Source of the DNA: a virus
Virus record (IMG/VR): IMGVR_UViG_3300029319_009270
Coordinates: 26,545 to 90,544 of that record
Length of the DNA stretch: 64,000 nt
Direction: 5' to 3' (one strand)
Shown here: positions 1 to 64,000 of the stretch, one piece after another
Layout: each line of letters opens with the position of its first letter
How positions within the stretch are numbered: position 1 is the first letter of the stretch
The notes under the pieces: model-generated
What the model saw: the letters and a program-made list of their open reading frames with translations, nothing else
Told to the model about the DNA's origin: nothing
The model's database searches: none
Program-made: the position numbers and the translations under genes

Positions 1-415
1 CATGTCCAAATTCTTCCTCATATTGAAGAATCATTTCTTGAATATTTTTTGCAATGGATACAGCATGGGAAGGTATCCTAACAGTACTCTTATTTGTACT
101 TATGTGACGTGTGACAGATTGTCTAATCCACCAGCACGCATAAGTTGAAAACTTATAACCTTTTCGCCAGTCATACTTTTCAACTGCTTTCATAAGACCA
201 ATATTTGACTCTTGAATTAAGTCCTCCATACTACAACCTGACTTGTAATACTTCTTTGCTATGCTAATAGCCAAACGCAAATTCGCAGTGATCATTTTTT
301 CTCTTGCTTTTTCATCACCCTGCTCAATTCTTTTTGCGAGACTAATTTCCTCTTCATGTTTAAGTAGCTTATGTCTACCAACTTGTTTAAAATAATGTGT
401 TAACACATCACTCAT
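1..415 (-). CDS. RNA polymerase sigma-70 family factor (RpoD/RpoS-like), 3'-truncated by window edge
   Basis: Not in the ORF track. Manual translation from ATG at 415 (RBS GAGG): MSDVLTHYFKQVGRHKLLKHEEEISLAKRIEQGDEKAREKMITANLRLAISIAKKY...DLIQESNIGLMKAVEKYDWRKGYKFSTYACWWIRQ, matching sigma regions 1.2 and 2.1-2.4. Confidence 0.95.
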   Translation of the reverse strand, partial: MSDVLTHYFKQVGRHKLLKHEEEISLAKRIEQGDEKAREKMITANLRLAISIAKKYYKSGCSMEDLIQESNIGLMKAVEKYDWRKGYKFSTYACWWIRQSVTRHISTNKSTVRIPSHAVSIAKNIQEMILQYEEEFGH

Positions 416-454
416 ACGTACACCTCTTGTTAAATTTTATTTATTAATATTTAA

Positions 455-483
455 ATTATAACTTTTAATTAATTAATTTGCAT
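455..483 (-). promoter_or_regulatory. Putative class-1 promoter ATGCAA-N17-TATAAT upstream of the sigma gene
   Basis: Exact TATAAT with 17-nt spacer; same architecture recurs at more than 10 sites. Confidence 0.65.
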
Positions 484-488
484 GTGTA

Positions 489-743
489 TTAAGAATAGAT
501 TTTTCTATTCTGAATTTCACGCTGGATATAACAAAGATCAATTTCTCTATGCTTTACATTTCGCTTTTGTCTTTTCCCTTTGTTAATAACACCTCTAATA
601 TCTAAAAATATTTTTCTTAGATCATCATCGGTCATCTTAGCTAAAGTATCTTCTGTGATAGGTCTTCTTCTAGACCTTGAAAATCCTTTTCCCTTAAAAT
701 TTGATAAACGACTATTGTCAGAATTATTTTCTTGCAATGACAT
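489..743 (-). CDS. Hypothetical basic protein
   Basis: ORF in the co-oriented gene string. Confidence 0.7.
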   Translation of the reverse strand: MSLQENNSDNSRLSNFKGKGFSRSRRRPITEDTLAKMTDDDLRKIFLDIRGVINKGKRQKRNVKHREIDLCYIQREIQNRKIYS

Positions 744-746
744 AAC

Positions 747-956
747 TTATCTCACTAAATATTTATTTTTAATTATCTTGTTAAGAATTTTTTCCAAAGA
801 GTATTTCTCAATGGATATATCCATTATAACATAAAAAGGACTAGTTTTATCATTTTTTTCAATTATTTTTTTAATTATTTTTTTTCGATACAAATAATCA
901 ATAACAATATCGACATAGTCTGGATCGTCAAATAGTATAGTTACTTTTTTTCTCAA
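747..956 (-). CDS. Hypothetical protein
   Basis: ORF fills the gap between neighbours. Confidence 0.55.
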   Translation of the reverse strand: MRKKVTILFDDPDYVDIVIDYLYRKKIIKKIIEKNDKTSPFYVIMDISIEKYSLEKILNKIIKNKYLVR

Positions 957-968
957 TGAATACTCTAA

Positions 969-1331
969 CTAATATAAAATAGGTTTTCCATTTTTAAGTA
1001 TCGGACGCTTGTTGTACGAAATAACCTTAATTGTTTTTACACCGGGCAGCTGTTTAATTGCTTTAGACATTTCATCTAAATTAGCATAAAGATCTGACGA
1101 TTCCGGTAAGTACTTAATACTTAAACCAATTCTTGCGCCTCCGCCTTGCAACCTATCAACTTTTTCTGTCTGCCCTACAACAGCAAACCCGGGTAATGCT
1201 CTCATTCGAGTCATTAGATCAGGTACATGTGTATCATAATCTAATGCAATATAAACTTCGGTCTTAAATAACTTGTACTTAAGGCGATAAATATTTTCTA
1301 CAAATATATCTAAATCTTTTTTATTGCTCAT
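969..1331 (-). CDS. Hypothetical phage protein
   Basis: 120-aa ORF preceded by the ATATTTAT motif. Confidence 0.75.
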   Translation of the reverse strand: MSNKKDLDIFVENIYRLKYKLFKTEVYIALDYDTHVPDLMTRMRALPGFAVVGQTEKVDRLQGGGARIGLSIKYLPESSDLYANLDEMSKAIKQLPGVKTIKVISYNKRPILKNGKPILY

Positions 1332-1351
1332 GCATATAAATATCTTTTAGC

Positions 1352-2941
1352 TTAGAAACTTTCTGTTTCTTTTGAAATTTCTTCCACCATTGCGCATTCT
1401 GATGTTAGGAGCAATGTTGCAGCTGAACATGCATTTTGGATCGCGCAACGAACAACTTTAACAGGATCAACAACACCTAAGTCAAACATATCTCCAAATT
1501 CTTCTTTTCTAGCATCATACCCATAAGACACATGATTTTTTTCCGCAATTTTTTCTATAACCATATCAGGAGATCTACCTGTATTTTTAACTATTTGTTT
1601 TATCGGGGATAAACATGCTTGCTTTACGATTGAATATCCTGGATCATCTGTGATGTCACTAGAGCTTATATTATGTGATGCTCTAACTAAAGCGACGCCA
1701 CCACCTGGAACAATTCCTTCCTGCAAAGCAGCACGTGTTGCATGCAAAGCGTCATCTACCCTGTCTCGTCTTTCAATCATCTCAGCTTCTGTGCTAGCTC
1801 CAACTCGTAATAATGCAACTCCACCGTTTAGCTGATGTGCTCTATATTTTAATGTTTCATACTCGTTTGTTTCCAAATCAGGTGATTCCATTCTTTGCTT
1901 AATACTTTCTAATCTTTCTTTGACGCGTTCATCAACAGACTTGTTAGCAACAAATAACGTTGAAGATCTCTTAACAATTACTTTCTTGCAAGTCCCAAGA
2001 TCATCAACAGTAAAATCATCAATAGAGTTTGAATTGTCAAATACTTTTGCTCCAGTTAGACATGCTAGGTCATGAAGCATGTCGTACCTAGCACTTCCAA
2101 AACCAGGAGACTTAATTGCACAAACTTTTAAATTACCTTTGACTCTGTTAACTACCAACCCTTGAAGCGCTTCATTGTCAATATCATTTGCAACAACGAG
2201 TATAGGCTTCCCAGTTTCCAGCACTGATTCTAGAGGCTTAATGATATCCTTCATTGTATCTAACTTTTTATTGCATAAAAATACAAAACAATTTTCTAGG
2301 AGCGCATGCATCTTATCTTGGTCAGTGATAAAGTATGGGGACAAATATCCTCTATTTAATTGTACACCTTCCACGATTGTAAGCTCGCTTTTGTAACCTT
2401 TGGCTTCTTCGACCAAGACACTCCCGTCAACACCAACCCTAGATATTGCGTTAGTTATTAGTTCAGCAATTTCTTCCTCTCCATTAGAAGATATTAGCGC
2501 AATCTGTTTAAGCGACTGCTTATTTTCTATAGGCTTGGCTGATTCTTTTAACTGATCAACAATATCACTAACAGCACTTTCCATACTTTTTCTCAGTAAT
2601 ACTGAATCTTGTCCTGATGATATCATTCTCAAACCTTGCTCATATAAAGCTTGAGTCAACACTGTCGCAGTTGTCGTTCCATCTCCTGCTTCCTCAGCAG
2701 ATCTAGAAGCTGCTTCTTTAACAACTTGAACGCCTAAGTTTTGAAACTGATTTGAAAGATTAATTGCTTTTGCAACTGTAACACCATCTTTTGTAACAAT
2801 TGGATGTTGACCAGGTCTTTCAATTAGAACTGTCTTGCCACGTGGTCCCATTGTTGTTCTAACTGCACTGGCTAATATATCAACACCTTGTCGAATACTT
2901 TCCCTTACCTCATGGTCAAATTTAACTACTTTTCTTGTCAT
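1352..2941 (-). CDS. groEL: Chaperonin GroEL (phage-encoded)
   Basis: TMGPRG, VTKDGVTVAK, AGDGTTTATV, GIVPGGG and DPVKV motifs; no GGM tail. Confidence 0.97.
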   Translation of the reverse strand: MTRKVVKFDHEVRESIRQGVDILASAVRTTMGPRGKTVLIERPGQHPIVTKDGVTVAKAINLSNQFQNLGVQVVKEAASRSAEEAGDGTTTATVLTQALYEQGLRMISSGQDSVLLRKSMESAVSDIVDQLKESAKPIENKQSLKQIALISSNGEEEIAELITNAISRVGVDGSVLVEEAKGYKSELTIVEGVQLNRGYLSPYFITDQDKMHALLENCFVFLCNKKLDTMKDIIKPLESVLETGKPILVVANDIDNEALQGLVVNRVKGNLKVCAIKSPGFGSARYDMLHDLACLTGAKVFDNSNSIDDFTVDDLGTCKKVIVKRSSTLFVANKSVDERVKERLESIKQRMESPDLETNEYETLKYRAHQLNGGVALLRVGASTEAEMIERRDRVDDALHATRAALQEGIVPGGGVALVRASHNISSSDITDDPGYSIVKQACLSPIKQIVKNTGRSPDMVIEKIAEKNHVSYGYDARKEEFGDMFDLGVVDPVKVVRCAIQNACSAATLLLTSECAMVEEISKETESF

Positions 2942-3129
2942 CCCTTTAAAACCCTTCTATTTGTAGAACTTTCAATTAATCTTTGGGGTACGTGAATGAC
3001 TCTTCTAGTTTTTGTCAATATATTTTCTGCAACATACTTATCGCCAACACTAATGGCAACCTCTGTGTCGGTAATTATTTTTTCTTCCCTTAACAACTCT
3101 TGGGTTTGATTACTCAAAGTTTCATTCAT
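2938..3129 (-). CDS. Small hypothetical protein, coupled to groEL
   Basis: ATG at 3129 with GAGAGG RBS; ATGA overlap with the groEL start. Confidence 0.65.
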   Translation of the reverse strand: MNETLSNQTQELLREEKIITDTEVAISVGDKYVAENILTKTRRVIHVPQRLIESSTNRRVLKG

Positions 3130-3130
3130 A

Positions 3131-3931
3131 CTAAAGCCTCTCAAATGTCTTAATATAATTGTTCCATGTTTTTTCTTTTAACATTGAATCAAATCCTAAC
3201 TCGAGAAAATAATCTTGTAAACTTTGAGAATCTAATTTAGATGTTATAATTTCCATTTCATTTTCAGCATTACTAAGATCAACCAATCTAATCAAATTTA
3301 TATTTCTATCAAATATTTCTCGCTTTACAGGGTCTTTTAAGAATTCCATAAGCAAGTCAGGATTACGCATAAGTTTGTCTGCAGTTTTATCTCCCACTTT
3401 GGGAATTCCTTTAATGTTGTCAGTCGGATCGCCTCTCAAGGCTTTCCATGTAACATAATCATACGCTGGCTTTTCAATCTCTTTTTTCTTAACGGGATTG
3501 TAAAGTGTCACATTGCAAACGTTGTGAAGTTGAATAAAATCAGAATCACTGCTGATTACAAAACAATCGTCGCCGTTTTTTGCGTGTTTATAAACATATG
3601 TTGCAATAACATCATCGCATTCAAAATCAGGATGTCGAACTGTTATAAAAGGCATGTATGTTTTAACTGCTTCAATTATTGAAGCCTTCTGTTCATGAAA
3701 ATGTTTCCCGGGATTTTTTCTATTAGATTTATATTGGCCTTCGCTTAATGTGCTTCTGTGTTTTGGTTTACCTTCAAGAACAAAATAAACCAAATCAACC
3801 TTATACTTGTCAACAAGTGGTCGCACGCCTCTAAAAAAATTATAAATTACGTAATTATCTCCCTTGGTAAAACCTGACCTAGCTCTGTAAATTAAGTTAT
3901 AAGCATCAAGAAACAGTACTCTCTTTTTCAT
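3131..3931 (-). CDS. 5'-3' exonuclease / flap endonuclease (PolI N-terminal, T4 RNase H family)
   Basis: LFLDAYNLIYR, ECDDVIA, SSDSDF and LRGDPTDNIKGIPKVG (H3TH). Confidence 0.93.
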   Translation of the reverse strand: MKKRVLFLDAYNLIYRARSGFTKGDNYVIYNFFRGVRPLVDKYKVDLVYFVLEGKPKHRSTLSEGQYKSNRKNPGKHFHEQKASIIEAVKTYMPFITVRHPDFECDDVIATYVYKHAKNGDDCFVISSDSDFIQLHNVCNVTLYNPVKKKEIEKPAYDYVTWKALRGDPTDNIKGIPKVGDKTADKLMRNPDLLMEFLKDPVKREIFDRNINLIRLVDLSNAENEMEIITSKLDSQSLQDYFLELGFDSMLKEKTWNNYIKTFERL

Positions 3932-4445
3932 TAATCACCTCTTCAGCATTATTGCTTTTATTAGCACCATTTATTATAACACTTTTTATATCTTTTTGCA
4001 CGTGATTATCATTTTCATTAATTTTTTTACTATCACTACTCTTTGAAAGAACTCTAGCTTTATCTTTTATCTTGTTGATTGTTTTCTTTTTTTCTACAAA
4101 CAAGTCCATGACTTCATCAGCTCGAGCTTCTGATGATATGTCAACATATGAATCTCCAAAGATTTGATCTTTCATTGTTATGGCATTGTTAATTAACTGT
4201 TCTACGCTATTCCTAGTGTTATCAAGCATAAAATTTCTAAGTAAAGATATATCATTAAAAACTCTCGCGGATACCTCGTTAAGTGTTACTGTCGTACCAG
4301 CTTTGTCAGGCATTTTTAAAACAAACTGCGTCGATACATCGTTAACAGTTTTTCTTGTTATCTCTTCCACTATTAAAGCAGGCATAATTTTCAAAGTTTT
4401 AGGACTAAGCAAATAAACTACTTGACCCACTTTATAATCTATCAT
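3906..4445 (-). CDS. Hypothetical protein with N-terminal YKVGQVVY (KOW/SH3-like start)
   Basis: 179-aa ORF. Confidence 0.7.
   Translation of the reverse strand: MIDYKVGQVVYLLSPKTLKIMPALIVEEITRKTVNDVSTQFVLKMPDKAGTTVTLNEVSARVFNDISLLRNFMLDNTRNSVEQLINNAITMKDQIFGDSYVDISSEARADEVMDLFVEKKKTINKIKDKARVLSKSSDSKKINENDNHVQKDIKSVIINGANKSNNAEEVINEKESTVS
3973..4001 (-). promoter_or_regulatory. Putative class-1 promoter GTGCAA-N17-TATAAT for the exonuclease-groEL unit
   Basis: Exact TATAAT with 17-nt spacer, inside the 3' end of the upstream ORF. Confidence 0.6.
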
Positions 4446-4456
4446 ATTGTCACCAT

Positions 4457-4482
4457 AAAAAAAGCTACCCTAAGGTAGCTTC
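4457..4482 (-). terminator. Rho-independent terminator
   Basis: AAGCTACC-ttag-GGTAGCTT hairpin followed by a U-tract on the minus strand. Confidence 0.75.
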
Positions 4483-4507
4483 ATTATAACAAGGAAACAT
4501 GAAAAGT

Positions 4508-4699
4508 TTAATGATTCATTCTGTTTATTTCTTTTTGTAATTGCTCAGTTTCAACTAAAACTTCTTTTCCTGACGACTGTTTGTAAATTGTTAAATTAAG
4601 GTTATTCAATTCTCTCATTAATCTAACTTCACTTCTATGTCCGCCGTAAGTTTGAAACAGCCTTATCAACCTTTCAATTGTTTTCTGATGTAATTTCAT
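4508..4699 (-). CDS. Hypothetical protein
   Basis: ATGA overlap with the upstream ORF. Confidence 0.65.
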   Translation of the reverse strand: MKLHQKTIERLIRLFQTYGGHRSEVRLMRELNNLNLTIYKQSSGKEVLVETEQLQKEINRMNH

Positions 4700-5325
4700 T
4701 CGTATCCAAATCCAAGACCAGGAATTAATCTTCCTTGATTAGTGTAACCTTTTCTAGAGTACTTAGGCTTTTTATTGCCGTACAACCAAGAACTATCGCT
4801 TTCATACTCATCAATTTGATCGATTTCACTTAAAATGTTTTGAACCTCTTGAGCAACAATTCTTTTTAAATGATTTTCTTGCAATGCTCTTTTACGTCTA
4901 TCATTATTTTGTTTTCTTGCATTGTCGATTTTCATCAGCTTTTTAGCTCTTCTGATTTCACTCATAAGGACTGCTATGTCGACTTCAACCATTTCATTCA
5001 TAGGATCCATTCCATGGCCCTCGTCATAGTGTCCCATGCCTTCACCATAGTTACCCTCGTTCTGCTCCTTCGCCTTTTCATCTTCATCATCTTCTCTAGC
5101 TTTTTTCATAGCGGCTTTAGCATCATCATGGGCTTTTTTACCGGCGCCGGGTTCTTTCTTGTCGCCGCCTTCTGATTTCTCATTGAGTTGATTACCGTAA
5201 TAGAAGTCTGTAACATCACTAAGACCTGGATCTTCAAGATGACTTCTGTTACTTGCCTCATTTAAGGTTCGTGTGGTGTTTTGAACACCTGCTAATTTAC
5301 AAATTCTATCAAAGTTAATATGCAT
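4696..5325 (-). CDS. Acidic/charged hypothetical protein, putative head-internal or scaffold-type
   Basis: RICKLAG start, several LNE/LQE/MNE motifs, strong RBS, ATATTTAT motif upstream. Confidence 0.7.
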   Translation of the reverse strand: MHINFDRICKLAGVQNTTRTLNEASNRSHLEDPGLSDVTDFYYGNQLNEKSEGGDKKEPGAGKKAHDDAKAAMKKAREDDEDEKAKEQNEGNYGEGMGHYDEGHGMDPMNEMVEVDIAVLMSEIRRAKKLMKIDNARKQNNDRRKRALQENHLKRIVAQEVQNILSEIDQIDEYESDSSWLYGNKKPKYSRKGYTNQGRLIPGLGFGYE

Positions 5326-5378
5326 TTCATATTCCTCCTGCGAATAAATATGTAAGATAATCTGTTTTTTCTAATTTA

Positions 5379-5729
5379 TTATTCTAAATTATTTCTTACA
5401 TTCTGACCGATCTTGAGACCTTTTTCTGCAGCAACCTGCAACGGTTCCAGACCCAATGCATTTCTGACTTTGTCGTATGTTTGCACATCAAGCTTATTTT
5501 TGAGAACAAGCATGTCAGCATACTGGTGTAAATCCCATTCAAAAACGGGTACCTCTTCACCATTCAACCCGGGTTCTGTTGAGTCTGTCTGCCTACTTTC
5601 AAATATAAAAAGCATTCTAGGCATTTCTTCATTTTGCGGAACCATTATAAAAGGTATATGCGATGACGTCCCTTCCTCAGATTCCTCGTACATTATTTCT
5701 GGTATCCAGTTTGATTTTTTATTTTTCAT
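5379..5729 (-). CDS. Hypothetical phage protein
   Basis: 116-aa ORF with GAGG RBS. Confidence 0.75.
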   Translation of the reverse strand: MKNKKSNWIPEIMYEESEEGTSSHIPFIMVPQNEEMPRMLFIFESRQTDSTEPGLNGEEVPVFEWDLHQYADMLVLKNKLDVQTYDKVRNALGLEPLQVAAEKGLKIGQNVRNNLE

Positions 5730-5781
5730 TTCATAACCTCTTTGATATCATTATAAAGAAATAAAAAATTAATGTTAAATT

Positions 5782-7032
5782 TTATTTAAATCGAATTTCT
5801 TGTAAATTGTTTGCAACTATATCGATTCCTTTTACAATTTTTTCAATATCAGGCGATGCTAATATCGGAGCAGAATATTCTGGTGGTAACACTTTTTTAG
5901 CTGGGCCATCCCAATAATGTGATGGATAAATAAATGGATCATGAGTTCTGCTTAAGAAATATTGAAGCTGCTTTCTTGCATACTTTAATTGTATTACAAA
6001 ATATTTTAATAAATTTCTAGCAATTCTTTTCGCTAATTTTTTTAACGATTCTTCAGGAGCCTTTACGCTAGTATTCCTTTCGAAAGGATTTAAAGAGGAA
6101 GTTTTATAATCCATATTTAAAGCTAAAGATCTTTGAATTAATTCGCTATTAATATTGTAGCCATGTGGATTAATTATCAAAGATATGTCAGTAAAAAGCT
6201 GATTGACAGCATAATTTGAATATGTAGCTGTTTCAGGAATGTCAGATATTCCTTTGAAAAGTTGATTAAAACCACGAATTATTTGATTTAAAGTTGTATT
6301 AACTTTTGAAGCCATGTAATTAACTGTACTAGCTGATGGTGCTTCACCAAATTTCACTGCTTCTGTTATGTAGTAAGGAACCCCTGGCTTTTCTAAGTCT
6401 GGCGGAACAGGAGATCCCGGGAGGTTAGGTGGCTGGAATGTTGAAAACAAACCTTTTGATAAATTTAAAACATCATAAAAATAATAGACCATAAAATTTG
6501 ATTTAATTTCATTAGTGTAAGTGATAAGTTCAGGTACAATTTTTCCAGATGTTCCTAAAACTTTATTAGCGATATCGTTTTTAAGCTCTGCGCCCTTACT
6601 GTTAATTTCAATTTTAATGACTTCATCAATTTCAGATGTTGTTTCAACATCCTTTGATCGATCTAGTAATTTACTAATTTGTCTTCTAACAAACCCAGAC
6701 TCATCAATTCTTTGAACTTTTACAATTCCACGCTTAGAAACAATGTCTAAAATTTCAGATTCTGACATCATGATCTGTGAACTATTTTTTTGAGCTAATC
6801 GATCTGATTTCTTCTTTAAGAATTTTAAAGTCTGAATAGCACTTTGGAGTCTTGCTGCTTCTTTTCTATAGAATTTTTTATTTTCAGATTTTTTAATCGT
6901 ATCTTTGACTAGTTTCAAGTCGTTTATTAATTCGTCAATTTTTGTGCTATAATCTGGCGTGCCCAATGTTAAAAGCTTTTCTTGAGCAGCAGCTTCTTTT
7001 ATCATGTTATCAATATTTTTTGATATACTCAT
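5782..7032 (-). CDS. Hypothetical protein
   Basis: 416-aa ORF. Confidence 0.8.
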   Translation of the reverse strand: MSISKNIDNMIKEAAAQEKLLTLGTPDYSTKIDELINDLKLVKDTIKKSENKKFYRKEAARLQSAIQTLKFLKKKSDRLAQKNSSQIMMSESEILDIVSKRGIVKVQRIDESGFVRRQISKLLDRSKDVETTSEIDEVIKIEINSKGAELKNDIANKVLGTSGKIVPELITYTNEIKSNFMVYYFYDVLNLSKGLFSTFQPPNLPGSPVPPDLEKPGVPYYITEAVKFGEAPSASTVNYMASKVNTTLNQIIRGFNQLFKGISDIPETATYSNYAVNQLFTDISLIINPHGYNINSELIQRSLALNMDYKTSSLNPFERNTSVKAPEESLKKLAKRIARNLLKYFVIQLKYARKQLQYFLSRTHDPFIYPSHYWDGPAKKVLPPEYSAPILASPDIEKIVKGIDIVANNLQEIRFK

Positions 7033-7038
7033 TGCTGT

Positions 7039-7740
7039 TTATCTCGCCATTAAAACTCTTATCTTTCTTCTTAGATCTTCTTTTCTTTGATTTTCATTGA
7101 CTGCTATCGGAGGAGATGTGTCTTCTTCTTCACCTTCCCCTTCTGGCTCTGCTTCAGCTTTAGGTTCCTCAACATCTGCAGCAGCTTTTTCATCAGCCTT
7201 CTCATCTCCCGTAACAAAATCAATTGAAACAGGTGGGTCACCAGGATCTTGTGCATCATTACCGCTAACAGATCTATTTAATATTTTTGATAATTCATCT
7301 AAGAAAGTATACAAGACTTGTCGTTCATTCTCATCTAATCTTTCATAATAAACATTTAAACTACCCTCAACTTCGTCATCTTTTAAAGAATGACCAGCCC
7401 TTAAATTATTGATAGCTTTTTTAATTGCACCAAAAGAAACTTTTTCAACCGGCTCTGATTCAGCTTTAGTATCATCAGGTGCATCAGCTGCAGCGCCTTC
7501 ATCATCTTCAGGCGGTAGTAGATCACCTTCAGCTTCTGCTGCTGCATCACCTTCATCTTCAAGAGGTTCGAAAGGTTGATCTTCATCAACCTCTTCAAGT
7601 GTGTATACATCCATATCTTTGCGTCTTAGTTCTTGATATTGTCTTGCATAAGGATCTCTTGATTTCTTGTAAGCTTCTTCTGCTACTAGCTTTAAGAACA
7701 TATTTAATTGTTTCTCATTTTTAATATTAAAGTTCGACAT
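7039..7740 (-). CDS. Highly acidic hypothetical protein (putative virion/prohead protein)
   Basis: 233-aa D/E/A/P-rich ORF. Confidence 0.75.
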   Translation of the reverse strand: MSNFNIKNEKQLNMFLKLVAEEAYKKSRDPYARQYQELRRKDMDVYTLEEVDEDQPFEPLEDEGDAAAEAEGDLLPPEDDEGAAADAPDDTKAESEPVEKVSFGAIKKAINNLRAGHSLKDDEVEGSLNVYYERLDENERQVLYTFLDELSKILNRSVSGNDAQDPGDPPVSIDFVTGDEKADEKAAADVEEPKAEAEPEGEGEEEDTSPPIAVNENQRKEDLRRKIRVLMAR

Positions 7741-8074
7741 GTTTCAGTGCTCTCCAAAATAATTCTTCATCTATAACTATCGTACATAAATCATTTTTTT
7801 TATCATTGTCATGATATAATCTAACTAATTTAAATTTCAAAGGAGTGTTAAATTCAATTATTTTTTCCCTATAAGTGATATCGTTTAAAACAACTGTTTC
7901 TCTTAAATCATCTATAAAATTATTAAATGTTAAATAAGCCTTTTTATTTTCTACAAGCAATTCCCTAAGTATGTTTACATTGTTATTTTCATTCTTTACA
8001 TAATTAGTATCGAATAATTTTTCTTTTGTCAAAATATTTTTAAGTGAGTCACTAATTAAAAAATTTTCTGACAT
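7727..8074 (-). CDS. Hypothetical protein
   Basis: 115-aa ORF, tightly coupled to neighbours. Confidence 0.65.
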   Translation of the reverse strand: MSENFLISDSLKNILTKEKLFDTNYVKNENNNVNILRELLVENKKAYLTFNNFIDDLRETVVLNDITYREKIIEFNTPLKFKLVRLYHDNDKKNDLCTIVIDEELFWRALKHVEL

Positions 8075-8076
8075 TT

Positions 8077-8481
8077 TTAATTCTCAATAAAATAATTGAC
8101 ATCTGAATAAAGTTCATCACTTATTTTTTTAATTTTTTTATCTTGTATTGTAATTCCATCAAAACCATGTGTATAAGTTTCTACTATAACCTCTAAATTA
8201 TCAACAACAATTTTGCAATGGTGATTAATTTCAAATTGATATTTGTATAATTCGTTAACAAAATACATGACATGTTTCTTATCTTTAAAAGTATAAGTAC
8301 GAACTAATCTTTCGGGATTAGTCGCAATAACCCACTCAGAATTATCCTCAATACTTATTGGAATATCACCTTGCGGATTCGAATCAAAATGCTTCATCCC
8401 TAAAAGAGCATTGCTAATTTTTGCTAAATCAACTGTATCGTTAACATCATTGCTTTCCCTTAAATATCTTATTAAACTCAC
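8077..8481 (-). CDS. Pterin-4-alpha-carbinolamine dehydratase (PCD/PhhB)-like protein with N-terminal extension
   Basis: W...L.RTYTF...FVN......NHH...YTH..DGIT.QD pattern. Confidence 0.8.
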   Translation of the reverse strand: MSLIRYLRESNDVNDTVDLAKISNALLGMKHFDSNPQGDIPISIEDNSEWVIATNPERLVRTYTFKDKKHVMYFVNELYKYQFEINHHCKIVVDNLEVIVETYTHGFDGITIQDKKIKKISDELYSDVNYFIEN

Positions 8482-11273
8482 AGCATGTCCTCTACTAACT
8501 TACTAATTAATCTTATTTCATTTAATTCTTGCTTTAAGCGCTCAGCTTCGTCTGATGCAATTTTTTGCTGATGTTCCATGTGTTGTACGTCAGCATATTC
8601 CTTGATTCCCCTTACTAATACATAAGGATATATATCGAAAGCAGCGTCTATTGCTTTTTTTCTTTTTTGTTCTGCTGTTGATTTTTCATCATCTTTCATG
8701 CGTTGTAAACTAACTAAATCAGCTTGCTGAACTTTATTCAGCAAAGACTTAATATCTGCTTCCTTTTCAGGTATGTATTCTGAAATAATCTTATCATACA
8801 ACCCAATACTTTCAGCATAGATTTTATAAAATTCATTTTCATCAACACCTAAAACTAAAAATTTCTGTGTACCTTTTTTGTTGGGCGAAGAAAAGTCAGG
8901 AACATTCTTTTTGCCCATAAAATGTTCTGCTAAACTAAAAGCTTCCTTGTAATCAATATCTTCATACGCAGCATCTAATTTTTCAGCAATTGATACACGC
9001 CACTTTTTATCTGTTTTTTGTATCACATCATCAAGAATATCGCCTAAAATACTCCTAGCTATAATACCTCCTAATCCGTGAATACCGGATCTATATCCTT
9101 CAACAATACCAGTTAACTCTTCTTCATTGAATGAATCACGAACCCAGTCTGTTAAAGCAAAAACAGGTATATCTTTATTATGCTCAATAGCACCCGACAC
9201 AAGAGCAATGTCTCGAAGCGGTAATTCCTGATATGCTTCGTCAATCATTTCGAAATCTTTATTTGCAATATTTATTGCATTTCTAAATTCTTCTGACTGT
9301 GTTGCTATAACTTCTGGATTGTTAATATCAATATTATCTTTTGTTTCTTCATTTTTAATTTTCAAAAATTGTTTTGATAAATCATCTATTTGTTCTTGTC
9401 TGTTATATATTTTTAAAAAGACAGGTAAATTTTGAATAACTTTTTCTATAACTTGAGAAGCAATCTCTGCAAACTTTTTTGCGCCAGGATGATTATCAGT
9501 CTCATTTTTCGATAGTTGTAATAATCGTAATTTTCTTTCAGGGAATTTTAAAACCCACTGCCTCAAACCTGATTCTCCTCTAAATCCGTACAAAGGCGCA
9601 ATGTGCGTATACCTTTGAGGATTTGCTTGCTTTTCTAAAGTTTTAATTAATTTCTCTGTTTCGCCAGACTCAGCATCATCAAGTTTTTGTTGTTGCTTTT
9701 CTAATTCAATCCTTTCCTTTTCTTTTTGTGCTGACTCATGAGAATCTACTGCATAAGCAACTGTTGAATCAACAAAAACTGTAATAGCCTCAAGCAATTC
9801 AGTTTTTGTCATTGTTACTGTTAACTCTGGAATATCTGGATTTTGTATTTTAAAGTTCCCATCTTTGGTATAATACTTTGACTTTTCCATCAAAGCATAT
9901 ATCGCAGGCGGATAAGTTTTTCTAATTTCATCAGCAAACTGGTGGGCATGAAAATTGAAATTTCTCATTGTGTAATATTCTGTAGCTCTATGAATTGAAA
10001 AGTACTTGTGGATAATTCGATCTATATTTACACCTTCTTCTTCAATATCGTACTTGTATGCCATTGTTATTAATTTAGCCATTTCTTTGTTAGCATCATT
10101 TGTGTTGTACTTAAAATGCGTTGCATAAATATCTAAATTTCTTTGATACGTCGGATTAAACTCATACAACCCTTTTAAGATTTTAAAAATTTGTGCCTCT
10201 ATTTGATCGTTTGTTAAATTAAAAATGGCTCTAGACCTAATAGCATTGTTATAAACTAAACCGTATTTTGAACTAATATCCTTCATAATTCCTGCGCTAT
10301 ATTCAACACTACCTACTGACCCAGGCTTTTTCCTTGTAATTGTCATTGCCTTTCCGAACCCTGTTTCTCTAGGTGCTATTTGTGAACCTCCGTATGTCAA
10401 ACTATGATTGGCAGAAATTAATTGATAGTTAACTTCATAAACTGCTTGCATTGCAACAAAAACAACATCCATATGAGGCGTTTCAGGATTATCAAACGAC
10501 CATGTTTTTGCTGCATCAACAATTGATTGTAATTCTTCCGGGACTTCTTCTTCATTAACTATGATTGCAGCGGCTCGCTCTGCTGCTCTTAGTCTTGGTT
10601 CAATAATTTTTGATGCATCAACATTAGCGGGTACTACAACTATGTCTTTAAATTGCTTCATCATGTCTTCGATATCTTTAATATCTTGAACATTTTGATC
10701 ACCTTGCTGTTTAATTTGTTGAGATATTAATTGTGCATACTCACCTGTCGTTATCTCACCGCCACCAAAATCGTCAGCGATATCTTCATCATCGATCTCT
10801 TTATCATCATCGTCCGCGCCCTGCTGTTTAAGCCACTGTGCTGCTGCATCATCTTTATCACCGAATGGATCATCATCATCATGATAAGATTCAATTAATC
10901 TTCTAAATGATTCTAAGAGCTCGTCACTCATTTTTTTATCTTGATGACTATCTAAAGAGTTGTCCAACATTCTATGAAGTTGTCTATAAAATTTTTCTAT
11001 CTGATCTTCAGGGACTTCTGCCGCTATTAATTGTGCAGCTCGACCTAATTCTCCTTTTGTCCCTGGGACATATTCTGCGTCATCGACAGGGGGAGCTTCT
11101 ACTGCCAGCTGTGATGACATCATCTCAACAGGTTTAGTAGGTAAATCTTCTGATTCCATTCCACTATCAAACATTGTACTTGTCATATCACCGTAGCTAG
11201 GTGTTCTATTTTCAACTATTTTTTTAATAAAATTTTCAAGTACTGTCTTCTTTATTGTTATGCTCATGTGCAA
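8478..11273 (-). CDS. Large acidic hypothetical protein (putative virion internal protein)
   Basis: 931-aa ORF; N-terminal ITIKKTVLENFIKKIVE motif; ATAATTAT upstream. Confidence 0.8.
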   Translation of the reverse strand: MHMSITIKKTVLENFIKKIVENRTPSYGDMTSTMFDSGMESEDLPTKPVEMMSSQLAVEAPPVDDAEYVPGTKGELGRAAQLIAAEVPEDQIEKFYRQLHRMLDNSLDSHQDKKMSDELLESFRRLIESYHDDDDPFGDKDDAAAQWLKQQGADDDDKEIDDEDIADDFGGGEITTGEYAQLISQQIKQQGDQNVQDIKDIEDMMKQFKDIVVVPANVDASKIIEPRLRAAERAAAIIVNEEEVPEELQSIVDAAKTWSFDNPETPHMDVVFVAMQAVYEVNYQLISANHSLTYGGSQIAPRETGFGKAMTITRKKPGSVGSVEYSAGIMKDISSKYGLVYNNAIRSRAIFNLTNDQIEAQIFKILKGLYEFNPTYQRNLDIYATHFKYNTNDANKEMAKLITMAYKYDIEEEGVNIDRIIHKYFSIHRATEYYTMRNFNFHAHQFADEIRKTYPPAIYALMEKSKYYTKDGNFKIQNPDIPELTVTMTKTELLEAITVFVDSTVAYAVDSHESAQKEKERIELEKQQQKLDDAESGETEKLIKTLEKQANPQRYTHIAPLYGFRGESGLRQWVLKFPERKLRLLQLSKNETDNHPGAKKFAEIASQVIEKVIQNLPVFLKIYNRQEQIDDLSKQFLKIKNEETKDNIDINNPEVIATQSEEFRNAINIANKDFEMIDEAYQELPLRDIALVSGAIEHNKDIPVFALTDWVRDSFNEEELTGIVEGYRSGIHGLGGIIARSILGDILDDVIQKTDKKWRVSIAEKLDAAYEDIDYKEAFSLAEHFMGKKNVPDFSSPNKKGTQKFLVLGVDENEFYKIYAESIGLYDKIISEYIPEKEADIKSLLNKVQQADLVSLQRMKDDEKSTAEQKRKKAIDAAFDIYPYVLVRGIKEYADVQHMEHQQKIASDEAERLKQELNEIRLISKLVEDML

Positions 11274-11313
11274 CCTCGCTTACACAATAATTATGTTTGT
11301 ATTTTATAAAATA

Positions 11314-11706
11314 CTAATAAACTGCGTAAAGAATGCTAATAGTAGTTGCTGTACCTAGCAGAAAGCCTCCTGCAGCATATGATATAGGTTTCAATGGTTT
11401 ACTAAGATTTTCAATTTCCTTAATCCTCTCATCCCTCAGAGAAACTTTTTCATTTAAAATTTTTATTTGTGAATTTAATTCTATGGTAGTTTTTTGCAAA
11501 TTTAATTCATTAAGTTCTTTCAGCTTTTGCTTTTCATATTCTATTTGCAAATCGCACTGCTGGACTTTAAATTTATCCTCTATCGATAATTTTACAATTG
11601 CTTCATCATTTAAAAGCCTGCCATCAAAAGGCGCGACATCACCCTCTTTAAGTTGCGTAAACTGTGGATCTGCATGTGCCAATGACAATAATAAAAAACC
11701 CAACAT
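11314..11706 (-). CDS. Signal peptide, coiled coil and C-terminal TM protein (spanin-like lysis component)
   Basis: MLGFLLLSLAHA signal, coiled coil, C-terminal hydrophobic helix; next to an i-spanin-like gene. Confidence 0.55.
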   Translation of the reverse strand: MLGFLLLSLAHADPQFTQLKEGDVAPFDGRLLNDEAIVKLSIEDKFKVQQCDLQIEYEKQKLKELNELNLQKTTIELNSQIKILNEKVSLRDERIKEIENLSKPLKPISYAAGGFLLGTATTISILYAVY

Positions 11707-11778
11707 AACCTCTCCTTTTTTGAGATTATACTGGGTAAATTTACAAATTAAAATGAATTAATAGTCTTAATTATTGTC

Positions 11779-12183
11779 TTACGACTTTTTCACTTTCTTA
11801 ATGCCCATATCAATTAGTAGTTTATCTAATTCTTCTGGGTCGTTTCGCACAGCATCAATTTGTCTTCTATACTCTAGATCTTTTTCTTTTTGCAAATGAC
11901 TGTTAGCATCTTCATATTTTTTATCTAATTCTCGCATAGCTGTTTGATATTGTATTTCTGCTTTAATTAGTTTTCTTCTCTTTGCTTTCTTTTCTTTTTC
12001 AATCATTTCAACTTCGCGCTTGTATTGATCACGTGCTAACTCTGCATTTATTTTTAAACTTCTTTGTTTTTTTGAACCTGCCATATAAGCTAAAAAAGCA
12101 CCTAGTGTAAGAACTAACCAACGCCAGTGTTGTATACACCAAGCAGTTATTTTTTTTAGTTGTGCTTTTACTTTTAAAAACAT
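11779..12183 (-). CDS. Putative i-spanin (Rz-like)
   Basis: N-terminal TM (WRWLVLTLGAFLAYMAG) followed by a long charged coiled coil. Confidence 0.5.
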   Translation of the reverse strand: MFLKVKAQLKKITAWCIQHWRWLVLTLGAFLAYMAGSKKQRSLKINAELARDQYKREVEMIEKEKKAKRRKLIKAEIQYQTAMRELDKKYEDANSHLQKEKDLEYRRQIDAVRNDPEELDKLLIDMGIKKVKKS

Positions 12184-12903
12184 TTAATAACCATCATCTT
12201 GCGAAATTATTTCATCATAAAGGTCGTATAATCTGTCGGGAATATCAATTTCACTATAATATTTTCTAATGATATCTTCAGCAGCTTTTTGATCAACAAT
12301 AACTAAATCTGCATACATTGTCATAGGTCCGGGAACATTCTCATACATTGCAACTACAATTCCGTCTTTATTAACAAAAGCGTCATCAGATTCAATATAG
12401 TTTAAATAACCAGAGTCACTATCCGCTATATCTTCTAACACGTAAACTGTGTTATGTGCCAAAAGAGTATCAAGAATAGCTTCATCAGAAACATTAGCAG
12501 AAGGCGGATCTCGGTCTGATTCGTGTGGAGTCATAGCATCATAACTGGCTTGTGCTCTACTAAAAGCGGCATTTCGCCTACTATGATACATTTCTTTAAT
12601 TAGTTTTCTTAACTGTGTTCTTGTGATTTTCATAAGATCGCTAGGTGTTCGTCTTATGCGTGGACGAGGTCTATTGGCTCTTTGTTTGACATCACGATCT
12701 ACCCGATCTCGCCAAGCATCATCAGGGCTAACGTATTCATAATCCGGAGGAGCTAATTCAGGATCGCCCAGCAAACCTTCGTACCCGCCTGGAGCACTTA
12801 TTTCCTCCTCGCCAAACTCATAAGGAAGATCATGATTAGTGTATATGTCTTTAGGCATCTCTTTCAAGATTATCTTTCTAAGCAACTTCCTATTAAGCTT
12901 CAT
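12184..12903 (-). CDS. Hypothetical protein with two copies of the MK(L/I)xRxxLRKxI motif
   Basis: MKLNRKLLRKIILKEM at the start and MKITRTQLRKLIKEM at internal ATG 12633. Confidence 0.75.
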   Translation of the reverse strand: MKLNRKLLRKIILKEMPKDIYTNHDLPYEFGEEEISAPGGYEGLLGDPELAPPDYEYVSPDDAWRDRVDRDVKQRANRPRPRIRRTPSDLMKITRTQLRKLIKEMYHSRRNAAFSRAQASYDAMTPHESDRDPPSANVSDEAILDTLLAHNTVYVLEDIADSDSGYLNYIESDDAFVNKDGIVVAMYENVPGPMTMYADLVIVDQKAAEDIIRKYYSEIDIPDRLYDLYDEIISQDDGY

Positions 12904-13175
12904 TACCCTCTCCAGATCTTTGCAAAATCAATAGCCGATTGACCTCCAATGTAGCACATTGCAATCATTCCCCAAGTTTCTGGATCTAATCCTGCCCAGA
13001 CAAACAAACTTGTAGCAACTAAAAATACTAAAAGTTTTCTAGATACAACTTTTTCTTGTACCGCGTCTAAAACACCCTTTGACTTAGAATTAATATACCA
13101 TTTATTCAGCGCTTCTTCACTCATCTCTTTATTTGCTAATTCTTTAGCTTTGTCTAGTATTTCCCCTTTATTCAT
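12903..13175 (-). CDS. Putative holin
   Basis: 90 aa; SRK followed by two TM segments and a basic C-terminus. Confidence 0.55.
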   Translation of the reverse strand: MNKGEILDKAKELANKEMSEEALNKWYINSKSKGVLDAVQEKVVSRKLLVFLVATSLFVWAGLDPETWGMIAMCYIGGQSAIDFAKIWRG

Positions 13176-13447
13176 TTGTCTCCTCCTTTAAACGGATCAT
13201 TATCCTCTAACATCGCATAAATATCTTCAACGTCTGTTTTTGTATATTTTTTTACTGCCTTTACTTGTTTATCCTTAACAAGTTGATCCATTATTCTTAT
13301 AACATCATTTGATTGCTGACCTACTCGTCTAGCAAACTCTTGTAAAACTTCTTGCATAGATAGATCTCTCTTGAAACACTGAATTCTAAATTCGGAATGG
13401 ACTTCGTGTGTCATGTTAATATGTAAAGATTTTTTACCTCTTATCAT
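13172..13447 (-). CDS. Ribbon-helix-helix DNA-binding protein (putative)
   Basis: KKSLHINM strand, helix, then LSMQEVL helix pattern. Confidence 0.6.
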   Translation of the reverse strand: MIRGKKSLHINMTHEVHSEFRIQCFKRDLSMQEVLQEFARRVGQQSNDVIRIMDQLVKDKQVKAVKKYTKTDVEDIYAMLEDNDPFKGGDK

Positions 13448-14034
13448 TAACCGCCTCCAGTTCCGGTACCACCTGCGTACGCGCCTAATCCTTGAGGTGC
13501 TGCTCTTCCTTCTTCTTCTGCAAAATCATCCTCTATTTCTATATCGTACTGGGACTCTAGAATTGCATCGAAACGTTCAGTATGTTCTTCGTTATAGTTT
13601 TCTTTCAAAAAAGCTTTAGCTCGATTGTATATTGCAGCTTCAACTTTCAAAAGCTTGTCAAAATTCATTATCAGTCTAGCGACCTTAGATCCAAATTGGT
13701 CTATATCAATTTTAGATTTATTAGGTTCTGCTTCGTCTTCTTCTGTTTGTTCTTCTGATCCCGTTGTAGCACCTTCTGCATCAGCAGCAGGATCTAAAGT
13801 TTCTTGCTCTTGTAGTAATATTTCAATTTTTTTTGTAAGAAAAGATTCTGATAGATTGTCTAGCTCGCTCTCTTTTAACGCAGACTCCGATTCAAACTTT
13901 ATAAGTAGAGAGTCAATTTGATCGTCGACGGAACCTCGTGCTAATCTAGATTTTTTACCGACTTTTACGTCTTCATCTTCTTTTTCCGGGATTTCTCCGA
14001 GATCTGCTTCAAATATCAATTTATATAAATTCAT
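13447..14034 (-). CDS. Acidic hypothetical protein (putative virion protein)
   Basis: 195-aa ORF with LIFE/LKE/LSE/LQE motifs and a Gly-rich tail. Confidence 0.75.
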   Translation of the reverse strand: MNLYKLIFEADLGEIPEKEDEDVKVGKKSRLARGSVDDQIDSLLIKFESESALKESELDNLSESFLTKKIEILLQEQETLDPAADAEGATTGSEEQTEEDEAEPNKSKIDIDQFGSKVARLIMNFDKLLKVEAAIYNRAKAFLKENYNEEHTERFDAILESQYDIEIEDDFAEEEGRAAPQGLGAYAGGTGTGGG

Positions 14035-14036
14035 TA

Positions 14037-14729
14037 TTAACCTCTAATAACAGCCAAAATTCTATCTGCTCTTTCAATTCTTTTTTCTATTACATTCCAA
14101 TTTAGTTCTTTCATCATAGCTGTCGTGTACAACTTTACATCTTTAAGGTAATCCCTATAATAAGCATGTTGCCAAACATCCATTACGATCACCGGATAAA
14201 ATCCAGCAGGAACTTGCTGAGAATGCAAGTCTATAACACAGTTCATGTATTTTTGTGTGTATGTATTTAAATATGTAACTGCCCAACCACATCTAGCAGC
14301 AGAACAGCATGCGATAAAATCTCTTTGCCAGTCATCAAAAGAACCAAAGTCCCTCTGCAACCTCATAAAAGAAAGAGAATCCATCGTTATTTCAGAATTA
14401 ACATCGCTTATGTTTGCAAAATATAATTCATGGAGGTAAGCAGCATTCATATTGTAAGTCTCATCAATTTTTAATTGACGATAATCAGAATGATTTGAAT
14501 TAGATTTTGATCGATCAACAGTGTCTAACTTTGCACTAATCTCATTAAAATCTTTAAGATACTGCTGATACAGTTTTTTGTGATTTTCTTTATTCTTGTT
14601 ACTAAGAAATTCTGTGTTTAACTTAAATTGTTTTTCTTGAGCAATTAGCGCTTCATCTATTCTATCTTCTTTCAATCCTAAGTTGTCTTTAATTAAAGAT
14701 TTCACTTCATTATTTAACAAGTAATCCAT
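14037..14729 (-). CDS. Fe/Mn superoxide dismutase family protein
   Basis: Metal ligands in NHKKLY, LHELYF and DVWQHAYY; FGSFDDW and GWA motifs. Confidence 0.88.
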   Translation of the reverse strand: MDYLLNNEVKSLIKDNLGLKEDRIDEALIAQEKQFKLNTEFLSNKNKENHKKLYQQYLKDFNEISAKLDTVDRSKSNSNHSDYRQLKIDETYNMNAAYLHELYFANISDVNSEITMDSLSFMRLQRDFGSFDDWQRDFIACCSAARCGWAVTYLNTYTQKYMNCVIDLHSQQVPAGFYPVIVMDVWQHAYYRDYLKDVKLYTTAMMKELNWNVIEKRIERADRILAVIRG

Positions 14730-14731
14730 TA

Positions 14732-14980
14732 TTATGCCCTTTTAAAGTATTTTTTTAACTCATCATAATCTATAACAAAAGAAAAATCACCTCGACGTAG
14801 GTTAAAAAAATATTGATTGTCTTTAAAGAAAGCTTTTTCTATTGTATACTTGATTCGAGTATCCTTGTCCATAACAATAAAATGCTTTCTTAAAGCTGAT
14901 TTTTCTGGAAGCTCTTTTAATGCGTCATTTGATCCGTCAGATTCCAAAAGCTTTTTTAAGATATTTTTATATTCTTTCAT
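14732..14980 (-). CDS. Hypothetical protein
   Basis: Probable start MKEYKNILKKLLES at 14980, downstream of ATACTTAT. Confidence 0.65.
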   Translation of the reverse strand: MKEYKNILKKLLESDGSNDALKELPEKSALRKHFIVMDKDTRIKYTIEKAFFKDNQYFFNLRRGDFSFVIDYDELKKYFKRA

Positions 14981-15008
14981 TATATGACTACCTAGCTTAA
15001 TATAAGTA

Positions 15009-15434
15009 TTACGAATCAATCGTTCTTACTATAATTCCAGAGCTTTCTAGTATATCTATTCCCTTACTGTTAGGATATCTTTCTAAATATATGACTTCTT
15101 TAATTCCTGCATTAATAATTGCTTTGGCGCAAACATCACAAGGAGATAATGTCAAGTACATTTTTTTGTCTTTTGACGTATTGTAGTCACACTTAATTAA
15201 TGCATTGATTTCAGCGTGTATAAAACCACTCATACCTACCTGATTTGAATCCCTTGTATTTGGACCGCCTTTTTGATCTCCATTATATCCAACAGCAAAA
15301 ACCTGAGTGTTGTCTTCTGACACAATAACACAGCCGACTTTGTGTTTTGGGTCGACTGATCTACAAGCTATCATTCTAGCAAATTGGGACCAAATATGGT
15401 CCCAACTAGGTCTTCCACTTCTGATTGCGTACAT
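15009..15434 (-). CDS. dCMP deaminase (ComEB-like)
   Basis: VGCVIV, GYNG, HAEINA and SPCDVC zinc motifs. Confidence 0.93.
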   Translation of the reverse strand: MYAIRSGRPSWDHIWSQFARMIACRSVDPKHKVGCVIVSEDNTQVFAVGYNGDQKGGPNTRDSNQVGMSGFIHAEINALIKCDYNTSKDKKMYLTLSPCDVCAKAIINAGIKEVIYLERYPNSKGIDILESSGIIVRTIDS

Positions 15435-15436
15435 TG

Positions 15437-16288
15437 TTATTCATCCTCTTCTTGAATGTCAGAAAATATTTCATCAACATGTTTATCCTTGCTAATTCTA
15501 AAACCCGCTGCTTTTCTATGACCCCCGCCTCCAAATTCTTTGGCAATCTCAGAAACATCAATTGTATCATGAAACGATCTTAAACTGACTAGGGTAGTTT
15601 TTGCATCGTGGTCGTAATACCAAATTGTTGCAAAATCACAATCAGGAGAAAGTTTAGCGCCTATTTCTGACATCCAATGTGAAGCATTAACAACATATGT
15701 TTTCATACCTTTGTACTCTTTTAAAGTTGCTTTTTCACATATCTTTTTAATAACTGTCTTTGAATACGCTAATATATAGCTACCTCTTTTAACAGCGTCA
15801 TCAAAGACAGAATCATCTTCAAATTTTTCAAACTCTTCAAATTCAAACGGAACCATGTCAAAAGCTGCACTAAATTCTTTTGAATAAGGTAATTCCCATT
15901 TCCACAGATCTCTGTCCATAATGTACTGAATAAACTTAGGTGGTTCCTTTCCTGGATGAAACCACTCCCAAGATAACATCGCACCACTTTTGGTCATGTC
16001 AAAATGTGTATTACTAATATCGTGTAATTCAACCATAGCAGATTTATGATGATCAATAACTAATAAATTATTAGAGTCTTCTATCATCTTTTTTGTTGTT
16101 GCGTTATTAAAAGAAAAATCTAATATTACAACATTCTTATTTTTAACATCTGGGGGTTGGGTACCGTGCTTGCACGCGTGATACTCTGCTCTATTACCAA
16201 GTAGCTTCCACGCAGAATATGCAGCACCAAAACCGTCTGTACAATGTGCATGATATATTACACAATCTACGCTGTTCGGATCTAACAT
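15437..16288 (-). CDS. DHH/DHHA1 phosphoesterase
   Basis: DGFGAA, ILDF, IDHH, SLRS and GGGGH.AAG. Confidence 0.92.
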   Translation of the reverse strand: MLDPNSVDCVIYHAHCTDGFGAAYSAWKLLGNRAEYHACKHGTQPPDVKNKNVVILDFSFNNATTKKMIEDSNNLLVIDHHKSAMVELHDISNTHFDMTKSGAMLSWEWFHPGKEPPKFIQYIMDRDLWKWELPYSKEFSAAFDMVPFEFEEFEKFEDDSVFDDAVKRGSYILAYSKTVIKKICEKATLKEYKGMKTYVVNASHWMSEIGAKLSPDCDFATIWYYDHDAKTTLVSLRSFHDTIDVSEIAKEFGGGGHRKAAGFRISKDKHVDEIFSDIQEEDE

Positions 16289-16302
16289 ATTATACTCCTA
16301 AA

Positions 16303-16878
16303 CTAAATGCGCATATAAGTATGGTGTTCCTGACATCTTGGCTCGTAAAGTTCTGACCCACCTACTTGAATTTTTTTATTCGCATTACTTAAACTATGTT
16401 GTTGTTTTTTGTGTGTATATCTTGCATCTTTCTGGCATATCGGACAAACAGCTTTACATTTTACAATTCTTGTACAAAAAGGCATTATTTTTTGTACTTC
16501 TTCAAAAGGCTCTCCTAAAAAATTTAAATCAATTGAAGCAATTACTACATCATAACCCATTTTAAAAAGATCGATACACTCTTGTGCACTACCTTCTATT
16601 AAAAATAACTCATCTATAATTACACAGTCATAAAAGTCTGCGCCTAGATCATGAGATTTCATAATCTCTATAATTTCTTTTCCTGTATTAACAAGATGAG
16701 CATCAAGCTTATTGAAATTGTGTGTAACTATTTCGCCCTTACCAGAATATCTGTCATCCATTTTGGATTTAAAAGCAATCAAATTCTGTTTCCGGTATTC
16801 CCTTTTATCAGCTTCCATTAATAACTTTGTTGTCTTCGAACTGAACATTGGCCCAGTATACAATATCATTTCTGCCAT
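16303..16878 (-). CDS. tdk: Thymidine kinase (type II)
   Basis: GPMFSSKTT, DDRY, IDE, zinc lasso C..C and GGSELYEPRC; TAATG coupling at 16878. Confidence 0.93.
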   Translation of the reverse strand: MAEMILYTGPMFSSKTTKLLMEADKREYRKQNLIAFKSKMDDRYSGKGEIVTHNFNKLDAHLVNTGKEIIEIMKSHDLGADFYDCVIIDELFLIEGSAQECIDLFKMGYDVVIASIDLNFLGEPFEEVQKIMPFCTRIVKCKAVCPICQKDARYTHKKQQHSLSNANKKIQVGGSELYEPRCQEHHTYMRI

Positions 16879-17858
16879 TACTTCAAACCCCACCACTTAA
16901 CTGTTTTTTCTAATCCTTCCCAAAATCTTACTTTAGGCGTGTAACCAAAAGCTTCTTTTGCTCGAGTTATGTCTGCACATGTATGCATAACATCACCTGG
17001 TCGCCATGGTGCAGTATGAACTTTTGATCCGAAGTTATCTATAAAATAAGTTAATATCTCTCCATTTGTTACAGAATCGCTACACGCAATATTAAAACAT
17101 TGACCACGCCATCTTTCTTTTACCTTTGAGGAAAGTATATTTGCATCAACAACATTATCAACATAACACATGTCTCTACTTTGAGTTCCATCACCATCCG
17201 ATCGACAGCTAAGACCGTTTTTAGTAGCATGACACCAAGCAGAAACTGCAGTCGAATAAGGGCTGTCTCCATACTGACCCGGCCCAAACACGTTAAAATA
17301 TCGAAGGCAAACAATATCAGAATCATCATAAAGTGAACCATAAACTTTGGCGATATCTTCACACGCAGATTTTTGCCAAGCATAAGGTGACTTAGGCTTT
17401 TTGATCGTTGATTCAGGCGTAGGCATAATATCTGCGCCACCATAAACTGACGATGATGAAGAAAAAATAATTCTTGTTTTTCCAATTCTTGCTGCATCAA
17501 ATAATTTAACTGTATTCATTAAGTTGACCTCAGTCGTCTCTGCTGGATTCTCAACTGAAAAACTTACTCGTGGTACCGCAGCAAGATGAAATATGCAGTC
17601 ATAATTTCCTAATGCAACTTTTTCTAATATTCCGCTGAAAGCGAAATCACAATGAAAAAACCTAATAAAATCTCTGCCTGTTTCATCTATGCTGTGCATA
17701 ATCTGTGCCATTGATTTTCTAATTTTATATTCTTCTAACGAATCAAAATTACCGCTAGATAAATCATCAACAATGTCAATCGTGTAATTTTCTTCATGTA
17801 GCTTCTTAACTAAATTAGAACCTATGAAACCGAAACCACCCGTTACTAAAACTTTCAA
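16878..17858 (-). CDS. NAD-dependent NDP-sugar epimerase/dehydratase (extended SDR, WbpP/GalE-like)
   Basis: TGGFGFIG, HLAA, SSSSVY, YAWQK, RYFNVFGP and GDGTQSRD. Confidence 0.93.
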   Translation of the reverse strand: MKVLVTGGFGFIGSNLVKKLHEENYTIDIVDDLSSGNFDSLEEYKIRKSMAQIMHSIDETGRDFIRFFHCDFAFSGILEKVALGNYDCIFHLAAVPRVSFSVENPAETTEVNLMNTVKLFDAARIGKTRIIFSSSSSVYGGADIMPTPESTIKKPKSPYAWQKSACEDIAKVYGSLYDDSDIVCLRYFNVFGPGQYGDSPYSTAVSAWCHATKNGLSCRSDGDGTQSRDMCYVDNVVDANILSSKVKERWRGQCFNIACSDSVTNGEILTYFIDNFGSKVHTAPWRPGDVMHTCADITRAKEAFGYTPKVRFWEGLEKTVKWWGLK

Positions 17859-17875
17859 TTTTTACTCCAATTTTA

Positions 17876-18790
17876 CTAAATTATAATATGCGCAGAATTA
17901 AAGTTTATTCTTATTCTACATTTCAAATTATTTAATCTTAATTGATTGTATACTTTACTACAAAGATAATACAAGAATTGAATATCGTATTTTAAAGTAT
18001 CTTTTGTATTAGATGATCTAAAAACAAAATTACAGTCAAATATTCTATTTCTTACTGTGAACTGCCCAAAAGAAATACAAGTATCAGAGCTGTACACAAA
18101 TCGTCTAGAAGCAGTATTTTCTTTTCTATTATGTTCATTATTCCCATTCAACTCATTTTCTATTTTGTTCTGAACTGATTTTAATATGCTTTGATAATAA
18201 TCTTTTTCGGGCTCGTATTCCAAAACTTTTAAATTAATATCTTTAAAATCGCAGTCGCTATAATAAGTTAGATTGATATGAGAAGCTTCTAAACTATCAT
18301 TTGCTGCCGCGAACATATTTACATAACCAGCAACATCTTGAATGCTGATGGCTTCTATCGTCATCAACTCTTTAATAACCGGTTCAACGTAAGAAAGCGT
18401 ATTATCATCTCTAATAACCATCACGTTTGGATACAGTCTTAATTCCTCAGCTGCTTCTTCAAACAATCTATAAACTTTTTTAAGGGTTGTTATGGTTTGT
18501 ATATCATCCCCTCTTTTGTTATAACGTCGTTCAATCTCGTCCCACGATGGTAAAAGTATAATAATACGATTGTTCAAGTTTTTAATTTCTGCATTAAGTC
18601 TTTCAACTTCAATAAAAGTATCGCGATCGTAAAGCTTTGCATAAACTAACATTGACAAAGCAGATCGATCTTGGATATTCCAACGATACTTAGAAATTTT
18701 ATGCAGCTGATTATAAAAAGAAGTCTTGCCAGACAAATCAGGGCCTTCTAAAATTAACTGACTTGTTGGGAAACAATTTGTTTTATTCAT
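17876..18790 (-). CDS. dNMP kinase fused to a minimal thymidylate-synthase (ThyA)/dCMP-hydroxymethylase-fold domain
   Basis: N-term LEGPDLSGKT P-loop and DRS; C-term SRR...DTCISFGQF...FRSSN...LKYDI...NSAHI; start at 18790 after GGAGG. Confidence 0.8.
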   Translation of the reverse strand: MNKTNCFPTSQLILEGPDLSGKTSFYNQLHKISKYRWNIQDRSALSMLVYAKLYDRDTFIEVERLNAEIKNLNNRIIILLPSWDEIERRYNKRGDDIQTITTLKKVYRLFEEAAEELRLYPNVMVIRDDNTLSYVEPVIKELMTIEAISIQDVAGYVNMFAAANDSLEASHINLTYYSDCDFKDINLKVLEYEPEKDYYQSILKSVQNKIENELNGNNEHNRKENTASRRFVYSSDTCISFGQFTVRNRIFDCNFVFRSSNTKDTLKYDIQFLYYLCSKVYNQLRLNNLKCRIRINFNSAHIII

Positions 18791-18807
18791 GTTACCTCCT
18801 AACACGT

Positions 18808-18836
18808 ATTATATAAAATGAATCAATATTATACAA
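18808..18836 (-). promoter_or_regulatory. Putative class-1 promoter TTGTAT-N17-TATAAT
   Basis: Exact TATAAT with 17-nt spacer upstream of the kinase-ThyA fusion. Confidence 0.65.
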
Positions 18837-18864
18837 CAAAAGATAATATTTTGAATCTACAAAG

Positions 18865-19530
18865 CTAGCTCACGTATTTCAATATTAATTCAGGCACTGA
18901 ATAATTGAACAACTCAAAATCTTTTTGATACAGATTGTAAAAATATTTTGTAACATCTGGCGAATATTCCCAGTCAGGTTGTATATCTTTATTAATTCTG
19001 GATTTATTCATGTGAGGTAGTTTTTGATTGCTGATGACGTCTTTGTCATTTAAAAACTTTATAACATTTTCAATTTCTTCAAATTTAAAAACTTTTGTTT
19101 TATCATCAACAAAATAATGTTGAGGCACCCAGTGATTATCGTCGAAACCCATTCCTAATTTAGGAACAAGATCTGTAAAAACTGCGTGCATATAATGAAT
19201 AATCCCATGAGGCGTTATTGAGTTTCTAGTAATCGTGGTTGTCTCTAGCTTTTCGTAACCTTTAATTACATAAAATATTTCTGACAACATTCTTTCTATG
19301 GGATTTCTAACGATCGTAAATGTAAATTCAATGTCTAGATCTGAATTCATTTTATTATACACGTCTTTCGTATGATGAGGATGCGCCTTAAAATAGTTTG
19401 ACTCTTTGGTAAAAAACCTTTTCTCATCTTTTTTCCAACCTGCACTTTGTATTAGTTTTCTTATAGAAGTACCTCCAGTTTTAGGTATGTGCACAAACTG
19501 TATTGTTCTGTTGTCTTTATAGAATATCAT
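18865..19530 (-). CDS. Sulfotransferase (Sulfotransfer_2-like)
   Basis: FVHIPKTGGTSI (5'-PSB loop), VRNPIERMLS (3'-PB) and HWVPQ; ATGA overlap with dnaE. Confidence 0.88.
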   Translation of the reverse strand: MIFYKDNRTIQFVHIPKTGGTSIRKLIQSAGWKKDEKRFFTKESNYFKAHPHHTKDVYNKMNSDLDIEFTFTIVRNPIERMLSEIFYVIKGYEKLETTTITRNSITPHGIIHYMHAVFTDLVPKLGMGFDDNHWVPQHYFVDDKTKVFKFEEIENVIKFLNDKDVISNQKLPHMNKSRINKDIQPDWEYSPDVTKYFYNLYQKDFELFNYSVPELILKYVS

Positions 19531-22500
19531 ACTACAAGCGGCCTAACTTTTGCTACGCTAGTGCTAGCACCCCAGTTTGGATCATTGTGTGCTGTACACA
19601 GCCATATCGAGTAAGGTTGCATTTCTCTAGGGGCACCACCCCACATTCTAAGCCAGCCCGTATTACTTTCATGATCAGTAATTTTAATTCTATAAAATGT
19701 TTTCTTATTTTTTGTAGTCTTTTTAATCATCTCAACAACACAATACCAGGCAACACCTTTTTCGTTAGACTCCATATTAAGAACTGACTTAACTCCGCTT
19801 TTCATGATTTTTTCCATTAATTCTTCGGGAAATGCCAGATCATCTCTTGTCGCAGAACACATGTCCTGATACATTTGCAATTTTTCAATACGATTCCAAT
19901 CATCTTGGTCTTTTGTTTCACTGATCAGTATAGGAAGCAAATCAGGTGCATTTTCTTTTTTTGCTTTCCTTACAGTCATTCCCCAGCGACTCTTTTTAAG
20001 TTTTTCATAATTGTCGATAATAATACTGTGTAACTGCTTGTGATGATCGATAGTACCATCCCACATCTCTTCTAAACAATCAAGTGCTTCAACTTTACAA
20101 AGAGCAGAAAAACCTGTTTTGTTTAATTTACTATGATACCACTTTCCATCTTCATTAAATAACATGCTATCAACCGATGTATAAGGTCGGTTAGCCATGA
20201 TTTCTTTTACAGCATTCTTTCCTAAACCTTTGATTGATGTCAAGGGTGGAATAAAAGCTTGCTTCTGCTCTGACCACGACCATGCTAGACCTGATTCATT
20301 GATGTCAGGTGTTGAAACTTCATAGCCCATTGCTTTAATTTCTGAAATTGCTTTTGAAAGATTTTTAGGATTGTTATTCTCAGATTCTAGAATAGTTCCT
20401 AACCAATCTGTTTCATAGTATGTATGAAGCCATGCAGCATAGTAAGATCCAATTGCATATGCCACAGCATGAGACTTATTAAATCCATAAACTGAAAAGA
20501 ATTCAATTCTTTGCCACAATTCTTCGCTTACATGTTCGGGTACGCCATTAATATCTTTTGCACCCTTAATAAACTTTTGTTTAGCTGCTTCTCGTTCATC
20601 ACCTTTTTTACCCATTGTATCAAGAGACTTTTTAACCAACGTCTTTCGAAGCTTATCAGATTCAGCAGGTGTAAACCCTCCAAGCTTTTGGGCTAAAATC
20701 ATGAACTGTTCTTGAAATGTTACGTGCCCAAATGTTGGACCAAGAACCTCCTTGATGATTGGGTGAGGATATTCAATCTCACTGGCTCGAGCTTTATCCT
20801 TTACATATTTCAAGTGAACATTCGCACGAAGAGGGCCAGGGCGATATATCGCTGTTAACGCTCCAAGCTCTTCAATAGAAGTAGGTTTAGCGTCCTCGCA
20901 GAATCGCCGAGCACCTTCTGCAGTAAACTGGAATACACCTACTTTTCTTCTTTGATGATAAACATGTTCCCAAACCTTCATATCATCTTGTTCAACGTAA
21001 CGACAATTTAAATGATCATCAAACCAATCTCGAATCTCGAGAAACGTTGGTTCTTTACCGTTTTCTTTTGTTAAAATACGTTTGATGCAATTTTCTACGT
21101 CTTTTAATAACGTAAGGCCAAGAAAGTCAAACTTAATAAATCCGTTATCCTCAAGATTACGAAAGTTCATGCCTTCTGTCCAGGGAGTTTGCAACTCACC
21201 CCGAACACCAATTATAGGCATACCTCGTGCCAGATCATCAGCTGGTCCAATAATCACACCACCTGCATGACGCCCAACTGATCTATTCTGCATAAAGAGA
21301 GCTTCGATATGATCCTTTACTTTCGGATATTTTTCCATAAACTCTCGATATTTTTTTGAATACTGCATACAGTCAGAATGCTTGAGCACAAAAACAGACT
21401 TTTCAGTATTTTCATCTCTTGCTTGTGCCATTACCTCATCTTGTAGGGGCCCAGTCATTTTGTTAACTTCAGCAAAGTCTATGCCGTAAAATTTAGATAT
21501 ATCCTTTACAAGCGACTTAAGTTTGAGCGTGTTAAAATTAGACACAGGAATGACAGCCTCATCACCGTAAAGATCTCGAGCGGCGTTAATTAATGCGTCA
21601 CGATCACCAGCATCAGAATCAATATCAGGCCAGGACGTCCTATGTCTACCTAGAAAACGTTCCCAAAGCAAATCATATTTCAAAGGATCAATTTGAGTAA
21701 TCCCTAGTAAGTAGTTGACAAGAGATCCACCACCGGAGCCTCGTGCAGCACCAAATAAGGTGTGATCGGCTGCTTTGTGAAACACTTCATACATTACAAG
21801 GAAGTAATTTTCAAATCCAAGAAATTTAATATCTTCAAGTTCGTGTTTAGCTCTTTCAACGTATTCTTTTTTCGTATGCAAATTTTCTTTAATCATTGCA
21901 TCTTTGACTTTCTTTGCTAGCTGTTGAAAAGCAGTTTCATTAGGCTTGTTAAAATCAGGTAGTTTAACACTAGTGTCAATCCAGCAATCATCACATTTTT
22001 CCCACGCAATATCATATGTTCTTTCGATTGAATCTTTAACAGTTTGTTCATAACCTTCATAAGTGTCTTTATATTCATCATAGTGACAAACAAACTCATC
22101 CCACATTTGTTGTGCATTTTTAGGATACAATTCACACTTTAAATCTTCAAACTCAGGCAGTGGTGAAGGATCATTACCCATCCAGCCTAACTTCTTATAA
22201 AGCTCTCTTGCTTCCCACTTATCAGGAGAATAGTAATGTGAGTCTGGTGTAGAAATACAATTAATTCCTGTTTGCGCTGAATGGCGCAGCAAATGGTGAT
22301 TTACAAGGTGTTGTTGTTTCAATCTGTTGAATTGCAGTTCAAGATAAAAATTTTCTTCACCCACTGCGTCAACAAAGCGATCAGAAAGATACATTAGTTC
22401 CTGTTGTATCTCCTCATCAGATTTTTTCATTGCATTTCCTCTCATAATCCTATTAGAGTAAATACCTCCTAAACACGCAGTTGAAACATTCAATCCACGC

Positions 22501-23039
22501 CCATGTTGTTTAAGTAAGTCAAAATCAATCCTTGGGTAACGATAGAATCCTTCTGTATAAGCTCTTTTAATTAAAGTAAACAGGTTACCTAATCCTTCAC
22601 GATTTTGTGCTGTTACAACAAGATGGTACCTTCTTTTCCACTCGTCTTTGCCTACAACGACAGTCTTTGTTTCTTCTTCATTTTCAATAACATGCCCGCC
22701 TTCTTCTTCTTCTTTTATTGCCTTTTGTTTGGCAGCAGCTCTATCTAACTTTGCTTGCTCGTAATCTGTTTTCCAGTCACTAAGTGAAGGAACAAAATAA
22801 AATTCGCAACCATAAATTTGACGATACTTTATTCCTTTCTTTTGCAGTTTTGTTGCGTGTTTGTGCGCGTGTGCTAACCCGGAACCGTTGCCGTGATCAG
22901 TTAAACCCCAAGCGTCCATTCCATTTTCTATAACAAAATCAATATGATCAGAAGGATATCCTAATCCATCAAACACAGAAAAACCTGTGTGTCCGTGTAA
23001 TCCAACAAATCTTTTAGGGGGCTTTATTAATAAACTCAT
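19527..23039 (-). CDS. dnaE: DNA polymerase III alpha subunit (C-family, DnaE-like)
   Basis: PHP motifs LHGHT.FS..DG, TDHG, GCEFY, DSHY; ARGSGGGSLV; PDIDSD catalytic triad; KFDFLGL; YGFNKSHA. Confidence 0.97.
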   Translation of the reverse strand: MSLLIKPPKRFVGLHGHTGFSVFDGLGYPSDHIDFVIENGMDAWGLTDHGNGSGLAHAHKHATKLQKKGIKYRQIYGCEFYFVPSLSDWKTDYEQAKLDRAAAKQKAIKEEEEGGHVIENEEETKTVVVGKDEWKRRYHLVVTAQNREGLGNLFTLIKRAYTEGFYRYPRIDFDLLKQHGRGLNVSTACLGGIYSNRIMRGNAMKKSDEEIQQELMYLSDRFVDAVGEENFYLELQFNRLKQQHLVNHHLLRHSAQTGINCISTPDSHYYSPDKWEARELYKKLGWMGNDPSPLPEFEDLKCELYPKNAQQMWDEFVCHYDEYKDTYEGYEQTVKDSIERTYDIAWEKCDDCWIDTSVKLPDFNKPNETAFQQLAKKVKDAMIKENLHTKKEYVERAKHELEDIKFLGFENYFLVMYEVFHKAADHTLFGAARGSGGGSLVNYLLGITQIDPLKYDLLWERFLGRHRTSWPDIDSDAGDRDALINAARDLYGDEAVIPVSNFNTLKLKSLVKDISKFYGIDFAEVNKMTGPLQDEVMAQARDENTEKSVFVLKHSDCMQYSKKYREFMEKYPKVKDHIEALFMQNRSVGRHAGGVIIGPADDLARGMPIIGVRGELQTPWTEGMNFRNLEDNGFIKFDFLGLTLLKDVENCIKRILTKENGKEPTFLEIRDWFDDHLNCRYVEQDDMKVWEHVYHQRRKVGVFQFTAEGARRFCEDAKPTSIEELGALTAIYRPGPLRANVHLKYVKDKARASEIEYPHPIIKEVLGPTFGHVTFQEQFMILAQKLGGFTPAESDKLRKTLVKKSLDTMGKKGDEREAAKQKFIKGAKDINGVPEHVSEELWQRIEFFSVYGFNKSHAVAYAIGSYYAAWLHTYYETDWLGTILESENNNPKNLSKAISEIKAMGYEVSTPDINESGLAWSWSEQKQAFIPPLTSIKGLGKNAVKEIMANRPYTSVDSMLFNEDGKWYHSKLNKTGFSALCKVEALDCLEEMWDGTIDHHKQLHSIIIDNYEKLKKSRWGMTVRKAKKENAPDLLPILISETKDQDDWNRIEKLQMYQDMCSATRDDLAFPEELMEKIMKSGVKSVLNMESNEKGVAWYCVVEMIKKTTKNKKTFYRIKITDHESNTGWLRMWGGAPREMQPYSIWLCTAHNDPNWGASTSVAKVRPLVV

Positions 23040-23070
23040 GTTACTCCTTGCAAATTAATTCCTTACACAT

Positions 23071-23099
23071 ATTATAATAATAATTTTCAATATTTACAT
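23071..23099 (-). promoter_or_regulatory. Putative class-1 promoter ATGTAA-N17-TATAAT for dnaE
   Basis: Motif and spacing. Confidence 0.65.
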
Positions 23100-23129
23100 G
23101 AGAACAGTAATACTATTAAAAATTGTATA

Positions 23130-24125
23130 TTAAATACTAGTCGGTGAGTTTGAAAATTTTATTTTTGTAATTGTTGGACACGACTCAGTTATTCTATCAG
23201 TAATATAAGTCGTCATTTCTGTCAAAGAATCAAATACTTTATGTTCATTATGATGCAATTTAAATAATTTAGCTGATTCGATGACATCTGTTTTTGATAA
23301 AACAATATGCGTTGTCCCAGTAAAATTAATTGCTTTTATCAGCTTGTTGAGATTGAGCCAGTTAACCTTTCTTCTTCTACCCGTTGTAACACCAAACTCA
23401 TGACCAAGATCTGCAATTTTCAGTAATTCAGGATCATTAAGTAAACTTTCAGGAAAGTCCGGATCAACTCCTGACCTAGTATCATAAACTTTCGCAGCTC
23501 CCCATATATTCCTTATCATCTGAATTGGAAATCCTAAGGAGCATGCTCCGTGTGGTAAGGTTGTACTAGAAGTAACATAAGGATAATTACCAAAATCTAC
23601 ATCCAGCCATATTCCTTGCGCACCTTCACAAAGAACTTTTCCGGAAAGATTCTCATCCCACATCATCCAGTAGGGTATAACGTCTTTAGCAAGAACCCCC
23701 TTGCGAGCCATTTTATCAGCGTAGCAAGGGGCTATTCCCTTTGATGTGGTTCCAAGTTTTTTTGCTAACTTTTCCGCATCTTCATCAATGTGAAGTCTGC
23801 TTACAATATGCGCTCTGGGTGAAACCTTAACTTTTGATATATCAAAACCGTTTTTCTCCAAATATCTAATTTCCGCCATAAGTGAATTCTCATGAACAAC
23901 GCAACCTGGCCCTATGACTGATGTTACACCATGAAAAACACCACTTGGTACTAAATGGGTTTTGTATTTTTTACCATCGACAAAAACAGTGTGTCCTGCA
24001 TTGTTACCACCAGCCCAACGACAAACAAAATCATATTCACCACTACCGGCTAATTCTGATGTAATTTTTCCTTTTGCCTCATCGCCCCAAGCTAATCCGC
24101 AAACAATATCTGCGTATTCAATCAT
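23130..24125 (-). CDS. purA: Adenylosuccinate synthetase, short form (PurA, not PurZ)
   Basis: WGDEAKG (catalytic Asp kept), GGNNAGHT, EGAQG, YPYVTSS, EFGVTTGRRR and SKTD GTP-specificity motif. Confidence 0.92.
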   Translation of the reverse strand: MIEYADIVCGLAWGDEAKGKITSELAGSGEYDFVCRWAGGNNAGHTVFVDGKKYKTHLVPSGVFHGVTSVIGPGCVVHENSLMAEIRYLEKNGFDISKVKVSPRAHIVSRLHIDEDAEKLAKKLGTTSKGIAPCYADKMARKGVLAKDVIPYWMMWDENLSGKVLCEGAQGIWLDVDFGNYPYVTSSTTLPHGACSLGFPIQMIRNIWGAAKVYDTRSGVDPDFPESLLNDPELLKIADLGHEFGVTTGRRRKVNWLNLNKLIKAINFTGTTHIVLSKTDVIESAKLFKLHHNEHKVFDSLTEMTTYITDRITESCPTITKIKFSNSPTSI

Positions 24126-24180
24126 AATATTCCTCTTGTTGGTTGGGGATTATATCGAATATTAAAAAACTATAAATTTA

Positions 24181-24852
24181 TTATTCGTACTTTCTGAGCC
24201 GCAACTCACCATTTTTTATAACAACATACGTACAATTAGAAACCCAATCCCCTGTGTTAACATATGTTTTTATGTTTTCATTTTTATCAACCCAAATAAG
24301 AACTTCAGGATTATGTGTGTGCCCCATAATAAAAACATCGCATTCATCGTTCCACTTAACTAAATCCCATATTCTTTTTAGCTTTCTTTTTTTAATTTGT
24401 TGTTTTGCCCACAACGTTGTTAAGTCTACCTTGAAAACTCTTTCAATTAAGTTCTGTACGTATGATATTAATTCAATAGTATACCGCCACTTTACAACAC
24501 CTTTATCGTATTGGTCTCCATGTTGGACTCTATATTTTCGGCCAGAATATTCAAAGTCATATTTTCTTGTAAAAAAGATACCCGCAACAGTCTTTCCTAC
24601 AAAATTATCAAAAGCATCGTCATGATTTCCAACTACATATATGATATTTTTACCTGAATTTAAAACTTCATTAAATATGTCCACAGTGTGCAGTGTAAAG
24701 TCGGGCTTTTTTAAAAATTCTAAAATGTCTCCGGCTAATATTAGTTCATCATATTCAATTGATTTTAAAAATTTTGACAGTTCCTTTTCTTTTGAGTAAG
24801 CACTCCCTAAATGCAAATCTGATATTACTAATCTTATGTAATCTTTTTTCAT
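24181..24852 (-). CDS. Calcineurin-like metallophosphoesterase (UDP-2,3-diacylglucosamine hydrolase-like)
   Basis: ISDLHLG, GDILE, VGNHD, HGDQYD, GHTH and NTGDW. Confidence 0.88.
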   Translation of the reverse strand: MKKDYIRLVISDLHLGSAYSKEKELSKFLKSIEYDELILAGDILEFLKKPDFTLHTVDIFNEVLNSGKNIIYVVGNHDDAFDNFVGKTVAGIFFTRKYDFEYSGRKYRVQHGDQYDKGVVKWRYTIELISYVQNLIERVFKVDLTTLWAKQQIKKRKLKRIWDLVKWNDECDVFIMGHTHNPEVLIWVDKNENIKTYVNTGDWVSNCTYVVIKNGELRLRKYE

Positions 24853-24898
24853 TTAAGTTGTGTACTCAATAATTTTCGATACTGATCCGTTAATTTAA

Positions 24899-25012
24899 TT
24901 ATTTCATTGATTGAATTAAATCAACGACATATTCATATGCAACTAAAAAAGTACAAATAGCAATAGGTATACCTACTACTAGACCTGTAATTATAAACAT
25001 TAAGTCTAACAT
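24899..25012 (-). CDS. Small single-TM membrane protein (37 aa), not in ORF track
   Basis: MLDLMFIITGLVVGIPIAICTFLVAYEYVVDLIQSMK; GAGAGG upstream; overlaps the stop of the upstream small ORF. Confidence 0.55.
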   Translation of the reverse strand: MLDLMFIITGLVVGIPIAICTFLVAYEYVVDLIQSMK

Positions 25013-25173
25013 CTATTACGCCTCTCACATATAACGATTAAAATACCTAAAATCAAACCGACAATTAAAGTCCACGGTTCAGGTTCGACTTGATTTGTTT
25101 GGCAACTAAAACCCCCAGATTCTTCTGCTAACTCAGAAGCTAAGTATATTTCGCCTGTATCGCCTGAATCCAC
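25006..25173 (-). CDS. 55-aa microprotein with a MYXO-CTERM-like sorting signal, not in ORF track
   Basis: GTG start after AAGGAAG; MDSGDTGEIYLASELAEESGGFSCQTNQVEPEPWTLIVGLILGILIVICERRNRC. Confidence 0.65.
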   Translation of the reverse strand: MDSGDTGEIYLASELAEESGGFSCQTNQVEPEPWTLIVGLILGILIVICERRNRC

Positions 25174-25192
25174 AGATTCTTCCTTTTAAAAA

Positions 25193-25268
25193 TGGAGCCA
25201 TTGATAGGATTCGAACCTACGACCGGACGCTTACAAAGCGTCTGCTCTACCAACTGAGCTACAATGGC
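25193..25268 (-). tRNA. tRNA-Thr(UGU), CCA encoded
   Basis: Cloverleaf GCCATTGTAGCTCAGTTGGTAGAGCA-GACGC-TTTGTAA-GCGTC...GGTTCGAATCC...ATGGCTCCA. Confidence 0.95.
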
Positions 25269-25277
25269 ACAAAAACA

Positions 25278-25589
25278 CTATTTGAAAATATTATTTAATT
25301 TATCTTCTAGCTGATCTATTTTTAGCATACCAATTTTTTCTTCTTTCGTAACACCATTTTTGATAAAAAATGTATGAGGAATTGATTTAATATTGAACTT
25401 TTTTAAAGTGGAGGGATCGCAAGTTTGAATATCTACGTAGAAAAAATTAATATCTGAATATTTGTTGCTAATACTATCAACTCTTTGCTTCATAACCTTG
25501 CAAGGATTACACCAACTAGCTGAAAATTGCAGATATACATTTCCATTTTGTGTATTTTTTTCAATATTCGCGTCATTAATTTCTTCCAT
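25278..25589 (-). CDS. Thioredoxin
   Basis: FSASWCNPCK active site and SIP cis-Pro loop. Confidence 0.9.
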   Translation of the reverse strand: MEEINDANIEKNTQNGNVYLQFSASWCNPCKVMKQRVDSISNKYSDINFFYVDIQTCDPSTLKKFNIKSIPHTFFIKNGVTKEEKIGMLKIDQLEDKLNNIFK

Positions 25590-25616
25590 GATTCTCTCCT
25601 ATTTTAAAGAATAATA

Positions 25617-25937
25617 TTATTTAAGGGTTTCAAATAGAGCCCTAAGCATTCCTGTTCTTGTTGTAATGTCTAGATCACTTCCTTTTTTAATAAAATATCT
25701 TCCCACTGTTAGCGGCCAATAAGCTGTCGCCCAAAGCAACATCATTTTTATTTCAAAAGAATGTTTTTGTAAAATTTCTTCTATATCTTGATCTTTAAAA
25801 TAATTACCTGATTTATTATTCAATTCTAAAATAACGCTTCTTTCATAATCCCAATTATGATATGACCAATACACTTTGTATTCGACAATCTGATGCATTA
25901 TTCCTAAACCTAAATAAATTCCTAATCCCAGTAACAT
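25617..25937 (-). CDS. Hypothetical membrane protein
   Basis: Two hydrophobic segments. Confidence 0.65.
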   Translation of the reverse strand: MLLGLGIYLGLGIMHQIVEYKVYWSYHNWDYERSVILELNNKSGNYFKDQDIEEILQKHSFEIKMMLLWATAYWPLTVGRYFIKKGSDLDITTRTGMLRALFETLK

Positions 25938-25960
25938 TTTACAATCCCTTTAAAAATAAG

Positions 25961-26037
25961 TGGTGGACCCTCAAGGACTTGAACCTTGGACCTGCCGATT
26001 ATGAGTCGGATGCTCTAACCAACTGAGCTAAGGGTCC
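25961..26037 (-). tRNA. tRNA with CAU anticodon, most likely tRNA-Ile2 (lysidine; reads AUA)
   Basis: GGACCCTTAGCTCAGTTGGTTAGAGCA...GACTCATAATCG...GGTTCAAGTCC...GGGTCCACCA; resembles bacterial Ile2 and lacks initiator features. Confidence 0.9.
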
Positions 26038-26045
26038 TAAAACTA

Positions 26046-26119
<74 letters not shown>

Positions 26120-26193
26120 AAAAGAGTACTCATCGCGTAAAATAAGTTACCATGAGTTCTGGTATTCACCTGAAGAATTCCAGCAATAATAAC

Positions 26194-26541
26194 TTAGTCA
26201 AGATAACAAACAGAGCGTCCAGTACCCCAACCTTTATGGTCGGCGTGTGTTGTATCGCCTGCCAGTGATGGGTCGGGCTGGAAAACAACTTTCACTTGTC
26301 TGTGAAGCGTCTGCTTACTACTAGGAATAAATCCTGTGATTCTGCCACCCATATAAGCATTACTAGTTCTAAATTCAGTAAGCGTAACTTGTTCGCCTAA
26401 CAACTCACGTTGTTTATCTTCACTTATTACCCAATCACCCGTTACAAAAGTACCTGTTGCAACGTTATATTCGTAGTCGTGCTTTTTGCACATTAGTGAA
26501 ATAGCTGGCTTGTTACGATTTACAAAATTAATACTTGACAT
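26194..26541 (-). CDS. Hypothetical protein
   Basis: 115-aa ORF with AAGGAG RBS and a class-1 promoter (26575-26603). Confidence 0.8.
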   Translation of the reverse strand: MSSINFVNRNKPAISLMCKKHDYEYNVATGTFVTGDWVISEDKQRELLGEQVTLTEFRTSNAYMGGRITGFIPSSKQTLHRQVKVVFQPDPSLAGDTTHADHKGWGTGRSVCYLD

Positions 26542-26604
26542 AAGTTATTTCTCCTTTTTAAATTATGTATTATTATTTTAACTTACAATATTGATTTTTA
26601 CAAA

Positions 26605-26835
26605 TTAAAAAGTATAAGTTTTTTCCAGTTTTTCAACAATTTGATCTAGCTGTGTTACAGCATCGCCTAGTTTCAATCGAGCTTTTACAGATCGAACTGC
26701 TTCCCGCAAAACTTTCGGATCAAACTGCTCCTTATAATCAGTGAACAAATCTTTCTTTTCTTCATTGAGAAGCTGAATCTCACCTTCAATGCGTTTCAGT
26801 TTCTCGATAAAATCTTGTAGTTGCTTATCATTCAT
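26605..26835 (-). CDS. GapR/DUF2312 (UPF0335)-like DNA-binding protein
   Basis: QLQDFIEKLKRIEGEIQLLNEEKKDLF...FDPKVLREAVR pattern. Confidence 0.75.
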   Translation of the reverse strand: MNDKQLQDFIEKLKRIEGEIQLLNEEKKDLFTDYKEQFDPKVLREAVRSVKARLKLGDAVTQLDQIVEKLEKTYTF

Positions 26836-26885
26836 ATTTCCTCCAGCTCTATAAACATAACATATTAACTTTAATTTTACAAAAC

Positions 26886-27779
26886 TTATTCAATATGACC
26901 TGTACCAATCACTTCCCACAGCATATGAGACTGCAAAGTACCACCAAGTTCAGGAGAAACTACTGAATTCATTCTATGCCGTATCAGATGAACAGCAGTC
27001 AAACTTCCTGGCGAAAATGATTGTAAATAGGTCGGTGGAATAAAAATTGAACCAGAATCATTCTCCAAACAAGAAACAGCCCCTAAGAATCTGCTTCCAT
27101 CAGGACTATATACAGCAACGATTACTTCAAATTGAGTATTAGCCACAACAGGACTCCATGTGAAAGTTGTTCCTGATCTATAGATTGGAGCTTCAAATGC
27201 ATAACTAGGATCAACCCACAATAACGTGTAGGGTTCAATCCAATCAAAGCCTTCAACAGTTAAGAATGCATCTTGTATTATAATATTATCAATAGCAATA
27301 GAATGTTGTGTTAACCTTTCATACTGATATTCATATAATCCTGAAACTTGCCATTCGTTTAGACCAACTGAGTAAAGTTGTATTGGTTGACCTAATCCTT
27401 TAAACGAAGGGTTTCCGTTGTAATTTGCAGGTTGTGAGCTAACAAAGGTATCGTATATATTAGTAGTACAACCATCGATATACTGTAAATGTTCAAAATA
27501 GTCACCCGATGTCGGGTAATGTAATTTCAGATATGCTTGAATGTCAAACTCGCTAGAAACTCCAACGCAAGCAGGACATGCTATCTGCTTGAAATGGTAT
27601 CGGGCAAGACCAACAACATTTGTTAAGTCTGGTGATATATCATCATTTCCATCTAATACATTGCTTGTATTACTTGTGTCTACTACTATTGATGAATTAG
27701 TATCTTTGTCATCATAAACTTTAATAATCGATATATCACCAGAACAGGCCATTAGTAAAGTTAAAATTGTTAAAAACAT
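26886..27779 (-). CDS. Putative lipoprotein
   Basis: MFLTILTLLMA-C lipobox, low-complexity D/T/S linker, CPAC motif. Confidence 0.75.
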   Translation of the reverse strand: MFLTILTLLMACSGDISIIKVYDDKDTNSSIVVDTSNTSNVLDGNDDISPDLTNVVGLARYHFKQIACPACVGVSSEFDIQAYLKLHYPTSGDYFEHLQYIDGCTTNIYDTFVSSQPANYNGNPSFKGLGQPIQLYSVGLNEWQVSGLYEYQYERLTQHSIAIDNIIIQDAFLTVEGFDWIEPYTLLWVDPSYAFEAPIYRSGTTFTWSPVVANTQFEVIVAVYSPDGSRFLGAVSCLENDSGSIFIPPTYLQSFSPGSLTAVHLIRHRMNSVVSPELGGTLQSHMLWEVIGTGHIE

Positions 27780-27803
27780 ATCATGCTATCCTTTAAGAGA
27801 ATA

Positions 27804-28004
27804 TTATGATATTTTTATTGATTGTAAAAGTAATTTCTTGTCGACCTTGATCTGCTCGTGCCCCAACCACGGTCTAGGCAATAATATCCAATAACAATCA
27901 TGAGTTTCTGCAAAACAATATATACTCGAACCACTGCTAAGATTACAAAATGGTTTAATAACCAAATGAACTCTATTTAAAATTTTATTTTCAAGTAATC
28001 CCAC
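27804..28004 (-). CDS. Hypothetical protein
   Basis: 66-aa ORF. Confidence 0.55.
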   Translation of the reverse strand: MGLLENKILNRVHLVIKPFCNLSSGSSIYCFAETHDCYWILLPRPWLGHEQIKVDKKLLLQSIKIS

Positions 28005-28022
28005 GACATAAATAAGTATATT

Positions 28023-28310
28023 CTAATTTAACTTTTTTAAATAATTAGAAAACTCTTCACGTCGTTCTCCTCGTACAAGTATTACAAAACACTTATCTTG
28101 TATGTCATCAAAGATATAACCTAAGTCTTTTAAAACTATACCTATTTGCTTTTGATTGTCGCAAGAATACATTTGACTTGGTATCCTAATAAAAGACCCT
28201 AAGTCATCAATCATGACCAAGTCTCCGACACTTATAGCTTTTGTATTATCTTTAGATTCTTGCACCACTGTCTCCTTTGAGATCCATCTTGATACTCTAT
28301 AAGATAGCAA
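28023..28310 (-). CDS. Small hypothetical protein (xGDLV/KOW-like); true start may be downstream
   Basis: ISVGDLV...IGIVL. Confidence 0.55.
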   Translation of the reverse strand: MLSYRVSRWISKETVVQESKDNTKAISVGDLVMIDDLGSFIRIPSQMYSCDNQKQIGIVLKDLGYIFDDIQDKCFVILVRGERREEFSNYLKKLN

Positions 28311-28414
28311 TAACTACCCCACGCTTTATTTGTTACTTTAATAACAATACCGTAAAGATCTTCTTTTTTATCATAAACTAACTCACCGACAGAAGGCTTC
28401 AAAATATTCTTCAT
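28232..28414 (-). CDS. Small hypothetical protein (xGELV/KOW-like)
   Basis: PSVGELV...YGIVIK. Confidence 0.6.
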   Translation of the reverse strand: MKNILKPSVGELVYDKKEDLYGIVIKVTNKAWGSYCYLIEYQDGSQRRQWCKNLKIIQKL

Positions 28415-28632
28415 GCTAATTCTAGATCCGCTTCCCAGTATTGATACTTTTCAATTTTATTTGTTTGAATATTTTTTACAACGTAACTGGCAATAAAAGT
28501 CGGTGACTTTTGGCATTTAACAATTTCAAAATGGATGTGTTCATCCAAAACGATTTTTTCCAAATAACATTTAAATTTATCTAATCTAAATATTTGATTT
28601 GATTTTACAATATCACCAACCTTATACTTCAT
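28411..28632 (-). CDS. Small hypothetical protein (YKVGDIV)
   Basis: Coupled ORF. Confidence 0.6.
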   Translation of the reverse strand: MKYKVGDIVKSNQIFRLDKFKCYLEKIVLDEHIHFEIVKCQKSPTFIASYVVKNIQTNKIEKYQYWEADLELA

Positions 28633-28635
28633 AAC

Positions 28636-28824
28636 TTACTTCCTTGATTTGTCGTTAATTTGCTTGCTAAGAATATCCTTTAAAATGCTCATTTCTTTAA
28701 TCGATATATCGATTTGTTTTCTAACAGCTGTCCCTTCTTCATAAAGGTATTTTTTGTAATTTAAATCTTTCAACATCTTATTGATCATTAAATAGATTCC
28801 AGAGTCTGTATCCCTAACAATCAT
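28636..28824 (-). CDS. Hypothetical protein
   Basis: AGGAGG RBS. Confidence 0.65.
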   Translation of the reverse strand: MIVRDTDSGIYLMINKMLKDLNYKKYLYEEGTAVRKQIDISIKEMSILKDILSKQINDKSRK

Positions 28825-28832
28825 TATACCTC

Positions 28833-29918
28833 CTAAACAAATACAGAGTTAAACTGTTGTGTGCATCTAACGAATGTAGCACATTTGCTCAACTGTTTTA
28901 AGGTGGGCGCTCCTACGTAAGTACAAGTAGATCTAACCCCACCTAAAATATCTTTGATTGTATTTTTGACTTTTCCTTTATAGGGTATTTCTACTGTCCG
29001 ACCTTCAGAAGATCGGTATTCTGCCACGCCGCCTGAATGTTTTTGCATTGCAGTATCAGAGCTCATACCGTAAAACTGTATGTAGTGTTTTTCTTCATAA
29101 ACTGGACCTAGCTTATCACCATAAATAGAAAGCTCTATCTCACCTGTTTTAAAACACTTAGTTATAATTTCACCACCCCCTTCGTCATGACCGGCCAACA
29201 TTCCGCCTAACATTACAAAGTCAGCACCGGCTGCAAATGCTTTGGCCACGTCTCCCGGGCAAGTGCATCCACCATCTGCGATGATATGACCGCCTAAACC
29301 GTGCGCTGCATCAGCACATTCAATAACAGCTGAAAGCTGTGGGTATCCAACGCCAGTTTGAATTCTTGTAGTGCATACAGAACCCGGGCCAATACCAACC
29401 TTAACAACATCTGCTCCTGCGAGAATAAGCTCTTGTGTCATGTCTGCAGTGACAACATTACCAGCAATGATGTTGCAATGAGGAAAATCACTTCTGACTA
29501 GTTTAACAAAATCAGTAAAGTGTTCTGAGTATCCATTCGCTATATCAATACAAATCCAACTTAGATTACACGTTGAAATTATTTCTTTTGCTTTCTTGTA
29601 CTCTTCTACGTTTGTGCCCACACTAATAGCAAGATGATCTGTGTCTATTTGTCCGAACTGACCATACCAGTCCTCAGGTGTATTTTGCTTTGTTATGCAG
29701 GTAAACATCTCACATAACGCTAGCTCGTGTGCTATATTAAACGTGCCTACCCCGTCCATGTTCGCAGCCATAATTGGGATCCCAGTCCAGAATTTGCCGC
29801 TGTTTCTAAACGTATACTTTCGACGCAAGTCGACTTCTTTCCTAGATCGGAGGATACTGCGTTTTGGACGAATTAGTACATCTTTATAATCTAATTTTAT
29901 TTCTTGTTCAATTCTCAC
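28833..29918 (-). CDS. guaC: GMP reductase (type 1)
   Basis: [37 protein letters not shown] catalytic Cys, ADGG, FYGMSS and YRSSEG. Confidence 0.95.
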
Positions 29919-29929
29919 AATTTTTCTCC

Positions 29930-30268
29930 TTAATTTTTTTCAACAATTGCTTTCAATGGAAAACCAGACTGTCTAGCATAATCAATGACTTGAGCAGATT
30001 TTGTATCAGCAATCTCTTTGCTGAAAGGGCCGCCTGCTATACCCTTCCCTTTTTCATGAACAGAGCTAGCTATATTCCACGCTGTATCAACATCTTTATA
30101 AAAAAAAGTAATTAACACTATAACAACAAATTGAAAATGTGTATAGTCATCATTTAACAAGACAACGTTGTATTTACTAGGTTTTACTACTTTATTCTTT
30201 TCTTTTTGTCTATCAAGTAGATCTACACCGCTATCACAATCTTTGCTTTCTTTCTTTTTTTGAGTCAT
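29930..30268 (-). CDS. clpS: ATP-dependent Clp protease adaptor ClpS
   Basis: [27 protein letters not shown] and FPL. Confidence 0.92.
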
Positions 30269-30322
30269 TGTTGCCTTTTATAAAAGTATAACAAACTTCT
30301 TAAGTATTTTCAAATTATTTTT

Positions 30323-31855
30323 TTAATCTTCTGTATACAAATAACCAAAGTATAAAGCTTGTTTTAAAAGATCAAATATCCCAGGTGGTAAATGATCTAC
30401 GAAATAAAACAATGATCCTTTATACTCTCCTACAAAAGCTTTTTCTGGGCTTGGTGGTATACTGGGTGGGACAGCATCCCTTTCCAACGGATAATCGTGC
30501 TCCACAACTCCGAAGAATGGGATTAGTGTATCCTCGACTGGCGAATCTGCTTTCTCTCCGCCGTATGCGGTCATGTCAATCCAATACATAAATCTATCAA
30601 CATCGTCTAACCACGGAGCAAAATCTACTGAAACTTGCCATAAAAAGTTTTTCTCACTTTTTTCATTTTTAAAAAGTTCAGGATTTATTTTTCTGTATAT
30701 CACAGGTGCGCCGTCTAAGTATTTTTTTATTAAATTATTCTGAGATAACATAATAACTTCGCCTTGAGGACCGTAGTAAGGCTTTTCATAGCTACCTTCA
30801 TTTTCTTCTACTCTGACGTTGCTTTTTTTATTTACATCTATTACGTCTAGTGCTCTTCCTCGGTCCTTTAAGTCTTTCATTATCTTTTTAATTTGTTCTG
30901 ATCCAAAAAACTCATACCCAGGATACATGGCGGGTATCACCTTGAATTTAGTTAAATTTTTGAATAAGTGTCCTGGGCCAACCATCATAGTTCGACCTAT
31001 CATTTCTTTTTCACCGGTCAGCGTCTTTATCACTAGATCCTCTTTGCTCTCGCCTCGCATACTGGCTAAATCACCAGTGATATCTTTGTTTTCTAAATCA
31101 ACAACAGGAACATTAATGTTAATTAGGGTATTGGCAATATCACCTACTATTGTCTGAATTGAATTCCCTTCTCTGTCGGCACCAAGTTTATTGATATCTT
31201 TTAACAGCCAACTTGTATCAATAATTACTTTTTTGACTTTTGGATTGATCATGATAAACTCATTGGATGAAAGCCTGTCGGATGGCAAGCCATACGTGTC
31301 AGGGCCTAGTATCATATATTTAATGTAGTCAGCTGGATCATCGCTTATCCCGCCCTGTAACTTGCCAGGCATTTTGGTTTGAAATATTCCACCCCTCTCA
31401 GTTTCTGCGTCTCTATCAAATGCCAAAGCAACAGGTCCATCTAAGACTAAACCAATCTTTCCGATCAATGTTGATCCTTTTTGTGCTTGAAAATTCATAT
31501 AACCGACTGATGATACTGCACCAGATATTTTTAGCTGTGACTTGTTAGACCATTTCTTAAAATCATTTAATAGCGTTACGACACTGCCTTCGTAAAGATT
31601 GAACCAATGAATGATTTCAAGATTGTTTGAATTCAAAAAAGAACGATCAGCACATGTATCGAAAGCTTTATAGTACGCAGTCTGTTCTTCTTGACCTAAG
31701 TTTTGAAATTGTTTAAAGTGGCCACTGACACAATCATAAGATGGTTCAACAGTAACACTTGAGTTAGTTGAATTAACAACCTCAATATTTTCTTCATCTT
31801 GTTCTCTTAAAACATCTCTAATTATTTTTCGAACAGTCGTTTTGTTTATAAACAT
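30323..31855 (-). CDS. Hypothetical protein, N-terminal-motif family (putative virion internal protein)
   Basis: MFINKTTVRKIIRDVLREQ; ATAATTAT upstream. Confidence 0.8.
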   Translation of the reverse strand: MFINKTTVRKIIRDVLREQDEENIEVVNSTNSSVTVEPSYDCVSGHFKQFQNLGQEEQTAYYKAFDTCADRSFLNSNNLEIIHWFNLYEGSVVTLLNDFKKWSNKSQLKISGAVSSVGYMNFQAQKGSTLIGKIGLVLDGPVALAFDRDAETERGGIFQTKMPGKLQGGISDDPADYIKYMILGPDTYGLPSDRLSSNEFIMINPKVKKVIIDTSWLLKDINKLGADREGNSIQTIVGDIANTLININVPVVDLENKDITGDLASMRGESKEDLVIKTLTGEKEMIGRTMMVGPGHLFKNLTKFKVIPAMYPGYEFFGSEQIKKIMKDLKDRGRALDVIDVNKKSNVRVEENEGSYEKPYYGPQGEVIMLSQNNLIKKYLDGAPVIYRKINPELFKNEKSEKNFLWQVSVDFAPWLDDVDRFMYWIDMTAYGGEKADSPVEDTLIPFFGVVEHDYPLERDAVPPSIPPSPEKAFVGEYKGSLFYFVDHLPPGIFDLLKQALYFGYLYTED

Positions 31856-31888
31856 AATTTATTCCTCACAATAATTATGTTATGTAAA

Positions 31889-32866
31889 CTAATAATACTG
31901 TGTCAAATCTATATTTTTACCTTTTGCTTCTTCAAGATATCTTAAAGGATTGTAATTGTCTGTTTTTGTTATGCTTTCAAAAGACATTCTAATACCTGTT
32001 TGTAGATCAATCTTTGGTGACCACCCAGATACATTTCTAAACTTCCAAGATGATAGCATATGATTACCAAGGTAGTCTGTTTTAGAGTGCCATCTGATTA
32101 CATTCTCAAGGTCTAGATCAGTAACTTGTTGAATCAACTTTACAATCTCACCTGTCATCAAAGGAGTTTCAGCTGCAACATTCCAATCCTGGTACCAAAG
32201 ATTTTGATTTATTGCTGTTAAAACTGCATCGCAATAATCGTTGACATGCATGTAGTCTTTAATTTTTGAAGGATCCAGGAACATATCAATCTGTGTCTTT
32301 CCGTTAATAGCACCATAGATTGATTTTGCAATAAGAGAATTCATATCTCCAATTCCTCCATAAGCGAATAGAGGTCGAACAATCATCCATTTTTCAACTT
32401 GACTTTTAATAATGTCCTCTGCACAGAGTTTTTGACAGCCATATAAAGTGTGTGGGCCTCTATCTGATCTTTCTTCAATTTGCTTGCTTTGGTAGTTCTT
32501 TGTATCATATATCACTGTCGTACCCATGTAGCAGACAGGTATGTCTAGCTTTCTTGCAGCCCGGCAAATTGTATACGTACCTTCAACGTTGGTTAAGGTA
32601 GATTCTTTAGCATTAAGTGCTACAACGTCTGTACCGACAACTGCAGCATTATGTATTATAACATCAATTTTTTCACTTTTGAAAAAGTTTACCCAATGAT
32701 CAATTGAATTTCCATGAACACAAGGTTCTTTTTTCTCGGACCATTTTGTAAAATAATTATCATATTTTGACACGCCTTCATTGACAACTTCTATATCAAA
32801 TAACTTAGATCTGGCTATTAGATTTCGGCCGATGAAGCCTTTTTCTCCGGTGATGAATAATTTCAT
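31889..32866 (-). CDS. NAD-dependent NDP-sugar epimerase/dehydratase (extended SDR, divergent)
   Basis: ITGEKGFIG, HNAA, GTTVIY, YGCQK and KDYMHVND. Confidence 0.88.
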   Translation of the reverse strand: MKLFITGEKGFIGRNLIARSKLFDIEVVNEGVSKYDNYFTKWSEKKEPCVHGNSIDHWVNFFKSEKIDVIIHNAAVVGTDVVALNAKESTLTNVEGTYTICRAARKLDIPVCYMGTTVIYDTKNYQSKQIEERSDRGPHTLYGCQKLCAEDIIKSQVEKWMIVRPLFAYGGIGDMNSLIAKSIYGAINGKTQIDMFLDPSKIKDYMHVNDYCDAVLTAINQNLWYQDWNVAAETPLMTGEIVKLIQQVTDLDLENVIRWHSKTDYLGNHMLSSWKFRNVSGWSPKIDLQTGIRMSFESITKTDNYNPLRYLEEAKGKNIDLTQYY

Positions 32867-32886
32867 TTTTTACTCCTTTTTGATAT

Positions 32887-32915
32887 ATTATACAAAGCAT
32901 TATTGAATATTACAT
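32887..32915 (-). promoter_or_regulatory. Putative class-1 promoter ATGTAA-N17-TATAAT
   Basis: Motif and spacing. Confidence 0.65.
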
Positions 32916-33356
32916 ATGTGTATGATAACTTTTGTGACGCTCATACATAATATCAGTTTTTACATGATAGTGATCAATACCTAATGCATGCCCTGTTTCA
33001 TGAACAACAACTTCATAATCAGTCACACCTTCGTGTGAAAGCTTTATGACTGCATTATCTAAATACCGATAAGTCCAATTGAGTTCAGTGTGTCCGTAAG
33101 TACGTACTGTATCAATAGTATCATCAGCAGGTGCAAATTTAATAACATACTTTTCTGGTTTGCCATCACAATGTGTTCTTGTAGAAATTTCACCAAATTC
33201 ATGACCTCTTGATTTCCAATATTCGATAGCATCTTGAACGTACTCAATTTTAATATTAGAATTTTCACAATAAACAACATCGGGTGCTACACGCCAGGTT
33301 GCAAAGTATTCATAGTCTGCAGCAAATGTTGAAGCAATCAAAGCTAGTAGAAACAT
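32910..33356 (-). CDS. Secreted matrixin-like (M10 metzincin) metalloprotease
   Basis: Signal peptide; HETGHALGIDH zinc motif; DIMY Met-turn. Confidence 0.88.
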   Translation of the reverse strand: MFLLALIASTFAADYEYFATWRVAPDVVYCENSNIKIEYVQDAIEYWKSRGHEFGEISTRTHCDGKPEKYVIKFAPADDTIDTVRTYGHTELNWTYRYLDNAVIKLSHEGVTDYEVVVHETGHALGIDHYHVKTDIMYERHKSYHTHM

Positions 33357-33404
33357 AAAAACTCCTTTTATTTTTATTATAAAAGGAGTTTTTTAAATTT
33401 GCAC
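33357..33404 (-). promoter_or_regulatory. Promoter GTGCAA-N17-TATAAT embedded in a 14-bp inverted repeat covering the RBS
   Basis: Perfectly complementary arms at 33357-33370 and 33380-33393; -10 at 33376-33381, -35 at 33399-33404. Confidence 0.65.
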
Positions 33405-33419
33405 GTGTTTTAAATAAAT

Positions 33420-34385
33420 TTAATATCTTCCATGATATCTTCGTCGATACAAACTACCTCGACTAAGACCTTCATTAATATCTGTATCGGGTCCTACCAT
33501 ACCACTGGGTGTCTCCGGTTGTCCAGAGGGTGGTACATCTCGAGATGTAACAGACTCAGGGTTTGACTTGAATTCAATATCATCATCTTTTGTACTAGCA
33601 ACTTTTGCAGAACCTGACGCGGATGGAATCAATTTACTAGCATAAGTTATAGCTCCAGCGTCTAACAACATCTGAAGAACCCCGTCGTGAAGCATAGAAG
33701 CAGCCGTAGTTGTACCGCATTCTGAACTGAAGACGCGCAGATATCCTCTCTGTTGACTGACAAAACTACCTTCGCGCTGGGACGCTCGAACTCTTTCGCC
33801 TATCGAAACCAATGCATTTTTATCACCATCTAAAGTGGCAATTGCTGATGCTGCTAAAACCTCTTTATATTCACCTGCAGCTTCAGGATAAACATCACAA
33901 TAAAGTTCTGAATCCTCGATAAATTCTAAGATTGCATTTATTGGCGGTTCAGGTTCAGGTTCTTTAACTTGTGGTTTGAAAGTTTTTCCAACGGACTTAC
34001 TTACGGGTCCTGAAATTATTCTATAACGATCACCCACTTTTGCATAAGTGTACGGGTCTCCTCTTCCACTGATACCATAATCAGATCCCGCCTTTCCGAA
34101 TTCAGGTTTAACGCCTATCTCAGGTGCCCAATATAAATCCCAGTCTAACCAAACGAAATAATCGCCTTTTGGAACAGGGATATTCATTCTTTTAAGAATT
34201 TCAGCAGCTTCGGAAGCGGGAACTTTTACTGCTTTTGGATTGTCTGCTGCTTTCGCTTTGTCTAAGATGTCTCCTTCTCGAGGATCTAAGTTTTTACCCT
34301 TAGGATCAGCGTCAGGTATAGCATGTTCTTCTTCATTTAATAGTGATTCTATCAATAAATTCAAATTTCTTTTAGTGATTCTCAT
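33420..34385 (-). CDS. Hypothetical protein, N-terminal-motif family, with basic C-terminal tag
   Basis: MRITKRNLNLLIESLLNEE ... INEGLSRGSLYRRRYHGRY. Confidence 0.8.
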   Translation of the reverse strand: MRITKRNLNLLIESLLNEEEHAIPDADPKGKNLDPREGDILDKAKAADNPKAVKVPASEAAEILKRMNIPVPKGDYFVWLDWDLYWAPEIGVKPEFGKAGSDYGISGRGDPYTYAKVGDRYRIISGPVSKSVGKTFKPQVKEPEPEPPINAILEFIEDSELYCDVYPEAAGEYKEVLAASAIATLDGDKNALVSIGERVRASQREGSFVSQQRGYLRVFSSECGTTTAASMLHDGVLQMLLDAGAITYASKLIPSASGSAKVASTKDDDIEFKSNPESVTSRDVPPSGQPETPSGMVGPDTDINEGLSRGSLYRRRYHGRY

Positions 34386-34436
34386 ATTAGTTAAACTCCC
34401 TGATATAAATCTATGTATAAGTATTAGTTAAACAAT

Positions 34437-34469
34437 AAAAAATCCCAACAATTGTTGGGATCCTTTTTT
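34437..34469. terminator. Rho-independent terminator (bidirectional geometry)
   Basis: ATCCCAACA/TGTTGGGAT hairpin flanked by A- and T-tracts. Confidence 0.75.
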
Positions 34470-34485
34470 AATCGTGAAAAAAGAT

Positions 34486-34935
34486 TTATTCTATTTCACC
34501 TTCATATCTTAATTCAAGCAAACGTTCAGATGCAGTACAATCTTGCAAGTAAGCATCTAATTGTTCCAACGAAGTGCATACTGCAATTCCCGATGCTGCT
34601 AACATGAGATTAAATTGTGCACCGGGTGGTAAACCATCGCAAAAATAAACAATTGGCTTTTCTAAACAATTCATATAACCTGCTTCAAAAATCGACCCCA
34701 TATCTTTGTTTCTTGTATTGCATAGCATCCAGTCACATTCATGAAGATGCCTAATATTTCCTGAAAATATTTGATCTTGTATAGACTCATTAGCATCATT
34801 ATCACAAAGATTTTCATCCTTCGGTGAAAAATAAGAAATGCCGTGTTTTTCAAAAACTGATTTAATATTTTCTACTTCTTCCAACCACTCAGGTGAAAAC
34901 CACCCGCTTGCTAAATAAACTTTTCCTAAACTCAT
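34486..34935 (-). CDS. Nucleoside 2-deoxyribosyltransferase / nucleotide N-glycosidase (NDT, MilB, DNPH1 superfamily)
   Basis: VYLASGWFS, FSPKD, DMGSIFEAG (catalytic Glu) and FNLML. Confidence 0.88.
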   Translation of the reverse strand: MSLGKVYLASGWFSPEWLEEVENIKSVFEKHGISYFSPKDENLCDNDANESIQDQIFSGNIRHLHECDWMLCNTRNKDMGSIFEAGYMNCLEKPIVYFCDGLPPGAQFNLMLAASGIAVCTSLEQLDAYLQDCTASERLLELRYEGEIE

Positions 34936-35924
34936 TATTCTCTCCCCATAAATTGATTGTATTGATTTGTTAATTGATTAATCTCTTCTAATGTTTCTTC
35001 CCAAAGCTGTGTAAAAATTGTTGGTGTACCCGGGACATGATTTTTACCATTAATATCCTCACGACGAGACTGATAAATTGTATCATTGGGATGATATTCA
35101 AACTTATCGTTCTTTGGTTCTGGCCAATATAGGTTTGTACCTCGTGATGTTTCGCCACCTTTACCATCAGGTACGCGAAATGTTTTAATATAGTGCATAT
35201 CTGGTTTATTAAAATTAATACGCGCGGTTGCTTCAGGCAGAACTTTGATTACTTCTCTTGCCATGTACGCGGCAAGTAAATTATCAGCTGCCGGTTGAAT
35301 TTGCATGTCTTGACGTTGAGCGATAAAACCTAACAGATCTTTTAAGTTAAGACGCATTAGATAAAATGAAGTCATGCACTTTGGTAAAATCATTCTTGCA
35401 TCCATCATTGATACAATCTTGGAATCTGTCATGTCAGCATATAATTCCTTAGATTCGCGAACTAACTTTTTCCAGCGCCTATCAAACTCGGGTGTGTTTT
35501 GAACAGCTTCAGGAATTACTGCGGGATCATCCCTTAAGTCACGATCACCAGTACACTGTGCGGCAAAACTACCAGCACGATGTCGTATGATGTGTGTAAC
35601 CTCTTGAAATGATAAGCCACTTAACTTAAATGTAAACCCTAAACATTCCATAGGTGTTGGAAGTGCACGAAAACAAAGAACATCCTCGAGATTTGCAGAC
35701 AGTTCTTTTAAACTAGCAGTAGCTGGATTTGTCTCATCGTGATGATCAGCCCATGTTGCTTTTACATATTGCCAAGCAACATTAAGCGCTTGAGATCTAG
35801 TTGGATGATCAACTAGTTCAACTTTCAAATGTGCAAGATTGTTATAAAATGCTGTGTTGGGTTCTTGACCAAACTTAAGTTCCATTGGCAGATCAACAGG
35901 TTTCAAATCATTATTCTGTGGCAT
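34935..35924 (-). CDS. Divergent ThyX-fold (flavin-dependent thymidylate synthase-like) protein
   Basis: FTF...RHRAGSFAAQCTGDR, DARMILP and NLKDLLGFIAQR. Confidence 0.82.
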   Translation of the reverse strand: MPQNNDLKPVDLPMELKFGQEPNTAFYNNLAHLKVELVDHPTRSQALNVAWQYVKATWADHHDETNPATASLKELSANLEDVLCFRALPTPMECLGFTFKLSGLSFQEVTHIIRHRAGSFAAQCTGDRDLRDDPAVIPEAVQNTPEFDRRWKKLVRESKELYADMTDSKIVSMMDARMILPKCMTSFYLMRLNLKDLLGFIAQRQDMQIQPAADNLLAAYMAREVIKVLPEATARINFNKPDMHYIKTFRVPDGKGGETSRGTNLYWPEPKNDKFEYHPNDTIYQSRREDINGKNHVPGTPTIFTQLWEETLEEINQLTNQYNQFMGRE

Positions 35925-35956
35925 GCAAAGCCTCCTTGTTTAAAGTTTACTTATTT

Positions 35957-35985
35957 ATTATAAATAAAAATACTAATCTTTACAA
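35957..35985 (-). promoter_or_regulatory. Putative class-1 promoter TTGTAA-N17-TATAAT
   Basis: Motif and spacing upstream of the ThyX-like gene. Confidence 0.65.
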
Positions 35986-35988
35986 CTT

Positions 35989-36909
35989 TTATTTTATTAT
36001 TAACTTATTAGGATTCGTATAGACAAATGTATTATCACGACCATCAACTTCTAAATTATAATTTTTTCTAGGATAATAACAAACTATTCCGTGCTTTGCA
36101 TAATCCACAATATGTTTGGGAGCATCGTCAATTGCAGCAACTATTTTATCTTTATCATAGTACTTTGACCTAGCACACCATCGAAATTTTTCTGTGCTAA
36201 AGTCAACTGCATCAAACGGAATACTGTTATTTTTTAGCCAATAAAACGTATCATAAAAACATTTTAAATTTTCTTTAGGTCTAGCTGTCAATAGCTGGAT
36301 CCAGTAGCCTTGCTTTTTTAAATTATTTAGCATCTCAATCGATCCATCAACGACATCTAAATTCCTAAACCCACCCTTATTAACAAATTCGTAAAATACA
36401 GCTTCAGGATTTAAATCTAATTTATTCAATGCAGTTATAAAATAGTATTCTTTACTATAGACATCAATTTCTAAATTGTAATTTACACCTAGCCAATCTG
36501 CAAAACCTTGTCTAAATTCAGTCAAAACATCATCCATATCAACAATAACGACAGGTTGAGACCCATCCCAACTATCTTGTGTCTTGTGAAGAAAATTTAA
36601 ATATGAATCTTTATCATAAAAAGCTTCAATAAAATTTTCACTAGATATTTGATTAATATTAAGGATAGCTAAGATATATCGAAATATATCCACAGATTCA
36701 TAGAGCATTTTTGTTTTGTCTACAGAATCTGTTTGTGCATGATGATCTTTAAAATCAACAGATTGCATTAGCTCACTAACTTCTGAATGTAAGCAAAGTG
36801 ATAAAGTTTTTGTAATATCTACAATTTCTCTATCACTTAAGTTTTTTTCGCTTAGATTATATAAGCTAGAATTGAATTTTGCTTGTAAATTGAACAGGTT
36901 TTTCAGCAT
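35989..36909 (-). CDS. All-alpha NTP pyrophosphatase (MazG/dCTPase-dUTPase-like) fused to a HAD 5'(3')-deoxyribonucleotidase
   Basis: N-term EVSELM...F.DH...ESVDIFRY; C-term VDMDDVL, LTAR, T..WL and IDDAP; start at 36909 after GAGG. Confidence 0.82.
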   Translation of the reverse strand: MLKNLFNLQAKFNSSLYNLSEKNLSDREIVDITKTLSLCLHSEVSELMQSVDFKDHHAQTDSVDKTKMLYESVDIFRYILAILNINQISSENFIEAFYDKDSYLNFLHKTQDSWDGSQPVVIVDMDDVLTEFRQGFADWLGVNYNLEIDVYSKEYYFITALNKLDLNPEAVFYEFVNKGGFRNLDVVDGSIEMLNNLKKQGYWIQLLTARPKENLKCFYDTFYWLKNNSIPFDAVDFSTEKFRWCARSKYYDKDKIVAAIDDAPKHIVDYAKHGIVCYYPRKNYNLEVDGRDNTFVYTNPNKLIIK

Positions 36910-37135
36910 TTTTGACCTCACTAATTTTGCCTCCTGCAATTGCAAAGGCGTCTGTTAAACAATCAGGCTCTATTTTTTCAAAAAATATTGAGCTATGATC
37001 TGATAAGCGAATAATTCCTGATAAAAAATCTTTATTTATATTTGTAATAATACACTGCAATTCATCCTTATTACAAAAACTAAAAGAATTAATTATTTTA
37101 TCATTACTAGCAGTCAAAATTAGTTTGTGCATCAA
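36866..37135 (-). CDS. Hypothetical protein
   Basis: Coupled ORF inside the cluster. Confidence 0.5.
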   Translation of the reverse strand: MMHKLILTASNDKIINSFSFCNKDELQCIITNINKDFLSGIIRLSDHSSIFFEKIEPDCLTDAFAIAGGKISEVKNAEKPVQFTSKIQF

Positions 37136-37629
37136 TAACCATTTTTAAGTCTATCATTAATTATTATGTCTTTATTCAAATATGCCTTAAAAAATTCATC
37201 TGAGTCTATGTTTAGATGTATCATTAACGAAAAGAAATAGTTAAAAGCATCAACCATCTCTTCTAAAAATTCTTCCTTATTAAATGTTCCACCAACATCA
37301 GTTTGACGATGAGACTTCCAATTTTTCAAGTGTTGGAGAGCTTCAAACATCTCCTCGACGCCGTGCAATGCTAAGTCTCTTAGATATTTTTGACCATCTT
37401 TTGATGCAGGATTAATTTCTTTTGGTTGCGCTTTCGGAACTGTTTTACTTAAATTAGTCATAAAAGCTTTTCTAAGTAAGAAAATCTGTTCTAAACGATC
37501 ACAATTAAATTCATTATTTGTCTTCTCTTCTTCCTTTAACAGACTCAAGCATTGATTCAATTTCTCTTTCAATTCTTTCTTTGCTTTCTTTCGTAAGTTT
37601 AAGGTTTCCATCGCCATTCTCCAGTTCAA
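37132..37629 (-). CDS. Dimeric all-alpha dUTPase/dCTPase-like NTP pyrophosphatase (start uncertain)
   Basis: EEMFEALQHLKNWKSHR...EEMVDAFNYF...YLNK..N.DR...GY. Confidence 0.82.
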   Translation of the reverse strand: MNWRMAMETLNLRKKAKKELKEKLNQCLSLLKEEEKTNNEFNCDRLEQIFLLRKAFMTNLSKTVPKAQPKEINPASKDGQKYLRDLALHGVEEMFEALQHLKNWKSHRQTDVGGTFNKEEFLEEMVDAFNYFFSLMIHLNIDSDEFFKAYLNKDIIINDRLKNGY

Positions 37630-37723
37630 AAGTTCTTAAGTGATCAACAATATCAGTCCCGGATAAAATAGCTATCTGTAAGGTTCTAGCCACATCTGAG
37701 ATTAATTCATCTGAAAATTTCAT
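37514..37723 (-). CDS. Small hypothetical phage protein
   Basis: AGGAG RBS, 69 aa. Confidence 0.7.
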   Translation of the reverse strand: MKFSDELISDVARTLQIAILSGTDIVDHLRTFELENGDGNLKLTKESKERIEREIESMLESVKGRREDK

Positions 37724-37732
37724 TTTATTCTC

Positions 37733-38545
37733 CTATTTTTGAATACTTGGTACCCAATGTGTTGTCCTCTTGTCTTTAGTCTTTTCTCTAACAACAAGAT
37801 TACCATTTGGATCTGTTTTTTGATTATACACAGCAAAACGCCTACTGTACAAACCTTTTTCACCATTTGACTGCCTATATGTTGCTATTGTAGCTCCACC
37901 CATTTGATACGAAAGTCTAGTAATCCACCGACACGCTTCAGAAAGAGACTCAAATTCTTTGTCAGATACATCCTTACTTAACCTGTGGGGAGATATCTGG
38001 CACGCATAAAGTATTTCTGCTTTTAAATAGTTACCAACCCCAGATATCACAGATTGATTCATTAGGTTTTCAGCTACAGTTTTATTAGGCCTCTTTAAAA
38101 ACCTTTCTCTAATTGTATTCTGATCAACTTCTGAATTTAAAACATCAGGTCCGAGCGACTTAAGTTTCTTCTCAAGTTCATGGAAGCATCGCACATATTT
38201 AAGCGTTCCAAAGTTTCTCACGTCATTAAAGTGAACGCTCTGACCTTTATGGTTAGTTAGCGTTACGCGCGTGTGCTTGTTCTTTTTGCGCTGCCACATC
38301 CCGCTCATACCTAATGTTGACCACAAAGACGAACCGGTATTAAATTTAAAATAGATAAACTTACCTTTGCAGCAAACTTCTTCTACAATCAACGGGAATA
38401 ACTCATTATCTAATAAGTCATAACCTTTAAACGGACCGTGTTTGACATAACGCCCTGAATTAATCTGGACATCTAATATTCTGGTTCCTTGCAGAATGCT
38501 ATTTAAATAGTCAACATTTTTTCTTACTTCTGGACCTTCAGGCAT
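37733..38545 (-). CDS. Fpg/Nei family DNA glycosylase/AP lyase with a zincless finger
   Basis: MPEGPEV, KGKF, LGMSG, DVRNFG, LGPD and H2TH SGVGNYLKAE; no Cys4 finger. Confidence 0.93.
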   Translation of the reverse strand: MPEGPEVRKNVDYLNSILQGTRILDVQINSGRYVKHGPFKGYDLLDNELFPLIVEEVCCKGKFIYFKFNTGSSLWSTLGMSGMWQRKKNKHTRVTLTNHKGQSVHFNDVRNFGTLKYVRCFHELEKKLKSLGPDVLNSEVDQNTIRERFLKRPNKTVAENLMNQSVISGVGNYLKAEILYACQISPHRLSKDVSDKEFESLSEACRWITRLSYQMGGATIATYRQSNGEKGLYSRRFAVYNQKTDPNGNLVVREKTKDKRTTHWVPSIQK

Positions 38546-39110
38546 TTACACCCCTCCTAAACCAATCTGGCATTGTTGCACGCGGTTCCCATTTGGCAAA
38601 CCGGACTTTGTCTTGAATATAATAATTTCTATAGCTTTTTACCGGGTCTCCCGGGACTTTGTAATCTTCTTTCATGCATACAGCAAAAGGGGATAGACCT
38701 TTGTTGTTCATGAAGCGTGGCTTATTCTTACCGAGCCAGTCTAATACTGCTTCAGACTTATGTGTCCTGTGGTATCTCTGTGTGTATTCTTTGCACAGAG
38801 CGACTCCTAATTCCCAGTGCCATTCGTAATTTGCTAGTGACTCGTTTGTCCACAAGGTGCAAGGGTGTCTTATATGAGAAAGTTTCCACGGTGGCTGCTC
38901 GAGTGGGTGCGTGTTATCAAAAAGCCACTGCTGAATATCTCTGACTCTTTTAAAATCCGTTATTTCGCCATCATAATAATTCTTAAGCAAGTGCAACCAA
39001 TGCGCTGTACAGAGCATTTGACCTGATTCTAAAATCATTTTAACGACGTGTTTATTACAGTGATATTTTGCTGCTATTACAGGATTCTTATCAAGAACAA
39101 ATATATTCAT
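38538..39110 (-). CDS. Pyrimidine-dimer DNA glycosylase (DenV-like family)
   Basis: MNIFVLD...A..HC.KHVVKM.LE..QML, HPCTLW, EYT.RY...H and SYRNYY. Confidence 0.8.
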   Translation of the reverse strand: MNIFVLDKNPVIAAKYHCNKHVVKMILESGQMLCTAHWLHLLKNYYDGEITDFKRVRDIQQWLFDNTHPLEQPPWKLSHIRHPCTLWTNESLANYEWHWELGVALCKEYTQRYHRTHKSEAVLDWLGKNKPRFMNNKGLSPFAVCMKEDYKVPGDPVKSYRNYYIQDKVRFAKWEPRATMPDWFRRGVNA

Positions 39111-39525
39111 TACTTCTCAACCAATTGACATAGTTTACAAGAGCGCCATCTTTTGGCTGTACAGTTTTCCACTCACCTTTGCAAAATATTCGATAAGCAT
39201 CAGAACCGTACTTTCCGATACCATATAAATTGGTAGCATCACCTTGCCAGTCTTTGCTTAGATAATCGCAAGACATTTTTTTAAGAGCTTTAGCACGCTT
39301 CTTCGACAGACCTAGAGGCTGTATAAGCTCTACCAGATCATCATAATCAGCGTTTGCAAGGTCTTCAGGTGTTGGCCATCGCTTTAAAACTTCCCAAAAA
39401 TAAGGCTCGGCAGTTAAGCGTTTTGTTAAGTTACAAAAAATACAACAAACAAAAATCTTCCAAGGATCTTGCCAGAGTTTCTCTTGCAGTAGTGTATAGG
39501 GTGATTTAGGTGCTTTCCAATTCAT
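39091..39525 (-). CDS. MBD4-like HhH-GPD mismatch DNA glycosylase
   Basis: W..PKSPY.LLQE.L..DPWK, LYGIGKYGSDAYRIFC and W..VQPKD (catalytic Asp), paralleling the eukaryotic MBD4 catalytic domain. Confidence 0.9.
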   Translation of the reverse strand: MNWKAPKSPYTLLQEKLWQDPWKIFVCCIFCNLTKRLTAEPYFWEVLKRWPTPEDLANADYDDLVELIQPLGLSKKRAKALKKMSCDYLSKDWQGDATNLYGIGKYGSDAYRIFCKGEWKTVQPKDGALVNYVNWLRSNEYICS

Positions 39526-39543
39526 AGTAATTATATTATATTA

Positions 39544-40308
39544 CTATTTCTTATTTTTTACACGCTTTTTCATAATATTTGTAGGGCGCTCACCAAATTT
39601 TCTTTTTTTCGGTTTTGATCTAATTACTTCTTTAATTATATTTTCATCTGAAATTTCTATCCCTTGTTGTCTTAAATAGTTAACAACAAATAATTCTCTT
39701 TCTTCCTGGGTTAATTTTGACCACAAGTATCTTGTATCTTTTTTAATAGTTGCAATTGTATTAGACATTATTTTTTTAGAAGCATTCAGGATATTAATTT
39801 GTTCTTCAATTACATTATCAGGCTTAACAAAAACCTTAAAACAGAAGACCATTAAATCATCAAGGTATGATTGATTATAAGCTTCAGTGATGTCCTTGTA
39901 AATATTAGTCAATTCTTCTTTATAATCAGAATCTGCATGTTTTACCAAATCAGGATGACATCTTTTTACGGATTTTCTATATAGATCTTTAGCCCATTTT
40001 TTATTTACTGTTTTTTTATTTGATGCACTCTCAGAGTGAACTAGATCATCAACATCAAACTGGTCAGAAAAATTTTCATTCTGAACTTTACTTAACTCTT
40101 TTTTTTTAGATGTTGTTGTTAGAAGACCGTGCATTCCTGATATTTTAATAAACTTTTCCTCATCGGGGATTGATATTCTTTTAAATAGTTCAGAAAGATA
40201 CCAACGCATGTCATGATCAGATTTTTTAATATCTGATTCCATTTCATTTATTATTTCTTTTAAGCTTATAAGCTCTGTGACTAAAGTTACGTATTTCGAT
40301 TCTAGCAT
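39544..40308 (-). CDS. J-domain (DnaJ-like) protein
   Basis: KDLYRKSVKRCHPD...ITEAY. Confidence 0.75.
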   Translation of the reverse strand: MLESKYVTLVTELISLKEIINEMESDIKKSDHDMRWYLSELFKRISIPDEEKFIKISGMHGLLTTTSKKKELSKVQNENFSDQFDVDDLVHSESASNKKTVNKKWAKDLYRKSVKRCHPDLVKHADSDYKEELTNIYKDITEAYNQSYLDDLMVFCFKVFVKPDNVIEEQINILNASKKIMSNTIATIKKDTRYLWSKLTQEERELFVVNYLRQQGIEISDENIIKEVIRSKPKKRKFGERPTNIMKKRVKNKK

Positions 40309-40311
40309 TTT

Positions 40312-40530
40312 TTATTTTTTGTAGAACATATCCCACAAAATCACAGGCCACAGAATAGATCTTGCTTTATAATTTTTAAATAATATAATTTCATCATCTA
40401 TTTTTGATCTAGCTTTATTCGGTAAAGCACTTCTAATTCCTGATAATATCAAACTCAAACTGTGGAAATGAACATAAAATATTAGACTAATTGTTACATA
40501 AACAACTAAAAGTATTACGATGTAAAACAT
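40312..40530 (-). CDS. Small membrane protein
   Basis: Hydrophobic N-terminus. Confidence 0.6.
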   Translation of the reverse strand: MFYIVILLVVYVTISLIFYVHFHSLSLILSGIRSALPNKARSKIDDEIILFKNYKARSILWPVILWDMFYKK

Positions 40531-40537
40531 AAGAAAA

Positions 40538-41059
40538 CTACCTCACTTTTTTTCTAATCTTATCTACAAGATTCATTATATCCTTTTCAGATATTTTTTC
40601 TCTATTTTTCTTTTCTTCATATCTTCTTTTAGCGGGATGGAATGTTTCTGTCTTTATATCTTTTTCTTCTTTTATTTCTTCATTAACTTTTGATCTTCTA
40701 GTTTTTGAACTAACAAGTGTTGCTGAAGCTTTAATGTTCTTCTTTCTTTTGTTCACGCTTTCAGCAACAACTTTTACAGAATTTTCAAAATTCATTCTCA
40801 TTTCAAGAGGAATAAAAACCCGATCGTCTACTAAAACTTCTAAGTAGCAATCATAATCCCCTTCTTTTAGTATAGTTTTCATAGGGGGAATAACTATTAC
40901 GACTTCATCATTAGGTCTAAAGTCTCCTTGAATGGAATGTGTCATTTCGCGCCCTTCAATCATTAATCTACACAAAGGAACTCCGGGGCGTGTTCCTTCT
41001 ATTTGAACCTTAAAAGTCATTTCATTTTCATCATCTAAATCTAATTCAATTACTTCCAT
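40538..41059 (-). CDS. Hypothetical protein (putative virion-associated)
   Basis: 173-aa ORF downstream of the tail-like genes. Confidence 0.75.
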   Translation of the reverse strand: MEVIELDLDDENEMTFKVQIEGTRPGVPLCRLMIEGREMTHSIQGDFRPNDEVVIVIPPMKTILKEGDYDCYLEVLVDDRVFIPLEMRMNFENSVKVVAESVNKRKKNIKASATLVSSKTRRSKVNEEIKEEKDIKTETFHPAKRRYEEKKNREKISEKDIMNLVDKIRKKVR

Positions 41060-41396
41060 CTGACCCTCTCTTAATTTTTATCGTTTCTGCAATTACACTA
41101 AATATGTTTTGCTTTTTATTTTCAACTGATTTTGGCGCTGCTGTTACAGTAACATCTGTGCTATCATCAACTGTATACGTACGTTTATTAATTATCGGTC
41201 TAATTAGTTCTTTTCCATTAATTTCAATTAGTTTGGCTGCAATTGTGAATTCTTCTTTAAAGTTTTCATATAAGTCTTTAGCAACAGTCCTTCCGCCTCT
41301 TAAAGCACGTATTATTACTTTTTCAGCAAAAGTAAATCCTTGCAAAACTAAACCAACATCTTGACCACCACCTAAACCTCTAGTTACTAATCTCAT
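41046..41396 (-). CDS. Hypothetical protein (LVTRGLG start)
   Basis: Coupled ORF. Confidence 0.7.
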   Translation of the reverse strand: MRLVTRGLGGGQDVGLVLQGFTFAEKVIIRALRGGRTVAKDLYENFKEEFTIAAKLIEINGKELIRPIINKRTYTVDDSTDVTVTAAPKSVENKKQNIFSVIAETIKIKRGSDGSN

Positions 41397-41827
41397 TTTC
41401 TAATTCTTTTAAAAACAGAAGCGACAGATGGAGATCCATTTTCATCTTCAAGGTCGAATCTACCCATTTCTGTTATATTATCATCTTGATAGAATATCAT
41501 TTCATTAGTATCATTATCAATTTCCCATTGTCCTACTGTAAAATGGCGAGTTAATCTAGTATCAACTTCTACTTCATCAGAAGCGAAAACAACTGTTGAA
41601 GTACTTCCTGTCACTTCCCAAACTATTGACCCGCTAAAAGATTGTGACAGTATTAATTGTGCTCCATAAATTCCTGTTGATCCTAGTTCGTAAACTCCCG
41701 TATTTGTTCTAGAAATGCTACCTGTGCCTAATGTGTCGAACGTCTGGTAGAAAACATGATCACGGCGACCAGCTAGGGATGCACCGAAATTAACTGTTTT
41801 TACTAATTTTATTTTTGCATCTGCCAT
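41393..41827 (-). CDS. Hypothetical structural protein
   Basis: TGS/SGS-rich beta protein like the neighbouring tail proteins. Confidence 0.7.
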   Translation of the reverse strand: MADAKIKLVKTVNFGASLAGRRDHVFYQTFDTLGTGSISRTNTGVYELGSTGIYGAQLILSQSFSGSIVWEVTGSTSTVVFASDEVEVDTRLTRHFTVGQWEIDNDTNEMIFYQDDNITEMGRFDLEDENGSPSVASVFKRIRK

Positions 41828-42196
41828 CTATTGCTCGTTATTATTTCTAGAATCTATAATTTTTTCTGGTCTAGTTCCAATGGGTCTTTGTTTTTCAGGT
41901 TTGATTCTTTTAACAGGTTCGCTATATTGTTTTGCAATTGTGTCAATTAAATTATTTTTTTCTTGTACTATCTTTGAGCTCATCTCGTAACTAAATATTA
42001 CATTGTCAAGAAATCTTATACACTTTACGTAAGAGTCGACTAAAGATGCGTAGCCATTTTCATCAATAGCAGCATTTTTTAAGGCGTTTTCGAAAAACAA
42101 AATAAGCTGTTTATAATTGTTTAAATGAACTTCATCAAAACTATTTTTAGCAAGCTGTGTATCAGTTTTAAAAGACTCAAGATTTTTTATATCCAT
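41828..42196 (-). CDS. Hypothetical protein
   Basis: Start reassigned to ATG 42196 (AGAGG RBS) because the longer start lies inside the terminator. Confidence 0.7.
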   Translation of the reverse strand: MDIKNLESFKTDTQLAKNSFDEVHLNNYKQLILFFENALKNAAIDENGYASLVDSYVKCIRFLDNVIFSYEMSSKIVQEKNNLIDTIAKQYSEPVKRIKPEKQRPIGTRPEKIIDSRNNNEQ

Positions 42197-42228
42197 ACTA
42201 ACATTCCTCTTGTTTACATAAAAATAAT

Positions 42229-42262
42229 AAAAAAAAAGCACAATTCGTAAACTGTGCTTTTT
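42229..42262. terminator. Rho-independent terminator
   Basis: AAAAGCACA/TGTGCTTTT hairpin with a long A-tract (U-tract on the minus strand). Confidence 0.7.
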
Positions 42263-42285
42263 AAATAGTAGATGTGTAAAACTAA

Positions 42286-45207
42286 TTATCTTGCGATAAT
42301 TGTTATAATATCATCTACTTCCAAATCAAATGCGAACGAACCAGAAAACTGTGTTGCGCTTATTTGAGTCAATACATAGTCTCCATCAGTAGGCGCTGTG
42401 TTATCAACCTTAGAACCACTCACCAAAAGCTGACCGTTCAAGAACAGATCAACATTTTTAAATAAATTAGCTTGAGAAATATCATTTATTTCAGAAGCAA
42501 TATTACCGTTAAGATTTCCGATGATGTTGAAGTGTGTTGATTGAGCCGCTGTTGCTGACGCAGTCAAAATTAAACCAGTAACACCTGATGATATTTCTGT
42601 TTTAACAGCTAAAACTGCCTTGTTCAAACTAGCTCCAGCTGCAGCAGCAAAGCTCAAGTTACCAGAACCATCAGTTTGTAGAAATTGACCATTTGATCCA
42701 TTACTATCAGGCAAGACAAGTGATCTTGCTGTTGTCGTAGCTGTCGTTATAGTGTGTGTTTGATTATTCTTAGAAATAATAAGCTGACCACTATTGGCAG
42801 GAGTTTGTCCATCTAGAATTGTGATTCCATTTCTTTTGATTTGTAAAACATCATTTGCGTCTGTTGTTCTAAAGCCAAGCTGACTAGCTGTATTAGCATC
42901 AATAGTCGACCTTGTTGTTCCACCGTCTTGAATTACGATTTGACCGCTAGCAGCATTCATTGTAATCGCAGTACTATTTTGACTTTCAATCAAGAAACCG
43001 TCAGAGTGTGATCCATGGATTTGACCCTGCTTTGTAGAACCTGATAAGAAATCATTGATGTAATATTCAGTTTTACCAACCTCAGTTCCACCATAAAGTA
43101 AGACGTTCGAAGAACCTGATACAAAATTGTTATCGCCCGAACCCGTCACCATTGAAGCAGCAACAATTAACGAGTTTGATTCTCTGTTGAAAACCAACCC
43201 ACCTAAAGTAGTTGCTAATTGCAGTGAACCAAGTCCGTTGATCATATCAGCATTTGTAATTGTGTCATCACCGTCGTCTCCTGCATAAGTTTCAGATGAA
43301 CCTAGCATTTGAACTTCAACAACGTTATTTTCTGCAGTAGATCCTGATAAGACGATACCATATGCACGTTTTCCTGCGCCATTTGATGAACTTAACATCA
43401 AAATAGCACCTCTTAGCCTATCTAAAACTTCCATCTCACCGGTAGTAGAATAGCTTCGGTGATTTTGAAGCTTAAACTTCATAACAGCACCAGCTGTGGC
43501 ATTTTGATTTGCGTTAGCTTCTTCAGTATCAACGGTTGGATTATCTCTATCAAGCTTAAATATACCAAAAGGTGAGCCTGCTGGCGGAGTGTCTGTCGCG
43601 TCATCTGGCATTGCTGGCAAAGCTATTGTAGCATCATTAAAAAGACCGTTGGCAGAATTGTGCGAAAGTGATCTTTTGAAAACCAAACCGTAATCATAAG
43701 ATGCAACACTTCCTTCGACTTCAGTAGCAGCAGAATGGAAAGATGCTGACGTTAACAATGCTCCGGATCCTGGATCGTTTCCATGAAGGAGTAATACCGG
43801 ATCGCGATATTCAACAACAGAAGATGTAACATACTGATAAGATATGTCACCTGTAATATCTAAATCACCTGTAACTGCCAAGCCACCTGTAATTGATGCA
43901 TCACCTGAAACTGTTAAACCACCTGTAATAGCAACGTTGTTAGAACCAGCATCAAGAACAATATCTGCAGCTTCACCGTGAATATTAACAGTTTTGTCAG
44001 TAGCTCCATTTTCACCAATTGTAATTGTACGAGTACCATCAGTACCAATATTAATATTCTGGTTGTCGTTATCATTACCAATGCTTATTGCGCCACCAGT
44101 TGAATTAATATTAACAACGCCTGATGCATCTAAATGAATCTGCCTAGTATTTGTTGTGGTAACATCTCTATCATCACTAATTGCAATAATTGTAGCATTA
44201 TTCTCTTGCAAGTTAATACCGGTCTTACCATCTAACGTAAGTGCTCCAGCAGCTGTTGCGAATTCTGAAGCTGATCCTGCATCAATATTAACTGCGCCAG
44301 CAGTAGCATTAATATCAATTGCACCTAATCTAGCTGTAATATCAATTTCACCACCATCTGATTGCAAGTTCAATCCTGTTGATCCTGAAATTGTAAGGGC
44401 GCCATTTGTTGTCACATTAGATGCTCCAACAGCGTCTACAGAAAATGTGCTTGTTCCATCAATAGTAATTGCACCTGAAGAGTCAATGTCTAAAGCTGCC
44501 GTATCAATATCAAATGCAACATCTGCAGCTTTACCGATATTAATTCCGCTAGATGCATCTATGTCAATAGTTGAACCTGCGTCTATATCAATTGCGCCTT
44601 GTGTATTTGATATTGTTGTAGTACCTTCTCGAGCAGTTAATGTAATGTTGTCTGAACCTGATAATGTTAAATTACCATGAGTTGTTATGTTAGAAGCACC
44701 AACTGCATCCACAGAAAATGTGCTTGTTCCATCAATAGTAATTGCACCCGAAGCGTCTATATCTAAGGCAGCAGAGTTAATATCAACAGTTTGTCCAGTA
44801 CCGTCTAAAAGAAAAGTACCGCCTTTCGATCTAATCTCAACCGTACTATCGGCAGCTTCTCCAATACCAATTGTTCTAGTACCGTCGGTACCGATATTAA
44901 TATCTTGATCATTGTCATCAGCTCCGATACTAATTGATCCACCCGAAGAGTCAATTGTAATTGCTCCGGAAGCATTAACATCAAATATTGAAGATGAAAA
45001 AGTACCGGCTGTTTGATTAAAGGGTTCTCCGTCTACACCGTGAATTCTCTCTAAAGCTCCTGCAAATGCTCCGAGCAGATCTAAAAGATCAGATCCGGTT
45101 AGTGCGGCGACTGTTGATTTTCCTGTGTAATCTCTCGAATCTTCTAAGTACAAGTCTGTAGCAGATCCCGTTATCTGTGTTAATCTCACTTGTGTTCTTT
45201 GTGCCAT
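42286..45207 (-). CDS. Large tail fibre/spike-like structural protein with beta repeats
   Basis: 973 aa, G/S/T/D/I-rich, IDASGAITIDG repeats, NGQFLQTDGSGNLSF and LFLNGQLL motifs. Confidence 0.75.
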   Translation of the reverse strand: MAQRTQVRLTQITGSATDLYLEDSRDYTGKSTVAALTGSDLLDLLGAFAGALERIHGVDGEPFNQTAGTFSSSIFDVNASGAITIDSSGGSISIGADDNDQDINIGTDGTRTIGIGEAADSTVEIRSKGGTFLLDGTGQTVDINSAALDIDASGAITIDGTSTFSVDAVGASNITTHGNLTLSGSDNITLTAREGTTTISNTQGAIDIDAGSTIDIDASSGINIGKAADVAFDIDTAALDIDSSGAITIDGTSTFSVDAVGASNVTTNGALTISGSTGLNLQSDGGEIDITARLGAIDINATAGAVNIDAGSASEFATAAGALTLDGKTGINLQENNATIIAISDDRDVTTTNTRQIHLDASGVVNINSTGGAISIGNDNDNQNINIGTDGTRTITIGENGATDKTVNIHGEAADIVLDAGSNNVAITGGLTVSGDASITGGLAVTGDLDITGDISYQYVTSSVVEYRDPVLLLHGNDPGSGALLTSASFHSAATEVEGSVASYDYGLVFKRSLSHNSANGLFNDATIALPAMPDDATDTPPAGSPFGIFKLDRDNPTVDTEEANANQNATAGAVMKFKLQNHRSYSTTGEMEVLDRLRGAILMLSSSNGAGKRAYGIVLSGSTAENNVVEVQMLGSSETYAGDDGDDTITNADMINGLGSLQLATTLGGLVFNRESNSLIVAASMVTGSGDNNFVSGSSNVLLYGGTEVGKTEYYINDFLSGSTKQGQIHGSHSDGFLIESQNSTAITMNAASGQIVIQDGGTTRSTIDANTASQLGFRTTDANDVLQIKRNGITILDGQTPANSGQLIISKNNQTHTITTATTTARSLVLPDSNGSNGQFLQTDGSGNLSFAAAAGASLNKAVLAVKTEISSGVTGLILTASATAAQSTHFNIIGNLNGNIASEINDISQANLFKNVDLFLNGQLLVSGSKVDNTAPTDGDYVLTQISATQFSGSFAFDLEVDDIITIIAR
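44438..44748. repeat. Exact 38-bp direct repeat (44438-44475 and 44711-44748), 273 bp (91 codons) apart
   Basis: ACAGAAAATGTGCTTGTTCCATCAATAGTAATTGCACC occurs twice. Confidence 0.9.
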
Positions 45208-45336
45208 TGTTTTCTCCTATAGCAATTATTTAAACTTTACCTTACTTAAAACGGAACTATAACAACATAATGTAAATTACATTCATAAGTATTAAGCTAG
45301 AAACAATTTATCAAGTAAAATATTAAAGATTTACTT

Positions 45337-45579
45337 CTAAGACTTGTACAAAATATTTTTTAAGTTTTTCATGTGAGCATCAAATTTAGCAGATTCACTA
45401 TTTACAAAATCAACAGCATATCCTGTACCAAGATGATTTGGGTCATCAAAAACAAATTGAAATCTGCCTCGCTGATCGCGTCCAGCTGATTGTAGCTTAA
45501 GACCTTTCATCATTATATACGCAGCAATGGCTATGTCCGAAGTTTCGAATGTATTCATATTATTCATAACTATTCCCAA
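45337..45579 (-). CDS. DUF5659-like small protein
   Basis: FETSDIAIAAYI...GRFQFVFDD. Confidence 0.65.
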   Translation of the reverse strand: MGIVMNNMNTFETSDIAIAAYIMMKGLKLQSAGRDQRGRFQFVFDDPNHLGTGYAVDFVNSESAKFDAHMKNLKNILYKS

Positions 45580-45585
45580 TCATAA

Positions 45586-48435
45586 TCATATGCTTTCTGT
45601 TGTTGAATAATTTGCTAATAAAAGGCTACCATTGTCTGGTAAGCTAGCAGTTACAAAAAATATTGTTGATCCTGTAACTGAATAATCTTGAAAAGGTGCT
45701 CCTGTAATGGATGTTGCAGGCATTTGAAGTAGACCATTGACAAAGACAGAAACATTTTTATTCGCTGTCGGTGCATGGTTAAGGGTAAATCTGGTATTAG
45801 ATCCATCTGCCTCCCCTATATATTCGTTATAAACTGAATTGGGGGCTGATAAAGCTATAGAGCCATTTGATTGTGATGTAACTGTTATGCTACCGTTTGA
45901 TATGATATAACTAGTTCCATCATTAAGCTTTGTCAAAGAACCGGTTATGCCATTTGATACTCTTAGAGATCCTGTTGCTTCAATAGCTACATCTGCAGTA
46001 TTACTACGAATTCTTAATCTTTCTTTTAAATTTGAACTGTTAAATGTTGATAGGACGATGTCATTTGAACTGCTACCTGAAAACCTTAATTGTGCTCCTA
46101 CAACTCCGCCGGCGCCTTGGAAGTTTATGTCACTATTTTGAGCATTGTTTGTTCTACGAAAAACAAGACTCGGGTCAGCAGCATGTAACTTAACTGTAGT
46201 ATCGTCGAATGTAAAAGCTGAACTGGCACCAAAAGATCCGCCATCGTTAAATTGAATTTGAGTATCTGAACCTGCAGGCGAAGACTGAGCTGAAGTTATT
46301 GTAACTTGTCCATTTGAAGCTGATGTTATTGTTACGTTGTCACCAGCAACAAGGTATGAAGTACCATCAACCAGTTGAGTCAACGAACCGCTAAAACCCA
46401 TTGAAGCTGTAATGTATCCTTTCGTGAAAACATTACCTTCTTCACGAACCATAAAAATTGCATTAGTATCGGTGTTTGTACCTGCAGCGTGTGCACTGGC
46501 GGGCTGCAAATTATTGAAGATTCTAAATTTCTGTCCCGAGTCACCGCCATTAAGATCTAGGAACATATCAATAGACTTTACGCTGGCGATAGATGTGAAG
46601 TTTCCACCGCCATTGTATGTAAAGTCTATTTCGCTAGTGTTGTCTCCTGTACCAAAGGCGATCTTGTTGTCTCCTGTAACCAATTGCCCACCAAGCACAG
46701 GTGATGTGTCTTCTGAGAGCTCTGTAATGGCTGATGCTATTGTGACTTGTCCATTTGAAGCAGATGTGATTGTTACATTATGACCAGCAACAAGATATGA
46801 AGTACCATCTGTCAACTGTGTCAGTGAACCTGATATATCACTAGTAACAAAAGATCCGGAAACAACTACATCACCACCAAATACCGCTGTTCCCTTGCTA
46901 TTTGTTTTTGCAGAACCAACTGAACCTGAAACATAAAAGCTTACATCGTTGCCTGTTGTTTCATCAATTGATGAGGCTGCACCGCCAGACATGATCAAAA
47001 CTTGTGTATTAACCCCATCTTCTTTGAGATTAATCATATTTTTGTCACCAGCACTTAGCGTTATCTCATCAGCCTGTAAACGTACGAAAGTATCTGTGTC
47101 ATTTCTGTGATACAGATATTCGCCTATTTCCATGCTACCGCCAACAGATAACTTATAAGATGGTGTGCTTGTTCCAATACCTACTTTACCTGCTGATGTG
47201 ATGTGAACCTGGCTACCTACTGCAGCGCTTTGATTTACTGCTAGCGTTCCCGATATTGATAAGTCACCTCCAAAAAGTGATGTGCCTCTAACAGCTGAGC
47301 CGCGCGAGCCAACAGAGCCAGATACGTAAAAACTAACATCAGTACCATTTGCTTCATTAGCAGATGCTGGTGAACCGCCTGATAAGATAAGTACTTGGTC
47401 AGTCCCACCGTCAACAAATATAGCGCTTTGTTTATTGCTCGACTCAATCCTGAAATCTTTATCAGCTCCTGATTCATTTACTACTACAGCACCATCAAGA
47501 AAAGAGTCACCGGTAACCGTAAAAGTACTACCATCAAAAGTAAGATTTGCTTCGCCGTTAAGTGCATCTGATGACGTGAATGTTGCAACTCTATTGTCAG
47601 CTCCGTTACCTACTGATGATACAGCACCACCGCCGCCTGCTGTCGAAGATATTGTAATTTGACCACTAGATCCAGAAGTAATTGTTATATTGTTACCTGC
47701 TGCCAAGTAAGATGTTCCATCTGTCAGCTGGGTAAGCGACCCGGATAAACCCGTCTCAAAAAATCCTTTATCTGCAAAATCTCCAACATAAGCAAAAGCC
47801 TTAGCGTGAGCAGGAATCTTAGATGCGTTATAATCTTGAAGAAATAATATTCCGTTATAAAAATCAACATTCCAATCAATATTATCAAGTAATGGTATCT
47901 GATCGCCAATACCTCCTGATCCATTATCTTCATAGATATTAATAATGTAAGGATTGGGTGCTGCTTGTGAGAAAAATGGTGGAACTAATTGAACCTTACC
48001 CAATGTTTCATGGACAATTCCATTATCATTAAAAATAGTTCCTTTTTTTGGATTGCTCGAATTAGATTCATAATCTGATCTAAATACAAACTTATATGCA
48101 TGAGGACCTGATGTCTGTGATGATTCGCCTGAATCTACACCAGAGCCACCATCAGGATTAGTTTCATTTGCATCGTAAGTTGTACCTGTCAAAACTGTTA
48201 ATGCAAAGTGTATATATTCTACTGTTGCGGGAGCTCCATCTGATGCACTTTGCAACAAATATAAAGTTTGTGATGGATCCAAAGGTATGGGTTGACCAAA
48301 TATTTGAGATGAAGCTGCCTGTATATTGGAGCCAATTAACTCTTCACCATCTGTTTTAAGATTAGATGTGTGCGCTTTACCTAAAAGCTTCTTCTGTGCA
48401 AAAAATGTTGCGGAGGTATTACTTTTTCCTGCCAT
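45586..48435 (-). CDS. Large tail fibre-like protein with four SGSLTQL.DGTSYL repeats
   Basis: 949 aa; GKVGIGTSTP, PAGSDTQIQFNDGG and VFVNGLLQ motifs. Confidence 0.78.
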   Translation of the reverse strand: MAGKSNTSATFFAQKKLLGKAHTSNLKTDGEELIGSNIQAASSQIFGQPIPLDPSQTLYLLQSASDGAPATVEYIHFALTVLTGTTYDANETNPDGGSGVDSGESSQTSGPHAYKFVFRSDYESNSSNPKKGTIFNDNGIVHETLGKVQLVPPFFSQAAPNPYIINIYEDNGSGGIGDQIPLLDNIDWNVDFYNGILFLQDYNASKIPAHAKAFAYVGDFADKGFFETGLSGSLTQLTDGTSYLAAGNNITITSGSSGQITISSTAGGGGAVSSVGNGADNRVATFTSSDALNGEANLTFDGSTFTVTGDSFLDGAVVVNESGADKDFRIESSNKQSAIFVDGGTDQVLILSGGSPASANEANGTDVSFYVSGSVGSRGSAVRGTSLFGGDLSISGTLAVNQSAAVGSQVHITSAGKVGIGTSTPSYKLSVGGSMEIGEYLYHRNDTDTFVRLQADEITLSAGDKNMINLKEDGVNTQVLIMSGGAASSIDETTGNDVSFYVSGSVGSAKTNSKGTAVFGGDVVVSGSFVTSDISGSLTQLTDGTSYLVAGHNVTITSASNGQVTIASAITELSEDTSPVLGGQLVTGDNKIAFGTGDNTSEIDFTYNGGGNFTSIASVKSIDMFLDLNGGDSGQKFRIFNNLQPASAHAAGTNTDTNAIFMVREEGNVFTKGYITASMGFSGSLTQLVDGTSYLVAGDNVTITSASNGQVTITSAQSSPAGSDTQIQFNDGGSFGASSAFTFDDTTVKLHAADPSLVFRRTNNAQNSDINFQGAGGVVGAQLRFSGSSSNDIVLSTFNSSNLKERLRIRSNTADVAIEATGSLRVSNGITGSLTKLNDGTSYIISNGSITVTSQSNGSIALSAPNSVYNEYIGEADGSNTRFTLNHAPTANKNVSVFVNGLLQMPATSITGAPFQDYSVTGSTIFFVTASLPDNGSLLLANYSTTESI

Positions 48436-51400
48436 CTATCCGCTCCACGTCACTGAAATACGATTAATATAACCAGTCCAATCTTTATGAGCTGAAAGTT
48501 TTAAAACAAAATATTCAGCTCCTGAAGCTGTGCCATCAACAGTTTGTCCATTGAAAGTGCATACGTTTGTTGCACCTGATCCGTCGATTGTTGCGTCTAT
48601 ATCACCAAATAAGCACCCATCTCCTTCTGAAATATTTCCTGCTCCTGCGGAAGGTTTTCCTAAATCTAAAAATTCTGTTTTTCCGGGGATGTTTAATTCA
48701 ACAAATACATTTTTATTTTCTCCTAGTGTTGCTTGATTTGCCCCAGTGATCCCAACAAGTGTTGCATCTCCATACAAGACAATTGTTATTCTTGCCAAAT
48801 CGTTGCTTGTATTATTTAAAAATCCCCTATAATACTCTCTAGTCGACTCACCCAATGAACTATAATTAACATTACTAGAGGGGCCATCAAAAAGTCCACC
48901 GTCTGTATAGTTTCTAAAGTCTCCTAAATTACCTCCATCAATTGGGCTTATAAGCTTTTTATCAAATAACATTAGACCGGTGTAATATCCTGGGAAATCT
49001 GTATTATCATTTAAAGATCCTGTTGATGACCAATTATAAGTTGTTGATGTTACATTTGATTGTGATCCATAACTACCGCTCTGTATTCTAAATACTTCTC
49101 CTGTAAAGTTTTCATTAGTATTAGCATTTGAAGTATCGCTAGAAGAATAGACAAGTAACACTGATGATGTCATTATTAAAGTATTATGTGTATCTAAATT
49201 AGATTTAAGCGGGTGATCAAAAACAAGTGATCCTGTTGCTGCATGTTTCGTGTAGTCCGAGTAAGACCCGCTCAAAGATCCTGTTAGAGAAAACCTAATC
49301 GATCCAGTAACATCGCAGGCTTGTTGTTCAGAATCTGCACTGGTACTTAAAGTTTGAAGGCCTGCTGTTGATGACGTGGTCGTCTTAGTTGACGTTAAAC
49401 CAGATCCGGCTTGAATAAGTTTAACACCTGTCGCATTACTTAAATTAGCAAAAGATAACGCTGAATTACTGTCAGAATAGACGTTTCTATATAAATTATT
49501 TACTCTTACTTCTATACTTCCGCTAGGTTGGATAAAGTATTTAACGCCACTCAAATGAAAAATATTGTCGTCTTCAAATGGTTTAATTGTTAAACCTTCT
49601 ATGCTTAATGCGTTGCTATCACTATCATTAACCCATTCAACATAATTTGTCTCCCTATCAGTCCCAGCAACATTGTGTATAACTCTAGCATAGTTCCAAC
49701 CGTTTCTTTGATCAGCAGTGTGTACTTTATACCTACCGGTTCTATATATCTCAGTGAAGTCAGGAACTCCATTGTTAAATTCAGCAGCTTCCCATGTGCT
49801 TAAATTAGTAAATCCGGAACCATTACTATTTACAGAAGTTCCTCCACCTGACCCAGGAACTCCTGATCCTACCAAATCAAAAGCACCGGTAATTTCAACT
49901 TCATGAACAACTGATCCATTTACTTCGAGCTTTAATGAACCGGTATTTGCATCTGAAAATGAATTGGCAACATGATTGGTATGTGATCCATTTGAGTTTG
50001 CTGACACATCCTCATTTAAATCGCCAACAATATGAGTATCTTTTGCAAATACTGACCTTCTAAGATTGTTGCTGTTAGCACTAGTTTCGTAAAGACCGTT
50101 AAGGTTAACGGCAGAAAATCCTGCTGCTGTTCCGACATTAGTGTAACCTGAAATTGATTTTGAAGATCCAAAAGAAAGATTAGAATCAGTTCCGTCAACA
50201 TTGCAATCGATATCATCTAAATCAGGTATTGCTGATATTGTTCCTGTACCTGCACCGAAAGTGACTACCACATTTTCAATATTTCCTGTCCAATTTGCAT
50301 CAGCCTCAATTCTGATTCCTATATACTCATTATTTCCGACACCAATAGTTCCTAATGTAACAAAATTTGTTGCATCTAAAGTTGAATCAAAAGATAAAGA
50401 TCCATTTGCGGTGTGCGCTCCATTGTTATCTGAATATGCGTCCAAAACAAATTCTGAAGCTAGGTCTAACCAACCTGTTTGCCTCGTTCCGTTTGATGGA
50501 AACTTAACAAACACTCTAATTCTGCCGCTATTTAAACTAGTCGCTGCTGAAACAATTGTACTGCCAGAACCTTGTATTGCGATTGTAAGGTCACGCTTTG
50601 AAGATCCCGTTTCATTTTTAAACCATCTATAAAATGTTCTTTTACCAGACTGGGATGAGTAATTTGGATTTTCAGCGGGACCATTGATTAATTGTGAAAA
50701 ATCGCCTGCGTGGATTGTATTTAGAGGCGAAACTAATTTTGTACCAAAAAATTGCAAACCATCAGAGTGTCCTCCATTAGATGAAGACATATGAACGCTA
50801 CCCGTCCAAATATTTGATGCATCAATTAAAGAGGCTTGCGTATCATAAGCACCGCTTACGATTCTAAAATTTTCTCTTTGAAATGTTTCTGTTTGAGCTG
50901 TCGAATTGTTTGATGAACTATACATCAAAATTTGTTCAACTATTGACTGCCCTGCTTGTGAAAGATTTGCTTTGAGTGGATGAGTTACATTAATTGAAGC
51001 TGTTAAAGCGCCACTCAAAAAGTAGTTTGCTGTAATCTCTCCTGACCCAGTCAAATGTAAAACTTTTGTGTGATCTTCACCTCCAGCAATACTAGGTTTT
51101 GATTGTGCAGCAATCGAAAAAGACGGACTAGAACTAGTTAGAGCACTATTAGCAGTGTTAAAAGTTATATTAGAGTTGTCATAAACATACTTATAAGCGT
51201 TTGTAACACGTGTTTTATATGTCGCAGTACCGCTAAGGAAATATTCAACACCTGATAGGTGTATGCTTCCACTACCTTCAAACTCTATAGAATTACCAGC
51301 TGCTGCTAATGCGTCTGCATTGTCATCGTTAACCCATTCAATATAATTTGTATTTTTTGTTGAACCGGTAAAAACATGAGATACTCTTGCATAATTCCAT

Positions 51401-52230
51401 CCACGTCTTTGACTATTTGCTGCAATTACAAATTGTCCTGTCCTATGTTTAAATGATGTAAATTCATTACCATTTGAAAAAGTACCTGTTGTGGGAGTCG
51501 AAAAGAAATTAAAGCCCGATCCATTTGCATCTAAGTAAGAACCAGTTCCTAGTCCAGACCCACCACTTCCAATTAAATCCGATGTTAAATCTATTTCTTT
51601 AATTGTTGTTCCATTGACATTAAGTCTAAGAACGCCGGTGTCTCCATCACCAAAGGAAAAATCAGGATAATTTTGAACACTATTTCCTTGACTATTTTCA
51701 GTTACATCTGCATTCAACACCCCTGATATATGTGTAGTACCGGCAAACACACCTAATCTAATATTGTTACTGCTAGTTACAACTGTATAAGTTCCGTTAA
51801 CATCTACTGCAGCTTCAACCCCTGCTGAACCTGCAACACTTATATATGCCGGGGTTGCTGATGACTGGTCATTACTAGCCCCAAAAGAAAGCAAAGCTGT
51901 TATTCCTGTTTCTGATGAGTTTATATCATCTAAAGATGGTGCTGGTGATGGCGCAAGTGCTTTTAAAACCTCATTAAATCTATCAACAGCAGTCCCTAGT
52001 AATGTAGAACTAGTAAAGTCTGTAAATAAACCATCCTCATAATCACCGTCTTCGGCATCTCCAATTGTCGCACTTGAAGATCCTGTTATTGAGAATAAGC
52101 CCGATCCGTTGTCGTTTAGTGTAATGTTAGGTCCGGCAACAATGCTTCCAGATAAAAATCCGCCACTACCATCTGCGATTTGCAAGGATCCACTGGAACC
52201 TGACGACTCTGTAACCCTAACGGCCGACAT
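48436..52230 (-). CDS. Large virion structural protein made of two tandem homologous halves
   Basis: 1264 aa; duplicated LDDI...LSFG...NGSGF...QR.GWNYARV.H...TNY.EWVND...HLSGV.YF. Confidence 0.78.
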   Translation of the reverse strand: MSAVRVTESSGSSGSLQIADGSGGFLSGSIVAGPNITLNDNGSGLFSITGSSSATIGDAEDGDYEDGLFTDFTSSTLLGTAVDRFNEVLKALAPSPAPSLDDINSSETGITALLSFGASNDQSSATPAYISVAGSAGVEAAVDVNGTYTVVTSSNNIRLGVFAGTTHISGVLNADVTENSQGNSVQNYPDFSFGDGDTGVLRLNVNGTTIKEIDLTSDLIGSGGSGLGTGSYLDANGSGFNFFSTPTTGTFSNGNEFTSFKHRTGQFVIAANSQRRGWNYARVSHVFTGSTKNTNYIEWVNDDNADALAAAGNSIEFEGSGSIHLSGVEYFLSGTATYKTRVTNAYKYVYDNSNITFNTANSALTSSSPSFSIAAQSKPSIAGGEDHTKVLHLTGSGEITANYFLSGALTASINVTHPLKANLSQAGQSIVEQILMYSSSNNSTAQTETFQRENFRIVSGAYDTQASLIDASNIWTGSVHMSSSNGGHSDGLQFFGTKLVSPLNTIHAGDFSQLINGPAENPNYSSQSGKRTFYRWFKNETGSSKRDLTIAIQGSGSTIVSAATSLNSGRIRVFVKFPSNGTRQTGWLDLASEFVLDAYSDNNGAHTANGSLSFDSTLDATNFVTLGTIGVGNNEYIGIRIEADANWTGNIENVVVTFGAGTGTISAIPDLDDIDCNVDGTDSNLSFGSSKSISGYTNVGTAAGFSAVNLNGLYETSANSNNLRRSVFAKDTHIVGDLNEDVSANSNGSHTNHVANSFSDANTGSLKLEVNGSVVHEVEITGAFDLVGSGVPGSGGGTSVNSNGSGFTNLSTWEAAEFNNGVPDFTEIYRTGRYKVHTADQRNGWNYARVIHNVAGTDRETNYVEWVNDSDSNALSIEGLTIKPFEDDNIFHLSGVKYFIQPSGSIEVRVNNLYRNVYSDSNSALSFANLSNATGVKLIQAGSGLTSTKTTTSSTAGLQTLSTSADSEQQACDVTGSIRFSLTGSLSGSYSDYTKHAATGSLVFDHPLKSNLDTHNTLIMTSSVLLVYSSSDTSNANTNENFTGEVFRIQSGSYGSQSNVTSTTYNWSSTGSLNDNTDFPGYYTGLMLFDKKLISPIDGGNLGDFRNYTDGGLFDGPSSNVNYSSLGESTREYYRGFLNNTSNDLARITIVLYGDATLVGITGANQATLGENKNVFVELNIPGKTEFLDLGKPSAGAGNISEGDGCLFGDIDATIDGSGATNVCTFNGQTVDGTASGAEYFVLKLSAHKDWTGYINRISVTWSG

Positions 52231-52339
52231 AAACTAACTCAACAACTATACTTAAACTTAAACTTGACTATTAAAGTCATTATAAATATATTGTAAAGTT
52301 AATTTTTTTTATGTAAAATAAATTATTTTAAAACAAATA

Positions 52340-53227
52340 CTAATTATTGCCATCAATTTCTTTTAATAATTGTTCTATATCTAAACCCGCGCAATCTATT
52401 TTTCTGTTTGTCAAATGATAATGTGAGCAAAAACCTTTAAATTTATTTGACTTACAAGCGGAATCAACTCCCCACTTAGTATCCGGAGCATTGTACGGTA
52501 TCCCTAATCCTTCATGACACGCTTCCCAAAGCGCTTTAAGTGCTTCAATCTGGACGGGGTAAAAACCTAAAAAGGGCTCCATTTTTCTCCCATGCAGTTT
52601 TTCGTTTTCCAACAAGGGTCGCTCACCATATCCATTGTTCTTGTACCATTTTTGATATTTCGGATAATAAGCATTTGCAATTTCTACACCGACTGAAGAA
52701 TGATTCCAAGATTTTCCACCTGCATGCCATGCAGCATCATTCATATCCATAAGTTGATATATTGTTCCATCATTGTCAATACAAAAATGAACAGAAATAT
52801 TTCTTTTATTTAAAACTTTTACGCATGACGTGCTAGTCAAACATACATCCCAGTGATTAACAAAGAAATTGATATCTCTCTTATCACTATATTTTGATCG
52901 ACCACCGGTTAAATTCAAACCATCGTCATCAACATGAGTTGCAACCTTATCCCATCTGATAGGGATCGGCTGCCCTCTGTAATAAATTGCTTCGGATGAA
53001 TTTTTTAATTGTCGCTTTACATGATCTGATAGTGCATCTCTTTCTGTTTGCAATCTTCTAAACGTCCCAGGTCCACATAATCCGTCTGCCTTAAGACTGT
53101 GCGCTCTTTGAAACTGTCTTATTGCTTTAAGTAACGCATCATCAAAATCTTCATGCCCAGGAATGAACCAGGAAGGATACCAACCTAATTTTGCTGCAGA
53201 AGATTCATTGTAAAACAACTTATCCAT
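52340..53227 (-). CDS. Endolysin: peptidoglycan-binding domain plus N-acetylmuramoyl-L-alanine amidase
   Basis: AIRQFQRAHSLKADGLCGPGT; NHWD, SVHFCID.DGTIYQ, AWHAG, SVGVE, SHY and KIDC. Confidence 0.9.
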   Translation of the reverse strand: MDKLFYNESSAAKLGWYPSWFIPGHEDFDDALLKAIRQFQRAHSLKADGLCGPGTFRRLQTERDALSDHVKRQLKNSSEAIYYRGQPIPIRWDKVATHVDDDGLNLTGGRSKYSDKRDINFFVNHWDVCLTSTSCVKVLNKRNISVHFCIDNDGTIYQLMDMNDAAWHAGGKSWNHSSVGVEIANAYYPKYQKWYKNNGYGERPLLENEKLHGRKMEPFLGFYPVQIEALKALWEACHEGLGIPYNAPDTKWGVDSACKSNKFKGFCSHYHLTNRKIDCAGLDIEQLLKEIDGNN

Positions 53228-53830
53228 TTATTCTAACTCCATTTCAACCTTAACACTTATATTTAGGACTGGAACTCGTAAATGATTTGCTAAATTAATT
53301 TTTTTACATTCTTCTGGTGTAAGATACCAATCTGCATGACCTTTTTCATGAATTCTTTTTAAAAAATATTTATCAGACTTTCCAATATTCTGGGACATCA
53401 TTTTAAATACACGCTCATTCAATCTATTAGCTTCTTCTGCATTTGATTTCAATTCTTCAATTTTACCTATAGATCCGCTACTAACATCATGAATCATGAG
53501 TGTTGAGTATGGATCCATAAATCTGAGCCCTTCTGTTCCAAAAGAAAAAAGTATTGCGCCGCAACTCATTGCTTTTCCTTCTATAATTGTTGCAACAGGA
53601 AGTTCTGAATTTTTAATTGCAGATATCATGCTCATAAGCGAATATACTTGTCCTCCATAAGAATCAATAATAACAGGAATTACATCTTGACCTGTGTTGT
53701 GTGCCAAGGCCATTTTTGAAGCAAATTCCTTTGCGCTATCTTCATTGAATTTATTGACTCTAATCATAATTGGATTATGGTGCAACTCTAATTCTTTTAT
53801 AAGCGGTGATCTTTCGTACCTATATCTCAT
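53228..53830 (-). CDS. clpP: ClpP-like serine protease
   Basis: IDSYGGQV, GKAMSCGA (Ser), LMIHD (His) and DWYL. Confidence 0.88.
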   Translation of the reverse strand: MRYRYERSPLIKELELHHNPIMIRVNKFNEDSAKEFASKMALAHNTGQDVIPVIIDSYGGQVYSLMSMISAIKNSELPVATIIEGKAMSCGAILFSFGTEGLRFMDPYSTLMIHDVSSGSIGKIEELKSNAEEANRLNERVFKMMSQNIGKSDKYFLKRIHEKGHADWYLTPEECKKINLANHLRVPVLNISVKVEMELE

Positions 53831-53882
53831 TATTGTCTCCTTTTACTAACAATAATACTTTAATTTATAACTAATTTACAAT

Positions 53883-54647
53883 CTAACGCCAAGTTAAATC
53901 AGCTGTTTCTTCATCATTACCCTCACTTTCACCCTCTATGGGTGAAATAACAAAATTAGCATCAGGTGTAAAATTATCAGGCTTCTTTAGTGTACTTAAC
54001 AAAGATACTGGATCTGTTTTAGGGTCGGAGTCAGGTTTAGCTAATTGATTTACATAATCATCAATTGCTTCTGCATTAGGACTTGGATCATATGTCGCTA
54101 TATCTTTTAAATTATTCATAATGTCGTCTTGACTAGTTTTAATAACTCTTTCAAAGCTTTGGTATGGTAAAAGTCTAGGGTCTGGATTGTACGGTAAACC
54201 ATCAGGGTCAACATAATACTCTTCACCTGTTTGAGGATCCTTGCTTAACGCAGCATATGAGTAATCATCCCTATAATCTTTTTTAGTAAAAATTAATTTA
54301 CTTCGAGTTGTTCTATCAACTAGCTGATGTGTAGATTTTTCTCCTTCAGGTGCATCTGCCCCTAGACCTCTGGCAACTAAATTGTCGTGAATAAAATTTA
54401 ATGTATCAGCACGTGCAGCACGAAATGCTGCATCATTTATATATTGCTGGTCTTTACCTTTGAAATGACTAGACATTTTACTTAGATTTTTTTTAAAACT
54501 AGATGTCATAAATTTCTCTAACATATCTTTACTAAGACTATTAGGCGCTTTTTCAAAGGAAGGTTGTAAACTACCTCCAAAATTTTTATAAGTCTGAACG
54601 TATACTTCTGACAACAATCTTCTTATTTGCTTTCTTGTGATTTTCAT
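53883..54647 (-). CDS. Hypothetical protein, N-terminal-motif family
   Basis: MKITRKQIRRLLSE; ATAATTAT upstream. Confidence 0.8.
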   Translation of the reverse strand: MKITRKQIRRLLSEVYVQTYKNFGGSLQPSFEKAPNSLSKDMLEKFMTSSFKKNLSKMSSHFKGKDQQYINDAAFRAARADTLNFIHDNLVARGLGADAPEGEKSTHQLVDRTTRSKLIFTKKDYRDDYSYAALSKDPQTGEEYYVDPDGLPYNPDPRLLPYQSFERVIKTSQDDIMNNLKDIATYDPSPNAEAIDDYVNQLAKPDSDPKTDPVSLLSTLKKPDNFTPDANFVISPIEGESEGNDEETADLTWR

Positions 54648-54747
54648 GTGGTGACTCCTTGAAGATAATTATCTTCAATATTTCATTATTACCCCAGTCG
54701 CAATCACAAGGATCACATTTGCAGACAGGACAACAAACTATCCGCAT
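54586..54747 (-). CDS. Possible Cys-rich microprotein (53 aa), not in ORF track
   Basis: MRIVCCPVCKCDPCDCDWGNNE...; ATG overlaps the nrdJ end. Confidence 0.4.
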   Translation of the reverse strand: MRIVCCPVCKCDPCDCDWGNNEILKIIIFKESPHENHKKANKKIVVRSIRSDL

Positions 54748-57251
54748 TTACTAGAACCACATGCTTTACAAATTACACAGCCCTCCTGGTACACTAGGCT
54801 ATCCTCGGCACCACAAGCATCACAATATTTGTCTCCACCTACAGTTCCGTCAGGTATATATTTTTTAAGACATCTGGCAATTACTTTTGAAAAAGAAAAC
54901 ATGTCTGCTTCTTTATCTTTTTGCAACTGCTCAACAACATATTGAATTGGAGCTCCGTGTCTTAATGATAAAGATAATTGTCTGGTGTATCCTCCATGAT
55001 TGGGATTTGAAAATACAGACACAACGTCTTTAATAATTAGTTCATCTTCGCCCTCTCCAAAAAATAAATCATATTTTGACAAGGCTGTTTTTCTTGGACG
55101 CTTTCTTATCTTACCGTACTTATATTTTTTAGGTATTTCAACGTATTCGCTTAATCCACCAATTACCTCATATGGGCGACCTTGTAATAATCCGATGAGA
55201 ACTGTCCATTTTTCACCCTTGATTGTTACATGATGTATTTCGCAATTAAGCGTTTCAGGTCTTTTCGGGGCAGAAACATCAACAAATTTTACCTCCCCTC
55301 GATCTTTTTCTTCATTTTTACTTTCATTACTAACAAGTACACCTGATCTAGAACCATCCCTATAAACAGTGATTCCCTTGCAACCAGTTTCCCAACCCAT
55401 CATATAGACTCTTTTTACTGTTTCAATATCAATATCTGCAGGTAAATTTGTAGTATTTGATATTGCGTGACAAATCCACTTTTGAGCAGCAGCTTGCATT
55501 TTTACTTTATTAACCCAGTTAATTTCTGTTGCTGTTGCACATGAATACGGGCTATGAGAAACTGCTTCCTCAGGACTATCCTTATCCCATTCACAATCCG
55601 GATCTGTCGATTCCATCCATTCTTTAAATTTATGATGGTATACTATAAATTCTGACCATTTATCACCTAAATCATCAACGAAATCAACTGAAGCTGTTTT
55701 ATCATTAGGATTAATTTTCTTTCTGCGCTTATAATGTAACATATACGCAGGCTCGATACCACTTGTTGTTTGTGTCAAAACTGATACTGAACCTGCCGGT
55801 GCTGTTGTTGTGTTTGCAATATTACGGCGACCATATTTTGCATAGTCTTCTATTCTTTCAGGTAATAGCTCTGATATAACTCTGTCAAGAAAAGGATGCT
55901 TATCCTCTTTTTCAAAATCCCATATTGGAAAAGAACCTCTTTCCTTGGCCAAGAGAATAGACGATTCATATGAATTAAGAGCTAGCCACTTGTAAATTTC
56001 TTCAGTAACTTCAACTGATTTTTCAGATCCGTATTGAATACCTAACATGGCTAATGCATCACCTAATCCGGTTATACCTAGTCCTGTTCTTCTTCCACGA
56101 ACAGCAGCATCTTTAATTTTTTTCCAAAGATTTTTCTCATAAAACTTAACATCATCAGGTTCTGGATCGCTTTCAATTTTATTTAATATCTTATCAACGT
56201 GTTCTATTTCTAAGTCAATCATATCGTCCATTAACCTTTGTGCTTTTTGAACGATATTAGCAAATTTACCATAATCAAATTCAGCAGATTTTGTCCAAGG
56301 GTTTTCAACAAATGACACTAAATTAACTAGCATCAACCTGCAGCTATCATAAGGAGACAAGACAATCTCTCCACATGGGTTTGTAGATACTGATCCGAAA
56401 CCCTCATCTTCATAAATATCTGAAGGTGTCATACTTTTGGCAGTATCCCAAAAAAGAACACCTGGTTCTGCAGAAGCGTGTGCGCCTTCAATAAGCGCGT
56501 TCCAAACGTCTATTGCATAAATATCAGTATTCACAATTTCTGGTTCTATGGCATCAACTGGCCATCTTTGTTGATATCGCTGGCCGTGTTTAACTGCTTC
56601 CATAAATTCATCTGTAACACGTACTGATATATTGGCACCTGTCACTTTTGTTAGATCACGTTTAATTTTTATAAAATCCATAACTTGCGGATGATGAACT
56701 GATATCGTGAGCATTAATGCACCTCGACGACCACCTTGTGCTACTTCTCGACATGTATTAGAGAACCTTTCCATAAAGACCTCAATACCATCTGTTGTTT
56801 TTGCAGCGTTTGCCGTGGATAACCCGCGAGGTCTAATAGTAGATATATCAAACCCAATACCACCGCGCCTTTTTGCAATTTGAGCGAGTTCCTGATCTGT
56901 TTTAAGAATTCCTGCGTATGAATCACAAGGTGCCTCCACCACAAAACAATTTGAAAGAGATTGAATTTTTGTATCATTTCCAATACCACTCATAGGAGAA
57001 CCTTGTGGCACCACATATCTAAAATCTTTAAATAGACCATATATCTCATGACGATTCATAGGATTGGGATATTTCGCCTCTATTCTTGATAACTCCCTAG
57101 CCATTCTCTTATGCATGTCGACAGGTGTTTTTTCTAGATAGTTCCCTTGTTTATCTTGAAGTGCATATTTTCCTAAAAAAACACTGGTTGCTAATTCATC
57201 TCCCTTAAAATACTCTAAAGATGCTGCATATGCCTCATCATAATCATACAT
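54738..57251 (-). CDS. nrdJ: Class II (adenosylcobalamin-dependent) ribonucleotide reductase
   Basis: KYAL, SNCFV, RRGGIG, GGRRGALM, TNPCGEI, TTAPAG, KGITVYRDGSR and C-terminal Zn ribbon; no beta subunit nearby. Confidence 0.93.
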   Translation of the reverse strand: MYDYDEAYAASLEYFKGDELATSVFLGKYALQDKQGNYLEKTPVDMHKRMARELSRIEAKYPNPMNRHEIYGLFKDFRYVVPQGSPMSGIGNDTKIQSLSNCFVVEAPCDSYAGILKTDQELAQIAKRRGGIGFDISTIRPRGLSTANAAKTTDGIEVFMERFSNTCREVAQGGRRGALMLTISVHHPQVMDFIKIKRDLTKVTGANISVRVTDEFMEAVKHGQRYQQRWPVDAIEPEIVNTDIYAIDVWNALIEGAHASAEPGVLFWDTAKSMTPSDIYEDEGFGSVSTNPCGEIVLSPYDSCRLMLVNLVSFVENPWTKSAEFDYGKFANIVQKAQRLMDDMIDLEIEHVDKILNKIESDPEPDDVKFYEKNLWKKIKDAAVRGRRTGLGITGLGDALAMLGIQYGSEKSVEVTEEIYKWLALNSYESSILLAKERGSFPIWDFEKEDKHPFLDRVISELLPERIEDYAKYGRRNIANTTTAPAGSVSVLTQTTSGIEPAYMLHYKRRKKINPNDKTASVDFVDDLGDKWSEFIVYHHKFKEWMESTDPDCEWDKDSPEEAVSHSPYSCATATEINWVNKVKMQAAAQKWICHAISNTTNLPADIDIETVKRVYMMGWETGCKGITVYRDGSRSGVLVSNESKNEEKDRGEVKFVDVSAPKRPETLNCEIHHVTIKGEKWTVLIGLLQGRPYEVIGGLSEYVEIPKKYKYGKIRKRPRKTALSKYDLFFGEGEDELIIKDVVSVFSNPNHGGYTRQLSLSLRHGAPIQYVVEQLQKDKEADMFSFSKVIARCLKKYIPDGTVGGDKYCDACGAEDSLVYQEGCVICKACGSSKCG

Positions 57252-57260
57252 ATTATTCTC

Positions 57261-58643
57261 CTAATTGCTTGTAATTTCTTTCCATTTTGATTTCAATAGT
57301 GATCTCGCGTTGTTATTTGACGATTGTACAGCGTCCGCCATAGAAAGTTCACCAATATCTTCAATTATTCTTATTTTTGACATGCTAGTGTCTATTTTTA
57401 TAGGAAAAAGTATACCATCCCTACCTGCTCTGTTTTTTGCAACAAAAAGTCGGGCTAAACCAGATGATTTTTCTGTTTCCTTTCTAGACATTGTTAGTAC
57501 AACATCTGCGACTTGTGCTTTACCATAAGACTCACCCATGTTAGTTAACCCTACAACATCTTTTTCAGATCCTTCTTTATTAGATTGTGATGCAGTCCAA
57601 ATAGGAATATTTAGTTCACCAGAGAGATTTCTTAATTCTTCATATATTAATTTAAGTTCGTGTCTTAAAGAGTCATATTGACGAGAAGATCTCATAATGT
57701 CTGCATAGTCAATCATTACAACACTTGGCTTAAAGCCTTTCATTGATAGTTTTTCAATGTGATTTCTAATTGTCATAACTGAAGCGGAACCCGTTGGATA
57801 TTCTTTAATTATCAATCGTCCGTACTGACTTTCTTCATAAATTTTCTTTATTTTTTCTTTATTTTCTTTGACATCACTAGATGGAATACTACAAAGGTTT
57901 GAGTCATATCGAATACCTACAGCAGACTCGCTTAATTCAAATGTATAGTGTAAAACATTCTTACCAACCTTCAAGGCTGCGGCACCTAAGTTGACTAGAA
58001 AATGAGACTTACCCACCCCTGTCGGAGCAACAATAACACCTAATTCACCTCGAGCCAGTCCTCCGTTTAGTATGTCTTTTTTATCTAAATGTGCTAGCCC
58101 TGTAGGGCATGTAATTCTAGCTATGTGATGAAATCTAGCTTCAAAATCTTCAAAGAAATCATGTCCAACTGTATCACTATTACCTAAACTAATCGCTTCT
58201 TTCATTAAATCAATGATCGGTTCATATGTTTCGGAAGCAACTAGCGTTACAGCTTGCTCTAATGCACCTTTAATCGCTTGCTTTTTACAAAAATCTAATG
58301 TTTTATCTTTAACATACGCTAAGTCACCTGGGTTCGGATTATGTTTTGCACGTTGAAGATACTCGATAATCTGATTTCTTAGCGCAACATCACTACCCTC
58401 CCTTAGTTCGTCCTTTATCATTGTAACTAGCAATGAGAGCGTTGGAAATGTTTTATATTCGTTATGATAATCAAAATATCTTAAGCAAAGATATTTTAAG
58501 TACTTTACTTCAAAATAATCTGCTGTCATAACCTCATTCATTTGAGCTGCCCAACGATGATCATTAAGTAAGCATTGAAATATTTTTTCTTGAAAGTCTT
58601 TACCGTATTGTGAAAAATAAGAATTCATAGGTCCTGCGTTCAA
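57261..58643 (-). CDS. dnaB: Replicative DNA helicase (DnaB/gp41-like)
   Basis: APTGVGKS, YTFELSE, IDYAD, WTASQ and KNR.G. Confidence 0.93.
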   Translation of the reverse strand: MNAGPMNSYFSQYGKDFQEKIFQCLLNDHRWAAQMNEVMTADYFEVKYLKYLCLRYFDYHNEYKTFPTLSLLVTMIKDELREGSDVALRNQIIEYLQRAKHNPNPGDLAYVKDKTLDFCKKQAIKGALEQAVTLVASETYEPIIDLMKEAISLGNSDTVGHDFFEDFEARFHHIARITCPTGLAHLDKKDILNGGLARGELGVIVAPTGVGKSHFLVNLGAAALKVGKNVLHYTFELSESAVGIRYDSNLCSIPSSDVKENKEKIKKIYEESQYGRLIIKEYPTGSASVMTIRNHIEKLSMKGFKPSVVMIDYADIMRSSRQYDSLRHELKLIYEELRNLSGELNIPIWTASQSNKEGSEKDVVGLTNMGESYGKAQVADVVLTMSRKETEKSSGLARLFVAKNRAGRDGILFPIKIDTSMSKIRIIEDIGELSMADAVQSSNNNARSLLKSKWKEITSN

Positions 58644-58646
58644 TTG

Positions 58647-59594
58647 TTACCTCGCTAGAGATTTGAGTGATAAAAATAAATGATCAACATTTACGTTGTT
58701 TATGCCTAACTTCAATAAAAATCTTATCATACCAAATTTATTATTTACACTTTTATCATTCTCATAAATTGTATTAATTTTTTTGATATGTTCAAAACTT
58801 AAATTATTAGTATCTAGTCTGACTAACCTCCAATTTCTTCTTACAAGCAACTCATTCTTTACTAGTCTTTCTGAACTTAGAGACTGCTTTTTCGAATGCA
58901 CTTTCTTTGCGTGCTCGAATAGTTCATCTAATGTTAATTCGTGTGACGACGTTGTCTCTGGTATTAATTTTGCAAGGCTCTTATATGATAGTCCTTTCAC
59001 GCCTTTAATGTTGTCAGATTTATCACCTGCAATGCTTTTTGCTAAACAAAAATTTTCAACTGATACTTTATATTTTTCTGTTACTGTTTTTTTATTGACA
59101 AAAGATTTTAAAGTTGGAGAATATATTATTGTCTTATTGTCTAGAAGTTGATAGTAGTCATGATCTGAGGAAACAATTACTTTTCTTTGATCTTTAAATG
59201 TGTATTTTGTCATGTAAGCAATTGCATCATCAGCTTCACATCCTTGAATGTATATCTGCCTAACTGCCGTATTTTTTAATGCTTCAACTATTATTCTTAC
59301 TTGATTTTTTTTATTTGATATAGTATCCGGAATATCTTCATAATACCGATTAAGTTTCATCGGTTTTCTATTCTTTTTATAATCTTTAAATATGCCTCTT
59401 TTTTTTATCGACCCACCACTTTCCCATATTACATAAATTTCAGAAGGTCCAATCTTTTCTGATAGTCTCGTTATTGTATTTATAAATCCTACAATACCGC
59501 CTACCTGATCACCATTTTGTGACATTGCAGGATGAGCGGCATAGTGACGCATAAATAAATTGAGACCGTCAATAATCATCGCCGGTCTTTCCAT
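58647..59594 (-). CDS. Second 5'-3' exonuclease / flap endonuclease
   Basis: IIDGLNLF, YKKNR, EADDAI, SSDHDY and GDKSDNIKGV. Confidence 0.92.
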   Translation of the reverse strand: MERPAMIIDGLNLFMRHYAAHPAMSQNGDQVGGIVGFINTITRLSEKIGPSEIYVIWESGGSIKKRGIFKDYKKNRKPMKLNRYYEDIPDTISNKKNQVRIIVEALKNTAVRQIYIQGCEADDAIAYMTKYTFKDQRKVIVSSDHDYYQLLDNKTIIYSPTLKSFVNKKTVTEKYKVSVENFCLAKSIAGDKSDNIKGVKGLSYKSLAKLIPETTSSHELTLDELFEHAKKVHSKKQSLSSERLVKNELLVRRNWRLVRLDTNNLSFEHIKKINTIYENDKSVNNKFGMIRFLLKLGINNVNVDHLFLSLKSLAR

Positions 59595-59604
59595 ATTTTA
59601 CCCC

Positions 59605-60801
59605 CTAATCAAACATATTTTCATCTAATTCCATACTTAACGACCTAACATCCTCGTATGAGTCTGTGTCTATATCAATATTTTCTGCGCTGGCCATTAC
59701 TTTTGTCATCGCTTTTTCAAGTAATCCATCGATGTAAGGAATATATTCTATATTTGTCATTAATTCATTAAAGTTATTCTTGCGAAATTTTTTCTCAATA
59801 ATCACTTCACCAGTTCTAGTATCAGCAACTTGAAAAGTTTTCCACTGACTTGTACCTTTTACGCAAACGCTATAATGTTCCATAACTATATCTTCGCCGT
59901 GTTTCCTTAAAACATCAAATATTTCTTCGTGTTCTACGATCCCTTTTCCAAAGTGTATTTGAAAGTTAATTGTTCTAAAGGGCGGCGCAACCTTATTTTT
60001 CACAGTTTTTGCTGATACATTGATGCCTATGACATCTTCCCCTTCTTTGATTTGCTGACCCGCACCCAATTTGACTCGTATAGATGAGTGAAAAGGGATT
60101 GCCTTACCTCCGGGTGTAGTAGTAGGATCTCCATACATAACTCCAATTTTTGTCCTAATTTGATTTAAAATAACAAAGAGGCTATTGGTTTGACCAATTA
60201 CACCTGTAATTTTGCGCATACCTTTTGATATAGCACGCGCCTGTAAACCTATAGTCTCTTTATCGTAGTCGCCTAATAATTCAGCCTTCGGTGATGATGC
60301 GGCTACTGAGTCCCAGATTATAGTCAGCGGAACATCTTTGTTTAATGCTTTGGCTTTTAATATTGTAGATTCAGCAATACTCAACACCTCTTCTGTACAG
60401 TGTGTATCTACATACACGAATCGTTTACTAACGTCGACACCTAGCATCTGTAAATTTTCAACACTTGTCGCATTTTCAGTGTCAATATAAACTACAATCC
60501 CACCCATTTTTTGAGTGCTTCTAGCGATCTGTGTTGCGATATGACTCTTTCCAATTGATGGTGGTCCGAATATTTCAACAATTCTGCCTTCTGGAAAGCC
60601 TCCATTTTTTCTATTTGAACAAATATAATCAAAAAGTCTAGATCCTGTGCTAATCCATCTTTTTACATGCGTTGGAGATTCATCCTCTGCTAAATTATAA
60701 GCTACACGCGAACCATGATCTTTATTTAAAGACTTAATTAAATCTGATGTAAAATCATCTTGCAAACCAGGCTTTGCATCTTCTTTATTTTTTTTGGGCA
60801 T
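59605..60801 (-). CDS. recA: RecA/UvsX recombinase
   Basis: GRIVEIFGPPSIGKS, YIDTE, WDSVA, NQIR, TPGG and KNKVAPPF. Confidence 0.96.
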   Translation of the reverse strand: MPKKNKEDAKPGLQDDFTSDLIKSLNKDHGSRVAYNLAEDESPTHVKRWISTGSRLFDYICSNRKNGGFPEGRIVEIFGPPSIGKSHIATQIARSTQKMGGIVVYIDTENATSVENLQMLGVDVSKRFVYVDTHCTEEVLSIAESTILKAKALNKDVPLTIIWDSVAASSPKAELLGDYDKETIGLQARAISKGMRKITGVIGQTNSLFVILNQIRTKIGVMYGDPTTTPGGKAIPFHSSIRVKLGAGQQIKEGEDVIGINVSAKTVKNKVAPPFRTINFQIHFGKGIVEHEEIFDVLRKHGEDIVMEHYSVCVKGTSQWKTFQVADTRTGEVIIEKKFRKNNFNELMTNIEYIPYIDGLLEKAMTKVMASAENIDIDTDSYEDVRSLSMELDENMFD

Positions 60802-60822
60802 ATTATCTCCTTTGTTATAAAG

Positions 60823-60851
60823 ATAATATAAAAAAAATAGAAAATTTACAA
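60823..60851 (-). promoter_or_regulatory. Putative class-1 promoter TTGTAA-N17-TATTAT for the recA-exonuclease-helicase-nrdJ unit
   Basis: Motif and spacing. Confidence 0.55.
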
Positions 60852-60875
60852 TATAACTTATTTTTAAAGCAAATT

Positions 60876-62768
60876 TTATCCGGCGAAACCACTACGAGCC
60901 GCAGCTGATTGACTAAACTCCTCACGACGTCGTGCGTCGACTGCTTCTGTATCCATTTCAATCTGTTCATCTCTAACATCTTGAAAAGCACCAATAACTG
61001 CTGCCAAAATAGGTTGCCAAACTTTTGGATCTTTGGCACCTCCCAAATAGGCCTTCCACAATTCCAAAACTTTTCCAGGCGCTTTGACAGCTACTATTTG
61101 CAATGATTCAATTATACCTTTCCCTGACGCTTTTGTTATTGCTTCTACAACAGGCTTAGCTTCAGGAGCTGCTTCTAATGCTTCGCCTAATATTCTTGCA
61201 AATTTTCTTCCACCCAAGACAGTTTCTAACTCTCCCAATGTTATCCTAGCTGTTTTACCATCTGGCAGAATAACTCGAACTGCAAATTTACCCCCACCTT
61301 TTGAGGCCATTGGAGCGCCTGCTATTTTGATTGTAGATCCGGGCTTTAGTTTTGATAGTGTACCCACCCCTCTTGTCGCTTGAGTACCTCTACCCGATAT
61401 CTTTCCAACTTTAAAAGTGTTGCCTGCTAATACTTTATTCAGCGAAGATCTAACTGCAGGAACTCCATTGATCAATTCATCAACTGTTTTAGTTAAAGCT
61501 GCTGATGCTGTCTTACTTAACTTTGTTGCTTCTTTTGCAGCACCTAAAGCCTTTTGGAAAGCAGCAGCGTCATCAGGGCCCAGATGTTTAGCTACATTTT
61601 TAGCAATTCTTGGGTTTTGTTTTAGAAGTGAAGTTAACACTGTGCCTTCAACTACTTCTCCACCTTTGAGAATTAATTTACCATCAGCAGTTAACTTTGT
61701 TACTTCTTTACCTGCGTGTAAACCAGATTGAACTTTACCTTTAACAGCAACCTCTTTACCAATCTTTGCTGTGATAGCAAGTACTTCATCTGACGCTTTT
61801 GCCGCAGCTTTTCCAGCTGTCTCTATAGTTTTCTTGTTAGCTGCAATTGCAGTTTTAGCTGTCTTCGCCTGTGCAGGAGTTATTTTTCCAGCATCTACTG
61901 CAAGATCAACTGCTGCCTCTGCTACATCATCAGCTGAGCCACCTTTAGCTGCCGTAAAAAAGCTTTTAATTTTTTTCAATATACCTGCAGACATGTCTTT
62001 TAACATTGTAATTATCTTACTAATCATTCCAGGTTCAGCTGCTCCTGACTCCTCTACTTTTTTTCCATTCTTAGTCAGCCACCCGATTAAATCATCAAGC
62101 CAACCTGTCGTTTTTTCCATCACTGGTGCAACAGATGCCAAATCATCAACATGCTTACCTGCTTCTTCTACAACTTCTCCAGCGACCTTGGCGCCAGCTG
62201 ACTCTGTTCTAAATATTGCTGTTATTTTAGAAAATATTCCCTGGGAAGCTAATTTTGTAGCATTAACACCTAGCTTTCCGGCTGTACCTGCTGCTTGACC
62301 CATTCCCTGTACAGCAAATGCAGCACTAAAGATAGCAGATAAAACGTTTAAAGCAGCACCAAGATTATCTGCTCTCTTAAGCGAATTATAAGCTCCTACA
62401 AGATAATAAATCGCTCCTGCTGCAGCAACACCAGCACCAACACCAGGAATAAACGATCCCAAACCAATAGCTACGTCAACACCAATATCAGTCCAAGCTC
62501 CTTCTTCGATTACCCGTCTAGGATCTCTTTTGTATTCTTGCAAAAATATTTTTGCTTTCCATTGATACTCTTCTCTCATCATTCTTGATGTTTTGTAATC
62601 TGGAATTAAATCAACTAAAACGAATCCATATAATCTTTCAAATTGTTCTACTTTGATTGATTCTAAAATAAGCGCATCTTGATATTTCTCTACTAAGCTT
62701 CTATTTTCAACTAGCCATCTGAATGACTCGTAATCAGCATTGCTTAACATGGTTGAATTATGTAACAT
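60876..62768 (-). CDS. Ala/Gly/Lys-rich protein with a hydrophobic pre-toxin-like hairpin (putative ejected virion protein)
   Basis: 630 aa; DVAIGLGSFIPGVGAGVAAAGAIYYL...GAALNVLSAIF; ATACTTAT upstream. Confidence 0.75.
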   Translation of the reverse strand: MLHNSTMLSNADYESFRWLVENRSLVEKYQDALILESIKVEQFERLYGFVLVDLIPDYKTSRMMREEYQWKAKIFLQEYKRDPRRVIEEGAWTDIGVDVAIGLGSFIPGVGAGVAAAGAIYYLVGAYNSLKRADNLGAALNVLSAIFSAAFAVQGMGQAAGTAGKLGVNATKLASQGIFSKITAIFRTESAGAKVAGEVVEEAGKHVDDLASVAPVMEKTTGWLDDLIGWLTKNGKKVEESGAAEPGMISKIITMLKDMSAGILKKIKSFFTAAKGGSADDVAEAAVDLAVDAGKITPAQAKTAKTAIAANKKTIETAGKAAAKASDEVLAITAKIGKEVAVKGKVQSGLHAGKEVTKLTADGKLILKGGEVVEGTVLTSLLKQNPRIAKNVAKHLGPDDAAAFQKALGAAKEATKLSKTASAALTKTVDELINGVPAVRSSLNKVLAGNTFKVGKISGRGTQATRGVGTLSKLKPGSTIKIAGAPMASKGGGKFAVRVILPDGKTARITLGELETVLGGRKFARILGEALEAAPEAKPVVEAITKASGKGIIESLQIVAVKAPGKVLELWKAYLGGAKDPKVWQPILAAVIGAFQDVRDEQIEMDTEAVDARRREEFSQSAAARSGFAG

Positions 62769-62807
62769 TATTTATCCTCATTTTTATTATAAGTATGTTG
62801 CAAAAAT

Positions 62808-62836
62808 AAAAAAATCCACACTTGTGTGTGGATTTT
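62808..62836. terminator. Rho-independent terminator after the SSB gene
   Basis: AAAATCCACA/TGTGGATTTT hairpin with an A-tract. Confidence 0.75.
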
Positions 62837-62861
62837 AAATCAATCAAAAAACTTGTTAATA

Positions 62862-63626
62862 CTAGTCTTCCATTAAATCAGCAAATGCATCATCAATATC
62901 GCTATAAGCTTTTGATTTATTTGGCGTGCTGCTTTTTGATGAAGTATGCTCTGTTCCTGTATCTTCTTCATCATCTCCTGTAAGCCAATCATTGACAATC
63001 TTACTAAGTTCATCATAAGACTTGCAGGAAAACATTTCTCCTGGATCAGGAATATTACCAAGCCACTCTTTAACTTTTTTACTATCTTTACTCAGTGCAG
63101 TAGATCGAGGTCGAGGTCTAACTTCAGTCATCGCATACTGCTGGCCTGGTCGCTTATTACAGCTTACCTTAATATCAAAACCGTCAGTAGGATCTGTTAT
63201 ATCACCATAATCTTCGTCTAGCATATAGTTAAGCAAAGTTTGATATACAGTTTTTCCAAAGGACCAGATTTGAACACCTTTTTCTTCTTCGCCTCTAACA
63301 ACGACTGCTGCATAGCATCGCATACTAGGATAAAGCTTCTTAGCAAGATCATAGCTTTCTTTTGTTCCGTCATCACGCAACTTTGTAATCAACTCTTGAA
63401 TTGGATCCTTTTCATTAAATTGATAAGGTGCCAACAAACCTCTTTGACCCGGAATATTATAATAAAACCAAAGTTCCTTAAAAGGTTGTCCTTCATTATT
63501 AGGAAAAGAAATAAGACGAACTGTATGTTCTTCACCTTCTGTTGGTCGCCACATTGTGTTACGAGACCTATTGTTTCCGCTAAGTTTATTCAGTTTAGCC
63601 CTGATTGCATCAAAATCGATAGCCAT
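62862..63626 (-). CDS. gp32-like single-stranded DNA-binding protein
   Basis: W.P..G...VRL, PF....FYY, DPI, GV.IW.FGK, DITDP..GFD and acidic tail DIDDAFADLMED; start at 63626 after GGAG. Confidence 0.88.
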   Translation of the reverse strand: MAIDFDAIRAKLNKLSGNNRSRNTMWRPTEGEEHTVRLISFPNNEGQPFKELWFYYNIPGQRGLLAPYQFNEKDPIQELITKLRDDGTKESYDLAKKLYPSMRCYAAVVVRGEEEKGVQIWSFGKTVYQTLLNYMLDEDYGDITDPTDGFDIKVSCNKRPGQQYAMTEVRPRPRSTALSKDSKKVKEWLGNIPDPGEMFSCKSYDELSKIVNDWLTGDDEEDTGTEHTSSKSSTPNKSKAYSDIDDAFADLMED

Positions 63627-63703
63627 GTTTTTCTCCATTTTTGTTTAATATCTAAATTTGTAATTTGCAAATTTCAATAGTGTAAAGTGCTTATTACTTT
63701 ATT

Positions 63704-63732
63704 AGTATACAAAAACATGTCTATGTTTACAT
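63704..63732 (-). promoter_or_regulatory. Putative class-1 promoter ATGTAA-N17-TATACT
   Basis: Motif and spacing. Confidence 0.6.
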
Positions 63733-63744
63733 TTTTTTTTAAAA

Positions 63745-63999
63745 TTATTTCCAACCAGGTTTCCAATTAGCTCTTTGTTTTTTTGTAGTAGGCGTGCCAT
63801 CAGCATTATAACCAAGCTTCATTCCGACACCAGCAACACCGCCTCCTGAATATTCACTGACTTCTTGTTCCTCATCAGCTTCTTCTTCTTTGTCTTCGTC
63901 AACAATTTTTACTGTTTCTTCTAAAGGCATTTTCATAATTCTAGCAAAAAATTCAATCAAAGATTCTTCCTTTTCATATAAAAGATTAGGATCCTCAGC
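63745..63999 (-). CDS. C-terminal part of an acidic hypothetical protein (5'-truncated)
   Basis: Frame stays open to the window end (AEDPNLLYEKEESLIEFF...EVSEYSGGGVAG). Confidence 0.7.
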   Translation of the reverse strand, partial: AEDPNLLYEKEESLIEFFARIMKMPLEETVKIVDEDKEEEADEEQEVSEYSGGGVAGVGMKLGYNADGTPTTKKQRANWKPGWK

Positions 64000-64000
64000 A

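Follow-up and report, generated by a model that had tools for sequence, protein, structure and literature searches.

A conserved module in an ocean giant phage, containing a kinase-fused miniature ThyA-fold domain and a ThyX paralog, as a candidate pathway for deoxypyrimidine modification

The window analysed here is a 64,000-nucleotide stretch of DNA (IMGVR_UViG_3300029319_009270:26545-90544) from an uncultured ocean giant phage, in which a conserved enzyme set flanks the phage's own DNA polymerase gene. All module genes lie on the minus strand. The polymerase is of the replicative DnaE type (19527-23039; Pfam PHP, DNA_pol3_alpha, finger and HHH_6) and was present in 45/45 related loci. Further module genes encode a dCMP deaminase acting from dCMP to dUMP (15009-15434; Pfam dCMP_cyt_deam_1, E 3.7e-22; 32/45 loci), a DHH/DHHA1 phosphoesterase (15437-16288; phrog_4771, E 2e-75, and Pfam DHHA1; 25/45 loci), a thymidine kinase (TK; 16303-16896; Pfam TK, E 4.8e-36) and a nucleoside 2-deoxyribosyltransferase-family protein (NDT; 34486-34935; Pfam Nuc_deoxyrib_tr, E 3.7e-16), alongside the synthase-fold proteins, pyrophosphatases and extended SDRs described below. 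An earlier note on this DNA had assigned these genes to two separate clusters, and its gene-by-gene domain calls were borne out, each named gene being present with the stated domain (by Pfam, PHROG and NCBIfam, and by fold search for the ThyA-like domain). The division into two did not survive comparison with relatives: ~125 related marine viral contigs (45 + 80 loci) share one contiguous gene order, namely Fpg, two NTP pyrophosphatases, ThyX-like, NDT, SDR2, DnaE, kinase::mini-ThyA, SDR1, TK, DHH and dCMP deaminase. The two clusters are a single module that is split in this window by an insertion, and SDR2 lies three genes past NDT rather than two. The neighbourhood is thus conserved, and the slots of a T4-style base-replacement pathway, which the note had seen as all filled here, are filled by a gene set that the relatives retain. 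The NDT gene adjoins the ThyX-like gene in every lineage examined. Synteny of the module within one viral lineage may mirror descent rather than function.

The fusion gene (17876-18790, minus strand) encodes 304 aa, consisting of a YorR-like nucleotide kinase and a ~155-aa ThyA-fold core. The YorR/TMPK-like kinase domain (aa 1-148; 18347-18790) matches YorR in structure (3kb2, VIA Z 13.7) and in profile comparison (E 3.5e-6); its Walker A motif is EGPDLSGKT, and relatives of the fusion show no variation in DR and RGD. The C-terminal domain (aa ~150-304; 17876-18343), here called mini-ThyA, has no Pfam match, including none to PF00303 (ThyA), and was recognised as a minimal ThyA fold by an AF2 model of the fusion (pLDDT 91), Foldseek, VIA and hhalign; the mini-ThyA ORF of one other locus (L141) scores 23.3 bits against Pfam ThyA. 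The best Foldseek matches were 9iqu and 9iqc, the dCMP hydroxylase AfhB of phage HY126 (E 4e-6), and VIA aligned 143 residues with AfhB at Z 11.3 and rmsd 2.8, a match that is tied with those to MilA and classical ThyA (Z 10.5-11.3). Using hhalign, we found a relationship to the RB69 gp48 family (probability 88%, E 3e-6) that covers the C-terminal 80 columns only and pairs SRR, Cys, RSxN, Asp and SAH of the two families, with C238 opposite gp48 C163, SRR opposite R138/R139, R258/S259 opposite R183/S184 and D269 opposite D194. The gp48-family HMM itself gave no match in this genome.

According to Lee et al. (NAR 2026; PMC13326640), N177D marks dCMP use and D169N is diagnostic of 5-hydroxy-dCMP (5hodCMP) synthases. 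In the fusion, the position of the catalytic Cys (E. coli C146) is occupied by Cys238 (codon 18077-18079, minus strand), the D169N position by Asn261 (18008-18010, minus strand) and the N177D position by Asp269 (17984-17986, minus strand), and at sequence level Cys146, Asn177-to-Asp and Asp169-to-Asn of mini-ThyA match the 5-hydroxy-dCMP synthase signature. The Asn lies in RSSN, opposite RSQN of gp48, and is shared with the cultured Geobacillus phage GR1 and 20/24 close relatives, but the position is variable in the wider family (Asp 39, Asn 26 and Glu 3 across pattern-scanned loci). Neither the SRR motif nor Cys238, R258, S259, D269 and H301 vary among 24 relatives, the most distant of which share 45% identity, and the Asp at the N177 position is also invariant in the GR1 and MAG versions. 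This invariance of the Cys, the phosphate-binding Arg residues, the Asp and the His across distant lineages argues for an active, dCMP-preferring mini-ThyA. At ~155 aa the domain falls short of full-length enzymes (~217-240 aa), and AfhB and gp48 exceed it by ~80 residues, so that its flavin site is not assured.

The second synthase-fold protein is a ThyX-like flavoprotein paralog (34935-35924, minus strand), which matches Pfam Thy1 with 67.8 bits, above the gathering score, and NCBIfam thyX (TIGR02170) with 43 bits, under the curated equivalog cut-off of 87.9. Its AF2 model (pLDDT 90) aligns with Mtb ThyX (3gwc; VIA Z 16.6) and PolB (16.1), and it retains the RHR motif (R114 and R116 conserved) and the R147 and R174 equivalents. 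The motif region reads RHRAGSFAAQCTGDR, together with LPTPMEC, and departs from the signature RHRxxSxxxxSxRY: Ser88 is replaced by Cys (Cys124, codon 35553-35555, minus strand) and Arg90/Tyr91 by GD(R/K), and the folate-stacking His (T. maritima H53) is lost. Cys was found at the Ser88 position in 140/140 pattern-matched module copies, and the protein carries a conserved ~90-aa C-terminal extension. A canonical ThyX, which reads RHRTWSYNEISRRY and HRHTSTLEH and in which the motifs RHRxxSxxxxSxRY and HxSxxEH are both intact, is encoded outside the window at record position 10831-11604 and co-occurs with the ThyX-like gene in the same record and in 3/3 relatives, whereas a search for ThyA in the record and relatives G001-G003 found none. 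Since the canonical ThyX is encoded elsewhere in the genome, the ThyX-like protein is, judged by its sequence, a separate paralog and not the phage's thymidylate synthase. The earlier suggestion that both synthase-fold proteins are devoid of the usual folate features was supported, with most of the N-terminal half missing in mini-ThyA and the His and Ser88 changes in the ThyX-like protein.

The two proteins also occur together beyond the marine lineage. In other phage lineages, a free-standing mini-ThyA gene directly adjoins the ThyX-like gene, a pairing seen in 14/25 loci of these lineages and also on MAG contigs. The genes of the pair share an overlap of 1 nt in GR1, where a stand-alone kinase homolog and a glycosyltransferase are encoded nearby. 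Four loci contain the ThyX-like gene and the kinase with mini-ThyA undetectable, and in one representative the ThyX-like protein is fused to a weakly GT2-like part.

Upstream of the ThyX-like gene on the minus strand lies an all-alpha NTP pyrophosphatase (dUTPase_2, gp56-type) fused to an NT5C/HAD 5'-deoxynucleotidase (35989-36945; Pfam dUTPase_2 28.7 bits, NT5C 32.1 bits); the RB69 gp56 dCTPase falls in the same Pfam family with 28.8 bits. A second NTP pyrophosphatase of 165 aa (37132-37629) was assigned through phrog_12184 (E 9e-13) and phrog_173, its Pfam dUTPase_2 match (E 0.008) being below the cut-off. Three glycosylase genes follow, also on the minus strand: an Fpg/Nei glycosylase (37733-38545; Pfam), orf190, a candidate DenV-like glycosylase (38538-39110; an ESM-Atlas lead only), and a short HhH-GPD protein (39091-39525; Pfam). 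Glycosylase genes lie upstream of the pyrophosphatases in many relatives, and the tie of these three (37733-39525) to the module is uncertain. Cellular Fpg/Nei-type and HhH-GPD (EndoIII-superfamily) glycosylases excise 5-hydroxycytosine, which makes bare 5-hydroxycytosine (5hoC) awkward in the DNA of a phage that encodes enzymes of both types. We also considered PurZ of the 2-aminoadenine pathway for a PurA-like gene at 23130-24125 and rejected it, as the protein scores 175-191 bits against bacterial and eukaryotic PurA and 36-63 bits against PurZ (6fm1, 7vf6, 7odx).

Taken together, we lean towards the view that the module provides the DnaE replicase encoded by the phage with a modified deoxypyrimidine, through a change at C5 of dCMP in which the new group would likely be a hydroxyl. 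Cytosine in the phage DNA is most likely replaced by a modified form, probably 5-hydroxycytosine. To judge from family membership, the gp56-type pyrophosphatases would convert dCTP (and dUTP) to monophosphates. The fold and residue signature suggest that the mini-ThyA Cys attacks C6 of dCMP and that a new group is placed on C5, most likely a hydroxyl with O2 and reduced flavin as its source, in the manner of AfhB and RB69 gp48. The fused YorR-like kinase could then phosphorylate the product on site, which is consistent with the fusion itself and with the equivalent kinases encoded alongside in 5hoC clusters already known, before host NDP kinase and phage DnaE would bring the modified nucleotide into DNA. 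dTTP would be supplied by dCMP deaminase, TK, the NDT-family protein, the HAD nucleotidase and the canonical ThyX. The ThyX-like paralog, genetically tied to mini-ThyA and the kinase, is predicted to be a second folate-independent flavoenzyme, which would either assist the hydroxylase, for example by reducing flavin, or alter C5 further. The two SDRs possibly modify an NDP-sugar that would be used in a subsequent O-glycosylation.

A more far-reaching reading, which we regard as tentative, is that the Cys-bearing ThyX paralog without a folate site and mini-ThyA form an unrecognised two-enzyme system. The YorR-like kinase would phosphorylate the product of this system, either an undescribed pyrimidine modification or 5hoC arising through a new mechanism of flavin handover. 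If true, such a system would be widespread, extending from ocean jumbo phages to gut and soil phages and the cultured phage GR1.

It is unlikely, though consistent with several of the above observations, that the chemistry differs altogether and that mini-ThyA with the ThyX-like protein, or the latter alone, installs a non-hydroxyl group on a pyrimidine dNMP for phosphorylation by the kinase, be it a one-carbon unit relayed via flavin N5 without the usual folate site or a modified uracil. The retained arginines beside the altered His53, Ser88, Arg90 and Tyr91 positions, the constant Cys, the coexistence with canonical ThyX, the four loci with mini-ThyA undetectable, the GT2-like fusion and the frequent Asp at the D169-equivalent, which resembles folate-using enzymes, all fit such a scheme. 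On the other hand, the mini-ThyA of the window has Asn at this position and AfhB as its best fold match, no fold or motif indicates a specific alternative reaction, and PolB illustrates that ThyX-fold enzymes can simply methylate.

Somewhat less probable still is that the module only boosts or balances canonical dNTP pools, with mini-ThyA as a remnant, attached to a dNMP kinase, that binds nucleotides or has a regulatory role, and the ThyX-like protein as a redundant or condition-specific thymidylate synthase. Large phages whose DNA is unmodified often carry genes for TK, dCMP deaminase, NDT, dUTPase-like proteins and nucleotidases, the ThyX-like protein exceeds the Pfam Thy1 threshold, and no other thymidylate synthase was found in GR1 or in a complete 54-kb relative. 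This is opposed by the invariant catalytic residues of mini-ThyA, by the sub-equivalog score and missing His of the ThyX-like protein and by the canonical ThyX already present in the marine genomes.

Regarding further decoration of the base, the module includes two extended SDRs on the minus strand: SDR1, similar to NDP-sugar 4-epimerases of the GalE/TviC type (16878-17858; Pfam Epimerase, E 2.6e-46; 33/45 loci), with all scores against NCBIfam TviC and GalE under the cut-offs, and SDR2, which is RmlD/dehydratase-like (31889-32866; Pfam Epimerase, E 1.2e-27; 26/45 loci) and directly precedes DnaE in relatives. A sulfotransferase gene (18865-19530, minus strand; Pfam Sulfotransfer_2, E 9e-14) occurs in only 3/45 related loci, in another position, and sporadically among whole relatives, elsewhere in their genomes; it is an accessory gene outside the conserved module. 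That no glycosyltransferase is visible in the window, as had been reported, extends to the 90.5-kb record (~37% complete), where GT1, GT2 and GT1_4 families gave no match, and neither the record nor the neighbourhood of the module yielded a DNA glycosyltransferase. The fullest version of the earlier proposal, a sugar-derived, sulfated hypermodification via SDR1/SDR2 and the sulfotransferase, is very improbable, because, despite the location of the sulfotransferase gene between DnaE and the fusion gene, the conservation of both SDRs and a weak similarity of the DHH protein to the pAp phosphatase NrnA (NCBIfam), the sulfated group would depend on a gene that relatives rarely share, no APS kinase or other PAPS-synthesis gene was found, the part played by the SDRs in DNA modification is at most putative, no DNA glycosyltransferase was found, and the glycosyltransferase clusters of two relatives resemble fucose/heptose-type surface-glycan clusters and are missing from an 87%-complete relative.

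A hydroxyl had been among the groups first proposed, and this agrees with the nearest enzymes to have been characterised, which are flavin/O2-dependent 5-hydroxy-dCMP synthases belonging to the ThyA superfamily and acting in glycosyl-5hoC pathways (HY126 AfhB, 9iqu/9iqc; RB69 gp48; DLP3 gp80; RL38J1 gp216). As such pathways were published in 2025-26, the first step can no longer be called undescribed. Common to these enzymes and mini-ThyA are the ThyA fold, catalytic Cys, phosphate-binding SRR/RS, N177D and SAH C-terminal motif, while D169N is shared by the window's copy and is N, D or E across the mini-ThyA family. A YorR/TMPK-like kinase belongs to the pathway in both systems, Lee et al. (2026; PMC13326640) having placed YorR-like kinases in the clusters of DLP3 and RB69, and both also encode a member of the gp56-type dCTPase family. 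Unlike the synthases (217-238 aa), mini-ThyA is fused to the kinase, lacks the pre-Cys loop and is invisible to Pfam ThyA; no DNA glycosyltransferase or arabinose genes were found in the phage, and mini-ThyA is always accompanied by the ThyX-like paralog, of which the RB69 cluster, compared over region gp45-gp55, lists none. Sequence and structural models lead us to regard the pathway as a putative reduced, fused version of a known 5hoC-type pathway, plus an unexplained ThyX paralog. That paralog shares fold, RHR and R147/R174 equivalents with ThyX and the ThyX-fold UMP/dUMP methylase PolB, and differs from ThyX in the substitutions, extension and score given above and in having a canonical ThyX alongside. 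MilA, the ThyA-fold CMP hydroxymethylase of mildiomycin biosynthesis (VIA Z 10.5), is likewise a cytosine-nucleotide C5 enzyme encoded near an NDT-family gene, but is full-length, depends on folate and uses CMP as its substrate in the making of an antibiotic, whereas mini-ThyA belongs to a phage replication module; the NDT-family N-glycosidase MilB of the same biosynthesis is presumably the parallel to the window's NDT. Compared with the T4 dNTP precursor set (gp42 dCMP hydroxymethylase, gp1 dNMP kinase, gp56 dCTPase/dUTPase, cd, td and tk), the candidate modifying enzyme is miniature and folate-independent, the kinase YorR-like rather than gp1-like, ThyX takes the place of ThyA and the polymerase is DnaE, yet the logic is the same: canonical dCTP would be destroyed, dCMP modified at C5 and phosphorylated by a phage kinase, and dTMP made via dCMP deaminase and thymidylate synthase.

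The window stems from a 90.5-kb IMG/VR virus record that CheckV estimates to be ~37% complete, and near-identical DNA was found in marine and seawater metagenome runs only. Its G+C content is ~35%, and all of the window genes discussed here lie on the minus strand. Searches with Pfam, PHROG and NCBIfam bore out the domain calls of the earlier note for two gene clusters. Cluster A encodes DnaE, a Sulfotransfer_2 protein, a kinase-like protein with an unassigned C-terminal half, an extended SDR (SDR1), TK, a DHH/DHHA1 protein and dCMP deaminase. Cluster B encodes a short HhH-GPD protein, orf190, Fpg/Nei, a 165-aa NTP pyrophosphatase (PPase165), a dUTPase_2::NT5C fusion (PPase::HAD), a Thy1-family protein (ThyX-like), an NDT-family protein and a second SDR (SDR2), which is present as described but lies three genes past NDT and not two. 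The DenV-like assignment of orf190 came solely from an ESM-Atlas lead, orf321 had no ESM Atlas match, and cluster A had no megablast match among phage records.

The same note had placed these genes in two separate clusters, which was not borne out by related viral contigs. A check of gene-neighbourhood conservation found the module contiguous in 45 contigs recovered with the kinase fusion of cluster A and in 80 recovered with ThyX-like, in the single order (HhH-GPD/Fpg) - PPase165 - PPase::HAD - ThyX-like - NDT - SDR2 - DnaE - kinase::mini-ThyA - SDR1 - TK - DHH - dCMP deaminase - SOD-like. In the window, the two halves are separated by an inserted stretch (23130-31855) with genes for a PurA-like protein, a metallophosphatase, an IMPDH-like protein, ClpS and orf510. 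Counterparts of these genes are rare in the 45 related loci (none for PurA, orf297 or orf510, one for ClpS and four for the metallophosphatase), the exception being the IMPDH-like gene, which occurs in 13, mostly between DnaE and the fusion gene. The short PurA-like adenylosuccinate synthetase (331 aa; 23130-24125) was rejected as a PurZ, being much nearer to PurA, and the IMPDH/GMP-reductase-family gene occupies 28833-29918. We also observed a ClpS adaptor homolog (29930-30268) and a small matrixin/astacin-like zinc peptidase (32910-33356) amid the nucleotide genes. Both SDRs are kept in the marine module and are missing from small-phage versions, and no large conserved ORF of unknown function was found in the module neighbourhood.

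The fusion gene (17876-18790) probably starts at the ATG at 18790, giving the 304-aa form found in databases, and over 300 homologs share this length, chiefly from marine metagenomes. An AF2 model built from an alignment of 24 homologs (pLDDT 91) showed that the N-terminal 148 residues resemble YorR and thymidylate kinases (VIA Z 13.7), and that the C-terminal ~155 residues adopt a ThyA fold, here called mini-ThyA. The best Foldseek matches of this domain were 9iqu and 9iqc (E 4e-6), structures of the dCMP hydroxylase AfhB of phage HY126, and by VIA it matched AfhB (Z 11.3) and MilA (Z 10.5) about equally well. Profile-profile comparison likewise paired it with the family of the validated 5-hydroxy-dCMP synthase RB69 gp48 (probability 88%, E 3e-6), matching SRR with R138-R139, Cys238 with the catalytic Cys, RSSN with RSQN, Asp269 with Asp194 and SAH with SAH, in an alignment that reaches just the C-terminal 80 columns of mini-ThyA. 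Both AfhB and gp48 exceed the domain in length by ~80 residues. Lee et al. 2026 (PMC13326640) show that an Asp at position N177 is a marker of dCMP use and that Asn at position D169 serves as a diagnostic feature of flavin/O2-dependent 5-hydroxy-dCMP (5hodCMP) synthases. Asn occupies the D169-equivalent position in the window protein, in that of Geobacillus phage GR1 and in 20 of the 24 close relatives, but the position is not fixed: scanning every fetched locus by pattern gave Asp in 39, Asn in 26 and Glu in 3. In the DLP3, RB69 and RL38J1 clusters a YorR/TMPK-like nucleotide kinase stands beside the synthase (Lee et al. 2026, PMC13326640), and the window protein thus resembles the adjoining kinase and synthase genes of these 5-hydroxycytosine (5hoC) clusters joined into one.

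A further parallel concerns the pyrophosphatases. Pfam places the N-terminal domain of PPase::HAD and the RB69 gp56 dCTPase in one family at equal scores; BLAST between the two was not significant, and neither NTP pyrophosphatase had a detectable PDB sequence match. In a preprint, the dimeric dUTPase/dCTPase of Mosigvirus is the start of the 5hoC pathway. Collectively, these data lead us to lean slightly towards a module for T4-style supply of a modified cytosine, with, as its key enzyme, a shortened relative of the 5hodCMP synthases fused to a kinase. Some C5-modified dC is likelier than this combined reading, whereas the hydroxyl in particular as the C5 group is less certain.

Three glycosylase genes of the Fpg/Nei, DenV-like and truncated HhH-GPD types adjoin in the window (37733-39525). 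In cells, Fpg/Nei and EndoIII remove 5-hydroxycytosine, which makes it puzzling that a putative 5hoC phage should encode such enzymes. On the other side of the module, a gene for an Fe/Mn superoxide-dismutase-like protein (14037-14729) follows dCMP deaminase in 25 of the 45 related loci, and one relative carries a di-haem cytochrome c peroxidase gene inserted beside the fusion gene (L019:11903-12880). Speculatively, these two proteins may handle reactive oxygen from flavin/O2 chemistry.

The earlier note had also raised a sugar-derived, possibly sulfated group, while seeing no glycosyltransferase in the window. That observation holds, and extending the search to the whole 90.5-kb record revealed no member of the GT1, GT2 or GT1_4 families; ten ORFs in module gaps of relatives likewise included no glycosyltransferase. 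Two larger relatives carry glycosyltransferase clusters more than 100 kb from the module, and a third, 87% complete, has no such cluster. In the one examined, that of the complete 284-kb relative (G003), a 30-kb glycan gene cluster (L171-L172; G003:C1:122000-152000) encodes GDP-mannose 4,6-dehydratase, GT11, GT6, GT2, GT4, a carbamoyltransferase, a heptose-type kinase/cytidylyltransferase and a radical SAM protein. It looks like a surface-glycan cluster; both clusters (G002 and G003) resemble fucose/heptose-type glycan clusters more than a source of DNA glycosyltransferases. The proposed role of the sulfotransferase in the pathway found no support, given that the gene occurs in only 3 of 45 loci, at another position, and sporadically in the larger relatives. 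A search for PAPS-synthesis genes returned sub-threshold noise only, with no APS kinase, and we treat the sulfotransferase as an accessory gene.

The fusion had no tblastn match among phage records at E 1e-3, and its homologs in the cultured phage GR1 (OK896991), whose host is G. stearothermophilus ATCC 10149, emerged only through hhalign and local tblastn. GR1 encodes a ThyX-like protein 47% identical to that of the window, within a split form of the module comprising a YorR-like kinase, a nitroreductase-family flavoprotein, ThyX-like and a 151-aa mini-ThyA (L001 7400-10424). The stop of its ThyX-like gene overlaps the start of the gene for the 151-aa protein, which is annotated as hypothetical and proves by hhalign to be a free-standing mini-ThyA (probability 93%, E 5e-7; Cys, RSSN and Asp present), and a separate 145-aa P-loop protein resembles the kinase domain (probability 97%). 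The surroundings of the pair include the nitroreductase-family flavoprotein, a glycosyltransferase 2 kb upstream, NDT, a YfbR-like HD nucleotidase and DnaE. The order NDT - HD - ThyX-like - mini-ThyA - DnaE recurs in contigs from Clostridia and Ruminococcus MAG bins, as well as in 14 of another 25 viral contigs (40-85 kb). The pairing is not obligate, as four loci have ThyX-like and the kinase with no mini-ThyA detected within 6 kb. Since GR1 is cultured and carries the same gene pair, the modified-cytosine reading is open to direct testing.

If this reading is true, modified cytosine would occur in the DNA of very abundant marine giant phages (hundreds of ocean-metagenome protein clusters), which would affect sequencing, restriction and counting of their DNA, and mini-ThyA would be the smallest known working thymidylate-synthase fold. 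The domain is invisible to searches such as the Pfam-based survey of 5hoC synthases (Lee et al. 2026, PMC13326640): its sequence has no Pfam match, and a mini-ThyA ORF at another locus (L141) scores 23.3 bits against model positions 145-215 of Pfam ThyA, just under the threshold.

The most novel element of the module is the ThyX paralog (34935-35924), which hints at new flavin chemistry on nucleotides. A literature search turned up no publication that gives ThyX a part in the hypermodification of phage DNA. Scans with distant ThyX-like representatives as single queries returned almost nothing, the full alignment held no usable conserved stretch, and among 150 representatives there was no natural fusion of ThyX-like to mini-ThyA or kinase. 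A 551-aa metagenome protein (P0264) weakly suggests a GT2-like N-terminal domain fused to a ThyX-like domain (22 bits, slightly below the Pfam cut-off; DxD motif present). The source record also encodes a canonical ThyX outside the window (G000:C1:10831-11604, approximately -15713 to -14940 in window coordinates; plus strand, opposite to most genes; 160 bits), with intact RHRTWSYNEISRRY and HRHTSTLEH motifs of the forms RHRxxSxxxxSxRY and HxSxxEH. Both proteins occur together in all three larger relatives (77-100% complete), and ThyA was found neither there nor in the source record. Because canonical ThyX is present in the same genomes, ThyX-like is not required for dTMP synthesis in these phages; in GR1 and a complete 54-kb relative, no other thymidylate synthase was found. 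In the AF2 model of the window's ThyX-like protein (pLDDT 90) the fold is that of ThyX, and VIA gave Z 16.6 with Mtb ThyX and Z 16.1 with the UMP methylase PolB. Compared with canonical ThyX, the paralog scores under the NCBIfam thyX cut-off and lacks the folate-stacking His, in agreement with the earlier suggestion of missing folate-binding features, whereas it retains RHR and the residues equivalent to R147 and R174. Cys takes the position of Ser88, the best PDB sequence match being an S88C mutant, GD(R/K) replaces xRY, and the protein carries a conserved C-terminal extension of ~90 residues.

What the first reader, a model, noticed from the sequence alone, without database searches (positions are those of the whole stretch)
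17876..18790. dNMP kinase fused to a stripped-down ThyA domain with cytosine-selecting Asp and no folate site
Seen, aligned by eye to E. coli ThyA: phosphate-binding SRR (R126/R127), catalytic Cys in DTCISFGQF (C146; codon 18077-18079), RS (R166/S167) and NSAH (H207) are kept. Asn177 is replaced by Asp (LKYDI vs LPFNI; codon 17984-17986), folate-contacting D169 is Asn (RSSN), the loop before the Cys is deleted, and the protein ends right after the His with no C-terminal lid. Established: Asn versus Asp at this position discriminates dUMP from dCMP (T4 gp42 D179). Inference: a folate-independent dCMP-activating enzyme whose product is phosphorylated by the fused kinase; alternatively a nucleotide-sensing domain regulating the kinase.
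Basis: partly seen in the sequence, partly recalled or inferred. Interest (0 to 1): 0.88.

Follow-up and report, generated by a model that had tools for sequence, protein, structure and literature searches.

The report
Kinase fused to minimal dCMP-modifying enzyme
An uncultured marine phage encodes one protein that joins a nucleotide kinase to a very small thymidylate-synthase-like enzyme; it most likely makes a modified cytosine nucleotide (probably 5-hydroxy-dCMP) and phosphorylates it for use in phage DNA.

Summary
Window 17876-18790 (-) is a real 304-aa gene with an AGGAGG ribosome-binding site. Residues 1-147 are a YorR/thymidylate-kinase-like P-loop kinase. Residues 148-304 are a much-reduced thymidylate-synthase (TS) fold (AF2 pLDDT 93).

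In 166 relatives the Cys, the two phosphate-binding Arg and the cytosine-selecting Asp are essentially invariant.

These are the flavin/O2-dependent dCMP 5-hydroxylases (HY126 AfhB, RB69 gp48). They are TS homologues that keep Cys146 and carry N177D and D169N.
- They are the best structural match (Foldseek E 8.5e-7) and the best profile match (hhalign 94.8%, E 5e-8).
- In three characterised 5-hydroxycytosine phages a YorR-like kinase lies next to the hydroxylase. Here the two are fused, and in other phages they are separate neighbours.

The cofactor-binding half that both the hydroxylases and T4 dCMP hydroxymethylase conserve is missing here. The "diagnostic" Asn switches with Asp/Glu at least 15 times within the family. 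The C5 chemistry is therefore inferred, not shown.

Verdict: a new, minimal, kinase-fused variant of a known enzyme kind, in a large uncharacterised phage family.

The parts
17876..18790 (-). Complete CDS (304 aa plus TAG stop) of the kinase::mini-TS fusion protein
   Evidence: More than 300 full-length homologues of about 300 aa. The start is fixed by the SD sequence.
18795..18800 (-). Shine-Dalgarno AGGAGG, 4 nt upstream of the ATG at 18790. TATAAT-like boxes lie further upstream in the 74-nt gap after the sulfotransferase gene.
   Evidence: read directly from the sequence
18350..18790 (-). N-terminal P-loop nucleotide kinase domain (residues 1-147), YorR/thymidylate-kinase-like. Invariant motifs: EGPDxxGK(T/S) at 15-23, D41-R42-S43, R93-G94-D95.
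   Evidence: VIA Z 13.4 to 2axp (B. subtilis SPbeta YorR) and Z 10-11 to dTMP kinases. PDB profile hit to YorR, E 3.8e-6. Pfam Thymidylate_kin or AAA_28 in 41-46 of 55 members, below cut-off. Invariant motifs.
17879..18349 (-). C-terminal minimal thymidylate-synthase-fold domain (residues 148-304, 157 aa; ThyA is 264 aa and RB69 gp48 is 238 aa)
18101..18109 (-). S228-R229-R230, equivalent to ThyA S125-R126-R127 (phosphate binding; supplied across the dimer in TS enzymes)
   Evidence: (R229 and R230 166/166)
18077..18079 (-). Cys238 codon, equivalent to the catalytic Cys146 of ThyA
   Evidence: 166/166 conserved. Aligned to C146, to C148 of T4 dCH and to the Cys of AfhB.
18008..18019 (-). R258-S259-S260-N261, equivalent to ThyA R166-S167-C168-D169. 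The Asn is the published 5hodCMP-synthase signature (D169N).
   Evidence: N 123, D 30, E 12; at least 15 switches on the family tree
17984..17986 (-). Asp269 codon, equivalent to ThyA Asn177. Asp here selects cytosine over uracil.
   Evidence: 164/166, the rest gaps. Alignment. Role taken (paper) and T4 dCH D179.
17888..17890 (-). His301 codon (NSAH), equivalent to ThyA His207. The protein ends 3 residues later.
16878..17858 (-). Extended-SDR NDP-sugar epimerase/dehydratase-like gene. It starts 17 nt after the fusion gene's stop and has its own GGAG. It is a conserved downstream neighbour; whether it belongs to the same pathway is not shown.
   Evidence: Pfam Epimerase 2.6e-46. NCBIfam best matches are TviC and GalE, below cut-off. 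Homologue present within the +/-10 kb flank in 39 of 51 related loci, usually directly downstream. Spacing.

Best explanation
The gene encodes a bifunctional enzyme that supplies a C5-modified deoxycytidine nucleotide for phage DNA synthesis.

Step 1, C-terminal domain. This is a minimal thymidylate-synthase fold and probably a homodimer like all TS enzymes. It binds dCMP through R229'/R230', R258/S259 and the cytosine-selecting D269. Cys238 adds to C6, which makes C5 nucleophilic, and C5 is then functionalised without folate. The most likely reaction is 5-hydroxylation by a flavin hydroperoxide (reduced flavin plus O2), as in the recently described dCMP hydroxylases AfhB (phage HY126) and RB69 gp48. 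The product would be 5-hydroxy-dCMP.

Step 2, N-terminal domain. This is a YorR/thymidylate-kinase-like kinase. It phosphorylates the unusual dNMP to the diphosphate, which host kinases may handle poorly. A host NDP kinase and the phage DnaE polymerase encoded just upstream can then put it into DNA.

Basis of each step:
- Shown here: the two folds, the residue equivalences and their conservation, homology to the dCMP-specific branch of the TS superfamily, and the recurrent kinase/TS linkage (fused, or as separate neighbours).
- Inferred: the substrate (dCMP), the nature of the C5 substituent, flavin use, the order of the two reactions, and incorporation into DNA.
For: (1) Fold. The AF2 model has pLDDT 93.4 and pTM 0.88. 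Residues 1-147 match YorR (Z 13.4) and dTMP kinases. Residues 148-304 match the TS fold.

(2) Closest relatives.
- Foldseek ranks 9iqu 'phage HY126 dCMP hydroxylase AfhB with dCMP' (E 8.5e-7) and 9iqc 'monooxygenase ... with dCMP and FAD' (3.1e-6) above all ThyA entries (3e-5 or worse).
- VIA gives 9iqc Z 11.1.
- hhalign of the C-domain profile against the RB69 gp48/AfhB family gives 94.8%, E 5.4e-8. Against the T4-type dCMP hydroxymethylase family it gives 80.5%, E 1.3e-5.
- 9iqu/9iqc belong to the gp48 family.

(3) Signature. Lee et al., NAR 2026 (PMC13326640) show that 5hodCMP synthases keep C146 and carry N177D, and they propose D169N as diagnostic. The window protein has C238, D269 and N261.

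(4) Catalytic residues are invariant in 166 members.

(5) Rosetta-stone evidence.
- In the characterised 5-hydroxycytosine clusters a YorR-like 'nucleotide kinase' lies next to the hydroxylase: DLP3_078/080, RB69p045/048, RL38J1_214/216.
- In phages with a stand-alone mini-TS (L065, L068) a separate kinase gene sits beside it and is homologous to the N-domain here (blastp E 1e-10 to 6e-9).

(6) Flavin link. In L065-L068 a roughly 300-aa protein overlaps or abuts the start of the stand-alone mini-TS gene. The ESM Atlas model of it aligns at TM 0.77-0.80 with FAD amine-oxidase / protoporphyrinogen-oxidase proteins. Its best PDB profile hit is UDP-galactopyranose mutase, which is weak at E 0.12.

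(7) Context. DnaE - fusion gene - SDR - TK - DHH - dCMP deaminase is the prevailing gene order in the 51 related loci. dUTPase_2/MazG-like NTP pyrophosphatases that could make dCMP from dCTP, an NT5C nucleotidase and an NDT-like gene lie nearby. Canonical ThyX covers dTMP synthesis, so this protein is not needed as a thymidylate synthase.
Against: (1) The middle segment that is nearly invariant in the gp48/AfhB family (about residues 64-120, FWxFMISGGTDA...NTFYGPRI) is missing here. So is the corresponding segment of ThyA and T4 dCH. Whatever binds the cofactor in those enzymes is largely absent.

(2) The 'diagnostic' Asn is not stable. It is N in 123, D in 30 and E in 12 of 166 members, with at least 15 switches on the family tree among syntenic orthologues. 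All stand-alone mini-TS proteins inspected have Asp.

(3) In a profile-versus-PDB-sequence search, T4 dCMP hydroxymethylase scores best (E 0.008). AfhB scores E 0.16.

(4) The FAD-type partner protein is not detected in five fused-type genomes, one of them 100% complete.

(5) Pfam GT1 and GT2 glycosyltransferase families, the only ones searched, match in only 2 of 5 large related records, far from the gene. A glycosylated end product is therefore not supported.

(6) The phage encodes Fpg/Nei-like and EndoIII-like glycosylases. From established knowledge, their E. coli homologues excise 5-hydroxycytosine.

(7) There is no biochemical or DNA-composition data.
Confidence: 0.55

Rival explanations
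1. The architecture and logic are the same (dCMP activated by Cys238, product phosphorylated by the fused kinase), but the C5 chemistry is not hydroxylation. It could be hydroxymethylation or methylation with a one-carbon donder delivered in an unusual way, for example by a partner flavoprotein such as the divergent ThyX paralogue. It could also be an electrophile not yet known for this superfamily. The mini-TS would then be a bare 'pyrimidine activator' that relies on a second protein for the electrophile.
For: - The cofactor half of both known dCMP-specific TS families is missing.
- T4 dCH is the best PDB sequence hit, and hhalign to the dCH family covers 140 columns, nearly the whole domain.
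- Asp/Glu at the D169 position, as in folate-dependent enzymes, occurs in 26% of members and in all stand-alone forms inspected.
- A divergent ThyX (a flavoprotein family) is present in every one of 5 large related genomes, alongside a canonical one.
- A FAD-type protein is coupled to the stand-alone mini-TS.
Against: - No folate-binding elements are recognisable.
- The best structural and profile-profile matches are to the hydroxylase family.
- The window protein itself carries the D169N signature.
- No physical or genetic link between mini-TS and the ThyX-like protein was tested.
Confidence: 0.27
2. The TS-like domain is not an enzyme. It is a dCMP/dNMP-binding sensor or sequestering module that regulates or targets the fused kinase.
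For: The domain lacks every recognisable cofactor site. Fusion to a kinase could serve allosteric control.
Against: - The nucleophilic Cys is 166/166 conserved, together with H301, R247 and the whole nucleotide-binding set. Binding alone would not need the Cys.
- The domain also exists as a stand-alone protein of 160-220 aa in other phages, with the kinase encoded separately.
Confidence: 0.08
3. An ordinary thymidylate synthase / thymidylate kinase fusion making dTDP from dUMP.
For: Weak Pfam and NCBIfam similarity of the N-domain to dTMP kinase. PHROG names 'thymidylate kinase' and 'thymidylate synthase'.
Against: - Asp replaces Asn177 in every member.
- The segments corresponding to the folate site and the C-terminal lid are absent.
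- The genome already has a canonical ThyX at 161 bits and a thymidine kinase.
- No ThyA appears among the PDB sequence hits of the domain profile even at E <= 10.
Confidence: 0.03

Closest known systems
Flavin-dependent dCMP 5-hydroxylase / 5hodCMP synthase (phage HY126 AfhB, PDB 9iqu/9iqc; RB69 gp48; DLP3 gp80; RL38J1 gp216)
   Same: - TS fold.
- Catalytic Cys, the SRR and RS phosphate binders, Asp at the N177 position, Asn at the D169 position, and Arg at Cys+9.
- The C-terminal lid is lost.
- Best Foldseek and hhalign match.
- Associated with a YorR-like nucleotide kinase.
   Different: - 157 aa instead of 230-240.
- The roughly 55-residue conserved middle segment of that family is absent.
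- Not recognised by Pfam PF00303, whereas all gp48 relatives are.
- The Asn is variable within this family.
- Covalently fused to the kinase.
- No arabinose/UDP-sugar/glycosyltransferase cluster of the known type was found next to it, by Pfam/PHROG scans of part of the neighbouring ORFs and GT1/GT2 genome searches.
- Flavin use is untested.
T4-type deoxycytidylate 5-hydroxymethyltransferase (gp42; PDB 1b49)
   Same: - dCMP-specific branch of the TS superfamily: Cys, Asp179 equivalent, Arg at Cys+9.
- Best PDB sequence hit of the domain profile (E 0.008).
- hhalign 80.5% over 140 columns.
- Works together with a dNMP kinase.
   Different: - gp42 is 246 aa.
- It keeps Asp at the D169 position (RSND) and uses CH2-THF.
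- Its N-terminal and middle conserved segments (W63, Y64, IPGxxPxIW...NSNYG) have no counterpart here.
Thymidylate synthase ThyA
   Same: Same core fold, with C146, R126/R127, R166/S167 and H207 equivalents.
   Different: Relative to ThyA the protein has Asn177 replaced by Asp and D169 replaced by Asn, an 11-residue deletion before the Cys, no residues 66-93 (small domain), and no last 57 residues. ThyA acts on dUMP.
B. subtilis SPbeta YorR (PDB 2axp/3kb2) and the 'nucleotide kinase' genes of 5hoC clusters (DLP3_078, RB69p045, RL38J1_214)
   Same: Best structural match of the N-domain (Z 13.4, rmsd 2.6 over 137 residues). Shared EGPD..K(S/T)T P-loop and DR..S and RGDE motifs. Phage-encoded and found in nucleotide-metabolism modules.
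   Different: Those kinases are stand-alone proteins of 155-180 aa whose substrates have not been determined. Direct sequence similarity to RB69 gp45 is limited to the P-loop.

Membership tests
Thymidylate synthase / dCMP hydroxymethylase superfamily (TS fold) | TS alpha/beta fold | tested here: met
   Foldseek probability 1.00 to more than 275 TS-family chains. VIA Z 11.1, 10.6, 10.0 and 8.7 to AfhB, ThyA, MilA and T4 dCH over residues 148-304.
Thymidylate synthase / dCMP hydroxymethylase superfamily (TS fold) | Catalytic Cys (ThyA C146) and phosphate-binding R126/R127 and R166/S167 | tested here: met
   C238, R229/R230 and R258/S259 align to them and are conserved in 165-166 of 166 members.
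Thymidylate synthase / dCMP hydroxymethylase superfamily (TS fold) | Match to Pfam PF00303 above the gathering score | tested here: not met
   No PF00303 hit for this protein at E <= 1. Four of 55 relatives hit, with best E 0.035. Genome search with PF00303 found nothing.
Canonical ThyA (dUMP to dTMP, CH2-THF) | Asn177 for uracil recognition | tested here: not met
   Asp269 here, and Asp in 164/166 members.
Canonical ThyA (dUMP to dTMP, CH2-THF) | Folate-binding small domain (about residues 66-93, including W80/W83) and C-terminal lid | tested here: not met
   Both segments have no counterpart in alignment A4. The protein ends 3 residues after H207-equivalent H301.
Flavin-dependent 5hodCMP synthase (AfhB / RB69 gp48) | Cys146 retained, N177D and D169N signature (Lee et al. 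2026) | tested here: met
   C238, D269 and N261 in the window protein. Caveat: the D169 position is N 123 / D 30 / E 12 across the family, with at least 15 switches.
Flavin-dependent 5hodCMP synthase (AfhB / RB69 gp48) | Profile-level homology over the whole enzyme | tested here: inconclusive
   hhalign gives 94.8%, E 5.4e-8, but only over 80 columns (SRR to SAH). The N-terminal half does not align.
Flavin-dependent 5hodCMP synthase (AfhB / RB69 gp48) | Family-invariant middle segment (F75...G82-G83-T84...N111-F112-N113-T114-F115-Y116-G117-P118-R119 in gp48 numbering) | tested here: not met
   The invariant columns are listed. The segment is deleted in the window protein in alignment A4.
Flavin-dependent 5hodCMP synthase (AfhB / RB69 gp48) | Binds flavin and hydroxylates dCMP with O2 | not testable with these tools
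   This needs enzymology. The only indirect hint is a FAD-type protein coupled to stand-alone mini-TS genes in other phages.
Flavin-dependent 5hodCMP synthase (AfhB / RB69 gp48) | Companion YorR-like nucleotide kinase in the cluster | tested here: met
   Here it is fused. It is a neighbour in DLP3, RB69 and RL38J1.
T4-type dCMP hydroxymethylase (gp42) | Asp179 (cytosine selection) with Asp retained at the D169 position, plus a CH2-THF site | tested here: not met
   The Asp179 equivalent is present. The D169 position is Asn in the window protein, and the conserved N-terminal and middle segments of the family are absent.
Thymidylate-kinase-like / YorR-like dNMP kinase | P-loop kinase fold with (E)GxDxxGK(S/T) and DRx motifs and a lid Arg | tested here: met
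   Z 13.4 to YorR and 10-11 to dTMP kinases. E15-G16-P17-D18...G21-K22, D41-R42 and R93 are invariant.
Thymidylate-kinase-like / YorR-like dNMP kinase | Pfam/NCBIfam dTMP kinase model above cut-off; substrate dTMP | tested here: not met
   PF02223 scores 15.8 bits against a cut-off of 27. TIGR00041 scores 19.4 against 83. The substrate cannot be tested here.

The most novel reading that the evidence does not exclude
The mini-TS domain may represent a cofactor-site-less 'pyrimidine activator' branch of the TS superfamily, of at least 361 clusters at 50% identity, in fused and stand-alone forms. In this reading it only forms the Cys-C6 adduct with dCMP and receives its electrophile from a separate redox partner. 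That partner would be a FAD amine-oxidase-like protein where mini-TS stands alone, and possibly the adjacent SDR or the divergent ThyX paralogue where it is fused to the kinase. The product would be a cytosine modification not yet described, in the DNA of a widespread clade of 200-280 kb marine phages. In a few members, including this window, it might be elaborated further by the sulfotransferase inserted into the same module.
Probability: 0.2. Interest if true: 0.85.

Novelty: new variant of a known kind. Interest (0 to 1): 0.62.

Why it matters
Flavin-dependent dCMP hydroxylases were only described in 2026, and only as roughly 235-aa stand-alone enzymes of cultured Straboviridae, Pootjesviridae and a few metaviromic sequences.

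This gene shows that a much smaller relative of about 157 aa is a syntenic gene beside DnaE in a clade of uncultured marine phages. Fifty of 51 related IMG/VR contigs have both genes within 10 kb, and their genomes reach 284 kb. Here the relative is fused to the kinase that sits next to the hydroxylase in the known systems, and the function of that kinase has never been tested.

The fusion gives a direct, testable prediction for the kinase's role: phosphorylating the modified dNMP. It also suggests that non-canonical cytosine may be common in ocean viromes. That would affect sequencing bias, restriction and CRISPR evasion, and host-range inference.

Because the domain lacks the cofactor half of its relatives, it is also a natural minimal scaffold for asking what a TS fold needs to switch from folate to flavin chemistry.

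Tried and rejected
- tblastn of the protein against 50,697 phage records found no match. The DnaE is at most 31% identical to any cultured phage, so there is no cultured relative to lean on.
- BLASTP of the protein against RB69 gp48 gave nothing significant. A single-sequence hhalign was weak (3.3%). Only family profiles gave a clear answer.
The expected TS-type homodimer and the placement of the kinase relative to the active site could therefore not be examined.
- The structure prediction of the FAD-like partner protein from a 4-sequence alignment failed (pLDDT 39.6) and was not used for a fold search. I relied instead on the ESM Atlas model and weak PDB profile hits, which are leads only.
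Only one subgroup, giving 4 loci, could be fetched.
- He et al., Nat Chem Biol 2026 (the AfhB structure paper) is not held, so the flavin-contacting residues of AfhB could not be mapped.
- Searches for Pfam-detectable glycosyltransferases and Pfam/PHROG scans of unknown conserved neighbours gave no consistent downstream modification enzyme.
- The sulfotransferase next to the gene is not part of the conserved module. It is present in 3 of 51 loci and at another position there.
- The PurA-like gene was checked as a possible PurZ and rejected as unproven: the PurZ model scores 113 bits against a cut-off of 300.
Full report
**1. What is at the coordinates**

Window 17876-18790 (minus strand) is one open reading frame of 304 codons.
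- The mechanical ORF list starts it at a GTG (18805). The ATG at 18790 is preceded by AGGAGG at 18800-18795, and more than 300 homologues of about 300 aa start at the equivalent residue.
- The next gene, an extended-SDR sugar-nucleotide epimerase-like protein, starts 17 nt after the stop with its own GGAG.
- The window is part of a 90.5-kb IMG/VR virus record judged 37% complete. It is AT-rich with nearly all genes on one strand.
- No cultured relative exists in the phage collection.

**2. Checking the observation**

hhalign of a profile of the C-terminal domain against E. coli ThyA and a joint alignment with ThyA, a T4-type dCMP hydroxymethylase and RB69 gp48 give:
- S228-R229-R230 = S125-R126-R127
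- C238 = C146
- R258-S259 = R166-S167
- N261 = D169
- D269 = N177
- H301 = H207

There is an 11-residue deletion before the Cys, and no sequence beyond three residues after the His.

In 166 family members:
- R229, R230 and C238 are 166/166.
- R258 and S259 are 165/166.
- D269 is 164/166, with the other two being gaps.
- H301 is 163/166.

Pfam does not detect the domain. PHROG 160 (thymidylate synthase) matches weakly.

**3. Fold**

An AlphaFold2 model built on 55 homologues is very confident (pLDDT 93.4, pTM 0.88).
- Residues 10-157 superpose on B. subtilis SPbeta YorR (Z 13.4) and on dTMP kinases and other P-loop NMP/nucleoside kinases (Z about 10-11).
- Residues 148-304 superpose on TS-fold proteins.
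- Foldseek's two best hits are 9iqu, 'phage HY126 dCMP hydroxylase AfhB with substrate dCMP', and 9iqc, 'monooxygenase dependent on riboflavin with dCMP and FAD'. Both rank above some 270 ThyA, dCH and MilA chains.

**4. The precedent**

Lee et al. (NAR 2026, PMC13326640) show the following:
- RB69 gp48, DLP3 gp80, RL38J1 gp216 and nine further TS homologues convert dCMP to 5-hydroxy-dCMP.
- The oxygen comes from O2, and the enzymes carry a flavin.
- They keep C146, have N177D, and have D169N as a proposed diagnostic residue.

The AfhB crystal structures belong to this family.

Profile-profile comparison of the C-domain gives:
- 94.8% probability, E 5.4e-8, to the gp48/AfhB family over the SRR-to-SAH half.
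- 80.5%, E 1.3e-5, to the T4-type hydroxymethylase family.
- 44%, E 2.3e-4, to a single ThyA sequence.

The domain belongs to the dCMP-specific branch of the superfamily, with a modest preference for the hydroxylases.

**5. The kinase link**

Table 1 of the same paper lists a 'nucleotide kinase' whose best structural match is YorR or thymidylate kinase. It sits one or two genes from the hydroxylase in all three characterised phage families (DLP3_078/080, RB69p045/048, RL38J1_214/216). Its function was not tested there. Here the same kind of kinase is fused to the TS-like domain.

A profile search of 1.84 billion representative proteins with the C-domain found 361 clusters. These include stand-alone forms of 160-220 aa.

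In contigs carrying such stand-alone forms, a separate 155-157-aa kinase lies beside or near the mini-TS gene. It is homologous to the N-domain here (blastp E 1e-10 to 6e-9). The same contigs also carry NT5C/HAD nucleotidase, dUTPase_2-type NTP pyrophosphatase, a divergent ThyX, dCMP deaminase and DnaE.

The pair is fused in one lineage and adjacent in others. That is classic evidence that the two proteins act in one pathway.

The P-loop (EGPDxxGKT) and the DRSxxS motif resemble thymidylate kinases. This favours an NMP-kinase role over a nucleoside-kinase role; that step is inference.

**6. Genomic context**

Among the 51 related viral contigs, the gene order DnaE - fusion gene - SDR epimerase - thymidine kinase - DHH/DHHA1 phosphoesterase - dCMP deaminase prevails. 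Within the +/-10 kb flanks, homologues are found in:
- DnaE: 50 loci
- fusion gene: 50
- SDR epimerase: 39
- thymidine kinase: 33
- DHH/DHHA1 phosphoesterase: 32
- dCMP deaminase: 36

Some 13-20 kb upstream of the fusion gene on the coding strand (window 31.9-39.5 kb) lie a second SDR, an NDT-like protein, a divergent ThyX, a dUTPase_2::NT5C fusion and another dUTPase_2-like protein.

All five large related records carry one canonical and one divergent ThyX. dTMP synthesis is therefore covered, and this protein is not a disguised thymidylate synthase.

The all-alpha NTP pyrophosphatases could play the part of T4 gp56 (dCTP to dCMP). That is inference.

The sulfotransferase just upstream is not part of the conserved module. 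It occurs in 3 of 51 loci, at a different position.

**7. What does not fit a simple 'it is AfhB' filing**

- The domain is only 157 aa. About 55 residues that are almost invariant in the gp48/AfhB family are deleted, as are the corresponding conserved segments of dCH and ThyA. This is where the cofactor would be expected to bind.
- The Asn at the D169 position is N in 123, D in 30 and E in 12 members. It switches at least 15 times on the family tree among syntenic orthologues. All stand-alone forms inspected have Asp.
- T4 dCH is the best PDB hit by sequence.
- Pfam GT1 and GT2 glycosyltransferase families match in only 2 of 5 large related records, far from the gene.
- The phage encodes Fpg/Nei- and EndoIII-like glycosylases. 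From established knowledge, their cellular homologues remove 5-hydroxycytosine.

There is one positive hint for flavin chemistry in the wider family. Stand-alone mini-TS genes are overlapped by a roughly 300-aa gene with a GxGxxG...GRxAxW pattern.
- The ESM Atlas model of that protein aligns at TM 0.77-0.80 with FAD amine-oxidase / protoporphyrinogen-oxidase proteins.
- Its best PDB profile hit is UDP-galactopyranose mutase, weak at E 0.12.
- The protein is not detected in five fused-type genomes, which carry the SDR instead.
- The SDR is absent from three stand-alone-type records.
- This complementary pattern rests on few genomes and is only a lead.

**8. Conclusion**

The most likely product is 5-hydroxy-dCMP/dCDP, by analogy with the nearest characterised family. 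The loss of the cofactor half and the unstable 'diagnostic' residue leave real room for different C5 chemistry or for a two-component mechanism.

I file it as a new, minimal, kinase-fused variant of a known kind, not as a member of the AfhB family in the strict sense. One defining feature, the family's conserved middle segment, was tested and not met.

**9. Earlier notes of this scan**

Notes e1-6107922 and e1-6107915 pointed me to the second nucleotide-metabolism cluster at 31.9-39.5 kb. I confirmed its domain content by Pfam but not its function. The scan had also noted this same stretch in another window (e1-6107914).

Noticed in passing
window 18865-19530 (-): Sulfotransferase (Pfam Sulfotransfer_2 9e-14; PHROG 'galactose-3-O-sulfotransferase') lies between DnaE and the fusion gene. 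Homologues occur in only 3 of 51 related loci, and there they sit between DHH and dCMP deaminase. In L024 a Methyltransf_24 gene lies beside it. It is an accessory gene that lands repeatedly in this nucleotide module, and its target is unknown.
   Followed up: partly
window 28833-29918 (-) and 23130-24125 (-): A bona fide GMP reductase (NCBIfam 531 bits against a cut-off of 397) and a short (331 aa) adenylosuccinate-synthase-like protein. Together they would convert GMP to AMP in this AT-rich phage. The PurZ (2-aminoadenine) model scores only 113 bits against a cut-off of 300, so a Z-genome is not supported.
   Followed up: partly
window 31889-37629 (-): A second nucleotide-metabolism cluster: SDR (31889-32866), NDT-like nucleoside deoxyribosyltransferase (34486-34935), divergent ThyX with a C-terminal extension (34935-35924), dUTPase_2::NT5C fusion (35989-36945) and a dUTPase_2-like protein (37132-37629). 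All five large related genomes have exactly one canonical and one divergent ThyX.
   Followed up: partly
window 37733-38545 (-) and 39091-39525 (-): A complete Fpg/Nei-type glycosylase (three Pfam domains) and an HhH-GPD (EndoIII-like) glycosylase. Both are families that excise oxidised pyrimidines in cells, which is odd company for a possible 5-hydroxycytosine pathway.
   Followed up: no
L065:4752-5750, L066:5920-6873, L068:5965-6861, L049:4070-5101: In phages where the mini-TS is a separate gene, a roughly 300-aa protein with a GxGxxG...GRxAxW pattern overlaps or abuts its start. It is FAD amine-oxidase/UGM-like by the ESM Atlas model (TM 0.77-0.80). It is absent from five fused-type genomes, which carry an SDR epimerase next to the gene instead.
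   Followed up: partly
L068:5324-5968: A contig with a stand-alone mini-TS also encodes, two genes upstream, a second 214-aa TS homologue that Pfam does recognise (PF00303, 1.4e-7). It has RSLD and an 'NDV' motif, so one phage carries two different small TS-like enzymes.
   Followed up: no
L002, L008, L028, L045, L048, L050 (DnaE region): The DnaE gene is interrupted by a 300-330-aa ORF in several related phages, possibly an intein or a homing-endonuclease insertion. It is not interrupted in the window.
   Followed up: no
window 14037-14729 (-): A 230-aa protein with only the C-terminal domain of Fe/Mn superoxide dismutase (Pfam Sod_Fe_C 4e-17). It is conserved in 32 of 51 related loci, downstream of dCMP deaminase.
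   Followed up: no
window 15437-16288 (-): A DHH/DHHA1 phosphoesterase of 283 aa, weakly NrnA-like (oligoribonuclease/pAp phosphatase). It is conserved in 32 loci between thymidine kinase and dCMP deaminase. It is possibly a nucleotide-salvage nuclease.
   Followed up: no

Follow-up and report, generated by a model that had tools for sequence, protein, structure and literature searches.

ThyX and ThyA are the two unrelated textbook routes to thymidylate, and to our knowledge the pyrimidine replacements known from phage DNA (hmC, hmU, 5mC and 5hoC) all derive from ThyA homologues. In ThyX (EC 2.1.1.148; TM0449 and M. tuberculosis ThyX), Arg174 polarises O4 of the uracil, and the role of His53 in stacking the folate was reportedly described by Koehn et al. 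in 2012. ThyX enzymes also have NADPH oxidase activity. Ser88 and Tyr91 of ThyX are strictly conserved and critical, with Tyr91 and Arg90 acting on the flavin carbinolamine (PMC11940539), and the Tyr is a lid over C5/N5 (PMC6514825). PolB, the UMP/dUMP C5-methylase of polyoxin synthesis, is a neofunctionalised ThyX paralogue found beside a housekeeping thymidylate synthase (PMC5954106).

Other described systems resemble the present locus in their order of steps or in their neighbours. T4 combines an NTP pyrophosphatase (gp56 dCTPase), a C5-modifying enzyme (gp42 dCMP hydroxymethylase) and a kinase (gp1), and RB69, DLP3 and HY126 combine a flavin-dependent 5-hydroxy-dCMP synthase with a dNMP kinase; the cassette described here has the same logic. 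In MilA/MilB-type pairs, a C5-hydroxymethylase goes with an NDT-family N-glycosidase, and here too a candidate C5-modifying enzyme adjoins an NDT-family protein. MilB is named in PMC12884076, according to which phage NDT-family enzymes edit nucleotide pools. DmtZ, the NDT-like protein of Z-genome phages, is another phage enzyme of this family, and publications have connected dZ with NDT, YfbR-like HD and MazG-like enzymes. The literature searched holds no description of the ThyX-like family considered here or of its cassette.

The window, by which we mean the whole 64,000-nucleotide stretch of DNA that was analysed, from a large marine phage, contains the following features of interest:

15009..15434, minus strand: dCMP deaminase (PF00383, 78.7 bits at G000:C1:41628-41951)
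16303..16896, minus strand: TK1-type thymidine kinase (PF00265, 124.7 bits)
17876..18805, minus strand: P-loop (YorR/TMPK-like) kinase fused to a truncated ThyA-fold domain, here called mini-ThyA (AF2, Foldseek, VIA, profile match to T4 dCH)
31889..32866, minus strand: extended-SDR NDP-sugar 4,6-dehydratase/epimerase-like protein (Pfam/NCBIfam; PDB 6bwl, 2hun)
34486..34935, minus strand: nucleoside 2-deoxyribosyltransferase-like protein (NDT; PF05014, 59.7 bits; PDB 6evs, E 1e-6, and 1s2d)
34935..35924, minus strand: ThyX-like putative flavoprotein, a ThyX paralogue of 329 aa (Pfam, AF2, motifs, family conservation)
35989..36945, minus strand: all-alpha NTP pyrophosphatase (dUTPase_2) fused to an NT5C-type HAD 5'-deoxynucleotidase (PF08761 and PF06941)
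37132..37629, minus strand: second MazG/dUTPase_2-like NTP pyrophosphatase, syntenic (phrog_12184, phrog_173, weak PF08761)
39091..39525, minus strand: MBD4-type mismatch DNA glycosylase (PDB 4ew4, E 1.2e-39)

Our preferred reading, to which we give a probability of roughly 55%, is that the ThyX-like protein is a ThyX-fold protein specific to phages that has taken on a new function, acting with mini-ThyA and the kinase in a cassette for 5-substituted deoxypyrimidines.

A ThyX fold with a replaced catalytic centre

The ThyX-like frame has an AAGGAGG upstream of its ATG start. The original prediction had described its product as a ThyX-fold protein with an active-site Ser-to-Cys change, no folate-stacking His motif, retained equivalents of Arg147 and Arg174, a long C-terminal extension and a TAATG overlap with the NDT-like gene, and all of these are borne out. 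The protein matches Pfam Thy1 (PF02511) at about 67.8-68.9 bits. Its AF2 model has a pLDDT of 95.9 and a Foldseek probability of 1.0 for the ThyX fold. Compared with solved ThyX and PolB structures by VIA, the model gives Z scores of 16-17, falling to 4.5 for unrelated chains; the alignment to ThyX covers ~200-213 residues at an rmsd of 2.4-3.1. PolB (4p5a/4p5b; VIA Z 16.2) is the top Foldseek match, and the H53A and H53D structures of ThyX are among the structural matches.

Residue equivalences, given in T. maritima numbering, were taken from a phmmer search of the PDB and from an hhalign comparison between canonical ThyX and the family profile (probability 99.05%). The signature RHRxxSxxxxSxRY is incomplete in residues 114-128, which read RHRAGSFAAQCTGDR: the RHR (R78/H79/R80, here R114/H115/R116) and Ser83 (S119) are present, whereas Ser88 is replaced by Cys124 (codon TGT at 35553-35555, 'aca' on the plus strand), Arg90 by Gly126 and Tyr91 by Asp127. 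The loss of Tyr91, absent from the original prediction, is mechanistically the most important of the replacements. The segment corresponding to HxSxxEH reads ALPTPMEC at residues 87-94, with Leu88 in the place of the folate-stacking His53, C94 in that of H59, and E58 retained as E93; just before it, H51 is replaced by R86. R147 and R174 are retained as R177 (in DARMILP) and R204 (in IAQR). The motif set is then LPTPME without the folate-stacking His, RHR-x7-C-T-G-D-R without SxRY, DAR and AQR.

The likeness to ThyX lies in the fold, the RHR and the equivalents of Ser83, Glu58, Arg147 and Arg174. Besides the changes at His53, Ser88, Arg90 and Tyr91, the protein differs in having QIQPxxDN instead of the AQxEI motif, in scoring 43 bits against TIGR02170 (equivalog cut-off 87.9), in coexisting with a canonical ThyX, in its constant linkage to mini-ThyA and a kinase, and in a conserved C-terminal extension of ~95 aa. 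The Pfam domain stops at residue 231 of 329, and residues ~242-300 are without a ThyX counterpart; in the model, the last helix may match the C-terminal helix of ThyX. PolB, like the ThyX-like protein, is a ThyX-fold paralogue beside a housekeeping synthase, but it is still a methylase, belongs to a Streptomyces antibiotic gene cluster and is only ~20% identical to the ThyX-like protein, whose family is viral and has another motif set, other partners and a place in a phage nucleotide/replication module.

The motif set is conserved over a family that forms 392 clusters at 50% identity, so the residue replacements are not chance. Leu is found at position 88 in 89% of the family, the replacement of H53, R90 and Y91 holds family-wide, and the conserved set of replacements is L88, C124, G126 and D127. 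Among 73 diverse members, R177 and R204 are each present in 99% and Cys124 in 74% (the others include Ser 7, Gly 5 and Thr 4). Cys124 is typical of the family but not obligatory and is therefore unlikely to be an indispensable nucleophile; that a quarter of the family is without it counts against our preferred reading. Nearly all members of the family are viral. When 185,579 bacterial and archaeal species genomes were scanned for the exact motif, seven matches came up, of which only one was real; it lies on a phage-like contig that had been placed in the bin of an archaeal MAG. An ESM Atlas search with the protein returned only its own family.

A canonical ThyX, of which the ThyX-like protein is a paralogue, is encoded in the same genome outside the window (160.7 bits to Pfam Thy1), and with dCMP deaminase it gives the ordinary dTMP route. 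Canonical ThyX (about 160-168 bits, full motifs) is also present in the relatives G001, G002 and G008; the 100% complete G026 has a second, weaker ThyX-type match beside the ThyX-like gene, and G006 has a ThyA homologue alongside it. Comparison of the present genome with G001/G002 gives 84-89% identity for the ThyX-like protein and 69-73% for the canonical ThyX. With a dN/dS of 0.04-0.09 in the same comparison, the ThyX-like protein evolves more slowly than canonical ThyX and is under strong purifying selection.

These observations bear on whether the protein might be a true, if divergent, flavin-dependent thymidylate synthase, in a cassette that boosts dTTP for AT-rich phage genomes and is fed by NDT, 5'-deoxynucleotidase, TK and dCMP deaminase. 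The fold and the nucleotide- and FAD-binding arginines are kept, and T. maritima S88C and S88A variants retain activity and have been crystallised (3g4c, 3g4a). GC content is 35% in the window and 32% at the cassette locus of Geobacillus phage GR1 (OK896991; host G. stearothermophilus ATCC 10149), a carrier that is in culture; the present genome also encodes GMP reductase and a PurA-like gene, which with dCMP deaminase make up a G-to-A and C-to-T pool kit. Two points on this side also count against our preferred reading: dUTPase_2, ThyX-fold protein and TMPK-like kinase in succession are exactly the ordinary dTTP route of AT-rich phages, and the complete genomes of GR1 and G009 encode no thymidylate synthase besides the ThyX-like gene. 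We nevertheless regard a genuine thymidylate synthase as unlikely. His53, Arg90 and Tyr91 are replaced throughout the family, Tyr91 being critical (PMC11940539), the TIGR02170 score is below the equivalog cut-off, a canonical ThyX persists in five phage genomes (in G026 as the weaker ThyX-type match) and a ThyA homologue in one, conservation is higher for the ThyX-like gene than for its canonical paralogue, and the constant, cytosine-type mini-ThyA partner would be left unexplained. Judging from the sequences, then, the protein is quite probably not a plain thymidylate synthase. The original prediction of a flavin enzyme that may do something other than methylation fares well to this extent: a ThyX-fold, presumably flavin-binding protein, with chemistry probably other than thymidylate synthesis, agrees with the lost residues, the sub-threshold TIGR02170 score, the canonical ThyX or ThyA homologue alongside and the purifying selection.

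The mini-ThyA partner and the gene neighbourhood

The most telling partner of the ThyX-like gene is mini-ThyA and not NDT. The domain occupies residues ~170-309 of the kinase fusion, with the motifs SRR, Cys243, RS, Asp274 and SAH. A PF00303 search gave no match for it. The AF2 model of the fusion has a pLDDT of 89.8; the domain has a Foldseek E of 9e-6 to 9iqu and, over residues 154-309, a VIA Z of 11.2 both to 9iqu and to MilA. The structural matches are 9iqu, 9iqc, MilA, ThyA and T4 dCH, the nearest being the phage HY126 flavin-dependent dCMP hydroxylase and MilA. A profile alignment to T4 dCMP hydroxymethylase places C243 on C148 and D274 on D179, both invariant in 12 sequences, and 8 of the 12 have an acidic residue three before the Cys. 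The Asp and the acidic residue correspond to N177D and L143D/E, the criteria from which PMC13326640 predicts use of dCMP and a non-methyl product. Mini-ThyA shares its catalytic Cys and cytosine-type Asp (D179) with the T4/RB69-type pathways, but it is cut to ~140 residues, ending directly after SAH and without the N- and C-terminal folate/cofactor-binding parts, and its partner is a ThyX-fold, presumably flavin-binding protein. Such a pairing was not described in the literature searched.

The linkage of the two is found in both directions. The profile of the kinase and mini-ThyA fusion is matched in all 11 ThyX-like records, and a full ThyX-like gene is found in 23 of 26 records picked by their mini-ThyA gene. 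At all seven loci of GR1-like phages, the 3' end of the ThyX-like gene is adjoined or overlapped by the gene for mini-ThyA. A natural pair of separate genes is L059:6226-7272 (ThyX-like) with L059:5771-6226 (mini-ThyA). In a distant clade with a PolA polymerase (26-30% identity) the order is dUTPase_2 fusion, ThyX-like, kinase/mini-ThyA, with overlapping genes. Co-occurrence is partly due to the shared ancestry of the marine phages. The original prediction had placed the ThyX-like gene with NDT and NTP pyrophosphatases. In loci gathered for synteny with degenerate DNA patterns, NDT adjoins it in 37 of 38 close loci and is found in 23 of 29 more distant ones, so the association is real; the coupling to NDT, however, is clade-specific. 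The PolA-phage clade has four loci, and no NDT is seen in the flanks of its three longer ones (4.7-13.8 kb), whereas linkage to mini-ThyA and a P-loop kinase, which the original prediction did not connect with the gene, is near-universal. We think it likely that the ThyX-like protein works with mini-ThyA and the kinase.

Working with mini-ThyA could also mean serving it. Flavin-dependent dCMP hydroxylases need reduced flavin (PMC13326640), and the ThyX-like protein might be devoted to the NAD(P)H-dependent reduction or the donation of flavin for a two-component mini-ThyA dCMP 5-hydroxylase, making no nucleotide modification itself. The hydroxylases 9iqu and 9iqc are the nearest structures to mini-ThyA, the folate-stacking His and the lid residues are lost from the ThyX-like protein, and in two clades its gene overlaps that of mini-ThyA. 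The NADPH oxidase activity of ThyX enzymes would also fit. A mere reductase would have no use for R147 and R174, conserved at 99%, RB69-type hydroxylases work without a dedicated partner (PMC13326640), and GR1-like phages already have a nitroreductase-family gene adjoining the ThyX-like gene; we consider this role very improbable.

The NDT-like frame begins within the ThyX-like stop codon, the TAA (34937-34935) overlapping the ATG (34935-33). Its product retains the catalytic Glu (in IFEAGY), the Asp six residues earlier and the Asn of NLM, as in true nucleoside NDTs, and it keeps nucleoside-type 5'-OH-binding residues; it resembles true nucleoside transferases (6evs, 1s2d) rather than dNMP hydrolases. 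A 5'-deoxynucleotidase is always near the ThyX-like gene, being NT5C-type here, in the syntenic dUTPase_2 fusion upstream, and YfbR-like HD elsewhere. The TK1-type kinase is found in 9 of 11 records. An SDR gene often adjoins the ThyX-like gene and in another clade overlaps it.

With these neighbours, the ThyX-like protein alone could be a flavin-dependent dUMP 5-hydroxymethylase or 5-hydroxylase, in which Asp127, standing where the Tyr91 lid was, would admit water or oxygen; mini-ThyA would modify cytosine separately, and NDT, nucleotidase and TK would handle the modified uracil in a nucleoside-level loop of salvage and base-swapping. The retention of R174, the frequent TK1-type kinase and TMPK-like character of the kinases, the nucleoside-type NDT with its ever-present deoxynucleotidase, and the parallel with MilA/MilB-type pairs agree with such a role, as do an alpha-glucosyltransferase-like gene in the GR1-like module and the SDR sugar enzymes adjoining in marine clades. 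Against it, the phage retains dCMP deaminase, ThyX and TK, hardly to be expected if thymine were replaced, NDT is unseen in the flanks of the distant clade while mini-ThyA is always linked, and only one clade has the glycosyltransferase. A dUMP-modifying enzyme acting on its own therefore appears quite unlikely.

Possible products of the cassette

The replaced catalytic centre and the constant company of mini-ThyA and a kinase make an unusual DNA pyrimidine, and not thymidylate, the most likely outcome of the cassette. In our preferred reading of a neofunctionalised ThyX-fold protein, the all-alpha NTP pyrophosphatase would convert a dNTP to the dNMP, the ThyX-like protein and mini-ThyA would add a C5 substituent other than the ordinary methyl of thymine, and the P-loop kinase, fused to mini-ThyA in this phage, would phosphorylate the product on its way into phage DNA. 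The ThyX-like flavoprotein would still bind a pyrimidine mononucleotide, with the catalytic lid (Ser88/Arg90/Tyr91) and His53 gone; mini-ThyA would bring the retained dNMP-binding residues, catalytic Cys and cytosine-type Asp, having lost both folate-binding ends. The division of labour that we favour would give flavin-borne one-carbon or oxygen chemistry to the former and activation of the base to the latter.

The original prediction had a uracil-type nucleotide as substrate, and this part is not established: R174 and the TK- and TMPK-like kinases favour uracil, and the mini-ThyA partner has a cytosine-type Asp. The fit of the 99%-conserved R174 and of the TK1-type and TMPK-like kinases to uracil counts against our preferred reading. 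We put a cytosine-type product at slightly short of even odds; the most likely product is a 5-substituted deoxycytidylate (hydroxymethyl, hydroxy or methyl). It is conceivable, though doubtful, that the ThyX-like protein and mini-ThyA make up a two-protein enzyme of a kind not known before, which modifies C5 of pyrimidines; C in the DNA of abundant marine jumbo phages and of GR1 would be exchanged for a non-canonical cytosine. The ThyX-like protein would then hand a flavin-borne one-carbon or oxygen unit to dCMP activated covalently by the Cys of mini-ThyA.

Some further genes were considered as markers of modified DNA. The MBD4-type gene is real and heads the same gene string, but its association is patchy, and with 4 of 11 ThyX-like records carrying it, it argues only weakly for modified cytosine. 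A conserved DNA glycosyltransferase in the marine carriers was sought through phrog_2888 and PF00535, which were not found there or not conserved. Both results count against our preferred reading. Two uncharacterised ORFs of 510 and 321 aa near the ThyX-like gene are not conserved. A link to Z-genomes (2-aminoadenine), suggested by the PurA-like gene in the window, was rejected: that gene scores as PurA and not PurZ, and PF00709 is absent from G001-G005, G006, G009 and GR1. The ThyX-like module, unlike that of Z-genome phages, is independent of PurZ.

If the preferred reading is true, this would be the first ThyX-derived branch devoted to DNA base modification and the first obligate linkage of a ThyX-fold and a ThyA-fold protein; if the two-protein enzyme is true, two unrelated lineages of thymidylate synthase would have merged in one machine. 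The ThyX-like enzyme could possibly serve as a tool for making modified dNTPs. Close homologues with 81-95% identity are found in seawater metagenomes, on contigs of up to ~285 kb, and part of the locus is common to sequencing runs from 18 studies. Because the family is abundant in seawater, a modified base would affect the sequencing, restriction and quantification of marine viral DNA. With GR1 available as a cultured carrier, the question of base modification is directly testable.

Fold, active site and family

The gene considered here encodes a ThyX relative.

34935-35924, minus strand: ThyX-like ORF, 329 aa, ATG start with AAGGAGG upstream

Pfam places Thy1/ThyX (PF02511, 67.8 bits) over residues 37-231, PHROGs calls the protein a thymidylate synthase, and the NCBIfam thyX equivalog score of 43 bits is below the cut-off of 87.9. 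From an alignment of 73 family members, AlphaFold2 gave a very confident model (pLDDT 95.9, pTM 0.92), whose structural matches are ThyX-family structures only (Foldseek probability 1.0). In VIA-align, M. tuberculosis ThyX, T. maritima ThyX and PolB align at Z 16-17 over about 200-213 residues with rmsd 2.4-3.1; the next unrelated chain is at Z 4.5.

A phmmer search of the PDB picks the S88C mutant of T. maritima ThyX (3g4c), with Cys124 aligned to position 88, and the same residue equivalences come from comparing the family profile with canonical ThyX sequences in hhalign (probability 99.05%).

Active-site positions (T. maritima ThyX numbering) and their equivalents in the ThyX-like protein
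H53: Leu88, changed
E58: E93, kept
H59: Cys94, changed
R78/H79/R80: R114/H115/R116, kept
S83: S119, kept
S88: Cys124, changed
R90: Gly126, changed
Y91: Asp127, changed
R147: R177, kept
R174: R204, kept

All the motifs in the original prediction, which drew attention to the Ser-to-Cys change and the lost folate-stacking His, are present in these alignments. Its proposed coupling is also seen, in that the TAA stop overlaps the ATG of the following NDT-like gene as TAATG. The change that matters most, which it missed, is the loss of Tyr91. Ser88 and Tyr91 are strictly conserved and critical in ThyX, where Tyr91 and Arg90 contact the flavin-carbinolamine hydroxyl (PMC11940539), and the Tyr forms a lid above dUMP C5 and flavin N5 (PMC6514825).

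The protein is no accident but one of a family. All 1.84 billion cluster representatives were scanned, and 392 relatives came out at E <= 1e-3, of which 116 reached E <= 1e-10. A 90%-identity collection holds 999 at E <= 0.001, the best 120 of which come from marine metagenomes at 81-95% identity. Orthologue pairs have dN/dS of 0.04-0.09. In a set of 73 diverse members, all (100%) have R114 and 99% have R177, R204 and Y162; Leu88 and Glu93 occur in 89% each, and Asp127 in 78% (plus Glu). Cys124 is found in 74% (otherwise Ser 7, Gly 5, Thr 4) and so is usual rather than obligatory, which speaks against a role as indispensable nucleophile. The family is almost exclusively viral. When one genome of each prokaryotic species was scanned for the exact motif, the only true copy lay on a phage-like contig. 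We found no account of the family in the literature searched. The cluster-representative scan also returned a natural fusion (P0142, 551 aa) of a ThyX-like domain with a QCSADR motif to an N-terminal region that matches Glycos_transf_2 weakly, below cut-off (E 1.6e-4).

Gene neighbourhood

The gene order in 38 marine viral loci (56-91% identity) is conserved as MazG-like, dUTPase_2::NT5C, ThyX-like and NDT, frequently with an SDR sugar enzyme next. A degenerate-pattern scan with FSAQCTGD added 29 loci at 33-47% identity, in which a YfbR-like HD phosphohydrolase, instead of the NT5C domain, lies between NDT and the ThyX-like gene, followed by MazG-like or SDR genes and then a DnaE-type polymerase. 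NDT follows in 37 of the 38 marine loci, the remaining one being cut by the contig end, and lies within a few kb in 23 of the 29 more distant loci. The NDT-like protein matches 6evs and 1s2d in the PDB and retains the catalytic Glu, the Asp before it and the Asn of NLM; in these respects it resembles true nucleoside transferases. Of 11 records with a ThyX-like gene, 9 also have a TK1-type thymidine kinase.

The cultured Geobacillus phage GR1 has a ThyX-like protein at 47% identity, in the string NDT (35% identical), thioredoxin, HD, alpha-glucosyltransferase-like (phrog_2888, E 7e-51), P-loop kinase, RNase H, nitroreductase, ThyX-like and a 151-aa unknown. No conserved glycosyltransferase was found in the marine records.

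A link of the module to dZ/PurZ was rejected. In restriction-resistant 'dZ' contigs, NDT co-occurs with YfbR-like HD genes and not with PurZ (bioRxiv 10.1101/2025.10.22.683976); it is conceivable that the NDT-HD-ThyX-like module is what a part of these contigs have instead.

A truncated ThyA partner

A second protein of the window consists of a kinase and a truncated ThyA-fold domain (mini-ThyA).

17876-18805, minus strand: P-loop kinase::mini-ThyA, two domains in the AlphaFold2 model

It has no Pfam match, including over the C-terminal domain, and no PDB sequence match. The model (pLDDT 89.8, from an alignment of 12 homologues) matches YorR, thymidylate kinases and deoxynucleoside kinases in its N-terminal half (Z 12-14). 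Residues ~154-309 match the flavin-dependent dCMP hydroxylase of phage HY126 (9iqu; Z 11.2, 147 residues aligned) and the CMP hydroxymethylase MilA (Z 11.2). In Foldseek the hydroxylases rank first, and just below them come thymidylate synthases and T4 dCMP hydroxymethylase. The family profile matches the T4 enzyme in sequence (E 0.002), placing invariant Cys243 on C148, RS on RS, and invariant Asp274 on D179, the cytosine-specificity residue. Asp or Glu stands three residues before the Cys in 8 of 12 members. The same two features, as N177D and L143D/E, are taken as predictors of dCMP use and of a product other than the methyl one (PMC13326640). With only ~140 residues, the domain has neither of the folate-binding ends of ThyA.

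The kinase::mini-ThyA profile was found in 11 of 11 ThyX-like records, fused in the eight marine records and as separate genes in the GR1-like clade, whose mini-ThyA is the 151-aa gene abutting or overlapping the ThyX-like 3' end (hhalign 91.8%, E 7.5e-7; 7 of 7 loci); it corresponds to phrog_35203, annotated as function unknown. In a distant clade (26-30% identity, PolA polymerase), the genes overlap in the order Rossmann::dUTPase_2, ThyX-like, kinase, mini-ThyA, or, at another locus, ThyX-like, mini-ThyA, kinase. Conversely, when records were chosen by their mini-ThyA gene, 23 of 26 had a full-length ThyX-like gene (354-398 bits), and the other three are fragments estimated as 15-50% complete. 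The marine records are interrelated, so these co-occurrence counts are not independent events; independent evidence for linkage comes from the three arrangements, namely kinase fusion, overlap with ThyX-like in Bacillota phages and gene overlap in PolA phages.

In the distant clade, the gene directly upstream of ThyX-like (L087:9549-10832, L085:8218-9447, L091:2856-4079) encodes a ~410-430-aa protein, with an N-terminal GxGxxG dinucleotide-binding motif in a part without a Pfam family and, at least in L085, a C-terminal dUTPase_2 domain.

Proposed pathway and other nucleotide genes

The parent IMG/VR record (90.5 kb, estimated 37% complete) has a canonical ThyX outside the window (160.7 bits, motifs HRHTSTLEH and RHRTWSYNEISRRY), and a full canonical ThyX accompanies the ThyX-like gene in relatives G001, G002 and G008. 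The 284-kb, 100% complete record G026 has a second, weaker ThyX-type match, which we read as the canonical copy, and G006 (98% complete) has a ThyA homologue. Between the parent record and G001/G002, identity is 84-89% for the ThyX-like protein and 69-73% for the canonical ThyX. Both ThyX-fold genes are kept side by side and the ThyX-like one is under the tighter constraint, which suggests non-overlapping functions. The ThyA homologue of G006 (L084, G006:C1:76045-76806) is divergent (211 bits); it retains the catalytic Cys, has Asn at position N177, and is a candidate thymidylate synthase or dUMP hydroxymethylase.

Four components make up the invariant core, namely an all-alpha NTP pyrophosphatase, the ThyX-like protein, mini-ThyA and the kinase. 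This is the same pathway logic as T4 gp56/gp42/gp1 and the 5-hydroxy-dCMP pathway of RB69, except that the modifying step would be divided between two proteins, a ThyX-fold flavoprotein that has lost the folate His and the lid, and a ThyA remnant that has no folate site. On this analogy, we read the ThyX-like gene as probably contributing to the synthesis of a non-canonical 5-substituted deoxypyrimidine. A divergent but genuine thymidylate synthase is a serious, if unlikely, rival, because Arg174 is retained, the cassette kinases are of thymidine/thymidylate type, the carrier genomes are AT-rich, and the complete genomes of GR1 and G009 have the ThyX-like gene with no other thymidylate synthase found. 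The product of a modified-deoxypyrimidine pathway would most likely be of cytosine type; its chemistry would be hydroxymethyl, hydroxy or methyl, with the labour split in some way between the ThyX-like protein and mini-ThyA.

Several other genes of the window, all on the minus strand, deserve mention.

1352-2941: GroEL-like chaperonin
14037-14729: protein with Fe/Mn superoxide dismutase C-terminal domain
15437-16288: DHH/DHHA1 phosphoesterase, among nucleotide genes
16878-17858: GDP-mannose 4,6-dehydratase-like SDR, among nucleotide genes
18865-19530: sulfotransferase immediately after the DnaE-type polymerase gene, among nucleotide genes
23130-24125: short PurA-like adenylosuccinate synthetase, 331 aa
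28833-29918: GMP reductase (531 bits)
29930-30268: small ClpS-looking ORF
32910-33356: matrixin/astacin-like metallopeptidase
39091-39525: MBD4-like protein, 144 aa

The PurA-like protein scores 262 bits against PurA models and 113 bits against the PurZ model, and its gene is not in most relatives. Among five marine records tested (G000-G004, the first being the parent), dCMP deaminase was found in all and ThyA in none. The PurA-like protein, GMP reductase, dCMP deaminase and ThyX look like a kit for G-to-A and C-to-T pool conversion. The MBD4-like protein is ~50% identical to the mammalian MBD4 glycosylase domain (PDB 4ew4, E 1.2e-39), with the catalytic Asp retained. Its gene comes first in a run of three DNA-glycosylase-type genes that overlap, the others being phrog_624 (38538-39110) and then Fpg/Nei (37733-38545), and is patchy, occurring in only 4 of 11 related records.
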